Positions 1 to 48,141 of a stretch of DNA of 48,141 nucleotides are shown here, piece by piece (position 1 is the stretch's first letter; every line of letters begins with the position of its first letter). Source of the DNA: an uncultured virus (IMG/VR IMGVR_UViG_3300010163_001408) (taxonomy: Duplodnaviria; Heunggongvirae; Uroviricota; Caudoviricetes). The notes below the pieces were generated by a model. The model did no database searches and had not been told where the DNA came from. It saw only the letters and a program-made list of their open reading frames with translations. Made by a program: the position numbers and the translations under genes. Location of the stretch: the IMG/VR virus record IMGVR_UViG_3300010163_001408. One strand, 5' to 3'.

Positions 1-2
1 AG

Positions 3-1340
3 TTCAGCTTAAATGAGGTTAAACCATTATTTATAATTGATGAAGTCATAGATAACAGTACTTTAGTTAACAATTCAGATGATTTTGACTTTTCATTTGA
101 TGACAAAACACTAACAGTAGAAGATATAGATAAGATGGATATTGAAGATGGTGAAACAGCAGAGTTGCTAGAGGCAAACAATTTAATGCAAAGAATAGCA
201 AGCATGAATAATCATAACAGCTCAGAACAAGAAGACATAGAAATAGAGGATGACATTGAAATAGAGGATGATGAGGATGGATTTGATATAGATGACATAG
301 AAATAGAGGATGATGAAGCTGGTGAATTTGATGAAGATGGTATCGAAGATGCAATAAATGATACTACAAAAAGCACACCAAAACCAATAGAAAACACATC
401 AAAATCAACTAGCATTCAAAAGAATGATTCAACTAGTGTCGCAGACAATATAGACAATAAAAAAACAGAAGACAACGAAGATGAATTTGATATAGACGAT
501 ATAGAAATAGAAGATGATGAAGATGAATTTGATACAGATGAAATAGCAATAGAAGGCGACGAGGATGAATTTGATATAGACATAGAGAATGAAGATAATG
601 ATAATCAAAAAAATGTATTAGATACAAGTAAACTAGTAACTGAAACACCTATAATTAAACCAGCAGAACCTCAAGATGAAATAGATGAGGATTTTGAAAT
701 AGATGAGGATGGACTATTTGGTTTAGATAGCACAGATGAATTTGAGGATGCACTAGAAAAATCTGAGATTATTCAAAGTATTCCTAAGAAGGTTATAAGT
801 AAACCCATTGAAAAATTACAAATACCACCTCAAAAATTAACAGAAACATCTCCGAAAGTAGAAGAATCACTTCAAATAGTAAAAGAAACATCCCAGAAAA
901 AAGCACCAACACCTGATATAAAATTACAACAATCAAAAATAATTAATAACATAGATAATGAAGAAATAAAACAATTAAAAGATAAAATAGCTAACATGGA
1001 AAAGCAGATGCAAGAAATGAGTAAAGAAAAGGCTCAGAAAAAGGCGTCTGAAATAAATGAAAATAAAAATAATTTTAAAAAAGATAAGACAGAAGACATT
1101 ATAAATAATCAGGTACATCAAGTAAAAAGAGAAGAAACACCTAATTATGATAAATACACAGTAATGCAAGATGATCAGCTATTTTCACATGTAAAGGCAT
1201 ATATGAATAAAAAGGGTGTCAAGAAACAAGCTATTGAAATATCAGACTTAAATAATAAGTTTGGTGAAATAAATATAAAGAGGCTTATAAAGAAAACTTA
1301 TTTAATAAGAGTAGGAAAAGGAGTAACAACTGGAAGATGA
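3..1340 (+). CDS. Highly acidic low-complexity protein with coiled coil and possible C-terminal winged-helix-like domain; 5'-truncated by the window edge
   Basis: The frame has no stop from position 3 to the Met at 135, so the true start probably lies upstream. Repeated DEFDIDDIEIEDDE units; basic C-terminus; its TGA overlaps the next ATG (ATGA at 1337-1340). Confidence 0.75.
   Translation, partial: FSLNEVKPLFIIDEVIDNSTLVNNSDDFDFSFDDKTLTVEDIDKMDIEDGETAELLEANNLMQRIASMNNHNSSEQEDIEIEDDIEIEDDEDGFDIDDIEIEDDEAGEFDEDGIEDAINDTTKSTPKPIENTSKSTSIQKNDSTSVADNIDNKKTEDNEDEFDIDDIEIEDDEDEFDTDEIAIEGDEDEFDIDIENEDNDNQKNVLDTSKLVTETPIIKPAEPQDEIDEDFEIDEDGLFGLDSTDEFEDALEKSEIIQSIPKKVISKPIEKLQIPPQKLTETSPKVEESLQIVKETSQKKAPTPDIKLQQSKIINNIDNEEIKQLKDKIANMEKQMQEMSKEKAQKKASEINENKNNFKKDKTEDIINNQVHQVKREETPNYDKYTVMQDDQLFSHVKAYMNKKGVKKQAIEISDLNNKFGEINIKRLIKKTYLIRVGKGVTTGR
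231..597 (+). repeat. Imperfect intragenic repeats encoding (D/E)FDIDDIEIEDDE
   Basis: Several variants of gatgaatttgatatagacgatatagaaatagaagatgatgaa in two clusters (about 231-330 and 480-597). Confidence 0.7.
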
Positions 1341-3538
1341 AGAACAAAATTGTAATCAAAACATTAGCATCAATAACAGCAGTAGCAAGTTGCATTGGCT
1401 TAACAGGTTGTGGTAATGCATCCTTTACAAGTAGGAATGTTGCATCGTATCCTTTGGTTAACGCACTAACTCAACAGGAACTCATGGATTATTATGCAGA
1501 ATCAATGAAATATGATTCAATTGTATCCAGAAATGTTACTGTACATGAAACAACATATGAAACTAAGGATATAGATGGAGAGAAGGCAGAGAAGTTAAAA
1601 TCTTTAGTGTCACAAGCAGAAGCTATATTAGCTACTAATGATTATGAGTATTCATTAGAAAATTCAGTAATTATGGATGAAGATACTTATAATTATATTA
1701 AAGCAAATATAGATAACATTTACGTAACAAATGGGTCAATTACCAATATAAAAGGTGCACTTGGATACTATTTTGTAGACGTAAATTACACAATTAATCC
1801 TAAGTCATCTGGTACATTCAACCAGATGACCCCACTCATTGGTTTAGATGGTGTATTCTGTACATCACCTAGTTCAGAATATACAATTGATATAGGTTAT
1901 ATGATAACTATAGCTAAAAAACTCAATGAGTATTATACAGCAAACAAGATAATGCAGGCTGCTACCTTTGATATTGAAACTGGTGAGTTTATGATAGTAG
2001 ATGGTGCAGATCCAAGTACAATGTTAACAACATCAGCTATAACTGGTAAGTCTATAGGAGAAAGCTTGGGAACCAGCAGCATGAACACACCTAGTACTAC
2101 AAACAATACATCAAACAACGATGATATAAAATTTGATGAACTTGGAAATGTAGTAGATGATGATGGAAACATCATATATACACCTGAAGAATATCAGCAG
2201 AAACTTGATGAAGAAGCAGCCAGTCAAGTTGTAATAGACCAGATTAATAATGGTGGACAAAACGGTGGAATGAGTTATGAATCTATAGTATCAACAGATA
2301 GAATGATTACACTTGATTCAGAGTTGATTAATTCATTAGCAGGTATATCACTTAAGCAAAAAGCATTTTTACCTGACTTAAATTTAGTGTATAACAAACC
2401 AAATGAACAAGGTACATTTGGTGGATATGGGATATATACTGAAGGAGGAAATGGTTTAAAAGTATTTGGTTTTGATAGAAACAATTTAACAGGTAATATT
2501 ACTATTAGATACGTCTTTAAAGATGCATCAGATGGTACAGACAACATAATTGGTGTAAATGCATACATTACAGATGAAGAAGTAACAACAGGTTTCAATG
2601 TAGCAGATCAAAACTTAGTAATTCCTGAATTTTTGAATCAACAGTTTGAAATGTTGATTGAGCGTTCAGATAGAGTTATGGCTGACTGTGACTTAACAGG
2701 TTTAATGAGTGCTAATATTTATCAAGATATGGGAGTTGCAGTATTACGTGGATATAGAGAGTTAAATACCAATACATTGAAGTATTTATCAACAATAAGA
2801 CAGGTAATTGCAAGAGATTATGATACAAATTCCTACTTAGTTGAAGTTGAAACAACAATTCAAGAAGGTGCCAAGTCAGTAGATAGTTATGGTAACTACA
2901 GAGATAAATATTACATGGTAATCCAACAGCAAGGCACAGACTTTTTAATTGTAGATTCCATAAGAATGTCAAGAGAAATGACAAAAGAGCCTTCTATAAA
3001 TCCTGATGATGCAACAACTAAGAGACTTGTAGCTCTTAACTTAGCAGGAGAAGTTACAGATGATGCTAAGACAGCAGTAAATAAGTTGCTTAGTGATTGG
3101 TATACAGCAAGTACAAATAGATTGTTATATGCAAGAGATGAAGAAGGAAACTTAAAGACATTTACAGTAGATGGAAATGAAATAACACTTGAACGTGGTA
3201 TGTATGATTGCTTCCAATCAGATGTAACAATGTTATCAAGTGAGAACCTGGAATACATGCAGTCACAAGTAAGAACACAGCTTGATAAATATGGTTCAAA
3301 CATTACTTCAATCTATTGTGGTACAGTAACACAGTGGTTAGGTGGAGCAGATAATCAGGTTGAATTTACAACAGAGGAGTTAATCACCTACGCAGGTAGA
3401 GATGATGCACACTATATGCAAGTATATTACCTAGCTTCTAATATGAATGATGTTTGGGTAATAGACGAGAGGACAATACTTGATGAAAGAGATGTTTCAG
3501 GGGCAGACTTAAGTAATATACAGAGCAGAATAAATTAA
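1337..3538 (+). CDS. Large predicted lipoprotein (733 aa), function unknown
   Basis: Basic N-terminus, hydrophobic stretch and lipobox LTGC; acidic extracellular-type body. Confidence 0.75.
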   Translation: MKNKIVIKTLASITAVASCIGLTGCGNASFTSRNVASYPLVNALTQQELMDYYAESMKYDSIVSRNVTVHETTYETKDIDGEKAEKLKSLVSQAEAILATNDYEYSLENSVIMDEDTYNYIKANIDNIYVTNGSITNIKGALGYYFVDVNYTINPKSSGTFNQMTPLIGLDGVFCTSPSSEYTIDIGYMITIAKKLNEYYTANKIMQAATFDIETGEFMIVDGADPSTMLTTSAITGKSIGESLGTSSMNTPSTTNNTSNNDDIKFDELGNVVDDDGNIIYTPEEYQQKLDEEAASQVVIDQINNGGQNGGMSYESIVSTDRMITLDSELINSLAGISLKQKAFLPDLNLVYNKPNEQGTFGGYGIYTEGGNGLKVFGFDRNNLTGNITIRYVFKDASDGTDNIIGVNAYITDEEVTTGFNVADQNLVIPEFLNQQFEMLIERSDRVMADCDLTGLMSANIYQDMGVAVLRGYRELNTNTLKYLSTIRQVIARDYDTNSYLVEVETTIQEGAKSVDSYGNYRDKYYMVIQQQGTDFLIVDSIRMSREMTKEPSINPDDATTKRLVALNLAGEVTDDAKTAVNKLLSDWYTASTNRLLYARDEEGNLKTFTVDGNEITLERGMYDCFQSDVTMLSSENLEYMQSQVRTQLDKYGSNITSIYCGTVTQWLGGADNQVEFTTEELITYAGRDDAHYMQVYYLASNMNDVWVIDERTILDERDVSGADLSNIQSRIN

Positions 3539-3556
3539 AGAATAAACATCAATAAT

Positions 3557-3597
3557 AGAGCAGGACAATTAATAAAAATTGTCCTGCTTTTTATTTT
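3557..3597 (+). terminator. Intrinsic terminator
   Basis: agcaggacaatt / aattgtcctgct stem followed by a T-rich run. Confidence 0.85.
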
Positions 3598-3636
3598 ACA
3601 TTAAAATATTTAAAGTAAAAATTTTTATTTTTAAGG

Positions 3637-4173
3637 TTGAACATGAAAAATATTAGAGAAGCATATAAGAAATTTGGAGTAGATGCATTTTATAAAGAAA
3701 ATGGAAACAATTATATAAATCCACATATAGATGTAGTTAGACAACTCACTAAATATGCTGAAGATAACTATGACATAAAAACAAATATACTTGATCTGTG
3801 TTGCGGGTCAGGAGAAGTAACATTAGCATTAAGTAATAAGTTAAACATTATAGGAAATGACCCATATACTAGAGATAATTATATAAAAAACACTGGTAGA
3901 AAATGTTTACAATTTAGTTTTGATGATATACAAGCTGGACTACTAAAAGATAACTTTGATACAGTATTTTGTAGCTTTGCACTTCATTTATGTGAGCAAT
4001 CAAAACTTCAACAAGTACTATGGCAATTAAGTTTAGTTTGTGAGAAATTAATAATTATAACACCACATAAGCGTCCAGATTGCAATGGAATAAGTTTTAG
4101 ACTTATTGATGAAGTTAAAGAAGGTAAATGTAAATTAAGATTATATACATCTAAGAATAAAGGAGACAATTAA
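3637..4173 (+). CDS. Class I SAM-dependent methyltransferase
   Basis: Motif I ILDLCCGSGE and FDTVFCSFALH; start is TTG 3637 or ATG 3643. Confidence 0.8.
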   Translation: MNMKNIREAYKKFGVDAFYKENGNNYINPHIDVVRQLTKYAEDNYDIKTNILDLCCGSGEVTLALSNKLNIIGNDPYTRDNYIKNTGRKCLQFSFDDIQAGLLKDNFDTVFCSFALHLCEQSKLQQVLWQLSLVCEKLIIITPHKRPDCNGISFRLIDEVKEGKCKLRLYTSKNKGDN

Positions 4174-4174
4174 A

Positions 4175-5182
4175 ATGATCAAGAGGACAAACAAAAGGAC
4201 AAACAAAAATAGTACTGAAATCATTGCAACAAAGGCTAACACAACTGTGGCGTTAACAAGTGAAGAGAGACTAAATGAGTTAAGAAACATGTCATTGAGA
4301 GATATTGATAAATATGGCGTGCAGATACAGGAGAGATTAGATACAACATCATCGGATCTTTTAAGAAGTAAGTCAATGCAAGAATTAGGTGCATCTAAGA
4401 AAAGCTTAGACGAACTAGATGATATAGCTAAATACAATAAGAAAATGCTTCCTGTACTTAGAACACCCTTAAGAAAGCTTAAGTCATTTCAGTCAAACTT
4501 TGTAAAAATAGGTGACCAGCTTGATAGTATTAAAGAAGCTATTATAAAAAAGCATAATGAAGTAGATGAATATATTATGACAATGGTAGAACAGACAGAA
4601 AACCTTGGAAAGGCTATTGTTGACATAAAAGAATGTGAAGATACAATGAGTATTTATGCACAAGAATTACAGCAAGAGGAATCACAAGATAGTGAGATTC
4701 GTTTAAGGGAAGTATCTTCACGATTACAGTTATTAACAGGTACCAGAGTAAATGCAGAGCATGCTCAGATTGAAGCATACTTGGTAATAAAGATGCAACA
4801 AGAAGCTAAATACCAGTTGGCACAGGTAATTCAGAATGTTATACCTATACTATCTATGCAGGCAGTTAATGCACTTGGCATTCAATCAAATAAGGAAACC
4901 TTAAAAATAATTTCAAAGACAAGAGATATAACTGGGGAAATAATAGAAAGAAATGCTAATGAGGTTAGGAACATTGCTACAGAATTGCAAAACAATAGAA
5001 CATTATCTGTAGTAGACACTGATAAATTATTAAATGCACAGAAAATATTAAATGAAACAATGAAAGTTATAACAGAGGCTTCTAAATTAGAAACAGATAG
5101 CAATATGAAAATAATCAATGATCTTAGAGAACAGTCTAAGAGCAATCAAGAAATGATTACAAATCTTATGCAGAAGTCCTAA
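4175..5182 (+). CDS. telA: TelA/KlaB toxic anion resistance family coiled-coil protein
   Basis: All-helical 335-aa protein with IDKYGVQIQ, FVKIGDQLDSIKEAI and VIQNVIPILSMQ segments resembling TelA; AGGAG RBS. Confidence 0.6.
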   Translation: MIKRTNKRTNKNSTEIIATKANTTVALTSEERLNELRNMSLRDIDKYGVQIQERLDTTSSDLLRSKSMQELGASKKSLDELDDIAKYNKKMLPVLRTPLRKLKSFQSNFVKIGDQLDSIKEAIIKKHNEVDEYIMTMVEQTENLGKAIVDIKECEDTMSIYAQELQQEESQDSEIRLREVSSRLQLLTGTRVNAEHAQIEAYLVIKMQQEAKYQLAQVIQNVIPILSMQAVNALGIQSNKETLKIISKTRDITGEIIERNANEVRNIATELQNNRTLSVVDTDKLLNAQKILNETMKVITEASKLETDSNMKIINDLREQSKSNQEMITNLMQKS

Positions 5183-5223
5183 AATTACTAAGAGAAAATT
5201 TTAATTTAAAAGAGGTACAAAAA

Positions 5224-6411
5224 ATGAATGTAAATAAGCATGCAGAAGAATTAAAAGAATTTGAAAAACTATCAAGCTACATAAATAGTGTGCTAGATAA
5301 ATTCAAAAGTATGGATGATGCAGATAGAAACGACTTATATGAGTTGTTTTATGTGCAAAAAGCATTACAGAATAATCTTGATAAAGGGATTGAGAATAAG
5401 ATAATAAGAAACAATACCCAGTCCATATTGAATAATGTAACATTGATTATTAATTCAATTACAGATGATGATATAGAAGAAATAATGAAAAGAAAGTTAA
5501 AAGCACGGAAGATAGGTGATGTAAACAAGAAGAAATATGGAAAAAGAAATAAGTTTAATGGACTTATAGATAAGAGTAAAAATAAAGTTATAATGGGCAA
5601 TAAAGTATCAGATTATATATTTGGCCCAGGTGGAGTTAAACTATTGATAATGCTAGTATTAATGGGTGTGATTGCATTACCATTGAGCTTAGATACTATG
5701 GAAAAGCAAATGGAAAGACTGGACACTGAAATTACAGAGTATGTTGATACAGTTACAGAATCTATGCATGCAGAGAGCAACAAAACCACAGCAAAAGAAA
5801 TATCCAAAATAATTGGTTCAGATAATAATGAAACCACAGCAAAAGAGACTAAAGTAATTGATTCAGAAACTATAAAGACAGATAATTATGAAATCACAGC
5901 AAAAGAAATAGCTGAAATGCTTAGTCAAAAAAATATGTATGGTAATAGAAGCAATTTAGAAAGAGATGCTATAGTTATAGAAAAGCTGATAAAAAGTGGA
6001 TTACATATGGCAACAACATTAGTGATTGTGTTTTTATCAATAAGTGTAGCCATTGACTTATTAAAACTAACTGTTCCACCTTTATCAATGTTTAAATCAT
6101 TTGACAATATAGTTTCACAAGAAGCAATAGATATAGCAAACAGTGATCCTATAAAAGAAATACCATATACAGTAGATAAAAATGATAGATTAGCCGTAGC
6201 AGAAGCACTATTAAATAATATTATAGAGGAGTATCCAATGGATGCAGCAATTGCAGAGGAATTTGATTATTTAAAAGATGCAAAAGCATTAAAGAAAAAG
6301 TTATTAAACAGCAAAAACAGAGAACTTATTACAAATTCTGTAAGTGCAGAATGTTTATATAACAAGATACATAATAAATATGAATATATGACAACTATTG
6401 AACTTTACTGA
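5224..6411 (+). CDS. Membrane protein with two hydrophobic segments and three (T/I)TAKE repeats
   Basis: TM-like LLIMLVLMGVIALPL and TTLVIVFLSISVAI; cacagcaaaaga occurs three times at about 5787-5907. Confidence 0.65.
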   Translation: MNVNKHAEELKEFEKLSSYINSVLDKFKSMDDADRNDLYELFYVQKALQNNLDKGIENKIIRNNTQSILNNVTLIINSITDDDIEEIMKRKLKARKIGDVNKKKYGKRNKFNGLIDKSKNKVIMGNKVSDYIFGPGGVKLLIMLVLMGVIALPLSLDTMEKQMERLDTEITEYVDTVTESMHAESNKTTAKEISKIIGSDNNETTAKETKVIDSETIKTDNYEITAKEIAEMLSQKNMYGNRSNLERDAIVIEKLIKSGLHMATTLVIVFLSISVAIDLLKLTVPPLSMFKSFDNIVSQEAIDIANSDPIKEIPYTVDKNDRLAVAEALLNNIIEEYPMDAAIAEEFDYLKDAKALKKKLLNSKNRELITNSVSAECLYNKIHNKYEYMTTIELY

Positions 6412-6454
6412 TTCATGTTAAAAAATAAATAACATGATATAAAAGGAGCAAGCA

Positions 6455-8080
6455 ATGGCAGTAAAAGTACCAACAATATGGAATGGTAAATATATAGGTT
6501 CAATGACTGAACAACAAGCAGAATTGATAATGCAGACAAGACAAGAAAAGGTAATACCTAATTTAAAAAACATGCTGTTCAACTTTTCACCTGAACTTAT
6601 AAAACAAAGCTTGGAAGAAGGAATAAGTATTCGTGAAATAGTAAAAAGGGACAATTTAGATGTTACTCAATACTATGCAGAATTAAGAGATTACCAAACA
6701 GTAGGAACAGCGTTTATGTACTTAAGTCCAAGAAGCATTATAGGAGATGGGTGCGGGTTAGGTAAAACAGCAGAAATCAGTGGATTAATTAACTGGTTAA
6801 AATTCAAAGGGGAGTTAACAAGATTCCTTATAGCAGTTGAAACCAGTGCAATAGGTCAGATACAATGTGAAATTCAAAGATTTACAGGCTTAAATGTTAT
6901 AGCAATGCCATCTGAAGCAGCTAAGATTAAAAGAGCAATTGAGAAAACAGATTGGCAAAAAATAGATGGCATTGTAATAAAACATAGTACACTAAGATCT
7001 GATGCTTTTTCAAAATGGTTAGCACTAAATATTGGGCCAGATGGAATGTGCAGAATATTTAATACATTTTTTCTTGATGAAAGCAGCATAGTTAAGAACG
7101 AGAAAACAAAAATGTATGCATACACAAAAAATATATGTGACATAGTAGGACGTGTGCATCTCATGAATGCAACTACATTTGAAACCAGCATAATTGATAT
7201 ATACAATCAGATTGATATGATGAATATAGCTTTACTACCTAAGCGTTGGAGAATAGAGAAAGAATTTTGTACTTATGGTAATGTATCATATTGGACTAAA
7301 GAGAATGGAAAAGCAAAATTAAACTGGCGTAGAGAAAGAAATGGATATAAAAATCAACAAGCATTTAAAAGTTCATTGGAACTTGTTTATTTTGGTAGAA
7401 GTACAAAGGATGTAGGAAAAGACATACCCCATATTTATAAGGTGTATGAAGTAGAACCAAGCAATGCAATGAGTTTAGCCTTGGCAAGAGGTCAAAGATA
7501 TAGTGAAGTCTTAAATTGTCCATCACTGATACCTGATTTAAAAATTCCTACAAATAGGGAAAATGTACCTAAGCTTAATAGATTATGTGAATTAATTGAA
7601 AATGAATTTGCAAGTAGCAGTGTTATGATATATTGTTTCCATCTAGAAGCTCAAAAAGCAATTTCAGATGAAATGAAAAAAATAGGCAGAAAGCCAATTA
7701 CATTAAATGGTAACTGCAAGGACGAAGACAGAATGGTAGCCCAGGATGGGTTTAATAGTGGAGCATATGATGTTATTATAACAAACGTAAAAAAATCATT
7801 AAATTTATATGGTGGCGATGTATGTATTTTCTATAGTATGGAAACAAACCCTAGTAAAGCATTCCAGACAGCATCACGTATTGATAGACATATAGATGAT
7901 TCAATAAAAACATTTGTACTAATGTTATATAAAGGAACAGATGAATATAAATTCTTTACAACAACGGTTAAGCAACGAGCAAAAGATGCTAGGGATCTTA
8001 CAATAGATGCTAAAACTACAGTAGATTTCTTCTACGAATCAATGTTAGAAGATGAAGTGAACAATTTAAATGACGTGTAA
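6455..8080 (+). CDS. SNF2-like superfamily 2 helicase/ATPase
   Basis: LRDYQ Q-motif, GDGCGLGKT Walker A, LDES Walker B, NAT motif III, SLNL and QTASRIDR helicase-C motifs. Confidence 0.85.
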   Translation: MAVKVPTIWNGKYIGSMTEQQAELIMQTRQEKVIPNLKNMLFNFSPELIKQSLEEGISIREIVKRDNLDVTQYYAELRDYQTVGTAFMYLSPRSIIGDGCGLGKTAEISGLINWLKFKGELTRFLIAVETSAIGQIQCEIQRFTGLNVIAMPSEAAKIKRAIEKTDWQKIDGIVIKHSTLRSDAFSKWLALNIGPDGMCRIFNTFFLDESSIVKNEKTKMYAYTKNICDIVGRVHLMNATTFETSIIDIYNQIDMMNIALLPKRWRIEKEFCTYGNVSYWTKENGKAKLNWRRERNGYKNQQAFKSSLELVYFGRSTKDVGKDIPHIYKVYEVEPSNAMSLALARGQRYSEVLNCPSLIPDLKIPTNRENVPKLNRLCELIENEFASSSVMIYCFHLEAQKAISDEMKKIGRKPITLNGNCKDEDRMVAQDGFNSGAYDVIITNVKKSLNLYGGDVCIFYSMETNPSKAFQTASRIDRHIDDSIKTFVLMLYKGTDEYKFFTTTVKQRAKDARDLTIDAKTTVDFFYESMLEDEVNNLNDV

Positions 8081-8136
8081 AGTAAGTTAAGAAAATAATT
8101 TAACTTTTAATTAAAATTTTCAGAAAGGTGTATAAC

Positions 8137-8913
8137 ATGAAAAGAAGATTAGTAAATACTATAATAATATCATTATTAACAGCATCAACATTTGTAGGCT
8201 GTGGAAATAAGGAGGGCTTGGAGCAATATTCCAAAAGTGAACTGATTGAAGCATATGAAACATTAAGTACAGGATATGATGAATTGATGGCAGAAAAAAA
8301 TAATATTGAAACACTGTATAATGCCTTAACAGTTGATACACTTCCTACAGCAGCAATAGGTTATGTAGGAGATGCAACTGGAGCAATAACGTTTAACTCA
8401 AGAGATGCAAAGATTATATTTCCTTCAACATTTCAATATCCTGGTGCACAACAGATAAAGGCAAACAACAATATAATGATATCTGATGGCATATTTGTTG
8501 CACCTGGTACAAACTGGATAGTAAAGTTAAACGGTACAACACTTGAAATGGAGCATTCTAATGGAATATCAGGAATTATAAAAATAGGTCAGGCTGACAT
8601 AGTGTTTGACTCTAATCAGCTTAGAGATGAGGTATTGGCTCCTTGGTTTACAGAGATTTCAAACTCTAAGATAACTTATTCAGACTTATTTACATCTGAT
8701 TCATCAATAGCAATAGGTGTAGATGCAACAGTACCAATTCTTATAGACAGTGAGGATGCATTTTTAAGGTGTGGTATGGCGGCTATAAATGGAAAAACGG
8801 TAACATATATATTTACTTATAGAAGCCAACAAGATATGAATAAAGACGAGAGTATAATAAATGTAATCAATAGTATCCAAGTGGATGGACAAATGTTAAA
8901 AGTAAACTCATAA
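8137..8913 (+). CDS. Predicted lipoprotein
   Basis: MKRR plus hydrophobic stretch and FVGC lipobox; RBS gaaaggtg favours ATG 8137 over GTG 8128. Confidence 0.75.
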   Translation: MKRRLVNTIIISLLTASTFVGCGNKEGLEQYSKSELIEAYETLSTGYDELMAEKNNIETLYNALTVDTLPTAAIGYVGDATGAITFNSRDAKIIFPSTFQYPGAQQIKANNNIMISDGIFVAPGTNWIVKLNGTTLEMEHSNGISGIIKIGQADIVFDSNQLRDEVLAPWFTEISNSKITYSDLFTSDSSIAIGVDATVPILIDSEDAFLRCGMAAINGKTVTYIFTYRSQQDMNKDESIINVINSIQVDGQMLKVNS

Positions 8914-8941
8914 TAAAATAGAAAAACAAAGGAAAGCAAAT

Positions 8942-9916
8942 ATGGATACAATGCAAGAACTAGATGAACTTTTAGCAACTTTAAAAATTGATACTGAATC
9001 ACAAGATGAAACAATTAAAAAAATAGAGAATGACAGTAAAGAAGCTGGAATGTTAATATACAATGACAAGCAGGATGTGGAGAGAGCACAAAAGATTTTT
9101 TACGGTTTAACAGAAGAAGACAGAGATCAAGCAGTTAAAGAATTTATAGTTCCACCACCTTATAAATATGCACAGTTTGATGAAGATAAAATAAGATCAA
9201 ATTTAAAAAAGCAGCATATAAAGAATGGTAAGCTTTATAAAATTTATAAATTATCAAACTATTTGGAATTATGTAATGGAATATTATCAGCTATACGAAT
9301 GAGACAATTACCAAAGCGTAGTTATTTAATAGGTGCACCTAATGGTTTTGGTAAAAGCAGTTTTGTAAATGAATGTTTAATTACATTAAGAAAACAAGGA
9401 TTCAAGGTTGTACCTTATATTTCATTGTTAGAGTTAGCACACATAAGAGTTTCAGATGAGCAAAGAATAATGAATCCATACAAAAGATTTATTGAGGATA
9501 AATCATCTACCAAATATGAATACACAGAACCAAACATAAATTTAGGTTTTCAGAAAAAACCAGAAATCATTATTGGTAGGTATTCATACAGTGAGTATAT
9601 AAATGCTGATTGTTTGTTTGTAGGATTTACAGATGTAATAAGCAAAGAAATTGAATCACATACATTATATCAGTTATTAAATATAAGAGGAGCAAAAGGA
9701 TTACCAACAATAGCAATGATGTCTACATCATTGGAACCATACGAAAACGATAAGTCTTTAAGAGACTTAGTATGGAATGAAATAAAGGCATATGATGAAG
9801 ATGCTGATTGCTATGATAGAGTTTATCATGTGTCTTGTTATAAATTAAAGAATCTTTCTCTTGACAATAAGGGAGAAGAAGTAGATGTTAATACTGGCAT
9901 AGTATTAGGAGAGTAA
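8942..9916 (+). CDS. DnaC/IstB-like AAA+ ATPase (putative helicase loader)
   Basis: VPPPYKYAQFD pre-ATPase motif, Walker A GAPNGFGKS, LYQLLNIR...LPTI C-terminal pattern; Walker B region is divergent (CLFVGFTD). Confidence 0.6.
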   Translation: MDTMQELDELLATLKIDTESQDETIKKIENDSKEAGMLIYNDKQDVERAQKIFYGLTEEDRDQAVKEFIVPPPYKYAQFDEDKIRSNLKKQHIKNGKLYKIYKLSNYLELCNGILSAIRMRQLPKRSYLIGAPNGFGKSSFVNECLITLRKQGFKVVPYISLLELAHIRVSDEQRIMNPYKRFIEDKSSTKYEYTEPNINLGFQKKPEIIIGRYSYSEYINADCLFVGFTDVISKEIESHTLYQLLNIRGAKGLPTIAMMSTSLEPYENDKSLRDLVWNEIKAYDEDADCYDRVYHVSCYKLKNLSLDNKGEEVDVNTGIVLGE

Positions 9917-9918
9917 AT

Positions 9919-10212
9919 ATGATAGATAAGAAGGAACACATAAGATGTGGTTGGTGCAGTAAGATATCTACTCTAGGTGAATGGAATGATTTGACATATA
10001 GTAAATGTGTAAACAGAGAAATGAAAAGGGCATTTACAGAGTTAACACAAGAGAAAGCATTTTTGCACAAGTCAAATACATTTTATATGTGTCCTAAGTG
10101 CAAAACATGGAGTAGAGGTAGTCAGTTAGCTATAGTAGATACAGACAACGAAAAGCTATTAAAACTAGGTAGGGAACCTACTATAGGAAATCCAGAAGAA
10201 TTTTTATCATAA
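9919..10212 (+). CDS. Small zinc-ribbon protein
   Basis: CGWC ... CPKC pair; AGGAG RBS at the end of the upstream gene. Confidence 0.75.
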   Translation: MIDKKEHIRCGWCSKISTLGEWNDLTYSKCVNREMKRAFTELTQEKAFLHKSNTFYMCPKCKTWSRGSQLAIVDTDNEKLLKLGREPTIGNPEEFLS

Positions 10213-10236
10213 GTTAACAATAAATTAACATAACAG

Positions 10237-10345
10237 ACAAGTTGTCTAACATTTAAACTAGTTGATTGATTTAATCAACTAGTTTTTAATTTGTTAAAAA
10301 TTTTAATTGAGGTGCAACAAGTTATAAAAGTTACAGTAACTAGTT
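10237..10345. promoter_or_regulatory. Array of ACWAGTT motifs at ~21-bp phasing (candidate protein-binding array)
   Basis: ACWAGTT starts at 10237, 10257, 10278, 10317 and 10339; an extended form recurs at 30696 and 34551. Confidence 0.4.
10255..10287 (+). terminator. Inverted repeat / intrinsic terminator
   Basis: aaactagttgatt / aatcaactagttt perfect 13-bp stem, then a T-rich tail. Confidence 0.7.
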
Positions 10346-10477
10346 ATTAAATATACTATGACAATAAAATAGGCCTAAAATGACACATAGTGGTAAAATT
10401 TGGTATGCCTTAACAGATGCATTACAATTAGATTGTGATAACAATATTTTAAATTAAAAAGGAAAGGGTGAACAGAT

Positions 10478-11398
10478 ATGATTAATCCTGGCGTAATTTA
10501 TAATGTAACAGGTAGGTATATGAATGGCAGAGAAGTCATAGGGTATCACCTTGTGGGTGAAGATGGAAGTCAGGCACAAGAAAATAGAGAAAGAGTAATA
10601 TTTCTTATTGGCAAGGGTGCTATAGCTAATATGCGTATTCAAATAGATGCTAATAAGGAGATAATATTAAGAGGTAAAGGTGTGAACCTGAACAATTTAC
10701 CTGTATATGATCAAGGTAAGCAACAGTTCAGAAATAATAACATATCTCAATCAGCAGCAAACACTGGAGTGTCAGTTAGTAAACATGTAGACTGTGCAAA
10801 TCCAATGGGGCAATACAGAATATTGCGTAGAATAATGTACAAAAATAAATGTTTAGGCTATGAAGTACAGGATTACAGCGGTGCAATAACTAGAAAGAAG
10901 CGTGAGCAAGTAATTAATTTAGCAGTAGCAAGATTAATAAGTAACGCTGTAGCACAGAAGTGTACAAGACCTAATAGTACAGTACCAGAGGTAATATTAA
11001 GAGGTGTAGGTTGTGATTTAAAAGCATTGCCTATTCTAATTGTTAATGATCAAGGAAAAATAATTGATCCACTTACAGACAAGAGTAAGTTGGCAGTCAG
11101 AGGAGTTTACATGAAACATGCAGGAATGTTACATAACAATATAAGTAAGAAGGATACATTTTTTGAAGCTGGCGACTTTATAATATGTAATCCTGATGGA
11201 AGCATAGATATACAAAAGAAACACATAGCAGAAAAGAGTTATGTGCAAGACAAAAATAGAGATAGTGCAGTGTGTGACGATTATTTAACCAATGCAAAAT
11301 ATTATTCAATAGAAATATTTGGTGGGAATCCTATAACATTAGGAGAACAGATAATAAAATCCTGGGCAATACTTGTTCCAAATAAAGTAAGAGCATAA
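10478..11398 (+). CDS. Hypothetical protein with two copies of the window's recurrent ~70-aa domain plus a C-terminal GDFII-type domain
   Basis: IGYHL...IANM...ILRGKGVNLNNLP and LGYEV...ISNA...ILRGVGCDLKALP; C-terminal EAGDFIICNPDG. Confidence 0.8.
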   Translation: MINPGVIYNVTGRYMNGREVIGYHLVGEDGSQAQENRERVIFLIGKGAIANMRIQIDANKEIILRGKGVNLNNLPVYDQGKQQFRNNNISQSAANTGVSVSKHVDCANPMGQYRILRRIMYKNKCLGYEVQDYSGAITRKKREQVINLAVARLISNAVAQKCTRPNSTVPEVILRGVGCDLKALPILIVNDQGKIIDPLTDKSKLAVRGVYMKHAGMLHNNISKKDTFFEAGDFIICNPDGSIDIQKKHIAEKSYVQDKNRDSAVCDDYLTNAKYYSIEIFGGNPITLGEQIIKSWAILVPNKVRA

Positions 11399-11408
11399 AG
11401 ATCTAATG

Positions 11409-11450
11409 TAATAGGTCATTCAGATAAACACTGAATGACCTATTATTTAT
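11409..11450 (+). terminator. Intrinsic terminator
   Basis: taataggtcattcag / ctgaatgacctatta perfect 15-bp stem just after the stop codon. Confidence 0.85.
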
Positions 11451-11695
11451 TGCATAGATATAATATTGGATATACAATAAGTAAAAATCATATACCATAA
11501 ATTGTGTAATTAACATTTTTTAATAAACATATTAATTAAAGGGTAATTTATGGAATAATAAAATAATTTAAAACAACACGAGAATACTATTTTCCGACAT
11601 TTAACAATAATAGTATAATACATTAGGATAAAATTGATGGTATCATTAGGGGTAAAATTTTGGGTGGAAATTTTCCGGATTTTTTGGTGAGATAA

Positions 11696-11769
11696 GGGGT
11701 AGGGGGTAAAAAGTAGGGAAAGGGGAAAAGGTAACAAAAGTAGGGAAAGTGGGAAAAATGGGACGGGGG
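11696..11769 (+). other. G-rich tract with G-quadruplex-forming potential
   Basis: Eight runs of three or more G; 11743-11769 GGG-AAAGT-GGG-AAAAAT-GGG-AC-GGGGG fits the canonical G4 pattern; direct repeat aaaagtagggaaag occurs twice. Confidence 0.7.
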
Positions 11770-11989
11770 AAGAAAACAGAATAGTTGTTCACTATAAATG
11801 ACACAATTTACAATAAAGGCTAAGCATGACAGCAAAAACGGGTATAATTAAGCATAAATAATCAATAGCATTAAACTGTAAAAGAAAGGTTTGGTTTAAG
11901 TCATATATAAAAGGATAATATACAATATAAAAACTAAAATCATGTTAGATTAATAATTAAGCCAATGGAATAAAAGTTCAGGAATATAC

Positions 11990-12018
11990 TTGACTTTTTA
12001 ATAAAAATATGATATAAT
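11990..12018 (+). promoter_or_regulatory. SigA/sigma70 promoter with extended -10
   Basis: TTGACT-N17-TATAAT with TG at 12010-12011, directly upstream of ATG 12036. Confidence 0.8.
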
Positions 12019-12035
12019 AAGAGAGGCTAAGAGAA

Positions 12036-13079
12036 ATGAGTAAGAACAGTACTTTAGCAAGTACGTTACAGATGCCTGGGCGTATAACGAAGGATGAATC
12101 CTTCAAGGACATTATAAGATATAAGGGTGTAACATCAACATTATTAAAATTTGCCATTCCAGAACTTAACAATACAAGTGTTGTTGATGTGGCAAAAGCT
12201 ATTATAGATACAAGACCACACAGTGGAATAATATCAAATTCAGACCTACTTGATGATGAAGTAGACTTCATGCCATCGGAATCAGGTACACGTGATGAAA
12301 AGAATATAATTCATGATGCTGTATTATGGTTAGGTATTGATGAATTACCTCAGACAATAAATGTTAAGGTAGGTGATGGTGGGCACATTACAATTAACCT
12401 AGAGATGCAATCTAAAGTAACTAATTTAGGTTATAATATATTTACAAGGCTAATGTATTATGGGTGCTCACTGTTTAGAGATACAGTCAAAGCAGGTGAT
12501 ACTAAGTATGCAAATGCTAATAAGGTGTATACCATATGGTTTTGTAATGAAGTATTACCACTCAATTACTATAATGGGGAAATTCCCTTAACAGAATATG
12601 TACATCGTTGGGGATTCAGAAGATTCTATACAGATATACTTCGTTGGCAGGCACCCAAAGAAGTTGAGACAGACTTTGTAGAAGTAGTTGTTGTAGAAAT
12701 ACCAAAGATACCAAAAGGTAAAACCACTGCTGAAGATCTTGTATATGATTTATTTAAAGATACAGGTAACTTCCTAAGTAATTTAGAGAAAGTTGAAAAA
12801 GTAAACTTAACAAAAATAAAGGGAGGCATGTTGAAAGTGATAGATTATGAGGTAATGTTAGAGAAAAGAGTAGCAGAGGCTAAGGAAGAATTTAAGGAAG
12901 AAATTAAAAAAGAAGTTACAAAAGGTAGCCAATTAGACATAGCAAAAAATGCTATTACCTGGTTAAAAAAGCAGAATCCAAAGGTATCATATGACAAAAT
13001 AATAAAGCAAGTAGGCATAATGCTAAAACTTGATACAGATATAGTAGAAGAGTTAAATAAGCAGTATAGCATAAGCTAA
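12036..13079 (+). CDS. Rpn family PD-(D/E)XK nuclease (recombination-promoting nuclease / putative transposase)
   Basis: KDESFKDII N-terminal motif, HDAVL...INLEMQ catalytic pattern, RLMYYG...VYTIWF, charged helical C-terminus. Confidence 0.7.
   Translation: MSKNSTLASTLQMPGRITKDESFKDIIRYKGVTSTLLKFAIPELNNTSVVDVAKAIIDTRPHSGIISNSDLLDDEVDFMPSESGTRDEKNIIHDAVLWLGIDELPQTINVKVGDGGHITINLEMQSKVTNLGYNIFTRLMYYGCSLFRDTVKAGDTKYANANKVYTIWFCNEVLPLNYYNGEIPLTEYVHRWGFRRFYTDILRWQAPKEVETDFVEVVVVEIPKIPKGKTTAEDLVYDLFKDTGNFLSNLEKVEKVNLTKIKGGMLKVIDYEVMLEKRVAEAKEEFKEEIKKEVTKGSQLDIAKNAITWLKKQNPKVSYDKIIKQVGIMLKLDTDIVEELNKQYSIS
12831..13079 (+). CDS. Putative in-frame internal small protein (Rpn-S-like intragenic antitoxin, ~80 aa)
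   Basis: Internal GGGAGG at 12821-12826 followed by in-frame ATG 12828, TTG 12831 and GTG 12837. Confidence 0.5.
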   Translation: MKVIDYEVMLEKRVAEAKEEFKEEIKKEVTKGSQLDIAKNAITWLKKQNPKVSYDKIIKQVGIMLKLDTDIVEELNKQYSIS

Positions 13080-13163
13080 TAAAACAAGTAAACATAATAC
13101 CAAAATTTAGAGAACTATACAAAAACCAAGCCATATCCAAAAAATATAAGTATAAACATCACA

Positions 13164-13210
13164 AAAATAGGATGTCATTAAAATAGCAAATGGCATCCCA
13201 TTTTTATTTT
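13164..13210 (+). terminator. Intrinsic terminator
   Basis: ggatgtcatt / aatggcatcc stem with a T-run. Confidence 0.7.
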
Positions 13211-13271
13211 TAAATATCCTAGAAATTATACATAAAAATACTTAAAGATATTAAAATTTTAATTTAAGGGA

Positions 13272-16148
13272 ATGATTGGCATGAATATTTTAAATACAAA
13301 ACTCACTGATGAACAGAAGGAAATCTTTGAGGAATGTAAATTATCATTACAAAAGCATAATCAAGCTGCTGTGCTGTTAAGCATGGGTGGAGGAAAATCG
13401 TATATAGCAACTAGTATTGTAAAATACTTAAAGAAAAATAAAAAAGACTTTAATATCATCTGGATTACTACATTGAATGACATGAACAAGGCCAAGAGTT
13501 TAATGTCAGACGAGTACTTTAGCGAATCAATTACTTATGTAACATTTAATAAACTGTGGAGAGATAATAATTATGCAGACGAGTTAGCTAATATGCATAA
13601 GAATTATGGTCTTATTGTAATTGATGAGGCTCATCATGCCTTGGCACCCCAGACCTATAAGGGAGTAAAACAAATACTTGATAAATTTAACAAGGCAAAG
13701 TTACTAGTAATGACAGCAACTAAAAGACGTTACTCAGACAGAAAACATATATTTGAGTGGTTAACACCTAAGCTTAAACTAGGTGTAGATTACAAGGATA
13801 GAGGATTAAAATACGCAATAAATAATAAACTGACATGTGATTTTGTTTATAAATCATGTAATATTCAAATGATTAAAGATTATTGCAATGCATTAAAATT
13901 ATTGCAGGAATACTCAGTAATATTTAAAGAATTTGATGATTTAATTGTTAAGTCAAATAAAATAGTGGATGACTACACAAAGAATATATTTACTAAGCTT
14001 GGGGAACAAATGCAACAAGACCTTGAAGTAGACGGATCACAAGGTGATAGATGGTTTGTTTTCTTCAGTACAATATCAGAAATTCAACAAACAAAGGATA
14101 ACATAGAGGAACTGTTTAAGATTGCATATAGCAATACAGCAGCTAAAATAAATATAATTGAGTATCATTCAGAAATAACGGATAACAATGTTATAAATAA
14201 TATAATCTGTGAGCCTATAAAGGGTCAAGTAGATGTTATATTGACATGCAATAAAGGTTCAGAGAGTTTACATCCTAAGAATACACGTGGCATTATTATG
14301 CTCAGGAAAACATTATCAGGTACAGTGTTTGAGCAGCAGATAGGCAGAGCACTTGAGATTAGAGAAGCATGTTCATATGTAAAATATATTTATGACTGTG
14401 TGGATAATAAGAAAAACATTGATAAAAATGAATCAATTTACAATGGTAAAGAAGCATTAGACGAAAGAAGAATATTAAGTGCGTTTAATGAAATAAGTAA
14501 AAGTGATGATGTACTAAATATGTTAAATAAAAAGTATGGTGATACCTTTGATGTTGAAGTAATGGACTCTGACTTAGAGGATATACTAAAAAGATATGAG
14601 AGTGTAAAAGATTTATTTGAAAGTTATAGCCAAGCTGAAAAAATAGACTATACACTAAGACATGAATTAGGACCTGACTATATAAATAAGATATTAAATA
14701 ATGGTGTGCTCCTAAGAAACTCATTGGAGCAGTTTGATACAAGGAACAAGTCAAACTTATTGACAGTGTTTAACAATATCCAAAATAAATTTATCAATGG
14801 TTTCTTTGGTGAGCATTATTGTGATGAAGAACCAGTAAATGATATGTACTATAAGTTGTTCGGGACATTTAACAACATTTTATACTTAACACCTGGATGT
14901 ACAGGGGACAGTGGATATAAACTTTCAGACTTAATTAAAATAGCGAATGAAGTAGCTAAATATAACTATGACTATAGAAAGAGTATATCACGAACAAAAG
15001 AGTTAAAGACAGAGATAGCTAAACTAAGGGCACTTAATTTGCAAGGAAGACTAAGTGAATCTTATCAGAAATTCTGTATCAGAAATAAGATAGACATTAA
15101 TGGAATATATACAAACTTAATAAAAGAGGTATTAGATTCCAGTGAAATTAGTAAATACCCTAATTTACTAAATGAGTTTAAAACTCTTGCTAAGAGACTT
15201 AGTACATTTAAGAATGGCTATGATGGTAGGGAGTTAGCAGACGAAGATAAAGAAGAACTCTACAACATTTTAGTTAAAGAGCAAATATTTACCTTTAAGT
15301 ACAAGCAGAATCCATACGGATACCAGACATCAACTGCCATAAACCTCACTTACAGAAGTATATTAAAATTAGCAAAACACTTAGTATCCAGAGAAGATTA
15401 TATAAAAGCATATAGAATTATGCGAGGAATAGTGAGGGCATATATATTAAAAGATGATAATAGCATAGAAAGGCTAATGAGTAAAGATGATGAATATGCA
15501 ATCTTAGATCTCATAAAACGTAGTGAACAAAATAATGTTACATTATATGAATTGTATATGCTTGAGAATTTAGATATAAGGGTACTCAATAAGGTTAACA
15601 CAAACACTAACATTTACAAGCTAATCAATATAACACCTTTTGGAATCATTTATAACAGATTTATAGAACAACAGTCAAAAAATGATTATATAAAATTGTC
15701 CAACTACAAGATAGAAGGTTTACCAGAGTGTGCTCGGAAGTTACTTAGGAACAATAGGTATGTACAAGGAAAACAAACCATGGAAACAAATAGTTTGTTG
15801 GATAAAGAAAGTAAGACAGTTGAACAAGCAGTAGAAAACTTAGTGTTTGATAATGAAAATAGTATCAGTATCATTAAAAATGCAATTTCAAACAATGAGA
15901 TAGATTGCAGAAAAATATTAAAATATGCAATTCCATCAAACATATATAAACAAAACACTAAGTGCTTCAATAAGGCATTAACAACAGACTGGAGCAGTTT
16001 AGATGAAGCAACAAAAAGTGTAATAGTAAGGAGCCTTGAAAAGAGTGAAGCATGCTATGACTCGATAGTGGAAAACCTTATTGAATATGAGATAATACCT
16101 ACTGAACAAATGGAGTTTGCTAAGAAATTAATTGAAATAGCACAGTAG
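13272..16148 (+). CDS. Superfamily 2 DEAH helicase (ResIII/restriction-R-like) with long helical C-terminal extension
   Basis: LTDEQ, MGGGKS, IDEAHH, MTAT and QQIGRALE motifs in the first ~380 aa; ~580 aa unassigned. Confidence 0.85.
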   Translation: MIGMNILNTKLTDEQKEIFEECKLSLQKHNQAAVLLSMGGGKSYIATSIVKYLKKNKKDFNIIWITTLNDMNKAKSLMSDEYFSESITYVTFNKLWRDNNYADELANMHKNYGLIVIDEAHHALAPQTYKGVKQILDKFNKAKLLVMTATKRRYSDRKHIFEWLTPKLKLGVDYKDRGLKYAINNKLTCDFVYKSCNIQMIKDYCNALKLLQEYSVIFKEFDDLIVKSNKIVDDYTKNIFTKLGEQMQQDLEVDGSQGDRWFVFFSTISEIQQTKDNIEELFKIAYSNTAAKINIIEYHSEITDNNVINNIICEPIKGQVDVILTCNKGSESLHPKNTRGIIMLRKTLSGTVFEQQIGRALEIREACSYVKYIYDCVDNKKNIDKNESIYNGKEALDERRILSAFNEISKSDDVLNMLNKKYGDTFDVEVMDSDLEDILKRYESVKDLFESYSQAEKIDYTLRHELGPDYINKILNNGVLLRNSLEQFDTRNKSNLLTVFNNIQNKFINGFFGEHYCDEEPVNDMYYKLFGTFNNILYLTPGCTGDSGYKLSDLIKIANEVAKYNYDYRKSISRTKELKTEIAKLRALNLQGRLSESYQKFCIRNKIDINGIYTNLIKEVLDSSEISKYPNLLNEFKTLAKRLSTFKNGYDGRELADEDKEELYNILVKEQIFTFKYKQNPYGYQTSTAINLTYRSILKLAKHLVSREDYIKAYRIMRGIVRAYILKDDNSIERLMSKDDEYAILDLIKRSEQNNVTLYELYMLENLDIRVLNKVNTNTNIYKLINITPFGIIYNRFIEQQSKNDYIKLSNYKIEGLPECARKLLRNNRYVQGKQTMETNSLLDKESKTVEQAVENLVFDNENSISIIKNAISNNEIDCRKILKYAIPSNIYKQNTKCFNKALTTDWSSLDEATKSVIVRSLEKSEACYDSIVENLIEYEIIPTEQMEFAKKLIEIAQ

Positions 16149-16190
16149 CATAGATTTGGCATTAAAAATTAAATAGGAATTACACTACAA

Positions 16191-16264
16191 TTTTAGTCTA
16201 TACATTAAGATAATTAGATTGGCATATAAAAGATAATGTATAGGCTAAAAAATTGGCCTTTTTT
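16191..16264 (+). promoter_or_regulatory. Overlapping antiterminator-like and terminator-like hairpins upstream of the topoisomerase B gene
   Basis: 17-bp stem 16191-16207 / 16234-16250 overlaps the hairpin aggctaa / ttggcct plus T-run (16242-16264). Confidence 0.45.
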
Positions 16265-16352
16265 AATATACTAAAAGTAATTTAATTTTTTATGGTGGTG
16301 TTTGTAAAAATATTAGATGCATTTCAATTACAGCAGGAGGATAAATAGAATT

Positions 16353-18359
16353 ATGGCTCAGCATGTTACAAGTGATTCAAGAAATATGAAACGGTTGAAA
16401 GATGAGCAACAGATAAGGCAGAGACCCGCACCAACATTTGGTACTAATGATGAAAAAGGTGCATTTCATAGTGTAGAAGAAATTATAGCAAACTCTATTG
16501 ATGAGGCTCGTGAGGGATTTGGTAAAAGCATTAAAGTTATAGTGGAGCAAGGCAACACTATAACTGTAGAGGATGATGGACGTGGACTTCCTATGGATTG
16601 GAATGAAGCAGAGCAAATGTACAACTGGGAGTTAGCATTATGTACATTATATGCATCAGGGAAGTATGATTCAAGTCAGTATGGACAGTCACTAGGACTT
16701 AACGGATTAGGTTTAACAGCTACTCAGTATGCATCATCATTTATGGATGTTTGGTCAACATATGATGGTAAAACACATTATATGCACTTTGAAAAGGGTA
16801 GACCTATAGGAGAGTTGCAAATACTTAAGCCAATTAGAGAGGGTACTGGTACGAAAATAAGATTTCAGCCTGACCCAGAAGTGTTTCCAGCATTAAAGAG
16901 AGTGCCATTAAGCAAGGAGATGTTTCTACCACTACTTAATAGCCAAGCTATGTTGCATGATAAACTTGAGATATTGTTCACTCATTATGATTTTCAGAAT
17001 CAGACCAAGCGATTCTATTATGAAGGTGGCATGGCAGAGTTTGTAGATGCTGTAATCGAGGATAAGAAGATGTTATCTTCAGCAGCGTCATTTAATGATA
17101 AGGATACTGGTACGGATGAACCAGATAACATAGAAGATTATCCACCTTATGAAGTAAATATGAGAATAGCATTTAATTTCTGTAGAGATTCAAGCTTAAT
17201 TCAGATATATCATAATGGCTCATTCATGTTTGAAGGTGGAACAACAGTAGATGGCTTTGAATATGGTATAACAAAAGCGTTTACAGATGTAGGACGTGCA
17301 ACAGGTAAATTAACAAGAGCAGATAAGTTCTTATTCAAAGACATAGCTTCCATGTTAATATGCGTGGCAAGTACAGATGCACCTGGTAACAGGACATTCT
17401 TTAAGAATCAAACAAAAGGTGCCATAAACAATCCATTTATTGGTAAATGCTTTGCACAGTTTGTATATAATAAAGTGAGATATTGGTTAGAAAATAATAA
17501 AGCATCAGCAGACAAAGTATTAAGCGAAGCTATTGTAAATAAAAAGGCTAGAGAAGAAGGGGATGCTGTTAGTAAAAAAGTAATTAGCAGCTTGAGTAAA
17601 CAAGTAACCTTTGGAAATAAGCCTAAGGACTTTAAAGATTGTTCAAGTAAAAATATATTTGAAAGAGAGTTATATATTGTAGAAGGACGTTCAGCATTAG
17701 GATCAGTAAAATTAAGCTGTGATTCAAAATTCCAAGGCGTTATGCCTGTAAGAGGTAAGCCAATCAATTGCTTGAAAGAAAAGATTACAAGAGTATTAAA
17801 CAATGACGTAATAGTGGAACTATACAGAGTATTTGGTTGCGGCATGGAAGTAAAATCTAAATATATAGATAATCTTCCAGAATTTGACTTAGACAAGTTA
17901 AATTGGGGTAAGTTAATAATATGTACTGATGCTGATGTAGATGGTATGCATATAAGATGTTTACTAATTACTATGTTTTATATATTATCACCTACATTAT
18001 TAAAAGCAGGTAAGGTATATATTGCAGAAACACCCTTGTATGAAATGACATACAAGAAAGAAACAAGATTTGCATTTGATGATAAAGAGAAAGAAAGAAT
18101 ATTAGAGGAGTTTAAAACATTAGGTGCAAAAGAAAGTCAAATAAAAATTCAGAGATCAAAGGGATTAGGTGAAAATGACCCAGAGATGATGAGTATTTCA
18201 ACTATGAAGCCTGAAACAAGAAGATTAGTACCTGTAGAATATCCCGAGAATAGCAGCGATTTAATGACTTATTTCAATGCATTACTTGGAGATGACCTTG
18301 AAACAAGAAGAATGTTGATTGATGAATACTTCGACTTAACACCTGATGATGTAGACTAA
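16353..18359 (+). CDS. gyrB: Type IIA topoisomerase subunit B (GyrB/ParE family)
   Basis: GHKL motifs EIIANSIDE, VEDDGRG, GLNGLG; TOPRIM VEGRSA, PVRGK, TDADVDG; QRSKGLGE. AGGAGG at 16335 favours ATG 16353 over 16317. Confidence 0.93.
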   Translation: MAQHVTSDSRNMKRLKDEQQIRQRPAPTFGTNDEKGAFHSVEEIIANSIDEAREGFGKSIKVIVEQGNTITVEDDGRGLPMDWNEAEQMYNWELALCTLYASGKYDSSQYGQSLGLNGLGLTATQYASSFMDVWSTYDGKTHYMHFEKGRPIGELQILKPIREGTGTKIRFQPDPEVFPALKRVPLSKEMFLPLLNSQAMLHDKLEILFTHYDFQNQTKRFYYEGGMAEFVDAVIEDKKMLSSAASFNDKDTGTDEPDNIEDYPPYEVNMRIAFNFCRDSSLIQIYHNGSFMFEGGTTVDGFEYGITKAFTDVGRATGKLTRADKFLFKDIASMLICVASTDAPGNRTFFKNQTKGAINNPFIGKCFAQFVYNKVRYWLENNKASADKVLSEAIVNKKAREEGDAVSKKVISSLSKQVTFGNKPKDFKDCSSKNIFERELYIVEGRSALGSVKLSCDSKFQGVMPVRGKPINCLKEKITRVLNNDVIVELYRVFGCGMEVKSKYIDNLPEFDLDKLNWGKLIICTDADVDGMHIRCLLITMFYILSPTLLKAGKVYIAETPLYEMTYKKETRFAFDDKEKERILEEFKTLGAKESQIKIQRSKGLGENDPEMMSISTMKPETRRLVPVEYPENSSDLMTYFNALLGDDLETRRMLIDEYFDLTPDDVD

Positions 18360-18372
18360 AAATAAAATTAAT

Positions 18373-18414
18373 TAGTAGTCATATCATTCTAAATTGATAT
18401 GACTACTATTTTTT
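18373..18414 (+). terminator. Intrinsic terminator
   Basis: tagtagtcatatca / tgatatgactacta perfect 14-bp stem plus T6. Confidence 0.9.
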
Positions 18415-18470
18415 ACCTTCATTACAAAAAGAAGATATATTTTTAATAATTTAAAGATAGGAGATTAAGC

Positions 18471-19442
18471 ATGGGATTTTCAGATTATATTAAACAAGAT
18501 AATTCAGGCAATATTATAGTAGCAATAAATAATTTACCTAGTAATGCTTTTATTGATGCAATTAAAGTAAGAGATTTAGCAGAAGTAAGAATACTAGATA
18601 GAAAAATAAATAACATAGAGCCAGGTGGAAAAGATGTTAAACTAAGAAGTCTTACAGGTGAAACATCTATGCTTTCAAGAAAAGAATTGATAGAAAGATA
18701 TAAGACAATTCGTGGTAAGAGTGTTACATTAGCATTTTTTAGGCATGAAAAAAATTATTTAGTAGAAAGTACCTGCAAGGAACCTTATAAAGTCATGAAA
18801 TTACCAAGTAATTGCATTGGAAATTTTGGGGGTAAAAGGGTAGAGCCAGGTAGTTACATAGTATGCAAAACAGATGAATCAGGTAACACAACAGTTGGTA
18901 TTATATCTCCATCAAGGTTTAGACAAATGTTTAAGATACCAATGCAAGATGTGATTAAAAGAAATATGAATGGCAATAAGAATAAGAATTTCACACTATT
19001 TAACAAGCCAAAGCAGTTTAGAAAAAAGCCAAACATATTAGCAAAACAGCCAGCAGCACCTCAAATAACAGTAGCACAGCAGAAACCAGTGCTGAATCCA
19101 TCAATGCTGAGAAAACAGCCAGTGACATCTCAAATAACACAGACAAACAGGCAATTTACAGTAGATAATTCAAAATTCAAGAGTATAAACACACCTACAA
19201 CAAATTATAGATTTAGAATAACAAGAAGGATAGTAAGTGTTCGTAATACAAAACAGTTATTAGGCTATGAAATACAAGAGATACAAACAGGTAGAGTAAA
19301 ATCATTCCAGTTAAATAGAGTAATGAAAATGTGTGAGATGCAATTAGTTGAGAATGCCATGATAGTAACACATACAAATGGAATGAAATACTTAAGAGGA
19401 AATGGAATAGTACTTGATAATTTACCTAAAATATTAGCATAG
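18471..19442 (+). CDS. Hypothetical protein: PGSYIV-type domain, Q/P-rich linker, C-terminal copy of the recurrent ~70-aa domain
   Basis: C-terminal FRITRR...LLGYEI...VENA...YLRGNGIVLDNLP. Confidence 0.8.
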   Translation: MGFSDYIKQDNSGNIIVAINNLPSNAFIDAIKVRDLAEVRILDRKINNIEPGGKDVKLRSLTGETSMLSRKELIERYKTIRGKSVTLAFFRHEKNYLVESTCKEPYKVMKLPSNCIGNFGGKRVEPGSYIVCKTDESGNTTVGIISPSRFRQMFKIPMQDVIKRNMNGNKNKNFTLFNKPKQFRKKPNILAKQPAAPQITVAQQKPVLNPSMLRKQPVTSQITQTNRQFTVDNSKFKSINTPTTNYRFRITRRIVSVRNTKQLLGYEIQEIQTGRVKSFQLNRVMKMCEMQLVENAMIVTHTNGMKYLRGNGIVLDNLPKILA

Positions 19443-19455
19443 AGGAATAGAAGCA

Positions 19456-20064
19456 ATGATAAATTTATCAGAAGTCTTTAATATGATAGGAGAAAACGGG
19501 TGTCAAGATGTTGCAACATCTCTTGTTATGCAAGGAATAGATGCAAGTATAAGCATACCAATTTATGACATATTTTACCTTACAATAAAACCGGCTAACC
19601 ATGCTCAATTTTTATGTGATTCAATACAAGAGTTTAGTATGATTAGAAACTTAGCAAGAAATTGTGGAGCGGTAGCTTGTACAATAAATATATTAGACAT
19701 AGATATATTAACATTAGGTGGAGTATTATGTATTTATACACCTAATACTGGAATGAATGTATTCTTTAAATTAGGAAACATAATTGTTGAAAACTTACCT
19801 GATGACATCATAAATGAAATAGTATATTTATCAGGTATTACGATACCTGAAGGGGTCATATCATTTACATTGGAATTTGTAATGGATGCAATTCAAAGTT
19901 TATTAGATAGACTTATAGATATAATGAGCAATAACCTAGAAGAATATAATATAAACCTATTACACTGGGAAGAATTACCTGAATATTATAATATAATAAA
20001 AGAATCAGGCGAGATGATAATGATGCTACAGTACAGACAAGGAACAGGGGCAGTGATCTTATAA
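19456..20064 (+). CDS. Hypothetical protein
   Basis: 202-aa ORF following a GAGG RBS; no recognised motif. Confidence 0.65.
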   Translation: MINLSEVFNMIGENGCQDVATSLVMQGIDASISIPIYDIFYLTIKPANHAQFLCDSIQEFSMIRNLARNCGAVACTINILDIDILTLGGVLCIYTPNTGMNVFFKLGNIIVENLPDDIINEIVYLSGITIPEGVISFTLEFVMDAIQSLLDRLIDIMSNNLEEYNINLLHWEELPEYYNIIKESGEMIMMLQYRQGTGAVIL

Positions 20065-20109
20065 AGCTACAATTTACAATATTTTAAATACAGTATGTTT
20101 TGCAAGTAT

Positions 20110-20156
20110 ACAATGCTGATAAATTAGGATACATATTTACCAGCATTGTTTTATTT
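20110..20156 (+). terminator. Intrinsic terminator
   Basis: acaatgctgataaat / atttaccagcattgt stem (one mismatch) plus T-run. Confidence 0.7.
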
Positions 20157-20211
20157 AAGATTAAATTTTAAAATTATTATTGAATAATATTTATGGAGGA
20201 TACATTGAAAA

Positions 20212-22461
20212 ATGGAGATAAGCAAATTATTACTTACTAACTACATGCCATATGCTAAAGCAACTATTATATCCAGAGCCATACCAAGCATAGATGGGTT
20301 AAAACCTGTTCAAAGAAGAATACTATACATCATGAATGATATGGGTTTAACAGGAGATGACAATGCAAAATGTCAACGTATTAATGGGCAAGTAATGCGT
20401 ATACATCCTCATGGTGATAGTAGTATATATGATGCACTCATTCTTATGTCAACAGGACATGAGGGTTTAAATGCACCATACATTAAGAGTAAAGGTAACT
20501 TTGGTAAAAAATATTCAAGAGACCTGGCATATGCAGCACCACGTTATACTGAAGCCAGATTAGCACCTATATGCAAGGAACTATTTGATGGAATTAAGGA
20601 AAACTCTGTAGATTTCATTGATAACTTTGATGCTACAGAAAAAGAACCAACCTTATTACCTGTAAAATTTCCTACAATCCTTATAAATTCTAATTCGGGT
20701 GTAGCTGTAGGAACAAGTTCTAATATTCCAACATTCTCAATAAAAAATGTTTGTAAAGCAACTCAAGAAATAATTAGGGGCAACATTACAAATGCTGCTG
20801 AACTTGCTGAAGTACTAGGAGTACCAGAGTTTGTAAGTGGTGGCTTCCTGCATGCTAGTCAAGAATCACTTACAAAATTATGTGAGACTGGTAGAGGATC
20901 CTTTGTAATCAGTGGACATGTAGAAGTATATGCATCAAGAATAGTAATTGACCAGATTCCATATACTACGACAGCAGAAGATATTATGGATGCTATTGAA
21001 GAGAATATGAAAAATGGTAAGCTTAAAGGTATAAGGACAGTTAGAGATGAAATTGACCTTAAGGGTTTAAGATTGACTGTAGAAATCAAAGGCGGATATA
21101 ATTCACGTGATATACTTAGAGAGTTATGTAGACTTACACCCTTAAGAACTAAGGTATCATTTAGAACCAGAGTAATTATAGCAAATAGATGTAGAGAATT
21201 AGGTATACTTGAATTATTAAATTACTGGATTCAATTCAGAAGTACTTGTATAGAAAGAATGTATCAATACAGATTAGATAAAGATTCAGTGAAAGAACAC
21301 TTATTAGCTACATGGGATAAGATTAAGCATGATATTTCTGGTGTAGTGCAAATGATCAGTAAGAACACTGACCCTGTGGCAAAGGCTAATCTAATAAACA
21401 ACTACGGTTTGGATGATATACAATCAGAATACTTGCTTGATATGAAGATTAGAAGCATCACAACTGATAGGGCAGCCAAAGCATTAAAAGAATTAGCAGA
21501 CACAAGAAGTAGAATAGCTTATAGTAATAAAGTATTAAATGATGCTAATGAGAAAAACAATATCATTATAAACGAATTAGAAGATATCATAAATAAGTAT
21601 GGAACTGATAACAAAACAATTCAGGCACCTGAATTAACCGATGAGGATACTAAGGCTCCAGAGATTAAAATTAGTGAAGACACAGTAACAGTGGTATTGA
21701 CTAAAAATGGTTATATAAAGAGACTTGTGTCAATAAATGATGTATCACGTAAGTATAGCTATGGCAGCGATGAGGAAGTACTAAGATGGACTATTAAGAA
21801 TAATCAACACTTGTTAGTGTTTGACAGGTTTGGAACAGTGCATAAGATATTAGTAGATGACATTGATTCTTCTCGTGGAGCACTTAAGGAAACATTACAT
21901 GGTAAAGCAAATATTGAGAAGGCTGAGGATGTTATTTGGGCAGATGCATGCGGTGACTACTCTGGATATTTCAATTTAGTATATCCAAATGGTAGAGGAA
22001 CAAGAGTTTATTATAGTAATGCATCAGGAAATAGAGCACAGTACAAGAGTTTATATAATGAGGTAAAACCAAATCAATATTGGGTAACACAGGAAAATCA
22101 GTTCTTTATGATTACACATAGGATGAAAGCAGCATACTGTGATATTACGAGACTTGGTTTGATATCAAACAGGGAAGCATTTAAAGTAGCTAGAGTTGCA
22201 TCTGGTGATTTCTTTACAAAGCTTATACTTTATAAGAATGTACCTAATCCTGGTTTAATTAACCTTGATAAATATAATAAGGATTATACTGTTTCAATAG
22301 GTAATGATATTCTGTGGATAGATGAGGAATCAATAGCAGAAGCAAGAAGACTTAGGGAAGAAATGCTGAAACAATATGAAGAAAACTCAGAGGATTCAGA
22401 AAACTCAGAGGATACAAACACAAATGAAGAGACAATAAGTACAGAAAACACAGAAGCATAA
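20212..22461 (+). CDS. gyrA: Type IIA topoisomerase subunit A (GyrA/ParC family, no GyrA-box)
   Basis: DGLKPVQRRILY, HPHGDSSIYD, catalytic AAPRYTE, SGVAVG; CTD begins VLTKNGYIKR without QRRGGKG; acidic tail. Confidence 0.93.
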   Translation: MEISKLLLTNYMPYAKATIISRAIPSIDGLKPVQRRILYIMNDMGLTGDDNAKCQRINGQVMRIHPHGDSSIYDALILMSTGHEGLNAPYIKSKGNFGKKYSRDLAYAAPRYTEARLAPICKELFDGIKENSVDFIDNFDATEKEPTLLPVKFPTILINSNSGVAVGTSSNIPTFSIKNVCKATQEIIRGNITNAAELAEVLGVPEFVSGGFLHASQESLTKLCETGRGSFVISGHVEVYASRIVIDQIPYTTTAEDIMDAIEENMKNGKLKGIRTVRDEIDLKGLRLTVEIKGGYNSRDILRELCRLTPLRTKVSFRTRVIIANRCRELGILELLNYWIQFRSTCIERMYQYRLDKDSVKEHLLATWDKIKHDISGVVQMISKNTDPVAKANLINNYGLDDIQSEYLLDMKIRSITTDRAAKALKELADTRSRIAYSNKVLNDANEKNNIIINELEDIINKYGTDNKTIQAPELTDEDTKAPEIKISEDTVTVVLTKNGYIKRLVSINDVSRKYSYGSDEEVLRWTIKNNQHLLVFDRFGTVHKILVDDIDSSRGALKETLHGKANIEKAEDVIWADACGDYSGYFNLVYPNGRGTRVYYSNASGNRAQYKSLYNEVKPNQYWVTQENQFFMITHRMKAAYCDITRLGLISNREAFKVARVASGDFFTKLILYKNVPNPGLINLDKYNKDYTVSIGNDILWIDEESIAEARRLREEMLKQYEENSEDSENSEDTNTNEETISTENTEA

Positions 22462-22498
22462 AAATAAGAATTAACTTACTGGATCGAGGATAATTTAT

Positions 22499-24082
22499 AT
22501 GTGGGATAGAGTACAAATAACTCTTGGAGTACAACAAGCTTTAGAAACAATATTTTCTGCTATCTTGCTTGGTGGAATTGATAGAACCAAGCAAGAGAAT
22601 GCAGATTTAATAAAAAACAAGGTGACAATTGCAAAAGTATGTAGACCTAGATTTATAGCAAATTTTCCATTTAACATATTTTGTAATGACTATGCAATAT
22701 TCTATGAAATACTTATAACATTACAAGTAAACACATTTACTGAAGAACAATTACAATCTGTTATAGAGAATAATAGGGATTTAATATTAGATAGCCCTTA
22801 TATAAACAAGGCAAGTTATTCCAAAACAGAAAGTGGTAACATTGCAAGTGATGATGATATACTAAGTGCTCTTACAAGTAACCTAGTAGAATCACTAAGA
22901 AGACTATCATATAATGTTGTAAGCGAAGAAGAGTTTAATTCATCATGCTTGATATATATAGATTGGTATAAGAATGCATTTGCGGAATATACAGCTCTTA
23001 ATATGTCAGCTATAATGAGTGACTTTGGTTATGAGGAGAAGAAACCAAACAAACGTGTAAGAAAATATCAAGGCTTACAGGATATGATGGAGTATTACAA
23101 TGAAAACATAAGAATTATTAAGTCACTTTCAGATGAGAGCAGAATACATAGTTTTGTACTAGATTCAAAGTGGCTTGAGAATGAGATGCAAGAGGAAACT
23201 AAACAAGACATAAATTCAATGTTCTCGATTGGAATTAGAGAGATAGATGCAACAGTAGGAGAATTAAGAAGGGGCAATATGCTTGGTATACTAGGACCAC
23301 CAAAAGGTGGAAAGACACGTTTTACTAATTATTTAGTACAACGAGCATTAAGCCTAGGATATAATGTATGTGTTTGGCCTTTGGAGGGTACAGCAGAAGA
23401 ATGGGAGGCAATGCAAATAGCTTGTTTTCTGGCCCAAACATCCTATGCAAAGGCTAAATCAACTGGTGGCAATAATATGATAAGGCTATCCAGTAAGGAT
23501 ATTCTTCAAAAGAAATACAGAAATTCACCAGACATAAGAAAAGCTATAGCAGCTGCTAAGGTGGTAATGAGTACATCAGAGCATTATGGCAGATTATCAT
23601 TCATAGAGGGTACGGCATACGTAGAAGATATGTTTGAGGTACTTGAATCACACTATGAGAATGAAAATCAATTTGATGTATTAGTCATAGACCAGTTAGT
23701 AAATGTTATGTCTAAGAAGGGGAAGGGCAAAGTAGAAAGAATATCAGAAGCATATATGGAAACAAAGAATTTCCTAGCAAACAAGCTAAAAGTACCAGCC
23801 TTAGGTATTATGCCAGCTCAGCTTAAACAAGATATGGTAGACTTCTTAAGAAGAAATCCAGAAGAGACAATTGATGTAACGAGCGGTGGTGAAAGTGCAG
23901 AGACAATTCGAACGCCTGATGAAACAATTGGATTGTTTAGCAGTAAGGAAGAAAGAGACAATAATATTATGAAAATATACAGTGTGGCATCACGTCATAA
24001 TGCTTCATTCCAAGACTTCCAAGCAAAATGCTACCTTGAATGTTGTTTCTTCTTAAGTCAAGAGGATGACCTAAAGCAGTAA
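22499..24082 (+). CDS. dnaB: DnaB-like (SF4) replicative helicase
   Basis: GIREID...GELRRG, Walker A GPPKGGKT, LE catalytic motif, VLVIDQL, PAQL, ESAETIRTPD. Confidence 0.8.
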   Translation: MWDRVQITLGVQQALETIFSAILLGGIDRTKQENADLIKNKVTIAKVCRPRFIANFPFNIFCNDYAIFYEILITLQVNTFTEEQLQSVIENNRDLILDSPYINKASYSKTESGNIASDDDILSALTSNLVESLRRLSYNVVSEEEFNSSCLIYIDWYKNAFAEYTALNMSAIMSDFGYEEKKPNKRVRKYQGLQDMMEYYNENIRIIKSLSDESRIHSFVLDSKWLENEMQEETKQDINSMFSIGIREIDATVGELRRGNMLGILGPPKGGKTRFTNYLVQRALSLGYNVCVWPLEGTAEEWEAMQIACFLAQTSYAKAKSTGGNNMIRLSSKDILQKKYRNSPDIRKAIAAAKVVMSTSEHYGRLSFIEGTAYVEDMFEVLESHYENENQFDVLVIDQLVNVMSKKGKGKVERISEAYMETKNFLANKLKVPALGIMPAQLKQDMVDFLRRNPEETIDVTSGGESAETIRTPDETIGLFSSKEERDNNIMKIYSVASRHNASFQDFQAKCYLECCFFLSQEDDLKQ

Positions 24083-24131
24083 GAAGGTGATAAAAGCAAT
24101 ATAATAAGTAAATAAGACTGAGGCAAATAAA

Positions 24132-25520
24132 ATGCAACCTAAATCAAGATTGAAGGAAGATTTGACAGGCAAACAGTTTGGAGAATGGACAGTACTTAAA
24201 TATGCAGGAGACTATAAGTGGTTATGTCAATGTTCATGTGAAAATAAGACATTAAGGAAGATATCTAGATACGACTTAATAAAGAGCAAGACGACTAATT
24301 GTGGATGTAAAAGACACAAGGATCTTCTCGGGTTGACATTTGGTAGATTGGTAGTTAAAAAATATTTAGGTAATATGCTATGGGAATGTGAATGCTCATG
24401 TGAAAATCATACAATAGTAAAGGTATATTCTAGTAATCTTATAAGCGGAGGCACCAAGTCATGTGGTTGCTTAAAAAATGAATCACGAAACAGTAAAGAG
24501 GAATACTTAAAGGTTATAGAAGATATACAAAAACAAACTGGAGAACCTCCTTATGTAGATGAAATATCAAAAGTCCTAAATATGCATCCAGAAAATGTAA
24601 AACACAATCTTGAGAAATACGAATTGCTGGATAGGATAAATAAAACATTCCGAAGTAAACCTGAACGAGAGATTGCTGACTTAATAGGTAAGGAGAATAT
24701 AATAACAAACAGCAGATCAATATTAGATAGCAAAGAAGAAATAGATATATACATCCCAGATAAGAAAATAGCAATAGAGTTTAATGGAACCTATTGGCAT
24801 TCAGATGCAAAAATAGATAAAAATTATCATCAGAATAAGACAATAGCATGTGCAAAACAAGGCATACATCTTATTCATATATTTGAGTATGAATGGGAAA
24901 ATAATAACAAAAAAGAAAAAATAATAAAATATCTATTCAGATTATTAGGAAAGCAAGAGAATACAATAGTAAAAGCAAGAGATACAGAAGTAAAGCCAAT
25001 TGAATATAGTGAAACAAAAGAATTTGAGGAAAAATATCACTTACAGGGATCAGCAAAATCTACTATAAACTTAGGAATATTTTTAAACAGCAAACTGTTA
25101 GGTATAATGACATTTGGACCACCAAGATTCAACAATAACTATCAGTATGAGATTATAAGACTTTGTTACAAAGACAATGTAGTAATTGTAGGTGGAACAG
25201 AAAAAATATTTACGCATTTTTTAAGAACATTCAATCCTGATTCAATTATTACATATTGTGACATAAGTAAATTTACTGGTAATGTGTATACAAGATTAGG
25301 GTTTAAAGCAACATTAAATCCAATTACAGAACCTAGTTATGTATGGGCTAATAGAAACAGTGTGTATTTTACAAGATATGAAACTCAGAAGCATAAACTA
25401 ATAGCAATGGGACTAGGTACAAAAGACCAAACAGAGAGTCAGATAATGCATCAGAACGGGTTTCTTAAAGTTTATGATTCTGGAAACTTAAGATTGGTGT
25501 GGTTAAAAGACAATAAGTAA
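24132..25520 (+). CDS. Free-standing homing-endonuclease-like protein: two Cys-rich repeats, Vsr-like PD-(D/E)XK nuclease, C-terminal GNAT/Mom-like domain
   Basis: DLxGxxFG...WxCxCSCEN...(N/S)CGC twice; EIDIYIP...IEFNGTYWH; HLQG...GIMTFG...EIIRLC...VGG...TYCD...GNVYTRLGF. Confidence 0.7.
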   Translation: MQPKSRLKEDLTGKQFGEWTVLKYAGDYKWLCQCSCENKTLRKISRYDLIKSKTTNCGCKRHKDLLGLTFGRLVVKKYLGNMLWECECSCENHTIVKVYSSNLISGGTKSCGCLKNESRNSKEEYLKVIEDIQKQTGEPPYVDEISKVLNMHPENVKHNLEKYELLDRINKTFRSKPEREIADLIGKENIITNSRSILDSKEEIDIYIPDKKIAIEFNGTYWHSDAKIDKNYHQNKTIACAKQGIHLIHIFEYEWENNNKKEKIIKYLFRLLGKQENTIVKARDTEVKPIEYSETKEFEEKYHLQGSAKSTINLGIFLNSKLLGIMTFGPPRFNNNYQYEIIRLCYKDNVVIVGGTEKIFTHFLRTFNPDSIITYCDISKFTGNVYTRLGFKATLNPITEPSYVWANRNSVYFTRYETQKHKLIAMGLGTKDQTESQIMHQNGFLKVYDSGNLRLVWLKDNK

Positions 25521-25599
25521 AAAAGTGGTATCATTTAATTGTGCATGAAAATAATATAGGGTTAAATTTAATTATTTTATGAAAGGCGGATAAAGATAC

Positions 25600-26271
25600 A
25601 TGGCTGAATTTTCAAAAGAACTTTTAGATATGTTAGCAGAATTTATGATTTGTGAAATAGGCTCTAAAGCTTTAAAGGGTATAACATATTCTATGGTTCT
25701 TGACAATAATACTAAAAAAGAAAAAGAAATTTATGATAGATACATGCAAATAAAAGAGGAAGCAACTAGATGCGGATACATAAACAATGAAGTATTCAGA
25801 GTTTATAAAGTTTCTAATGGTTATATTTTTGATATGGACTTGATTACAGCCAAACAGATCACAGCAGAAATAACTAAGTCAGTAGCAAAAGCTAATGGTG
25901 GAAAAACTCCAATAGGTGAGTTACTTAAAGATGGACCAGAACAACGTAGAAAGAAGGATATGGTTGCATTAGCTAAATATTTAAAGAGTGAATTTGATAA
26001 GGGAAATAGACAGTGTGAGGCAGCTTTATTTAGCAGAAATGCAAATAATAGAATTGTTGTAACTGGTAGAAGTCCTAAAGGTGACATATTACAAATAAGA
26101 TATAATGCATATGTAATAAGACATTGGGACATTGAGATAGTTAATGAGAAATTTTTAATACCAGCAGGTTTTAGAGTTAAACGCATACAGCCTTGTGAGA
26201 TATTACCCTCAAAAACAGGTGTATCATTCTTATTTACAATGGAAAGCATGGAAGAGTTCAGGAATTTTTAA
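25600..26271 (+). CDS. Hypothetical protein
   Basis: 223-aa ORF after a gaaaggcgg RBS; no recognised motif. Confidence 0.7.
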   Translation: MAEFSKELLDMLAEFMICEIGSKALKGITYSMVLDNNTKKEKEIYDRYMQIKEEATRCGYINNEVFRVYKVSNGYIFDMDLITAKQITAEITKSVAKANGGKTPIGELLKDGPEQRRKKDMVALAKYLKSEFDKGNRQCEAALFSRNANNRIVVTGRSPKGDILQIRYNAYVIRHWDIEIVNEKFLIPAGFRVKRIQPCEILPSKTGVSFLFTMESMEEFRNF

Positions 26272-26295
26272 AATACACAGGAGAGATATTAAGAT

Positions 26296-26655
26296 ATGCA
26301 ATATGTAAAAATTATATCCATAATAATAGCAATATCATATATAGTGTTTACTATATGCAGAAATATAGTAAACTTAAGGGATATAAATAGTACATTTACA
26401 TGTAAGTATTGTAACACATTAAATAGAGAGTTAAGTAATGAACACTCTTGTACAAATTGTGGCAGAGTATTTAGAAACATAACAAAAAGTTGGACTTACT
26501 TTGTAATGTTTAAAGTATCAAAAATAGATACCAAGATAAAAAAGAAAGTTTATCATTATAAAGATTTTATTACACTTCCAAAAATAGAATTAACATTAAG
26601 CATAATATTATTAATCATAATGTTAATAGCATTAACACTCATTTTAATATATTAA
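26296..26655 (+). CDS. Small two-TM membrane protein with zinc ribbon
   Basis: Hydrophobic N- and C-termini; CKYC ... CTNC. Confidence 0.7.
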   Translation: MQYVKIISIIIAISYIVFTICRNIVNLRDINSTFTCKYCNTLNRELSNEHSCTNCGRVFRNITKSWTYFVMFKVSKIDTKIKKKVYHYKDFITLPKIELTLSIILLIIMLIALTLILIY

Positions 26656-26709
26656 AACTTAGAAAAAGAAAAGACAAGAAAAGAAAAAGATAAGAAAAGG
26701 AAAAGACAA

Positions 26710-27660
26710 ATGAAATTTTTAGTGAGACAGCCACAGCAAATACCAAATACTAACGGTGGGATTATGATGACAGATATTCCCCTTGAAGATATACGAGTAA
26801 CAAACTATGCTATACTAGCAATAGATGGCTCAACAACTAATTCAGGATTAGCCATCATGAGAGAATATGATGGGGCACTTTTATACAGTATGTGTGCTAC
26901 CAGGGATAGAAGTGGAGAAACACCTGTACATTATAAAATAAGGCTTAAAAGACAAGTAGAAGATATACTAAAAAGAAATAAATTCATTACTCAAATATAT
27001 TATGAAGAGCCAGTCATTGCAAATGCATCAGCTGTAGCAAATTTATTTATGCTAAGGGCATTCATAGAAGAAATGATAATAGAAAATGAGCCAGAGTTTG
27101 ATTACATAAAACATTATGAAGTATCAAATATGCGTTGGAAGAAATTATTTCTTGCACCAGATAAAATTCCAAGTGGTACAGACAATCAAAAGAAAGCAGT
27201 AAGGGATAAATTGGAGACATATTTACCCTTTTTATATAAAGTGACACAAGATGAAATAGACGCAATAGCAATGGGATTTGTTGCTTGCAAGTCAATACAA
27301 GAAGATAAAGAAAACGGTGGAGAGAATCTACAATCTAAAAAGAAAGTAAGACCTTTTAAGTACAATGTAAATTTCATTGGGGCAGAGACAGATGATGATG
27401 CACTTGTGGAGTTATGGGATATATTTACAGGTCCCAAGAAATTATTAGAGGATAGCAGCATAAGACTTACAGAATTAGACAGTAAGAAAAACTTTGAAAA
27501 GCATTTATATGAAACAATGGGTGATGAAGATAAAATAGTAATAATCAAATTTTCATCAAAACATCATGGAAATATAATTTTACAACATAAAATAGGTAAC
27601 TTGGCGGCTCAGTACTCTTATATATATGCTGTATTATGGAGAGTAACTAGAAAATATTAG
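26710..27660 (+). CDS. ruvC: RuvC-like Holliday junction resolvase with C-terminal extension
   Basis: ILAIDGSTTNSGLA, YYEEP and DEIDAIAMG acidic motifs of the RNase H fold. Confidence 0.75.
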   Translation: MKFLVRQPQQIPNTNGGIMMTDIPLEDIRVTNYAILAIDGSTTNSGLAIMREYDGALLYSMCATRDRSGETPVHYKIRLKRQVEDILKRNKFITQIYYEEPVIANASAVANLFMLRAFIEEMIIENEPEFDYIKHYEVSNMRWKKLFLAPDKIPSGTDNQKKAVRDKLETYLPFLYKVTQDEIDAIAMGFVACKSIQEDKENGGENLQSKKKVRPFKYNVNFIGAETDDDALVELWDIFTGPKKLLEDSSIRLTELDSKKNFEKHLYETMGDEDKIVIIKFSSKHHGNIILQHKIGNLAAQYSYIYAVLWRVTRKY

Positions 27661-27707
27661 ACTTAGGTAAGAGTAATTGGATTCATTAGAAAGGTTGGGA
27701 ATATACA

Positions 27708-28286
27708 ATGAAAACTTGTCAGTGGTGTGGAAAAATAACAGATGACTTAAAGGAATATACAGATGCACTTGATAACACATACCAAGTTTGTGCCGAGTGC
27801 TTTCAAGGAACAGAAGATTGCATATGCAGAAAATGTGGTAGTACGGTAGATCCTAGTTTCATGATAAATGGTTTATGTACAAACTGTATTCAAGCAGACA
27901 TGAAACTAAAGAGTAAAAGACAAGAAGAAGCAAGAATGGGAATTGATACAGATTTAACAAATGTGCTTAGTTCAGATTTAGAACTTACAGACAAGGATTA
28001 TGAAAAATGGATGACAATGGGCAAGGCATTTTCACCTGATAATATGAAAAGTGTAGAATTAAGAAGACTATGGATTATGGTGAAGCTCAATGCAACTGGA
28101 ATATATGACAATGAAATAATTTCTAAGAACTTTACAGATATAGAAGTATTGCTTGATAGGAGTTTTTCAAAGCTTGTAAATAATAAGTGCAAGATACTTA
28201 TAGGAAGTACAGCAGAGACAAGAAAATTAGTAAGGGAATCAACTGTCATAGATTATGAAAAAGAGGTTTATATTATTAAGGCATAA
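27708..28286 (+). CDS. Zinc-finger protein
   Basis: CQWC, CAEC, CRKC, CTNC in the N-terminal ~60 aa. Confidence 0.7.
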   Translation: MKTCQWCGKITDDLKEYTDALDNTYQVCAECFQGTEDCICRKCGSTVDPSFMINGLCTNCIQADMKLKSKRQEEARMGIDTDLTNVLSSDLELTDKDYEKWMTMGKAFSPDNMKSVELRRLWIMVKLNATGIYDNEIISKNFTDIEVLLDRSFSKLVNNKCKILIGSTAETRKLVRESTVIDYEKEVYIIKA

Positions 28287-28324
28287 GCATAAAGAAATAA
28301 GTACTGGAAAGGAAAATAATACTC

Positions 28325-29437
28325 ATGAAGTTAATAATGTGTGACAATGCTAGATGTAAAAAGATAATCAATATAAATGATTCAATAGAGATATCAATAA
28401 GAAATCATTCTAACAATAGATTAGAAACATTAGATTTATGTAAAGATTGCTATGTAGAAATGATAGAGCAAATAACAGCACAAGAGGTTAACATTTGCAA
28501 AATAGCAAACACAGAGTCTGAATATAAAGATAACAATAACAATGAAGCAGCCAGCAATAATCATACAGAATTAATCAGTAACACTAAACAAAAGAATGAA
28601 AACACAGCAGAAATAAATAATAACACTAAACAAAAGAATGAAAGCACAGCAGAAACAAGCAGTAGCACAGGAAAAATTGAAAATAACACAATATATAAAG
28701 ACAATAGTATCAAAGAGCAGGTAGAACCATACAATAAAAGAAAATACAATCATGTAAAAAGTACTCCTGCACAAGATAAAATAAAAGCATATGGTATAGA
28801 TAATATAATAAGAGAATATGTAGAAGAGGACATAAAAGCAACTGAACTAGCTAAACATATAGGAGTAACAATAACATCACTAAATGTATTTTTATCTACC
28901 AATAATATAGTTAAATATAAGTCTAATAAGCACAGAGGTAGAAGAAGTAAAGCAGATGATTACGGCTTAGACCGTATAAAGAAGGAATACATAGAAGATG
29001 GCTTATCAATAGATGAATTAGCAGAGCGTATAGGAATAAAAAGAAGATCATTGATAAAGTATTTAATAAAAAACAATATTCACAGGTATATCAATTCATA
29101 TGTTAAAGATACAGAATCAGTACCTCAAGAGACATCAATAACAGAAAACAAGGCAGTAGAGGAAATAAAAATAGATAAAGTATCTGATATATCAACTAAA
29201 AAGGTAAAAACTACTCAAAGTAAAGCAATAAACATTGAAAATATAAATCCAGCACAAAGATCAATGCTGGCATCACTTGAAGAAAAAACAGACATGCTTC
29301 CTAAAGCATGTAGAACATGTGCATATAGAAATACAACAAATAACTATTGTTGGTATACAATGGTAACTAATAAGCATACTAACGATAATGGTATAGAATG
29401 TAAGCATTACATAGACATAAGGAAGTTAGAACAATGA
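28325..29437 (+). CDS. Putative DNA-binding protein with terminal Cys clusters and two HTH-like repeats
   Basis: CDNARC/CKDC at the N-terminus; YGIDNIIREYVEE...ELAKHIG and YGLDRIKKEYIED...ELAERIG repeats; CRTC...C...C at the C-terminus. Confidence 0.7.
   Translation: MKLIMCDNARCKKIININDSIEISIRNHSNNRLETLDLCKDCYVEMIEQITAQEVNICKIANTESEYKDNNNNEAASNNHTELISNTKQKNENTAEINNNTKQKNESTAETSSSTGKIENNTIYKDNSIKEQVEPYNKRKYNHVKSTPAQDKIKAYGIDNIIREYVEEDIKATELAKHIGVTITSLNVFLSTNNIVKYKSNKHRGRRSKADDYGLDRIKKEYIEDGLSIDELAERIGIKRRSLIKYLIKNNIHRYINSYVKDTESVPQETSITENKAVEEIKIDKVSDISTKKVKTTQSKAINIENINPAQRSMLASLEEKTDMLPKACRTCAYRNTTNNYCWYTMVTNKHTNDNGIECKHYIDIRKLEQ
28579..28655 (+). repeat. 42-bp-period in-frame tandem duplication
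   Basis: taacactaaacaaaagaatgaaa(a/g)cacagcagaaa at 28579 and 28621. Confidence 0.85.
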
Positions 29438-30606
29438 TAAATGAAAATACATTAAAAATACTAAATAACATAGGATTTGGTGCAGATATAGATTCACTTG
29501 AATCTTATATAATTGATTATAAACAAGCAAGGTTGTTATGTAACCTTGCTTTTTATAGTAATAACTATAATAAATTGTATAAGATACTTAAAGAAATTAA
29601 ACCAAACTCTATTGCATTAAGTGATGAAGTTAATTTATCACCATTAGAGAACAATAAATATGATAAATTTATCATAGAATATAATAACATACATGAAGAA
29701 GTATTATATGGTACAAAAAGCATAAACATAAATAACATTAAGTCTAATATAGATACAGAAGAAGATGAGTCAATAGACATAATAGCAATTGCTAATGTTA
29801 GTGGTATAGATATTAGTATTTCATATATAAATGGTTATATTCATAAAATATATGCAATAGGAGAAACTAGTAAATACTTGGATTTAACTAAATTACTTAA
29901 AGATAAATGTGGTATACTATCATATATAGGTGGTATAGCACATTTAAGTTTAGTAGAATTTAGAGGAAAACTTACAATATTTAATAACAATAAAAGGTTA
30001 CAAACTAAATCTTTAAATATACCATGTTCAGTAATGAGATGTATTAGGACAAAAACAGAATTAGACAAATTAGTTGTAGTAATGAATGATATATTTATAG
30101 ATGAAGCAGACGAAGATATAGAATTACCATTTAATAACCAGTGGGATAAAATACAATTTATAAGGGACTTAGATTTAAGTGTACCTCATCATGTACTAAT
30201 AAGAAGTGTAGATAGAGATAACTTAGAGGTAGCATTAACTGAAGCAGATGATTACCTAGAAAATAAGAAAAATAACAATGAGGTTATATATGATTATCAT
30301 GGGATCTTGATAAGGTTCAATAATGATATTATATGTAGTGCAGTAGGTCATAAATTTATATACAATAGCAATGATCCAGAACCAAACAAGATATTTTATT
30401 CAACAGTTAAATCAATTAGCACTACAAATGGAAATAATGGACTAGGTCAGAGATTAAATATAGTAAGGACTCAATGTAATGACAAAGCATATATATCATA
30501 TGTAGACATACATGATATATATGCGCTAGAAATGTGTAATATACAAATAGGCAAAAAAATAAGTTTTAAAGTCATAGAAAATAAAGCAGTTTTATGTAAA
30601 GAATAA
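29434..30606 (+). CDS. Degenerate NAD+-dependent DNA ligase N-half (Ia/adenylation/OB-like) lacking the catalytic KxDG lysine
   Basis: ANVSGIDISISYING resembles KxDGxxxxLxYxxG; VEFRGK resembles EVRGE; YHGILIRFN resembles DGxVxKxN; IHD...IQIGKKI resembles LHN...IGDxV. Confidence 0.6.
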   Translation: MINENTLKILNNIGFGADIDSLESYIIDYKQARLLCNLAFYSNNYNKLYKILKEIKPNSIALSDEVNLSPLENNKYDKFIIEYNNIHEEVLYGTKSININNIKSNIDTEEDESIDIIAIANVSGIDISISYINGYIHKIYAIGETSKYLDLTKLLKDKCGILSYIGGIAHLSLVEFRGKLTIFNNNKRLQTKSLNIPCSVMRCIRTKTELDKLVVVMNDIFIDEADEDIELPFNNQWDKIQFIRDLDLSVPHHVLIRSVDRDNLEVALTEADDYLENKKNNNEVIYDYHGILIRFNNDIICSAVGHKFIYNSNDPEPNKIFYSTVKSISTTNGNNGLGQRLNIVRTQCNDKAYISYVDIHDIYALEMCNIQIGKKISFKVIENKAVLCKE

Positions 30607-30735
30607 ATTAATACATTATAAAATTATAATATACCAAAAAATTGGCATGAGGTTTAAGGAAAATTATAAATTTTTTAATTATTATTTTCAATAAAGTGAC
30701 TAGTTGATAAAAATATTAAACCTTGGGGGTATATT

Positions 30736-32622
30736 ATGGACAAATTTAATCAAGATGAAGAATTTGTAATAGACGATGATGAGGAAATCTTTGGCTTAGA
30801 TGATGACATTGGCATTGAATTAGAAGAAGATGAAGATGATGAAGATGATGAATTGGTAGACTTTGGCGATGATCCAGAAGAAGAAACAGAGGAAGCACCT
30901 GTACAAGAGCAAGCACAATCAAATGAATTATTTAATGATAATAATTATATGGATAATATAGAGTTTGATAATTCTGCTGAACTTATACCAGACAGTAATA
31001 ATACATTTGCGTTAGATAATGAGGAATTTAATTTTGATGAATCAGATTTCACATCTGAAAAAGATGATTTTACTAACGTGTCAGACAGTCTAAATGAGAA
31101 CATGTCAATATATGATGAAGAAAATGCATATAATTATATAGTAGATACACCAAATGCTAATATGTCAAGCAATATAGAATTTGATGAACTACCAGAAGAT
31201 GATATAGACGAATTGAATGTAGACTTAACTACAGCAACTATAGATGATACTAACGCATCAGATTATGATGGGTCAGTGGTAGATAGTAGTGATCTTTATG
31301 ATGAGGATGAAGACACACAAACTACCAATGAGGTTGATTTTATTACTGATAGTGGTGGCATAGTAGTTCAAGATAAAAATGATAATAATGAAAATGGCTT
31401 CAAAATTACTTATGTAAACATAGATAATATAGCAATAACACCAAGAATTAGAAAAATGCACTCAGTAGAAGGCTTAGTGCAATCTATACAGTCAACTGGT
31501 TTATTAATGCCATTAATGGTAGCTCCATTGGCTACAGAAGGTATGTATGTGTTATTGGATGGATACAGACGTTTACAAGCATGTGCAAGAGCAGGAAAAA
31601 CTAAGATACCTTGTGTTATAAATACTAAAGTAAGCACACCTGAAATACCCATACTAGAATCAATGTATAATCATTCACAAAAATATAGTATCAAGGAGCA
31701 GATTGATTATATTGATTACCTAGAAAAAGAAAAAGGTATTATGAATCCTGCTATGATTGAGTATCTACTCCAAATGAATAGTGGTGACTATACAAAATTA
31801 AAAGATATACTTAATGATAATGACGATGACATTGTAACAAAACTGATTGATGGTGTATATGATATAGCAACTGCATTTAAAAAGCTGGAACAACGTCGTA
31901 AGAAAGAATCTCTTGAAGAGAAAGAAAATAAAAAAGCAGCTAGAGTTTATGATGATGCAGAGGAATCTGGTGTAAATCAGATAGAAGGTGCAGGAGAAGA
32001 AGCAGATGGTGCTGCTCTAACAGATGAGCAATTAGCATCATTATCAATAAACCTTGAAAATTTTGATAATGACTTAGAGGATACTTCCTTAGGTGAAATG
32101 ATAGAGGAAGATAAAAAAATTGAAGGCTTTGAACCACACTCACAAGAAGTTGGAAAGCGAGAGTATGTGGATCCTATCATTAAAAAATCAGTTATGACAC
32201 GAGATAATTCTACATGTAGATGTTGTCTCAGAGGCGGAGAACAATATGTTGATATACTTGATTTTCATCATATTACACCAGTTTTTATGGGTGGAGCAGA
32301 TACTGTTGATAATGGTGTTATGTTATGTGTAGCGTGTCATAGATTAGTTCACTTATACAGTACAGGAGATTTACACATAGATAGAGCATTACTTGAAGGT
32401 GATTATGACTCATTAACAGAAGATCAGAAGTCAAGATTTCCAAATGAAGAAATCTTTGAAGATGAAAAAATGCGATTCAAAAGAATCTTAAAATTTGGTG
32501 GTGTTATCCGTAAAGGTATAAGGGACATGGGTATGAACAGAGAACAATATAAGAAAGAGCATCCCAATACAGGTATAGGCAGGCGTAAACCGGGTGTGAA
32601 TGCAGAGCAGGAAATACTATAA
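30736..32622 (+). CDS. ParB/Srx-domain protein with acidic N-terminal region and C-terminal HNH endonuclease
   Basis: LVQSIQSTGLLMPL...LLDGYRRL ParB motif; RDNSTCRCC...DFHHI...GGADTVDNG..LCVACH HNH; ~200-aa D/E-rich N-terminus. Confidence 0.85.
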   Translation: MDKFNQDEEFVIDDDEEIFGLDDDIGIELEEDEDDEDDELVDFGDDPEEETEEAPVQEQAQSNELFNDNNYMDNIEFDNSAELIPDSNNTFALDNEEFNFDESDFTSEKDDFTNVSDSLNENMSIYDEENAYNYIVDTPNANMSSNIEFDELPEDDIDELNVDLTTATIDDTNASDYDGSVVDSSDLYDEDEDTQTTNEVDFITDSGGIVVQDKNDNNENGFKITYVNIDNIAITPRIRKMHSVEGLVQSIQSTGLLMPLMVAPLATEGMYVLLDGYRRLQACARAGKTKIPCVINTKVSTPEIPILESMYNHSQKYSIKEQIDYIDYLEKEKGIMNPAMIEYLLQMNSGDYTKLKDILNDNDDDIVTKLIDGVYDIATAFKKLEQRRKKESLEEKENKKAARVYDDAEESGVNQIEGAGEEADGAALTDEQLASLSINLENFDNDLEDTSLGEMIEEDKKIEGFEPHSQEVGKREYVDPIIKKSVMTRDNSTCRCCLRGGEQYVDILDFHHITPVFMGGADTVDNGVMLCVACHRLVHLYSTGDLHIDRALLEGDYDSLTEDQKSRFPNEEIFEDEKMRFKRILKFGGVIRKGIRDMGMNREQYKKEHPNTGIGRRKPGVNAEQEIL

Positions 32623-32643
32623 AATCAAAGAGGTGAAGTTGTT

Positions 32644-33078
32644 ATGAAGTTACCTAGTGATATAGAGGGGTCTACAAATAAAATTAAGGTAGAAATACTT
32701 GAAATAAATGGGGATACAATAAGATGTAAACATCCAACAAGTGGATATGAAATGCAAGCATTAATTAAAAGTGATATGAAACTTCAAGTAGGCCAAGTGG
32801 TTGTATTAGAATACAGAAAAGATTTATATAATGGCAGATACATAGTATTTGATGAACTCATGGAAGAAATTGATGCTACTGTATTAGAAGCACAGCATAT
32901 CATATCAGAAGGTAAGATGTATACATCATTAATACTAGAAAACTCAACTACAAAACAAAGATTACATTCACTTGTTCCTAGCAACAATACATTATTTGGT
33001 AACACAAGTATAATAATAACAGGTGACAAAGTAAAATTAAGAATAAACAATGGAAATCTGTTTAGTATACAAGTGTAA
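32644..33078 (+). CDS. Hypothetical beta-rich protein (possibly tandem OB-like barrels)
   Basis: QVGQVVVLEY and ITGDKVKLRI end two similar halves; GAGGTG RBS. Confidence 0.6.
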   Translation: MKLPSDIEGSTNKIKVEILEINGDTIRCKHPTSGYEMQALIKSDMKLQVGQVVVLEYRKDLYNGRYIVFDELMEEIDATVLEAQHIISEGKMYTSLILENSTTKQRLHSLVPSNNTLFGNTSIIITGDKVKLRINNGNLFSIQV

Positions 33079-33101
33079 TATCATTCACAAGGAAACTAAT
33101 T

Positions 33102-34073
33102 ATGGGAATAACATTAGATGAGGCATTACAAAATGAGATTATATCTAAAAATATAATAGACTTGTTACCTAAGAAATGTAAGTGTGGTGCAAGACTTGAG
33201 TTTTCAGATTCATTAAGAGAAATAAGATGTACTAATAAAAAATGTAAGCAACACATAATAGCTAGATTGTCTAAGTTTGTAGAGAAAACAAACATAAGTT
33301 TATCAGCTATTGACATAGAAGATATAGTAGAAAAATTAAAAATAATATCACCATACCAAGTATTATTATTACCAATAGCATTTAAAGAGGAAAACAGCAA
33401 GGTAAAATTATTAAACTTGCATGACAAAAATAATGTATTACAAGATATAGAAAATTTAACAAGTAAAGAATATATGTTATATGAGATAATCGAATTATGT
33501 GGCATAGATAATATATCTAAAATAGCATATAAGATATTTAATAACTTTGATTCAATTGATGAAGCTTATGATGAAATAGAAACTGGACAACTTTCATTTA
33601 TAAATGAAAGACTCGGAATAAAAAATCAAGACAGTAGTATAATTTCATTAGAGATATATAATTTATTATTAGACTTAAAAGATGAATTAATATTTGCAGA
33701 AACACTTTTTAAAATAAAAGGTGACGCAAGAGAAAAATTAAATATAGCATTTTCGGATAATATTCAGCCTTATATAAACACAGCAGAACTGTTGGATATA
33801 TTAAATCAAAACAAAAAATTCAGATTTAATCATATAGTAACAATAAATGACAAGACAGATATTTTAGTTAGAAATGCTAATTCGGCAAACAGTAAATTTA
33901 GAGCAGCAAGAATAATAAATGATAAACATATAGCAGAACTGATGAATAAAGGAGAATTGACATTAGATGAGATAGGTACATTTAAAAATGAATTTAAACC
34001 TTTGGGAAGCAAAATATATATTGACAAACTTGAGAATATAATGAAACGTATACAAGAGTTTATAGGAGAATAG
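33102..34073 (+). CDS. NAD+-dependent DNA ligase C-half-like protein (Zn finger, HhH, BRCT)
   Basis: PKKCKCG...RCTNKKC..HIIARLSKF Zn finger; GIDNISK HhH-like; TINDKTDILV...SKFRAA BRCT-like. Confidence 0.7.
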   Translation: MGITLDEALQNEIISKNIIDLLPKKCKCGARLEFSDSLREIRCTNKKCKQHIIARLSKFVEKTNISLSAIDIEDIVEKLKIISPYQVLLLPIAFKEENSKVKLLNLHDKNNVLQDIENLTSKEYMLYEIIELCGIDNISKIAYKIFNNFDSIDEAYDEIETGQLSFINERLGIKNQDSSIISLEIYNLLLDLKDELIFAETLFKIKGDAREKLNIAFSDNIQPYINTAELLDILNQNKKFRFNHIVTINDKTDILVRNANSANSKFRAARIINDKHIAELMNKGELTLDEIGTFKNEFKPLGSKIYIDKLENIMKRIQEFIGE

Positions 34074-34078
34074 CTTAT

Positions 34079-34543
34079 ATGGAAGAGAAGGCAAAGTATA
34101 GAATAATCAAGAAACAGCTTAATGGTATAGAAATACAAAGATTTATACTTGAGTCAATTGATGATGGAAAACAAGCAGCAGTATCTTTAGAAGATACAGT
34201 TAAATTGGCTAGAGTAGGTAAACTATTAGGGGTTACACCTTTATTAGATTTAACAACTGGAGAATATATAATAAATTTTAATGGCACATTAAAAAATATT
34301 CAGGAACATAACAGTATAAGACTCCGATTACTTTGTAGGTTGGTTGATATAACTGGAAAATGTATAGGGTACAAAGCACAGGATAATAGTAATAAAACTT
34401 ATAAGATAAGCATTAATAAAGCATGGGAGTTAGCAATACATAATTCAGTAATAAACGTAGTAGGAAAAGTAATAAACAATAAGAAAGTACTATTAGGCAT
34501 TAACGATTTCAGTTTAAGTCAGTTACCAACAATGATGGAATGA
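34079..34543 (+). CDS. Protein composed solely of two copies of the recurrent ~70-aa domain
   Basis: YRIIKK...VKLARVG and LRLLCR...CIGYKA...VINV...LLGINDFSLSQLP. Confidence 0.75.
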   Translation: MEEKAKYRIIKKQLNGIEIQRFILESIDDGKQAAVSLEDTVKLARVGKLLGVTPLLDLTTGEYIINFNGTLKNIQEHNSIRLRLLCRLVDITGKCIGYKAQDNSNKTYKISINKAWELAIHNSVINVVGKVINNKKVLLGINDFSLSQLPTMME

Positions 34544-34584
34544 AAAACAGGTGACTAGTTAATAAAATTTTATATACAGTGGTA

Positions 34585-34613
34585 TTGACAAAATTAAGGT
34601 GTAGATGTATAAT
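34585..34613 (+). promoter_or_regulatory. Perfect-consensus SigA/sigma70 promoter for infC
   Basis: TTGACA (34585-34590), N17, TATAAT (34608-34613). Confidence 0.9.
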
Positions 34614-34624
34614 GTAGTTGTAAT

Positions 34625-34714
34625 AAAGGAGAATTGTTGTTTATGAAACAAAAACTGGGAAAGATATAGGCTTAATTTTGTTATATTATAGCAATTTTAA
34701 GCCTATTCTTTTTT
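34625..34714 (+). promoter_or_regulatory. Putative attenuator: leader mini-ORF (MKQKLGKI*, 34643-34669) overlapping a terminator-like hairpin
   Basis: AAAGGAG 34625-34631; in-frame TTG TTG TTT ATG; TAG lies in the 5' arm of the ataggcttaa / ttaagcctat stem, followed by TCTTTTTT. Confidence 0.5.
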
Positions 34715-34753
34715 AGAAAAAATTTATAACTACAAGGAGAAGAATAAGAAAAT

Positions 34754-35257
34754 ATGGTAAATTATGAAATTAAGTCAGAGTACGTAAATGTAGTAGACAA
34801 TGAAAATAATGGTCTGACAAAGATGAAGTTAACAGATGCAATAGCATTAGCAGAGAGTACAAATAAAGATGTAATTCTTCTTAGTAATAAAGGAGAGATT
34901 CCTGTAGTAAAAATAGGGGATTACAATAAATTTATATATGAAAAGCAAAAGAAAGAAAAGGAAAATAAAAAGAAGGCAAGATTAAACTCGCAGGAAACTA
35001 AGGAAATTCGCATAAGCGATGCAATAGCACAGCATGACCTTGAAATTAAAGCTAAAAATGTGGATAAAATATTACATAATGGTGATAAGGTGATGCTTGT
35101 TATAAGATACAGGGGAAGATCAGTAAAATTCATAGAAGAAGGACCAAGCAAGTTAGCACACCTGGAAGGATTAATAACAACAGACCATAAGATTGAAAGA
35201 ACACCTAAGATTGAAGGCAACAGAGTTTACATGGTAGTGGCTCCATGTAAAAAATAG
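34754..35257 (+). CDS. infC: Translation initiation factor IF-3
   Basis: VNYEIK...VNVVD, PVVKIGDYNKFIYE.QKKEKE, KEIRIS..IAQHDLEIK, GDKV...YRGR, PKIEG. Confidence 0.93.
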   Translation: MVNYEIKSEYVNVVDNENNGLTKMKLTDAIALAESTNKDVILLSNKGEIPVVKIGDYNKFIYEKQKKEKENKKKARLNSQETKEIRISDAIAQHDLEIKAKNVDKILHNGDKVMLVIRYRGRSVKFIEEGPSKLAHLEGLITTDHKIERTPKIEGNRVYMVVAPCKK

Positions 35258-35266
35258 GAGGATAAC

Positions 35267-36055
35267 ATGAAAAAGTTACTGATTACATTATTGATAACAG
35301 GTTTAGTCATATCAGGTATGACAGGATGTGGAAAAGAGGAAACAAACCAAGGAATCATAATTAGTGCAGGGGATAACTCTAACATCACAAGTAATAACAG
35401 CAGTTCAAACAGTATTGAAAATCAAGATAACAATACTGTTAATAACAGCGATATTGAGGCTAAAGATAATACAGGTTCAGATGTAAATAATATTGAGAAA
35501 GAAAATAATGAATTTTCATTATATGGCATTTGGACAGATGCAAACAACAACATAATAAGCCTATACGACAATGGAATATTTGATGCAACATTGTTAAGTG
35601 AAGCAAAAAGTATATATGGTACTTATGAAACTAATAATAATACTTATATAAAATTGACTTATAACAAATCAGAAAAAATAGAGAATCCAACTGAACAAGA
35701 AGTAATTATTAACAATGGTATTAGGGACGTTGAAACAACAGTGGAACTTACATTAAGTATTGATGAAACTGCAAGAATAATCAAGTTGAATGATGTAGAA
35801 ATGAGTTTATACAGTGAAGTAGAATCTGAGGTTACAGTTACTCAAAATGTAGGTGACACTTCTATTACAGAAAGCAATAATGAGGATGAAAAAATTGTAA
35901 CTGATGAGGCAGAGTTAGAACAAATAAGACAAGAATTGATTGATATGGGAATTGACCCTGACACAGGATTGCCTATGGAAGATTCACAGAAACTTATTGA
36001 TATGGGAATTGATCCATTAACAAGACAGCCTATACAAAGTGAAAGCATAGAATAA
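35267..36055 (+). CDS. Predicted lipoprotein with N/S-rich linker and C-terminal LIDMGIDP duplication
   Basis: MKK plus hydrophobic stretch and MTGC lipobox; AGGAGG RBS; LIDMGIDPxT twice. Confidence 0.8.
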   Translation: MKKLLITLLITGLVISGMTGCGKEETNQGIIISAGDNSNITSNNSSSNSIENQDNNTVNNSDIEAKDNTGSDVNNIEKENNEFSLYGIWTDANNNIISLYDNGIFDATLLSEAKSIYGTYETNNNTYIKLTYNKSEKIENPTEQEVIINNGIRDVETTVELTLSIDETARIIKLNDVEMSLYSEVESEVTVTQNVGDTSITESNNEDEKIVTDEAELEQIRQELIDMGIDPDTGLPMEDSQKLIDMGIDPLTRQPIQSESIE

Positions 36056-36079
36056 AAACAGAGTTTAAATTAAAAAAAT

Positions 36080-36117
36080 AATGGGATGAAACATTAAATT
36101 TGTTTCATCCCATTTTT
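36080..36117 (+). terminator. Intrinsic terminator
   Basis: aatgggatgaaaca / tgtttcatcccatt perfect 14-bp stem plus T-run. Confidence 0.9.
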
Positions 36118-36209
36118 ATGGTATATGACCTTTTTAGAAACAAATATATGATATATAAGAGTAATTTTTAATTTATTAAATTTGAAAAATAAAAGTGAGG
36201 TAATGCGTC

Positions 36210-38378
36210 TTGAAAATGCATTTAATAGCAGTAATTTGGGATAGTCCAGATAAAAACAATATATTAGCATTTAGAATATTAGATTCAGATGCAAAAATAG
36301 CAGTAGATCAACCTTATGCAGCAGTTATGCATGTTGTTTCTAAAAAGATTGCACCTATATATGGAATAGAATATGATACAACATCTAATAAGTTGAAGGG
36401 TTCAAATGGATCATTTGAAAGATATCCAGCAATATGCAATAATAAAATAATTACAAATTCTTTAGTCATAATAGCATCCATTGATAACAAAGGATACAAA
36501 GTTTGTAACTTTATGGGAACAATGAAAAGTGCTCCTGTAAACGCAGTACTGCGTTTTGCCGAAAAAGCAGGCATAGCAAATGGAAAAATAGTTAATAAAG
36601 GAGACAAAAGATTTATAAGTGCAATCAATGGTAGTTATGATAATATACCTTTAGCACAAGATAAAGAATTAAGTAAATCATTAGGAAACAATAGTGCTGA
36701 AACAGCTATTAAAAATTCATATAGTAATAGGTTTGCAAGAGTAATTACTGGCGTACCTGCTGTGGATTCTAAATTAAAGGTATTAGATACAATTACAGGC
36801 ATGACAGTAGAACAAAAGCTGGCTTATGTAATGTTGGCATTAAAGAAAGTAAGACCTTTCTATTATTCTATATTTACAACACTTAATAGAGTTGAAGCCA
36901 ACCCAGCTGACGGAATAAGTACTATGGCAGTTAGTATAGACACATTGTACTTTAATTCAGACTTTATAGTGGAAACAAGCCTTGAGGAATTGTTATTTAT
37001 AACAATACATGAATTATATCACATAGCTATGAGACATAGAGCAAGAGAAAAAGGCAGAGATCATAGAATATGGAATGAGGCATGCGATTATTATATAAAC
37101 AAGTCAATAGCAGTTGAGTTTGGTTTAAAGGAGCAAGGAGATAAAGCTAATGTACAAGTTAAAGATAGGGATAACAACACAGTCCATGGATCTACATATG
37201 TAATAGAATTACCATGCAGTGGGTTATACAACCCAGCTATAAACATAGATATAGATACACCAGAATCCATATATGAAGAGTTGTCAGAATTGAAAAATAA
37301 TGGGGAAGGTGGAAGTAGCACCAACAGTAATGGTAGTGGTAATGATTCTAATGCCAACAATAAAAATAAGAACAACGGATCTGGAAATGGAGATGGACAG
37401 TCTGAAGATGAAGATGGGCAGTCAGAATTAGAGAAGTTAGCAAAAGGTGAAACAGAAGAAGACGAGAATGAGCAAGATGAACAAGGCAAACAAGGCAAAC
37501 AAGGCAAACAAGGCAAACAAGGCAAACAAGGCAAACAAGGCAAACAAGGCAAAGATGGTGAACAGCAAGAGACTGAACAGCAAGACGAGAATGATGGATT
37601 AACAGGAAAAATGTTTAGGGGCAGAAAGATACCTAAACATCAGTCAGATATAGTAGATGACAATAAAACTAAATCAATGTCACCTGATCAAATTGATCAA
37701 ATGTCTAAATCTTTATTAACAAGAGCAGTTACAACACATAGACAGAAACATAGTTTTGGTGGAGAAGCAGGGTCATTCCTTGAGAGAGTTGTAGAAAGAG
37801 CATTAGCACCTAAGATAGATTGGAGGTCATTACTTAGGAATAAGCTTACAAAGGCAACACAGAAGATCAATACATTTGCAGCACCAGACAGAAGATTTAG
37901 AAGCAGAAACATGATAATGCCTGGACCTAAACCTTTGGAAAATGATGCACTTGAAAATATTAAAATATGTGTGGATACCAGTGGTTCTATATCAGATAGA
38001 GATATAGGTATAGCGTTTGCTCAGATAGAGCAGCTGTTTAAGAACTTTAAAGCAGAGGCGGAGGTATTATATTGGGATACACAGATAAGAGCAATATATC
38101 CATTTAAAGATATATTTGAATTAGTGAGAACTAAACCTATGGGTGGTGGTGGAACTGATGCTAACTGTGTGTTTGAATACTTTGAAACAAATAGAGATTA
38201 CAAGGTAGGAATAAAGAAACCACCTTCAATAATAGTGATATTTACTGATGGTTACATACCAGAAGTTGAACCAAAATATAAAAAGTATCATAACAAAGTA
38301 ATATGGGTTGTAAACGATAATTTAAGATTTGAAGCACCATTTGGTCAAATGGCACAGTTTAGAAATAGTGAAAATTAG
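36210..38378 (+). CDS. HExxH metallopeptidase-like plus VWA domain protein (DUF2201-type) with N-terminal recurrent-domain pair
   Basis: IHELYHI...WNEACDYYIN; DWRSLLR; MIDAS VDTSGS, GGGTD, FTDG; low-complexity G/N/Q linker. Confidence 0.85.
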   Translation: MKMHLIAVIWDSPDKNNILAFRILDSDAKIAVDQPYAAVMHVVSKKIAPIYGIEYDTTSNKLKGSNGSFERYPAICNNKIITNSLVIIASIDNKGYKVCNFMGTMKSAPVNAVLRFAEKAGIANGKIVNKGDKRFISAINGSYDNIPLAQDKELSKSLGNNSAETAIKNSYSNRFARVITGVPAVDSKLKVLDTITGMTVEQKLAYVMLALKKVRPFYYSIFTTLNRVEANPADGISTMAVSIDTLYFNSDFIVETSLEELLFITIHELYHIAMRHRAREKGRDHRIWNEACDYYINKSIAVEFGLKEQGDKANVQVKDRDNNTVHGSTYVIELPCSGLYNPAINIDIDTPESIYEELSELKNNGEGGSSTNSNGSGNDSNANNKNKNNGSGNGDGQSEDEDGQSELEKLAKGETEEDENEQDEQGKQGKQGKQGKQGKQGKQGKQGKDGEQQETEQQDENDGLTGKMFRGRKIPKHQSDIVDDNKTKSMSPDQIDQMSKSLLTRAVTTHRQKHSFGGEAGSFLERVVERALAPKIDWRSLLRNKLTKATQKINTFAAPDRRFRSRNMIMPGPKPLENDALENIKICVDTSGSISDRDIGIAFAQIEQLFKNFKAEAEVLYWDTQIRAIYPFKDIFELVRTKPMGGGGTDANCVFEYFETNRDYKVGIKKPPSIIVIFTDGYIPEVEPKYKKYHNKVIWVVNDNLRFEAPFGQMAQFRNSEN
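37482..37553 (+). repeat. Perfect 9-bp tandem repeat (CAAGGCAAA)x8 encoding (QGK)8
   Basis: Eight identical in-frame units within the linker of the VWA protein. Confidence 0.97.
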
Positions 38379-38402
38379 AATATATAAGGAGGCACAAGAA
38401 AA

Positions 38403-39563
38403 ATGGCAGAAACAATGAATATGATGGAAATATCAGTAGACACTTTCATCAATGAAATCAAAGAGGAATTGGAAGATGAAAACTACAATCCCGTCATAGG
38501 ATTAGGTAAGAGCGGTGTAGGTAAAACAATGAGCATATATGAACTTACACAAGAGTTAGGAATAGGATTCTGTGAGTTGCGCTTAGTAACAATGACAGAA
38601 GTTGATATGCTTGGTATACCTATCATTGATGATGCAGGTAGAACAACATATGCAAGTAATGCATTACTTCCAAATGAGAAAATTGATGGTTCAAGAGGTA
38701 TATTGGTACTCGATGAGGTTACATCAGCAACAAGTACTTTACGTGCAGCAGCTTATCAGTTAATGGATTCCAAAAGAGCATTAGGCAATTATAAGTTACC
38801 ACCACAATGGAAGGTAGTAGGTTTAGGCAACGGAATTGGAGATGGTGGTGTATTCACAGGTATGGAAAATGCATTTTTGTCACGTGCTACCTGTTATAGA
38901 ATTGAGCCAAACCTTGAAACTTGGAAGAAATGGGCAATTAAGAATGGAGTAAATCCTTCTATATTAGCTTATTTAACATTTGATCCAAGTAAGATACATG
39001 AGATGGATGAGAATGAAATTGCATCTGTATTCCCCTGTCCTAGATCATGGACAGCATTGAGCCAAAAGCTGAACAAGAGAGAGGAAAAGAATGGTGGGTA
39101 TTTACCTACAGATAAAGTTGAGTTGTATGCAGCAGGTACAGTAGGTGTAAAGGTTGCATCAGCATTTGCATCATTCTACAGCTATAACAAGAAGACAATT
39201 TCACCCGAGGATGTTTTAAGTGGCAAAGCAAAACCTGAAGAAATCAAGTCACTAGAATCAGAAGTAGTTTATATAGTAATTCAGTCAATTATTAAGCAGT
39301 TAAGTGCTGAATTAAAAGCTGGTAAGCTTCCTGGAATAGGTGAGTTCAAACCAGATGCACTACAGAGGGCAGTAAATGTTATAAATTGGATAGTAGGTAT
39401 ATCCAAGTATAAATTAGATTATGCAATTACAGCCTTAACAGATATATCTGGTGGTATACCTGAAATGCAAGACCTTGTATTAATGAATGATGACTTTAAT
39501 GATATGTGTCCAGACTTCATTAAATTTACAAGTGACCTTCAGATAGTATTTAAGGCACAATAA
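38403..39563 (+). CDS. MoxR/AAA_5-like AAA+ ATPase
   Basis: GKSGVGKT Walker A, ELRL...DMLGIP, LVLDEV Walker B, AFLSR arginine finger, PCPRSW. Confidence 0.88.
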   Translation: MAETMNMMEISVDTFINEIKEELEDENYNPVIGLGKSGVGKTMSIYELTQELGIGFCELRLVTMTEVDMLGIPIIDDAGRTTYASNALLPNEKIDGSRGILVLDEVTSATSTLRAAAYQLMDSKRALGNYKLPPQWKVVGLGNGIGDGGVFTGMENAFLSRATCYRIEPNLETWKKWAIKNGVNPSILAYLTFDPSKIHEMDENEIASVFPCPRSWTALSQKLNKREEKNGGYLPTDKVELYAAGTVGVKVASAFASFYSYNKKTISPEDVLSGKAKPEEIKSLESEVVYIVIQSIIKQLSAELKAGKLPGIGEFKPDALQRAVNVINWIVGISKYKLDYAITALTDISGGIPEMQDLVLMNDDFNDMCPDFIKFTSDLQIVFKAQ

Positions 39564-39589
39564 ATAATATAAAGGGAGGTTAAAATGTT

Positions 39590-40582
39590 ATGGTTACTGT
39601 GGGAATTATAGTAGGCATTGATAAGCACAATAACATGTCTATGTATAGAGTGTTGCAAGCGCAGATAAATAAGAAGGCAGAGAATCAATACGATTGGAAG
39701 TTTAATTGTACCATGATGGATGAACATAGGATAATAAATTCTTTATTGAGTGGCCAAAAGTATTTGAATATAACACTTGATAAGGATAACAAGGGTAACC
39801 CAGTAGTTAAGGGTAATTCAGGTTCCCTTGATAGATTCAACAATAAGAATTACAAACCTTCTGTAATTTTATCTCAGATACAAAATGAAGAAGGTAGGTT
39901 ACTAGGATATAAAATAGCAAACTATGATGGAAATGTAAAAAATATAGTGCTTAAAGAAATGATTGCATACGGAAACAGGGTAACAAAGGCAGGAGCAACA
40001 CCAGTACAGAATGCAATATTTGTTCCTTCAGAAGAGGATAGGGCAGGACACTTTAAGAGTTATCCTAATTGCAATTTCTTAGTTGAGGTAATCAGGTCAA
40101 ATAAGAATGCACATGCTGAGGTAAAAAGGGTAAACACCCAGCAGAATAAAAAGACACTCAGCAAACTTGAAGAGATATACAGTCCACAACAGATTGCACA
40201 GTTAAAGCTAGGTAAGCAAGCAGGATTAGATATAAAAATATTTGCCAATCCAGCATTGAGTCCATTACAGATGCAGGTACTTAGAGAAGGACTTGCAAAT
40301 AAAGTAAATGTAAGACTTGTGGCATTTCCAGAATTTAATGTGGATTTAATGAGATACTACATTGATGATATGGAGTATGGTTTAAATATAAAGAAATATT
40401 TAAACCATAAGTACACATTACAGCAAGTGTCACAGTTAAGCATAGCAGCTGAGGAAGGTTTGGATATATCAAAAATGAGTAATCCTAAGTTAAGTGCAGA
40501 GGAAATGAGTGAAATACGTGAAAGACTTGAAAGAAACATTTGGAAAGATGAACTAGTAAAGAAAGATGGCAGCTGGTATTAA
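39590..40582 (+). CDS. Protein with N-terminal recurrent-domain pair and C-terminal ~24-aa helical repeats
   Basis: KGNSGSLDRF...LLGYKIANYDG matches the 36210 N-terminus; about five QM..(L/I)R.GL..GLD....NP-type repeats. Confidence 0.8.
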   Translation: MVTVGIIVGIDKHNNMSMYRVLQAQINKKAENQYDWKFNCTMMDEHRIINSLLSGQKYLNITLDKDNKGNPVVKGNSGSLDRFNNKNYKPSVILSQIQNEEGRLLGYKIANYDGNVKNIVLKEMIAYGNRVTKAGATPVQNAIFVPSEEDRAGHFKSYPNCNFLVEVIRSNKNAHAEVKRVNTQQNKKTLSKLEEIYSPQQIAQLKLGKQAGLDIKIFANPALSPLQMQVLREGLANKVNVRLVAFPEFNVDLMRYYIDDMEYGLNIKKYLNHKYTLQQVSQLSIAAEEGLDISKMSNPKLSAEEMSEIRERLERNIWKDELVKKDGSWY

Positions 40583-40630
40583 TAAAAACAAAAGTAATAA
40601 ATCATAAGAATTTGTGATTAAGTATATTAT

Positions 40631-40670
40631 TAAAAGTGTCTATCCATAAGAATCAGGATAGACACTTTTA
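40631..40670 (+). terminator. Intrinsic terminator (possibly bidirectional)
   Basis: taaaagtgtctatcc / ggatagacactttta perfect 15-bp stem. Confidence 0.8.
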
Positions 40671-40717
40671 ATTTCCAAAAATTGGTATAATTTTTCAAAA
40701 ATAATTGAAAATAAATA

Positions 40718-40746
40718 TTGACAAGATATTTATAATGTGTTAATAT
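40718..40746 (+). promoter_or_regulatory. SigA-type promoter for smpB
   Basis: TTGACA-N17-TAATAT with TG at 40738-40739. Confidence 0.65.
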
Positions 40747-40786
40747 GTATATAAAGAAAGAGAGATAATGTAGTGAGATACAAAAA

Positions 40787-40861
40787 TAGTGTGTAGACTT
40801 AGCTAAGGTATTGGGTTACCTTTGAAATTAGTTGCAGGTTTATACATTATAGTATACACAC
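40787..40861 (+). promoter_or_regulatory. Structured 5' leader of smpB with alternative pairings
   Basis: tagtgtgtagac can pair with gtttatacatta (three G-U pairs) or with agtatacacac next to the RBS; inner stem aaggta / tacctt. Confidence 0.4.
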
Positions 40862-40874
40862 ATTAAGGAAAGGG

Positions 40875-41345
40875 GTGATACCAGTGTATAGTGAAGCTAA
40901 GAAAAATACTATTACCATTGAAAACAAGAAGGCATACTATGATTATTATGTAGAAGAATCGTTGGAGTGCGGTATTGAACTTAGAGGCAATGAAGTGAAA
41001 TCCATTAGGGATGGCAAGACTTCTATTAAAGAATCTTGGGTAGCAGTAGAAAATAACCAGTTAATCATTAAAAAGATGCATATTACAGCTTGGGATAAGT
41101 CTAACAAGTTTGATGTAGATGAAACCAGAGAAAGAAAGCTGTTGGCACATAAGACAGAGATAAGAAAGTTTGATACGGCAGTTCAACGAGGTGGTTATAC
41201 AATCATACCTCTCAAGATTTACATAAGTAAAGCAGGAAAAGTCAAGGTGCTTATTGGTTTATGTAAGGGTAAACATATATATGACAAACGGAGAGTAGAA
41301 AAAGAGAAGCAGGTCAAGCGCGACATTCAGAGAATTGTAAAATAA
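40875..41345 (+). CDS. smpB: SsrA-binding protein SmpB
   Basis: ENKKAYYDY, ECGIELRGNEVKSIR, RERKLLAHK.EI, TIIPLKIY, KGK..YDKR tail; GTG start at 40875 or 40884. Confidence 0.96.
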   Translation: MIPVYSEAKKNTITIENKKAYYDYYVEESLECGIELRGNEVKSIRDGKTSIKESWVAVENNQLIIKKMHITAWDKSNKFDVDETRERKLLAHKTEIRKFDTAVQRGGYTIIPLKIYISKAGKVKVLIGLCKGKHIYDKRRVEKEKQVKRDIQRIVK

Positions 41346-41372
41346 CAGTTAAAATCAAGGAGGGAAATAATC

Positions 41373-41825
41373 GTGGCATTAAATATGGTAAGAAAAGATA
41401 AGAAAACGGAAACCTTTGAACAGAAAGTAAACATGATGGGATTGAATTTGTCCCAGCAGGCAGATATGCTTAATAAGATGTATGCAGGTAAGATACATTT
41501 CCAAGCTTTTAGTACTTGCATAGAAATACAAGTAATTGATGAAAGTATTGAAATGCTGGAATTACCTGAGGCAAGTACATTGTTCTTTTCAGGCATACGT
41601 ATTCCCTGTTTCAGCAAACTGTATGGAATTAAGTTTCCCAAATGTATGCCTAAGACCAGTGCTAAGGAACTAAGTCTGAACCGGTATGAAAGAGTATTTG
41701 CATGGGATGACAACATTACAGATATTAATTCGATTAGAGAAGGATTGGGTGGACCTGGCAAGCTGAAGATGATCGCAATGCAGTACTCTGATGGTAGAAA
41801 ACCTAAGATATACAGGTTTCAATAA
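41373..41825 (+). CDS. Hypothetical protein
   Basis: AAGGAGG RBS with GTG start; no recognised motif. Confidence 0.65.
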   Translation: MALNMVRKDKKTETFEQKVNMMGLNLSQQADMLNKMYAGKIHFQAFSTCIEIQVIDESIEMLELPEASTLFFSGIRIPCFSKLYGIKFPKCMPKTSAKELSLNRYERVFAWDDNITDINSIREGLGGPGKLKMIAMQYSDGRKPKIYRFQ

Positions 41826-41843
41826 TAAGTAAATACACTAAAT

Positions 41844-41884
41844 TAGTAGCAGTACACCCCGAAGTCAGGATTGTACTGCTATTA
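41844..41884 (+). terminator. Hairpin / probable terminator
   Basis: tagtagcagtaca / tgtactgctatta stem; weak T-tail. Confidence 0.55.
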
Positions 41885-41907
41885 CTGTTGAAATCCTTAT
41901 AAAAATA

Positions 41908-41936
41908 TTGACATGCTTTAAAATATACATTATAGT
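41908..41936 (+). promoter_or_regulatory. SigA-type promoter
   Basis: TTGACA-N17-TATAGT upstream of the 68-aa ORF. Confidence 0.75.
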
Positions 41937-41982
41937 TAATGGTTAGTAATTTTAGTAATTTTTTGTAGGAGGGTTCTAAGGC

Positions 41983-42189
41983 ATGGCAAAAATAAGGGTT
42001 GACATTGATGAACTTATAGGTAAACTAGAGGAAATCAAAAATGATTATTACGTTACAGTAGAGTTAGACATACAGGATGATGAAGAAGGTGTCTTTGGCA
42101 AAGAATTAGTTGTTGGAGCAGTTACTTTTGAAGATGATGAACCTATTGGATATGGTGTGATAGCAGAAACAGAGGAAGAAATTTTATAG
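41983..42189 (+). CDS. Small acidic protein (68 aa)
   Basis: AGGAGG RBS, own promoter and terminator; strongly D/E-rich. Confidence 0.8.
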   Translation: MAKIRVDIDELIGKLEEIKNDYYVTVELDIQDDEEGVFGKELVVGAVTFEDDEPIGYGVIAETEEEIL

Positions 42190-42220
42190 GTTTAAACATA
42201 TTATATTTATTATAGACATA

Positions 42221-42255
42221 AAAAATGCTGGTTTTACGTGACAACCGGCATTTTT
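42221..42255 (+). terminator. Intrinsic terminator
   Basis: aaaaatgctggtt / aaccggcattttt stem. Confidence 0.75.
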
Positions 42256-42296
42256 GTATAATAAGTATTAAATTTTTATTTTAAAGATAGGAGAAT

Positions 42297-44696
42297 ATGA
42301 TGGGAAAGAGTAGAAACATGGAACATTATTTTATCAAAATTGCAAATTTCAATGACGCAGCTAACAAGGTTGTAAATCATGCAATCAAGTATTCAGGTGA
42401 TGAAAAGTGTCAAGATGTAAATACAGTACACATGTTTTTAGGTATTCTCGAAACATCCAAAATTGGAGAGAACATACTCAAACATATGAATACAACATTT
42501 GATATGGTATACGGATCATATCAGACACTAGCTGAATCAGGAAGATATGGTAGACTTGACACCAGCAATATAGAGTTTAATCCTGATTATTTTTCTCCAG
42601 AAGTATTTCATATTATAGGCATATGTGCCACAAGAACAGCCATGACAAATAAAGAAGCATCCGTAGAAACCTTGCTCAAGGAACTTTTGGATTTTGAGAG
42701 TGAAATCTTGGAAGACTTCTTTAAATACATTGGACTTGATATTAAGGACATTAACGATGCCAGAGGCGGAGATTTTTACATACCTGATGAATTAGAAGAT
42801 TTCATTGAGGATGTTCACAAGTGCAAGGGAGTAACAGAAGATACAATTACAAACGTAGACAACTACGTAGATGAAATGATTGAGGTACTGTGTAGAAAGA
42901 AGAAGGCAAATCCATGCATTATTGGTGAAGCTGGAGTTGGTAAGACGACTATAGTATATAGATTAGCTCAGCGTATTATAAGTGGAGATGTACCTGCTGA
43001 ATTAAAAGATCAGCACATTGTATACGTTAATGGATCTACCTTGACATCTGGTACTAGATTCAGAGGAGATTTCGAGGAACGCATGAAGAATATTATGGAT
43101 TGGGCTTCTAAGGAGAAGGTAATAATATTCTTAGATGAAATACATACATTCATTAATGCAGGTGATACTGGGCATAATGATGGCAGTACAGCAGGAAATA
43201 TGTTTAAGCGGTATTTGTCAGACGGTGCAATCAGAATTATTGGTGCAACAACTATCCGCGAATATCATTCTTCTATTGAAAAGGATAAAGCATTCAATAG
43301 AAGAATGCAGAAGATTGTTATTACAGAGCCAACTGTTGATCAGGCAACAGAAATCATCAAGAATACCATTGTAGATTATGAGAAATTTCATAATGTAAAG
43401 GTACCTGAGGAACTTATTAAGATGCTAGTAAGATTATCAGATAGATACATAAAGGATAACTTTTTACCTGACAAAGCATACACAGTACTTGATCAAGCTT
43501 GTACTAAAGCTAAGTTGAGCAATAAGAAAGTCCTGGATGAACAGACCGTACTTGATACGATATCTAAGCTTACCAAGATTGATGTTACAAGACTCAATGC
43601 AAATGAATCAGATAGACTTATCAATCTTGAAAAAATCATTGGAGAAAACCTGATTGGTCAGGAAAATGCTGTGAAAACAGTATGCAAGGCAATAAGACGT
43701 TCTAAGACAGGTGTAAGACAAGGAAATAAGCCTATTGCTTCATTCTTATTCGTAGGTCCTACAGGAGTAGGAAAGACGGAACTCTGTAAGGTTTTAAGTA
43801 AAGAAGTAGCAATGGGAGAACAATCCTTAATTAAGATTGATATGTCAGAGTTTACAGAGAAGAACAGTGTGAGCAGGCTTTTGGGAACTACTGCTGGATA
43901 CATTGGGTATGGTGAGGGTGGTCAACTGACTGAAAAGGTTAAACATAATCCATACTCAATAGTGCTTTTGGATGAAATTGAGAAGGCACATCCTGATATC
44001 TTTAACACATTTTTGCAGTTATTGGACGAAGGTAAGTTAACTGATGGCGAAGGAACAACAGTTGACTTTACAAACTGTATCATAGTAATGACATCTAATG
44101 CAGGATATGGTGCAGATGGAATGAATAAAAAGCCTATCGGCATAGCAGCTCAGGAAGAAAAAGTAGATAGCAGGAAGACAGAAAGGATAGCACTTAAGGC
44201 TCTTGAGGAAACATTTAAGCCCGAGTTCCTTAACCGCATTGATAATGTAGTTATCTTTGAGAAACTGACTAAAGAACAGTGTCATGACATTGTAGGACTT
44301 ATGCTAAAAGATCTCACTGCAAGATTGAATGAGCAGGATATCACCTTAAGTTTCGATGATAGCATTATCAATAGGGTTGTTGAAACGGGTTATAGTGATA
44401 AGTATGGTGCAAGAAACCTTAGAAGAGAAATTCAGGACACTATAGAGGATACAATATCAGATGCAATCTTAGCTAAGACAATTAGCAAAGGTGACAGTGC
44501 AAAGGTTTACTGGGCTGATGACGAAGTAAAACTGGATGTAAAACATAGTGTTAAAAAGAGCAGCAGGTGTAAAACTAAAAACACTAAGATGCATATTGAA
44601 AACAACATTGAAGCAACCTATGAAACAAATAAAATTGAAGAAGCAGAAGCAACTGAAGAGACAAAAACACAAGAGAAAGAAACAATATTGCATTAA
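42297..44696 (+). CDS. clpC: Hsp100/Clp ATP-binding subunit (ClpA/ClpC family; no M-domain; IGF-like loop)
   Basis: GEAGVGKT/LDEIH and GPTGVGKT/LDEIEKAHP nucleotide-binding domains; GTRFRGDFEER and GYIGY pore loops; PIGI loop; PEFLNRID; YGARNLRR. Confidence 0.92.
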   Translation: MMGKSRNMEHYFIKIANFNDAANKVVNHAIKYSGDEKCQDVNTVHMFLGILETSKIGENILKHMNTTFDMVYGSYQTLAESGRYGRLDTSNIEFNPDYFSPEVFHIIGICATRTAMTNKEASVETLLKELLDFESEILEDFFKYIGLDIKDINDARGGDFYIPDELEDFIEDVHKCKGVTEDTITNVDNYVDEMIEVLCRKKKANPCIIGEAGVGKTTIVYRLAQRIISGDVPAELKDQHIVYVNGSTLTSGTRFRGDFEERMKNIMDWASKEKVIIFLDEIHTFINAGDTGHNDGSTAGNMFKRYLSDGAIRIIGATTIREYHSSIEKDKAFNRRMQKIVITEPTVDQATEIIKNTIVDYEKFHNVKVPEELIKMLVRLSDRYIKDNFLPDKAYTVLDQACTKAKLSNKKVLDEQTVLDTISKLTKIDVTRLNANESDRLINLEKIIGENLIGQENAVKTVCKAIRRSKTGVRQGNKPIASFLFVGPTGVGKTELCKVLSKEVAMGEQSLIKIDMSEFTEKNSVSRLLGTTAGYIGYGEGGQLTEKVKHNPYSIVLLDEIEKAHPDIFNTFLQLLDEGKLTDGEGTTVDFTNCIIVMTSNAGYGADGMNKKPIGIAAQEEKVDSRKTERIALKALEETFKPEFLNRIDNVVIFEKLTKEQCHDIVGLMLKDLTARLNEQDITLSFDDSIINRVVETGYSDKYGARNLRREIQDTIEDTISDAILAKTISKGDSAKVYWADDEVKLDVKHSVKKSSRCKTKNTKMHIENNIEATYETNKIEEAEATEETKTQEKETILH

Positions 44697-44707
44697 GGAG
44701 AAAAAGT

Positions 44708-45211
44708 ATGGCAAAGATAATGTTGTTTGGTTCATCTACGATTACTGGAGTACCTCAAAACATAGTAGATTGGTTATATCAATATACTCAGCAGGGGCAC
44801 GAATTTTTAGTAGGAGACACTAGGGGAGCAGATACTGCTTTTCATAAAGCATTAAGTAGCGTTGGTGCTGTAGATAGGACAACTATCTACAGCATGGGTG
44901 ATCCAAGAAATAATGTATACGCAATGAAGGCAAGAATATTTGATACTTATTACGATGAAACAAATAAGATAGTCACAGTAACATTAAGGGAAAAAGAGAA
45001 AGAACCTGATTTCCAAGATATTATCATTGAAGATGTAAAACAAGAAATAGATATAGCAAGTAATAGACAGTGGTATGAATTACGGGATAGACAAATGATA
45101 AACGACTGTGACATGGCAATTTGCTTATGGGATGGAGAAACTAAGAACACTTTCAATAACATTCAATTATTGGGCATAAAAAATAAAGTGTGTCATACCA
45201 TTAAATTTTAG
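44708..45211 (+). CDS. SLOG superfamily (YspA/DprA/LOG-like) protein
   Basis: MLFGSS, VGDTRGAD, RDRQMINDCD.AI.LWDG..K.T pattern. Confidence 0.7.
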   Translation: MAKIMLFGSSTITGVPQNIVDWLYQYTQQGHEFLVGDTRGADTAFHKALSSVGAVDRTTIYSMGDPRNNVYAMKARIFDTYYDETNKIVTVTLREKEKEPDFQDIIIEDVKQEIDIASNRQWYELRDRQMINDCDMAICLWDGETKNTFNNIQLLGIKNKVCHTIKF

Positions 45212-45222
45212 TAATAAATATT

Positions 45223-45275
45223 GAATTGCATTCTCAAATAAAAACATTCATCAAAGCTATTTGAGAATGTAATTC
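45223..45275. terminator. Long inverted repeat / possible terminator
   Basis: gaattgcattctcaaata / tatttgagaatgtaattc 18-bp stem with one G-U pair. Confidence 0.6.
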
Positions 45276-45347
45276 TAATTGAAGATAAGTCAATAGATGG
45301 TTAGACATATAAGGTTAGCATAACAAGAAGGATGTGCAAATAGCATT

Positions 45348-45620
45348 ATGAAAAAATTTAGGCAACACAGGAATGAGAGTAGTATAAACTTTCAGAACAG
45401 GATACAGTTAAAGGAAGTAGTAAACAAGGCATTGAGAGATAAAACTTTAGCAGATAACAGTGATAATAGTGATTACATAGCATTATTAAATGAAAATAAC
45501 ATTGAATATGTTGAAATAAATATAACAAAAGATTCAGGTAAGACATATGATATAGTAATACCAGCAAGTGTTTTTCACATTTTATCAAAGAAAGATATTG
45601 ATAAATTACTTAAGAGGTAA
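45348..45620 (+). CDS. Hypothetical protein (90 aa)
   Basis: Collinear ORF after an aaggatg RBS-like site, ending just before the next gene. Confidence 0.6.
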   Translation: MKKFRQHRNESSINFQNRIQLKEVVNKALRDKTLADNSDNSDYIALLNENNIEYVEINITKDSGKTYDIVIPASVFHILSKKDIDKLLKR

Positions 45621-45625
45621 TTGAT

Positions 45626-46414
45626 ATGGCACATTATATTTTGCAATCAAACACGAATGATTTAGATATAGAAAATGAAATAATAAAAGATTTATTAAAA
45701 AAGAATAAAATGCTGTATAATTATGACACAATGGCATTAAATGATATTAAAGAGGGCAGTAAACTTGTGGTAGATGGCAATATCCCTATAGGAGATATAC
45801 CATTTGTAACAAAATTTTTAAACATAACGTATGGATTAGAAAAAGAAAATCCCATAGAAATTCCTGTATATTTAAGAACGGATGAATTTTTAAAGAGAGA
45901 TTACAAGATACTAGAAATAGAGAATTTACCAAGATTAGGTAATTACTTTATAAAAGATGTTGAGACATTGAAACATTTTAGTTACACAGGGTATTTGGAA
46001 TATTTACCAATTGATGAAATGTTACAAGAATCAGCAAAATCATATGATTATTCATTAAAGATAAAGCCACATACATTGTATTCAATGAGTAGTATATTTT
46101 ATATACAATCAGAATATAGAGTATATATCATAGATGGTGAAATAGAGGCAATAGCAAATTATAATGGTGACTGTACAATACTTCCAGATATCAATTTAAT
46201 TAAAAAGATGATACAGCTAATAAATTATAATGAAAAATGGTTAAAATCGTACACATTGGATATTATGGTAGGTAAAGAAGGTACAGCCATTATAGAAGTC
46301 CATAATTTTGCCTCAGTTGGTTTATATACAAGTTTGTGGGGAGATAGTTTATTATATGCTTATAAGCAGGGCATAGAATATCTTGTGAATGACAACCATA
46401 GAATAGTAGTGTAG
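45626..46414 (+). CDS. ATP-grasp domain protein (DUF4343/R2K-like)
   Basis: YFIKD, SEYRVYIIDGEI, YTLDI...IIEVH.FASVGLY ATP-grasp motifs. Confidence 0.75.
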   Translation: MAHYILQSNTNDLDIENEIIKDLLKKNKMLYNYDTMALNDIKEGSKLVVDGNIPIGDIPFVTKFLNITYGLEKENPIEIPVYLRTDEFLKRDYKILEIENLPRLGNYFIKDVETLKHFSYTGYLEYLPIDEMLQESAKSYDYSLKIKPHTLYSMSSIFYIQSEYRVYIIDGEIEAIANYNGDCTILPDINLIKKMIQLINYNEKWLKSYTLDIMVGKEGTAIIEVHNFASVGLYTSLWGDSLLYAYKQGIEYLVNDNHRIVV

Positions 46415-46425
46415 CATATTAATAT

Positions 46426-46479
46426 AAAAATAATTACCTGTACAAAGGCATTAAATTGTTATAGAGGTAATTATTTTTT
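46426..46479 (+). terminator. Intrinsic terminator
   Basis: aaaaataattacct / aggtaattattttt stem ending in a T-run. Confidence 0.7.
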
Positions 46480-46551
46480 ATGTTTTATGTAGTTTTGCAT
46501 AGGCATACAAAACGAACGGATAAACAAGAATATCATAAAGGAGATAAAAAA

Positions 46552-47118
46552 ATGATAACAGCCTACAAGAAAATGTTCCAAAATTACCTAAACTTTAATG
46601 GTAGAACTACTGTTAAAGATTATTGGTTAGCATTTTTAGCTAACTTAATAATAGCAATGGTGCTTGGTGTAGCATGTTCAGTACTTACGTTCCTACTAGC
46701 GGCTATATTTGGTGAAGATTCTTTCATAATAGGATTAGCACAAGTGCCTACATTATTGTACTCATTAGCAATAATAATTCCATTCATATCTATGGCAGTA
46801 AGAAGAATGCATGATCAGAATAGACCTGGTTGGATAGTGGCAGCATGTTATATAGGAGCTATTTGCTGTGGTATAGGAAGTTTAGTGTTAGTAGTATTTA
46901 TGTGTTTACCTGGTACAGTAGGACCTAATCAGTATGGACCCGATGAAAACAATAGAAATGGTGCTAACAGTTATAACGGATATGCAGGTGGGTACAATCC
47001 CAATCAGCAATATATGCAGGGGCAGGGAATGAATCAGCAGATGAATCAGCAGCCTTTAGGACAGCAGCAACAATTTGGAAATGTGAATCAAAATAATCAG
47101 AATAACAATCAGTTCTAA
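46552..47118 (+). CDS. DUF805 family membrane protein with Q/N-rich tail
   Basis: YLNFNGR....YW, AVRRMHD..RPGW, PG..GPNQYGPD; AAGGAG RBS supports ATG 46552 rather than 46480. Confidence 0.9.
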   Translation: MITAYKKMFQNYLNFNGRTTVKDYWLAFLANLIIAMVLGVACSVLTFLLAAIFGEDSFIIGLAQVPTLLYSLAIIIPFISMAVRRMHDQNRPGWIVAACYIGAICCGIGSLVLVVFMCLPGTVGPNQYGPDENNRNGANSYNGYAGGYNPNQQYMQGQGMNQQMNQQPLGQQQQFGNVNQNNQNNNQF

Positions 47119-47134
47119 GTAAGAAGTAATAAAA

Positions 47135-47174
47135 TAAGGTGTGACACATAAGAAATTAAATGTGTCACACCTTA
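47135..47174 (+). terminator. Hairpin / probable terminator
   Basis: taaggtgtgacacat / atgtgtcacacctta perfect 15-bp stem, no T-tail. Confidence 0.6.
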
Positions 47175-47201
47175 ACAAAATAAAGAAGGAAAGAAAAGGT
47201 T

Positions 47202-48005
47202 ATGAAGGACATAAATAAACTTGCAATTGAATCAATAAAATCATCAACAGTACGTGAGTATTTAAAAGATATAAAGCATGAGTTTAATATACAAGAGCAA
47301 ATTTCATTGATATTTAACAGTGATTTAAGCTTGGATAGTAAAACAGAAATATTTGAGGACTTAGTAAATAGTGATAATGTAGCAGAGAGTATTAAGGATG
47401 AAGTTAGAGAGATAATCAAGAATTTTGAAGCTTTTAAGATTGTGGCATATGAATATAATAATATAGCATTTATAACATTTGATGAAGACAATGAAGTTAT
47501 TTGTACAAATGCATTAGATAAACTAAGAGATTACAATATTAAAAATAAATTGGATAAGAATATAAGAGCGATAAACATAGGTTTAGATGATGTAGAATCA
47601 AATACACTTTATGAAATAGAGTTAAACAGTGATGGTGAGGTATGTAGGATTTTTCCTTATGAGTTAGCACAGTATAAAACAACAAACATTGAAAATAGTT
47701 ATGTGGATATACCTAATGAGTTTAAAATGGGTGACATAGTAAGAGTAGTAGGACAAAAAGAAAAATATGTAGTTGTTTCAGATTCAGATATGCCAGAGCA
47801 TTTAAAACCAAGTTGTGATTTTATAGATACTTCAATAACAGTGGTTCCAAAACGTATATTTAATAGTAGCACAAGAAGTTATAAAGATCAGATAGAAGAT
47901 ATTTACCGAAATAGAATTAAACACATTGAATACAGCGAACCAATCATAGATATTATTTCAAGAGAACACCAACATTTAAAGTTAACAGTGGTAGAAAAAG
48001 TGTAA
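47202..48005 (+). CDS. Hypothetical protein
   Basis: 267-aa ORF; FKMGDIVRV SH3/KOW-like motif near the C-terminus. Confidence 0.7.
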   Translation: MKDINKLAIESIKSSTVREYLKDIKHEFNIQEQISLIFNSDLSLDSKTEIFEDLVNSDNVAESIKDEVREIIKNFEAFKIVAYEYNNIAFITFDEDNEVICTNALDKLRDYNIKNKLDKNIRAINIGLDDVESNTLYEIELNSDGEVCRIFPYELAQYKTTNIENSYVDIPNEFKMGDIVRVVGQKEKYVVVSDSDMPEHLKPSCDFIDTSITVVPKRIFNSSTRSYKDQIEDIYRNRIKHIEYSEPIIDIISREHQHLKLTVVEKV

Positions 48006-48045
48006 AACATTTCAATTTAATTTTAGCTTTCTTTATTTGAGGTGT

Positions 48046-48123
48046 TTAATGAAATCTTTTTAGGATGTCATGTATCATATAAATGATACTGTAGCATCCA
48101 AGAATACCAATAATGGCATCCAT
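48046..48123 (-). CDS. Small hydrophobic peptide MDAIIGILGCYSIIYMIHDILKRFH (type I toxin-like)
   Basis: Minus-strand AAAGGAGGTG RBS 7 nt before ATG; 25 aa with a hydrophobic core and basic tail; anti-SD AACACCTC at the stop codon. Confidence 0.65.
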   Translation of the reverse strand: MDAIIGILGCYSIIYMIHDILKRFH

Positions 48124-48141
48124 AGAGCAACACCTCCTTTT

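Follow-up and report, generated by a model that had tools for sequence, protein, structure and literature searches.

A diverged DUF3892-like domain, usually an N-terminal tandem pair, on diverse proteins of huge phage-like elements

The DUF3892 domain (PF13031) is widespread and its function has never been tested. Burroughs et al. (2025, PMC12419801) describe its fold as three strands, a helix and at least two strands, liken it to dsRNA-binding and ribosome-hibernation domains, and find the domain fused to Min-Wnt effectors. Lau et al. (2022, bioRxiv 10.1101/2022.04.27.489752) place DUF3892 proteins in CapH/CapP-regulated operons as predicted defence components. Within these sources, the described setting of the domain is either a small protein of such bacterial defence operons or a Min-Wnt fusion partner. 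A second described system consists of MoxR-type AAA+ ATPases and vWA proteins, regarded as chaperone and co-chaperone; where the vWA protein of a jumbo phage is fused to a peptidase, Iyer et al. (2021, PMC7824862) propose a role in virion assembly and processing. Here we describe a DUF3892-like domain carried by five proteins that are encoded in a stretch of 48,141 nucleotides (the window) belonging to a huge phage-like element of at least 172 kb. Unlike DUF3892 in its described setting, this domain forms a tandem pair, mostly N-terminal, on proteins of 154–722 aa. All coordinates below refer to the + strand of the window; the copies are numbered 1–9, and the first and second copy of a pair are called a and b.

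According to the original prediction, a recurrent pattern found twice in g10478, once at the C-terminus of g18471, twice in g34079 and as N-terminal pairs in g36210 and g39590 corresponds to one homologous domain. Translations and alignment locate the pattern at each of these genes, and a single domain of ~75 residues accounts for all nine segments in the five proteins. Pairwise BLAST is insufficient for detecting this kinship, the best carrier-to-carrier E-values in a self-BLAST of the window proteins being just 0.016–0.03. When leave-one-protein-out HMMs were run through the window's full set of 331 six-frame ORFs, the omitted protein was the top non-training match in all five cases (E = 2.7e-10 for g18471, 9.3e-8 for g10478, 6.2e-4 for g34079, and 0.029 for g39590 and 0.16 for g36210, the last two not significant on their own). 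An external core HMM, built from 300 outside domain instances and from zero window sequences, ranked exactly the five carrier ORFs on top (E = 5.6e-54 for g10478, followed by 5.4e-26, 1.6e-13, 5.7e-5 and 0.061), with the sixth-ranked ORF at E = 0.58. Extending the search to the rest of the contig in this way recovered the five known ORFs and found no tenth copy among the six-frame ORFs of the window. Furthermore, hhalign comparison of family profiles made without the window's own rows ties eight of the nine copies at 91–99.7%, against 0.1–5.6% for unrelated-domain controls. The ninth, copy a of g39590, reaches only 1.4% against the core, i.e. has no direct link to it, and is connected solely via copy a of the g36210 family (95.6%, 64 columns). 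AlphaFold2 models of g34079 (pLDDT 84.8, pTM 0.51) and g39590 (pLDDT 90.8, pTM 0.71) display the order strand-strand-strand-helix-strand-strand in both copies of each protein, that is, in all four modelled copies. Thus, by HMM, hhalign and AlphaFold2 alike the homology is borne out, and the possibility that the segments lack a common fold in profile–profile comparison or predicted structures was checked: eight align directly by profile, the ninth through an intermediate family, and the four modelled copies agree in element order. Conserved positions across the 300 instances include one Tyr (89%) and two Arg (70%, 64%), while Gly, Asn, Pro and Leu account for many of the most conserved ones.

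The domain forms a diverged offshoot of the DUF3892 superfamily, most members of which escape the Pfam model. Searched as whole proteins against Pfam DUF3892 (gathering cut-off 22.3 bits), g18471 is the sole window protein to match, below the cut-off (16.2 bits, E = 0.015), and the other four carriers have no match at E ≤ 1. Relatives, taken as the best 150 of 623 matches, reach E ≤ 0.01 in 20 of 149 cases and pass the cut-off in 5 of 149; 6 of the 42 g10478 orthologs match as well, and four related IMG/VR elements yield three matches of 13.5–14.2 bits, none above the cut-off. An Atlas model of g10478 residues 5–80 aligns over 72 residues with a cluster whose members have PF13031 in 99% of cases; the TM of 0.73 by target (0.22 by query) is a score under the tool's bar. 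Moreover, the fold description of Burroughs et al. (2025, PMC12419801) fits all four modelled copies. Kinship to DUF3892, proposed at first from the YLRG...LDNLP ending, is supported by the mostly sub-threshold Pfam scores, and the Atlas alignment, with its score under the bar, points the same way. The two branches share the element order and are linked by Pfam scores ranging from sub-threshold to threshold; their settings, as far as these have been described, set them apart. No HTH/ImmA-type regulator pair is adjacent to the window carriers, and a tandem phage family with a DUF3892-like pair was not found described in the literature on DUF3892 or DUF2201. Comparisons with solved structures yielded no significant relative of the domain: Foldseek against the PDB gave zero matches at E ≤ 0.001 with either g34079 or g39590, a VIA fold search with g34079 found no significant relative (best Z 4.1), and in a wide VIA search with g39590 the best match on either domain copy had Z 5.1. 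These best domain matches (Z 4.1–5.1) are unrelated small beta domains, and a dsRNA-binding or hibernation-factor chain is absent among the Foldseek and VIA matches listed for the two proteins. A BFVD search returned one uncharacterised Bacillus phage protein (E = 5.6e-4). A sequence search of solved structures with the domain profile gave no match under E = 0.15, one with the g10478 family gave a single chance-level match, and no solved DUF3892 structure was found for comparison.

The domain had been predicted to be an element-specific module that tags diverse proteins. Specificity to the element is not supported: a profile search retrieved 623 protein clusters (50% identity) at E ≤ 1e-3, and the five carrier genes keep their order in four related elements, which contain 13, 10, 8 and 6 domain matches. 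The other half of the proposal, a portable module on diverse proteins, agrees with the architectures of 153 examined proteins, whose relatives are the best 150 of the 623 matches. Two copies are present in 149 of them, and in 145 the pair starts inside the first 30 residues; N-terminal tandem pairing is the usual form. Pair-only proteins make up 63 of the 153, tails of at least 60 aa are present in 82, and the 88 C-terminal tails in this sample fall into 32 similarity clusters. In relatives the domain is also attached to leucine-rich repeats of the BspA type and to an NAD-dependent DNA ligase; the full-length LigA of relative G001 has one minimal copy at residues 5–62, its ligase core beginning near residue 102. 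NCBIfam has nothing for the five carriers besides one low-complexity match.

Three carriers lie among replication genes. The first, g10478 (306 aa, 10478..11398), adjoins a helicase gene and combines the pair with a ~115-aa C-terminal domain that forms the biggest tail cluster (46 of the 88 tails). Its copy 1 (residues 1–79, 10478..10714) and copy 2 (residues 106–190, 10793..11047) are related at 99.2% as families, copy 2 matches copy b of g34079 at 99.4% (P 7.7e-22), and the whole pair matches that of g34079 at 99.6% (P 3e-24, 148 columns). The protein has 41 full-length orthologs of 29–58% identity and matches no Pfam, PHROG or NCBIfam family. A PGDYG-like nature of its C-terminal domain is a weak lead, matched by 2 of 42 members (best E = 0.066). 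The second, g18471 (323 aa, 18471..19442), is flanked by the genes for gyrase B and gyrase A and consists of an unrelated N-terminal part, a low-complexity linker and a single C-terminal copy (copy 3, residues 242–322, 19194..19436), which carries the DUF3892 match and resembles copy b of g10478 at 98.9%. The order gyrB–g18471–g19456 recurs in G001 and G002, and gyrB is immediately upstream in G004 too, i.e. in three of four relatives. A BLAST cluster link between the g18471 N-terminus and the g10478 C-terminal domain is weak, hhalign giving just 16%. The third, g34079 (154 aa, 34079..34543), is the pair alone and is encoded between a ligase C-terminal-like gene and an IF3 gene, a gene order matched in L001, L003 and L004; it has 26 orthologs. 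Copy 4 (residues 1–78, 34079..34312), an acidic copy from which the ending motif has been lost, matches the core at 99.6%; copy 5 (residues 77–154, 34307..34540) does so at 99.7%, and the two match each other at 94.0%.

The remaining two carriers flank an ATPase gene. The larger, g36210 (722 aa, 36210..38378), comprises the N-terminal pair, a DUF2201_N metallopeptidase-like domain (93.2 bits, cut-off 23.2), a Gly/Lys/Gln-rich linker and a DUF2201 VWA domain (58.5 bits, cut-off 26.4). With both Pfam domains above cut-off and a MoxR-type AAA+ gene adjacent, it belongs to the peptidase-fused MoxR-vWA type. Copy 6 (residues 2–78, 36213..36443) matches the core at 91.4% over 63 columns, and copy 7 (residues 76–151, 36435..36662) matches the core at 94.2% and copy a of g34079 at 94.4%. 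The neighbouring g38403 (386 aa, 38403..39563) is the MoxR-type AAA+ ATPase (phrog_1297 ATPase, E = 1.3e-61; Pfam AAA_5 at 18.6 bits, under the cut-off of 22) and is free of domain copies. Next to it, g39590 (330 aa, 39590..40582) joins the pair to a C-terminal helical-repeat region with six helices, the last five spaced 26 residues apart. Its copy 8 (residues 1–85, 39590..39844) is the most divergent of all, with AlphaFold2 strands at 2–13, 16–30 and 33–44, a helix at 45–53 and strands at 61–65 and 71–75; copy 9 (residues 86–161, 39845..40072) has strands at 91–98, 104–110 and 116–120, a helix at 121–133 and strands thereafter, and matches the core at 93.7% over just 40 columns and the g18471 family at 95.7% over 56. 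The VIA matches of g39590 to a designed helical repeat (top, Z 7.5) and to the TALE-like BurrH (Z 5.4) are in a range deemed uninformative for repeats. The g39590 family comprises 76 proteins at E ≤ 0.001, the window's own among them, and the contigs that encode them are as long as 600 kb. The g36210 and g39590 pairs are mutual closest relatives (98.4%, P 6.6e-15, 110 columns), the order g36210–g38403–g39590 is kept in four of four relatives, and two relatives have an extra pair-bearing protein of 801–959 aa just upstream of the three-gene set. Homologs of g36210 are present in 465 phage records; those of N4-like phages align only from query residue 192–217 onward, which marks the N-terminal pair as an add-on. 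The MoxR-vWA-metallopeptidase system is common to this locus, to N4-like phages and to the jumbo phages of Iyer et al. (2021, PMC7824862). The clade of the window has two additions, the DUF3892-like pair at the N-terminus and a third gene, g39590, whose product bears such a pair as well.

We propose, with a probability of roughly 0.4, that the pair is a portable anchor bringing otherwise unrelated C-terminal regions to a single shared target, most likely a nucleic acid or a nucleoprotein. The N-terminal pair would dock its carrier on the shared target, so that the unrelated tails would be co-localised there: the VWA/metallopeptidase partner of the MoxR ATPase, the helical-repeat protein and the unnamed ~115-aa domain, and in relatives also the NAD-dependent ligase and the BspA-type repeats. 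Candidate targets are the DNA of the element itself and the intermediates of its replication or packaging. A nucleic acid or nucleoprotein is suggested because of the basic charge, the conserved Arg and Tyr, the ligase fusion and the replication-gene neighbours. Indeed, median pI is 9.2–9.6 in seven of the eight copy families of g10478, g34079, g36210 and g39590, and the neighbours taken as pointers are gyrB/gyrA for g18471, the helicase gene for g10478 and the ligase-like gene for g34079. A further pointer is the likeness to dsRNA-binding and ribosome-hibernation domains that Burroughs et al. (2025, PMC12419801) see in the DUF3892 fold. Several observations stand against such a target. Tails with VWA/peptidase domains or leucine-rich repeats handle proteins and are no DNA enzymes, the first g34079 copy has an acidic family median pI of 5.3, the conserved Gly, Asn, Pro and Leu positions may be purely structural, and among the matches listed Foldseek and VIA gave no significant fold relative of the predicted models. 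In a large element whose genes all share the same strand, moreover, neighbourhood is weak evidence.

That the pair might instead, as originally predicted, be a protein–protein address, joining its carriers in one complex or delivering clients to the MoxR AAA+/VWA/metallopeptidase machine, is unlikely. In its favour are the two closest pairs flanking the AAA+ gene, the three-gene order in all four relatives, the further pair-bearing protein upstream in two of them, and the chaperone–co-chaperone description and the assembly proposal for MoxR-vWA systems. However, the tag is borne by the VWA protein itself and is therefore unlikely to be a client mark alone. The mutual packing of the two g34079 copies is not confident (pTM 0.51 against pLDDT 84.8), three of the five carriers lie 2–26 kb away amid replication genes, the VWA/AAA pair exists untagged in N4-like phages, and the ligase fusions and replication-gene positions agree no less well with an external target common to the carriers. 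A narrower version, in which the pair would be a handle read by the trio of MoxR AAA+, VWA-MIDAS and metallopeptidase, forming an undescribed system by which huge phages deliver or process clients, seems improbable. A comparable case is Midasin/Rea1, a MoxR-like AAA+ whose MIDAS domain recognises several clients by a small domain at their N-termini. Both cases combine a MoxR-type AAA+ and a VWA/MIDAS protein with several proteins bearing one small N-terminal domain, but the domain of the window is not ubiquitin-like and is carried by the VWA protein itself. If the handle were real, the module would mark ligase, the gyrase-associated protein, repeat proteins and machine subunits for ATP-driven remodelling, packaging or cleavage.

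It is likewise doubtful that the pair targets carriers to the virion or procapsid, where they would be packaged or attached and processed by the tagged metallopeptidase. Phage T4 has a comparable logic, with a capsid-targeting sequence and a prohead protease. The N-terminal position of the tag in 145 of 153 proteins, the peptidase-like carrier, the many small, basic, pair-only relatives (63 of 153; both counts from the best 150 of 623 matches), the leucine-rich-repeat fusions and the MoxR-vWA-peptidase assembly proposal all suit this explanation, whereas capsid, terminase and sheath genes went unrecognised in the four relatives, where models of Terminase_6N, Terminase_6C, tail sheath and HK97 capsid found nothing above cut-offs. 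Finally, it is very improbable that pair-bearing, above all pair-only, proteins are counter-defence decoys or sponges imitating the DUF3892 domains of defence operons, as the CapH/CapP and Min-Wnt associations and the presence of the family on small element-like contigs in one of 301 genomes of a bacterial family might suggest, since the ligase, VWA/peptidase and helical-repeat fusions and the strict conservation of five paralogous carriers are unlike a sponge and no defence-related neighbour was seen.

As these four Pfam models turned up nothing above their cut-offs in the four relatives, the phage nature of the element rests on its IMG/VR classification. Among cultured phages, there is no DNA match for window positions 10000–30000 and no protein match for g10478 or g34079, and g39590 matches only two unannotated faecal phage records, through its C-terminal part alone. 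A host search found relatives in one Lachnospiraceae metagenome-assembled genome alone, on contigs of 1.8 and 10.3 kb; the bearer contigs in this genome, the single one of its 301-member family sample with the domain, resemble the window's element. Lachnospiraceae are thus a weak host lead.

Overall, DUF3892 gains a large sister branch barely detected by Pfam, comprising 623 clusters at 50% identity. Its architecture is strict: the pair stands in tandem at the N-terminus, the tails are many and unrelated, and very large phage-like elements encode several carriers each. The partner of the 154-residue pair-only protein, if found, would probably extend to DUF3892 generally, and would also point to the site of action of the phage MoxR/VWA/peptidase machine.

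Five genes of the window, named by their start positions (g10478, g18471, g34079, g36210 and g39590), carry a domain of ~75 residues in nine copies, arranged as pairs (copies a and b) except for the single C-terminal copy of g18471. A common pattern aligns all nine segments, and three independent lines bear on the repeat: leave-one-protein-out HMMs, ortholog-only profiles and profile–profile comparison. When the leave-one-out HMMs were run against the 331 six-frame ORFs of the window, every left-out carrier was the top non-training match, with E-values of 2.7e-10 for g18471, 9.3e-8 for g10478 and 6.2e-4 for g34079; those for g39590 (0.029) and g36210 (0.16) are not significant alone. Profiles of 26 g34079 and 41 g10478 orthologs, window sequences excluded, cross-detect g10478, g34079 and g18471 at E of 1e-3 to 7e-15 and reach g39590 and g36210 at E of 0.005–0.96 only. 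A broad profile built from 300 external instances places exactly the five carriers on top, the next ORF having an E-value of 0.58. In hhalign comparisons (P-values are single-pair), where unrelated control domains reached 0.1–5.6%, the g34079 and g10478 pairs matched at 99.6% (P 3e-24) over 148 columns, and thus the two-copy unit itself is homologous between these genes. Internal duplication is evident in g34079 (copy a versus copy b, 94.0%) and g10478 (99.2%), and the g18471 copy matches g10478 copy b at 98.9%. The g36210 and g39590 pairs are likewise linked (98.4%, P 6.6e-15, 110 columns). Against the core, i.e. the broad domain profile, g36210 copies a and b score 91.4% (63 columns) and 94.2%, and g39590 copy b 93.7%, over the first 40 columns only; the latter also matches the g18471 family (95.7%, 56 columns). 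The weakest member, g39590 copy a, is without a direct link to the core (1.4%) and is attached solely through g36210 copy a (95.6%).

AlphaFold2 models of g34079 (4 sequences; pLDDT 84.8, pTM 0.51) and g39590 (72 sequences; pLDDT 90.8, pTM 0.71) display the same order of three strands, a helix and two or more strands in all four modelled copies, the doubtful g39590 copy a included. Left-out HMMs, external profiles, hhalign, which connects every copy, and the element order predicted for four copies therefore agree that the nine segments represent one domain, as the original prediction held. Each g34079 copy is confidently folded in the model and their mutual packing is not confident; the two may be arranged like beads on a string. 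Fold searches with both models yielded no meaningful relative of the domain. Residues 166–330 of g39590 (40085–40582, + strand) are predicted to form a helical-repeat solenoid of six helices, the last five at 26-residue spacing, in which a conserved loop motif recurs; the best fold rows for g39590, designed repeats (Z 7.5) and TALE-like BurrH (Z 5.4), are both in the uninformative range.

Pfam DUF3892, a family of unknown function, is among the closest known things to the domain. The g18471 copy scores 16.2 bits against this model (cut-off 22.3). Twenty of 149 database relatives match DUF3892 at E≤0.01 and five exceed the cut-off, the next commonest Pfam family, Cren7, having four weak partial matches. 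DUF3892 is also matched by 6 of 42 g10478 orthologs and three times in four related elements (13.5–14.2 bits, none over the cut-off). Furthermore, the ESM Atlas model of g10478 residues 5–80 matches an 84-residue cluster (72 residues aligned, TM 0.73 by target), 99% of whose members carry DUF3892. Because of these faint Pfam matches, the ESM Atlas match and the description in passages of Burroughs et al. 2025 (PMC12419801), we regard the domain as a divergent branch within the DUF3892 superfamily. By Pfam's threshold it is a non-member. The earlier suggestion of DUF3892 was a good lead.

A search of 1.84 billion proteins with the nine-copy profile recovered 623 representatives at E≤1e-3, 176 of them at E≤1e-10. 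In a sample of 153 proteins (the best 150 of the 623 plus three others), two copies are detectable in 149 and the pair is placed inside the first 30 residues in 145; 63 proteins are pair-only and 82 extend by a tail of 60 residues or more. By BLAST, the 88 tails analyzed (84 from the sample, four from the window) form 32 clusters, the biggest of which (46 members) is the g10478 C-terminal domain, and no Pfam family was found on them apart from that of the VWA ortholog P0122. Four related IMG/VR records contain 13, 10, 8 and 6 profile matches, and the carriers keep the same order: g8942–g9919–g10478–helicase; gyrB–g18471–g19456; and ligase-C-like–g34079–IF3 ... VWA–AAA+–g39590–SmpB ... ClpB-like. 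In two relatives, an additional pair-bearing protein of 801–959 aa is located ahead of the VWA gene. One relative, G001, encodes a full NAD-dependent DNA ligase (NCBIfam LigA passed at 491.8 bits, core from ~residue 102) with one minimal domain copy at residues 5–62; this minimal copy is also found at the head of a DUF285 protein and of a protein of 205 aa. A BspA-type LRR_5 protein with the pair at its head is found in a metagenome-assembled genome, the only one of the 301 genomes of its family to have the domain, there on small contigs. The spread, conserved carriers and fusions in relatives therefore make the module old and clade-wide, and its original description as element-specific is abandoned. 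At the contig end of G001 (L022, 1184–2182), three consecutive short ORFs (70, 108 and 148 aa), each with one or two g10478-like copies, may represent a paralog that is fragmented or was recently duplicated. Also in G001 (L001, 4252–5610, +), an IS605 OrfB/Cas12f-like TnpB gene lies between lipoprotein-like and VWA genes.

The window has a G+C content of 30% and every plausible gene on the + strand. It encodes helicases, gyrase B and A, a DnaB-like helicase, a RuvC-like resolvase, a ParB-HNH protein and a protein resembling the C-terminal half of NAD-dependent ligase. The latter, g33102 (33102–34073, +), matches only positions 387–638 of 656 in phrog_3869, and the window has no recognisable ligase adenylation domain; upstream are g29434 (29434–30606), without a family match, and, between the two, the ParB-HNH gene (30736–32622). 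G001 keeps a g33102-like gene and has its full LigA elsewhere. Genes for IF3 (34754–35257), SmpB (40875–41345), a ClpB-like double AAA+ ATPase (42297–44696) and a tRNA methyltransferase-like protein (3637–4173), all +, make up a set for translation and proteostasis of the kind that very large phages typically carry. Between g10478 and the helicase gene, g12036 (12036–13079, +; weak transposase-like PHROG match, E 5e-4) looks like an insertion, since the helicase directly follows g10478 in two relatives (L006 and L008). A homing-endonuclease-like gene whose C-terminal part is Mom-like (24132–25520, +; phrog_3339, E 2.4e-84) has kin in relative G003 upstream of the g18471 ortholog, where gyrB would be. 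A MoxR-type AAA+ gene adjoins g36210, which encodes DUF2201_N (metallopeptidase-like) and DUF2201 (VWA) domains joined by a Gly/Lys/Gln-rich low-complexity stretch (37290–37560, +) with seven GKQ triplets in a run; this linker caused spurious collagen and tail-fibre matches. The contig on which the window's own proteins are recorded has 172,141 bases; g39590 relatives occur on contigs as long as 600 kb and also in five IMG/VR records measuring 27–268 kb. Positions 10000–30000 have no near DNA match in cultured phages. Since Pfam models for terminase, sheath and HK97 capsid, four in all, gave nothing over cut-off in four of the five IMG/VR records, the element is termed ‘phage-like’ solely on its IMG/VR classification.

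What emerges is a small domain, usually doubled, that stands N-terminally on numerous unrelated parts, each genome having several carriers. Such an architecture is the hallmark of a module for shared localisation or anchoring, a role that the pair would play for these parts. We favour nucleic acid or nucleoprotein as the putative target because of basic pI, conserved Tyr/Arg, the ligase fusion and the neighbouring genes. Indeed, seven of the eight copy families of g10478, g34079, g36210 and g39590 have a median pI of 9.2–9.6 and a net charge of +3 to +6, g34079 copy a (median pI 5.3) being the acidic exception; the best-conserved polar or aromatic positions among 300 instances are Tyr (89%), Arg (70%) and Arg (64%); and three of the five carriers adjoin gyrase, helicase or ligase-like genes. 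However, the fold searches speak against such a target, as do the VWA/peptidase and leucine-rich-repeat tails, which handle proteins. The original prediction took the domain for an address of the MoxR/VWA/peptidase machine. In its favour, the pairs of g36210 and g39590, on both sides of the AAA+ gene, are mutual closest kin, and passages of Iyer et al. 2021 (PMC7824862) propose that such machines serve assembly and processing in jumbo phages. The MoxR-vWA-peptidase pair known from jumbo and N4-like phages is likewise among the closest known things. Yet the tag sits on the VWA protein itself, and N4-like phages have the VWA and AAA+ gene pair without it; we consider this role less likely than an anchor on nucleic acid or nucleoprotein. 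Capsid targeting and a counter-defence decoy role are weaker proposals. Among the papers found on DUF3892, PF13031 and DUF2201, no description of a tandem phage branch of DUF3892 was seen. With its function still inferred, the domain family is large, cleanly defined and open to experiment.

Follow-up and report, generated by a model that had tools for sequence, protein, structure and literature searches.

Background

In the first step of the DNA ligase reaction the lysine of motif I is adenylylated, and its replacement by methionine blocks this step; the lysines of motifs I and V handle the AMP phosphate (both as stated in a passage of PMC7470946). Bacterial LigA, such as that of E. coli (PDB 2owo, 5tt5), is a single polypeptide. 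In T5-like phages two-subunit NAD+ ligases with intervening genes have been annotated, and phage enzymes in two pieces have only recently been solved structurally (subunits A and B of the PR1 enzyme, PDB 9hu3, 9i5i); our literature search returned no paper on the PR1 ligase and none citing 9HU3 or 9I5I. A ligase fold used without catalysis is on record in poxviruses, where the middle domain of vaccinia A20, a catalytic subdomain plus OB fold, is called 'an inactive DNA ligase' within the polymerase holoenzyme in a passage of PMC11142717.

Here we describe a locus of a large gut phage, an uncultured virus (IMG/VR IMGVR_UViG_3300010163_001408), contained in a stretch of 48,141 nucleotides that is referred to as the window. 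Its split NAD+ ligase has probably become a pseudo-enzyme. Two-piece NAD+ ligases as such are not new; what is added here is a large clade without the lysine that is nested in a lysine-bearing split-ligase family. Full-text literature searches found no account of catalytically dead two-piece NAD+ ligases.

Results

Two ORFs carry the domains of LigA

ORF A (29434..30606, + strand, 390 aa) and ORF B (33102..34073, + strand, 323 aa) lie exactly where a sequence-only reading of the window had placed them, and the start codon of ORF A shares an ATGA with the stop of the preceding upstream ORF. ORF A comprises a LigA-like domain Ia, an adenylation (NTase) domain and an OB fold. ORF B supplies, as that reading had claimed, the remaining LigA parts: a Cys4 zinc finger (C26, C28, C43 and C48; nt 33177-33245, + strand), an HhH domain and a BRCT domain (residues about 208-322). 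The split thus lies between OB fold and zinc finger, and in the related locus L004 the two halves likewise cover complementary profile ranges.

Neither half is recognised by Pfam, and PHROGs names ORF B 'NAD-dependent DNA ligase'. ORF A alone matched no ligase family in Pfam (E<=1), PHROGs (E<=0.01) or NCBIfam (E<=0.01); tblastn of ORF A in 50,697 phage records gave no match at E<=1e-3, and single-sequence searches of A and B against PDB produced chance-level matches only. With a profile of the 35-member A family, the list of PDB sequences at E<=10 consisted solely of NAD-dependent DNA ligases, 16 in number and led by 3jsl_A (E=6e-5), and the 'n' of the family's 'nieG' was aligned with the K of KIDG. 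PF01653 was matched by 22 of the 35 members (E<=0.1). AlphaFold models of A and B, built from the family alignments, were confident and matched chains A and B of 9hu3/9i5i at an identity of only 12-15%. The proposed split LigA homologue is therefore borne out by family-profile and PHROGs homology, AlphaFold models and Foldseek matches.

The best-conserved stretch of ORF A, GFGADIDSLESY (29473..29508, + strand), runs from helix 0 through a turn into the start of helix 1 of domain Ia. It holds five of the 15 invariant columns of the A family (G16, D18, L22, E23 and S24), a sixth (L10) lies just upstream, and the stretch is present in lysine-type relatives too. Mean conservation was highest for residues 1-20 (0.76) and lowest, among bins of 20 residues, for residues 301-320 in the region of motif V (0.37).

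Catalytic positions of ORF A are lost

The motif readings made from the window's sequence were exact in all four cases. Motif I (canonical KxDG) is NVSG at residues 121-124 (29794..29805, + strand), with the glycine alone kept. TRGDG is replaced by AIGET at residues 141-145 (29854..29868, + strand) with loss of the arginine, and EVRGE of motif III by EFRGK at residues 175-179 (29956..29970, + strand), where E and RG are kept. Motif IV (canonical DGxVxK) is HGILIR at residues 289-294 (30298..30315, + strand), the aspartate being lost and a basic residue kept. When aligned within the family, ORF A has I in the column of the TRG arginine, H in that of the motif IV aspartate and no lysine in that of motif V. 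This last column holds a gap in ORF A in the final alignment and held N in the first.

Of 167 aligned family members, 60 have no lysine in motif I, among them every close homologue of ORF A (36/36). Among 20 lysine-type proteins, in turn, K118, N120, G121, R139, G140, R141, R172, E174, D285, G286 and K314 are invariant. The D..YD segment of domain Ia, with the NMN-binding residues, reads DDAAYD in lysine-type proteins and YSNNYN in ORF A, which retains the tyrosine but none of the acidic residues. Because the lysines of motifs I and V, the TRG arginine and the aspartate of motif IV are gone, ORF A almost certainly cannot seal nicks, and the family alignment of the motifs upholds the earlier claim that it lacks the catalytic residues.

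We consider it highly improbable that ORF A is still an enzyme, which would have to use a different lysine as nucleophile or another substrate, with nucleotidyl transfer onto something other than DNA. Such an activity would be in keeping with the E-x-R-G of motif III (E175, R177 and G178 are near-invariant in the dead family), with a basic residue in place of the motif IV lysine and with the R208-equivalent arginine, which is kept in the A family. Lysines 138, 147 and 179 also lie near the former pocket in the sequence, and K147 and K179 are fairly conserved. However, K115, R136, D285 and K314 (E. coli numbering) were lost together, all four in 51 of the 167 family members, and kept together in 98, and no protein of the covalent nucleotidyltransferase superfamily is known to employ a lysine other than that of motif I.

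The gene between the halves and its neighbours

The halves are separated by a gene for a 628-aa protein (30736..32622, + strand; Pfam, PHROGs) with an acidic N-terminal region, a ParB N-terminal domain (ParB_N, Pfam E=5.2e-8) and an HNH nuclease domain (Pfam E=2.5e-9). Its DGYRRLQA motif and HNH/Cys box are intact. In the 50,697 phage records only the HNH part was matched, in 10 records and over 10-12% of the query, and no cultured relative was found. ParB-HNH, an ORF of 144 aa (32644..33078, + strand), ORF B and an ORF of 154 aa directly after B (34079..34543, + strand; 5-nt gap) are tightly packed with gaps of 5-23 nt. The two small ORFs matched no family in Pfam, PHROGs or NCBIfam; their positions are occupied by ORFs of 152-164 aa in L001, L002 and L004 and by ORFs of 153-161 aa in L001-L004, respectively. 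Structure-based matches of the 144-aa ORF were small beta-barrel domains, all at TM under 0.5 and thus leads only. A likeness of the 154-aa ORF to the N-terminal extension of a LigA in the related record G003 was discarded as not significant (E=0.06, single comparison). Promoter scanning of positions 28000-35500 was uninformative (58 sites vs 53.6 +/- 8.8 in shuffles).

The order A - ParB/HNH - (small ORF) - B was found in the window and at the related loci L001-L004, L013 and L014, which span A identities down to about 17%. In three of these (L004, L013 and L014) the motif I lysine of A is kept. Because lysine-bearing relatives also have ParB-HNH between the halves, this layout is, as judged by comparison of the loci, an ancestral one that both forms share. 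The idea that the split and the bracketing of ParB-HNH mark the dead form is thus not supported, and the split as such is not special to it either, given the two-subunit ligases of T5-like phages. The 'TG' motif of the BRCT domain was likewise rejected as an indicator of inactivity, since B of the lysine-type loci L012-L014 lacks it just as dead-type B does. Nor is the distribution of ParB-HNH the sporadic one expected from insertion of a mobile homing endonuclease.

This recurrence, together with the close packing, would suit a partnership in which split ligase and ParB-HNH form one unit that makes and manages site-specific nicks, with dead-type A and B only binding, holding or protecting the nick, for example against sealing or exonucleases. 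The title of the PR1 entry adds that a 'phage nick sequence' was used to crystallise this heterodimeric ligase, so that another phage group combines nicked genomes with split ligases. Gene order by itself nevertheless says little, as synteny among relatives extends over the whole module (helicase, RuvC-like, Zn-ribbon, A ... IF3). In the T5-like Vibrio phage Thalassa three small hypothetical genes and no ParB-HNH stand between the subunits, the protein between the halves of L012 gave no Pfam match at E<=0.01, and neither nicking activity nor nick sites have been described for these phages. We therefore regard this partnership, in which the cassette of lysine-type phages would nick and then reseal, as unlikely.

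Faster evolution of both halves in dead-type phages

In a family tree (FastTree only, 167 rows, with 56 of its 164 inner branches unresolved) the dead clade lay within a clade of 63 rows (support 97), itself part of one of 82 rows (support 99) in which lysine-type proteins such as L004A are found too. On this tree the lysine-less state requires at least 5 changes. One lysine-less subclade contains at least 53 representatives at the 50% identity level.

Relative to ParB-HNH, both halves evolve about twice as fast in dead-type as in lysine-type phages, yet they are intact. The ratio of A identity to ParB-HNH identity was 1.09-1.80 in six lysine-type pairs and 0.47-0.67 in six dead-type pairs, and that of B identity to ParB-HNH identity 0.96-1.29 and 0.51-0.72, respectively. 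Between L002 and L003, for example, A is 44.0% and B 43.7% identical, RuvC-like 84.2% and ParB-HNH 84.6%. Throughout the dead-type phages ParB-HNH is 61-85% identical vs 35-44% for A, and in the window's own group 49-85% vs 20-44%. In dead-type phages no gene of the module evolves faster than A and B (35-46% identity vs 61-85% for their neighbours). For dN/dS, synonymous sites would be saturated, since even the closest two loci with DNA share only 44% protein identity. The faster evolution of both halves fits relaxed constraint and an arms race equally well.

An arms race would be expected if A and B served in conflict with the host, either as a decoy or by inhibiting a host component, for example host LigA at nicks or a defence system that senses or targets phage ligase or NAD+-derived molecules. 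The two genes evolve fastest in the module and are never broken, and the best-conserved part of A is a short N-terminal peptide and not the former active site, as expected of a binding module. On the other hand, the rise in rate coincides with the loss of catalysis and is equal in both halves, which simple relaxation explains; the genes lie in a replication module, not among typical early anti-defence genes, and a nick-blocking protein would hamper the phage's own ligase. A role in host conflict thus seems rather improbable to us.

Relaxation taken to its end would leave a functionless relic, a split ligase made dispensable by the arrival of LigA and decaying slowly, with open frames reflecting recent loss. 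The doubled relative rate of both halves and the low conservation around motif V agree with this. The lysine-less clade, however, is old and diverse, as its many representatives show, and the A members listed at full length are all open frames (369-404 aa), although one stop per roughly 11 codons is expected in a random frame of such a genome (P(stop)=0.09). Neither ORF is open by chance: the frame of A is free of stops, while the other two forward frames contain 57 and 71, and 390 open codons would arise by chance with a probability of about 9e-17 at the window's base composition. Intact homologues were found in 36 clusters for A and 42 for B, down to about 30% identity. Since there are no in-frame stops, each half has 15 invariant columns and the models are confident, A and B must still be under selection. 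The relic reading is already disfavoured, and we hold it to be very unlikely; the earlier statement that the two ORFs are not decaying pseudogenes agrees with the breadth of intact homologues and the confidently predicted fold.

A second, full-length LigA in relatives

Record G003 carries, besides a dead A, a LigA of 751 aa with KLDG, TRG, RGE, DG and K. The surroundings of this gene are phage-like (same strand, GC 30.4%, PHROG families). Four further large contigs appear to carry both a dead A and an intact LigA, judged by matching sizes: the longest contigs of dead-A clusters and LigA clusters are identical in size at 600378, 429817, 451431 and 236864 bp. The link to a second ligase is accordingly made from one record examined directly and four size coincidences. 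In all four lysine-type records G004-G007 (estimated 61-100% complete) the split A was the only PF01653 match.

In the available part of the dead-type records G001 and G002 (39% and 59% complete) no full-length LigA was detected, and the 172141-bp source contig of the window was absent from the 120 listed rows of the LigA clusters. Among the plus-strand ORFs of at least 60 aa in the window, 38 of 44 were scanned with Pfam (E<=1 for 11 ORFs and E<=0.001 for 27; the six left out have 68-262 aa), and none matched a ligase family. A second intact LigA in related phages is the simplest reason why the loss of catalysis was tolerated.

Discussion

Altogether, we favour, as the probable explanation, that A and B are a split NAD+ ligase turned pseudo-enzyme, left after a full-length LigA took over sealing and kept for a non-catalytic role. 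The dead pair would go back to an active KxNG-type split ligase whose halves the ParB-HNH gene already separated. Loss of catalysis probably took place in large gut phages of a lineage with an additional full-length LigA for sealing, and both halves would then have been kept under weaker but real purifying selection. By analogy with the inactive ligase domain of poxvirus A20, their likeliest role may be DNA binding, at nicks or ends, or that of a scaffold in the replication/recombination module that contains the genes. The sequence-only reading had offered three putative roles, a nick-sensing clamp, a dominant-negative inhibitor of host LigA and a scaffold for the HNH nuclease, without sight of the second LigA in related phages. 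We infer that A and B associate, and likewise the order in which one ligase displaced the other.

As a more specific version, the module could be an ancient one for programmed nicks, built of split ligase and ParB-HNH, in which the lysine-less ligase would recognise the nicks of the nuclease without being able to seal them, and would so mark or protect interruptions of the genome while a separate full-length LigA sees to ordinary sealing; we consider this nick-holding clamp unlikely. Were the link to ParB-HNH functional, a nick-handling system that has not been described would be at hand.

The dead clade is large and old, is found in big gut phages and stands beside an active sister clade with the same gene layout. 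The two clades form a natural before-and-after pair for studying what a ligase fold is used for after catalysis, be it nick recognition, clamp formation or replisome scaffolding. For annotation, it matters that PHROGs would give B the name of a ligase though the pair very probably cannot ligate.

Comparison with known systems

Compared with bacterial LigA, the window's protein is divided into two polypeptides, has lost the catalytic residues, and its A is recognised neither by PF01653 nor by TIGR00575. The PR1 and T5-like ligases are likewise encoded by two genes. Subunit A of this type is expected to carry the catalytic residues, and A of the lysine-type relatives does; in the window's A the lysine of motif I and three further catalytic residues are missing. 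The window's A has in addition an extra N-terminal helix and the conserved GADIDxLES motif. The window's B has 323 aa with a BRCT domain, PR1 subunit B 248 aa, and the intervening gene of the window is a large ParB-HNH.

An Aeromonas T4-like phage is said to have its ribonucleotide reductase gene split by a mobile endonuclease gene ('genes in pieces'). As in the window, an HNH-family nuclease gene stands between the halves of an enzyme at a domain boundary. Unlike in that case, the nuclease of the window is not sporadic, is better conserved than the halves and has a ParB domain.

With the model of ORF A, Foldseek retrieved chains of 418-436 residues in 8hg1, 8q3r, 8wpf and 8k8s (E 2.8e-7 to 1.8e-6), holoenzyme chains that, from their size, are probably A20/A22. 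Like ORF A, poxvirus A20 (vaccinia) and A22 (monkeypox virus) are viral proteins with a ligase NTase and OB fold that are non-catalytic and encoded among replication genes. In contrast to the phage pair, A20 consists of one chain, which links the polymerase with uracil-DNA glycosylase, and it has no Ia domain and no partner with Zn, HhH or BRCT domains; no polymerase gene was found among the 38 window ORFs scanned with Pfam. The likeness is one of principle and does not demonstrate common descent. If the nick-holding clamp proved true, the phage pair would be the counterpart of the dead-ligase scaffold in the poxvirus replisome.

ORF A and ORF B are the two halves of a LigA

The window encodes a LigA in two halves. 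ORF A (29434-30606, 390 aa) comprises domain Ia, the adenylation domain and the OB fold; ORF B (33102-34073, 323 aa) comprises the zinc finger, HhH and BRCT parts. As a single sequence, window A did not match any ligase family in Pfam, PHROGs, NCBIfam or PDB. A family profile was built from 35 of its 36 homologues (320-404 aa; the 320-aa partial P0025 was excluded), and among the PDB matches listed this profile reached only NAD+ ligases (16 of 16; best E=6e-5; motif I in register). Individually, PF01653 was matched by 22 of the 35 family members. The sequence-only observation of a LigA split across two ORFs is confirmed, and the four motif readings made earlier were all exact.

The window, part of a 172,141-bp contig, is coded on one strand at a GC content of about 30% and carries replication genes of a large phage. 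This module comprises SNF2 and ResIII helicases, GyrB and GyrA, a DnaB-like helicase and a RuvC-like resolvase; after the ligase/ParB-HNH genes come IF3, then SmpB, a ClpB-like ATPase and others. Two genes lie between ORF A and ORF B, one encoding a 628-aa ParB_N + HNH protein and the other a protein of 144 aa.

Several further features of the region were recorded. The phage-encoded GyrB-like (16317-18359) and GyrA/ParC-like (20212-22461) type II topoisomerase subunits are separated by two ORFs without family match. Directly upstream of A, a 370-aa protein (28325-29437), the stop of which overlaps the A start (ATGA), carries a tandem NNTKQKNE(N/S)TAE repeat, Zn-ribbon-like Cys pairs at each end and two segments resembling an HTH, with weak matches to HTH_3 and KilA-C/ANT. 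A terminator-like hairpin (12-bp stem, then T-run, + strand) is located within ORF A at 29525-29551, near codons 31-40, and the scanned region around ORF A contained 7 terminator-like sites versus 1.1 +/- 1.1 in shuffles. A perfect sigma-70 consensus (TTGACA, 17 nt, TATAAT; 12/12) lies at 34585-34613, in the 210-nt gap ahead of the IF3 gene, and is the sole 12/12 site in 28000-35500. Translation and proteostasis genes encode a full IF3 (34754-35257; IF3_N E=5.7e-17, IF3_C E=1.1e-19), SmpB (40875-41345; E=1.8e-50), a two-ring ClpB-like AAA+ ATPase (42297-44696) and an R2K-clade ATP-grasp protein (45626-46414). A 722-aa protein (36210-38378) combines a DUF2201 putative metallopeptidase domain with a VWA-like domain, interrupted by low-complexity GKQ repeats that give a weak collagen-repeat match; its PHROGs label 'HNH endonuclease' (phrog_1314, E=4.3e-76) is at odds with these Pfam domains.

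Loss of catalytic residues

Window A was compared with the full-length LigA of a related phage (locus L005) and with L004A, the A half of a split relative that retains the motif I lysine; in locus L004 the A half spans 7001-8212 and the B half 11058-12029. In the order full-length LigA, L004A and window A, motif I reads KLDG, KENG and NVSG, the TRG loop TRGNG, TRGRY and AIGET, motif III LRGE, VRGE and FRGK, motif IV DGLV, DGIV and HGIL, and motif V AFKW, ALKM and IYNS. The 'subunit A' family is very large (370-490 aa; 3942 matches at E<=1e-3 in an exhaustive search with L004A, 150 of them listed). For a family-wide view, 167 rows were aligned, consisting of the 36 A homologues, 129 of the 150 listed L004A matches, L004A and the L005 LigA; 14 proteins shorter than 300 aa and seven duplicates of the 36 were left out. 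The motif I lysine was absent in 60 of the 167, whereas 98 retained all four catalytic positions (motif I lysine, TRG arginine, motif IV aspartate, motif V lysine).

According to a published review, ligation starts with adenylylation of the motif I lysine, a step that is blocked when this lysine is replaced (PMC7470946). Given this requirement and the loss of catalytic residues, the A and B pair of the window very probably cannot ligate. The missing lysine, together with the joint loss of all four positions in 51 of the 167 proteins, supports the catalytically dead reading; beside such a joint loss, a non-canonical enzyme appears highly improbable.

In a FastTree phylogeny of the 167 rows, split proteins fell on one side and full-length LigAs on the other. 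Window A belongs to a 63-row clade (support 97), 59 members of which lack the lysine. This clade lies within one of 82 rows (support 99) that includes L004A and other lysine-type proteins, i.e. those with the motif I lysine. Nested in this way among lysine-type split ligases, the dead form is, as judged from the tree, derived, old and diverse. A minimum of five changes is needed to explain the lysine-less state, and well-supported branches force four of these; across 20 lysine-type proteins all catalytic positions were invariant. The motif I lysine was also lost, apparently independently, in the A homologues P0208, P0213, P0238, P0251, P0255 and P0291. Among these, the motif V lysine is retained in P0208, P0213 and P0238 and the motif IV DG in P0208, P0213 and P0251; these lineages seem less advanced in the same decay.

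Constraint on the two halves and their ParB-HNH neighbour

ParB-HNH identity served as the yardstick for the evolutionary rate of each half. For A, the ratio to ParB-HNH identity was 1.09-1.80 in six lysine-type pairs versus 0.47-0.67 in six dead-type pairs; for B, the respective values were 0.96-1.29 and 0.51-0.72. Between the dead-type loci L002 and L003, identity was 44.0% for A and 43.7% for B, and 84.2% for the RuvC-like protein, 84.6% for ParB-HNH, 77.9% for a 223-aa protein and 70.1% for IF3. By these measures, A and B have lost constraint jointly, which suggests that the two work as a unit.

Selection on A and B has nevertheless not ceased. A has no in-frame stops, versus 57 and 71 in the other two forward frames, every homologue among the matches listed has an open reading frame, and 15 columns are invariant in each half, in line with the earlier view that this is not a decaying pseudogene. 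Next to these signs of retention, and with the joint drop in constraint on the other side, a functionless relic is improbable. Conservation in A is highest in the first 60 residues, notably GFGADIDSLESY, a motif common to lysine-type relatives and absent from canonical LigA; the active site is no longer the best conserved part.

Three dead-type viral records (L001-L003) have the gene order A - ParB/HNH - (small ORF) - B, as do the lysine-type locus L004 and two much more distant lysine-type loci, L013 and L014; in L012, the protein between the halves had no Pfam match. From this shared layout, ParB-HNH is read as an ancestral neighbour of the split and not as a trait of the dead state. The bracketing of ParB-HNH by ligase halves noted earlier thus stands, but it is not peculiar to the dead form, and a functional pairing of the dead ligase with the ParB-HNH nuclease, for which this layout speaks, is unlikely. 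Within the window's group ParB-HNH is more conserved than the ligase halves, which speaks against its being a selfish homing endonuclease at present. L002 has an extra 490-aa protein (9886-11358 of that locus) between ParB-HNH and the small ORF, with many zinc-ribbon and treble-clef domains (DUF4379 E=6.3e-19).

A second, full-length ligase

One dead-type record, G003, is 268 kb long and an estimated 89% complete; it encodes a dead A plus a full-length LigA of 751 aa in which every motif is present. This LigA is taken to be phage-encoded, since its neighbouring genes share its strand, the local GC is 30.4% and the handful of family matches belong to phage PHROGs. The longest contigs of dead-A clusters and LigA clusters have exactly the same sizes in four cases (600378, 429817, 451431 and 236864 bp), which we read as the same four contigs bearing both genes. 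In the available part of the dead-type records G001 (39% complete) and G002 (59% complete) no full-length LigA was seen, which runs counter to a second ligase in dead-type phages or is neutral to it, and an ATP-dependent ligase had no match in G001-G004. In each of the lysine-type records G004-G007 (100%, 79%, 61% and 100% complete), the sole PF01653 match was the split A. The G003 LigA (1018-3273 of L005) has an N-terminal extension of ~95-100 aa before domain Ia; its family is large, with proteins of about 750 aa and contigs as long as 627,629 bp, and among the matches listed many are 99-100% identical.

Proposed role and comparison with known systems

The dead pair derives from a lysine-bearing split ligase; sealing would have been taken over by a full-length LigA, and A and B may have been kept for a task needing the fold and not the chemistry. 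The pair retains the OB fold, HhH, zinc finger, BRCT, the arginine equivalent to LigA R208 and motif III E-x-RG. Because these are the DNA-gripping parts of a ligase, the favoured role would be DNA (nick or end) binding or a scaffold in the replication/recombination module. A conflict or decoy role is distinctly unlikely. The pseudo-enzyme proposed from sequence is the supported reading, and the specific roles put forward with it are candidates.

The structural model of A matched 418-436-residue chains in poxvirus holoenzyme entries (E 2.8e-7 to 1.8e-6). In vaccinia virus, the A20 middle domain, made up of a catalytic subdomain and an OB fold, is described as an inactive DNA ligase that forms part of the polymerase holoenzyme (PMC11142717), and by analogy poxvirus A20 offers a precedent for an inactive ligase fold in replication machinery.

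At the level of listings and abstracts, no account of dead phage LigA homologues was found in the open-access and bioRxiv literature, which does not prove their absence. In T5-like Vibrio phages the NAD+ ligase is annotated as subunits A and B, with three small genes between the subunits in phage Thalassa, and structures of the heterodimeric NAD+ ligase of phage PR1 are in PDB (9hu3, 9i5i). A two-subunit phage NAD+ ligase is already known; what appears to be new is its catalytically dead, clade-wide form.
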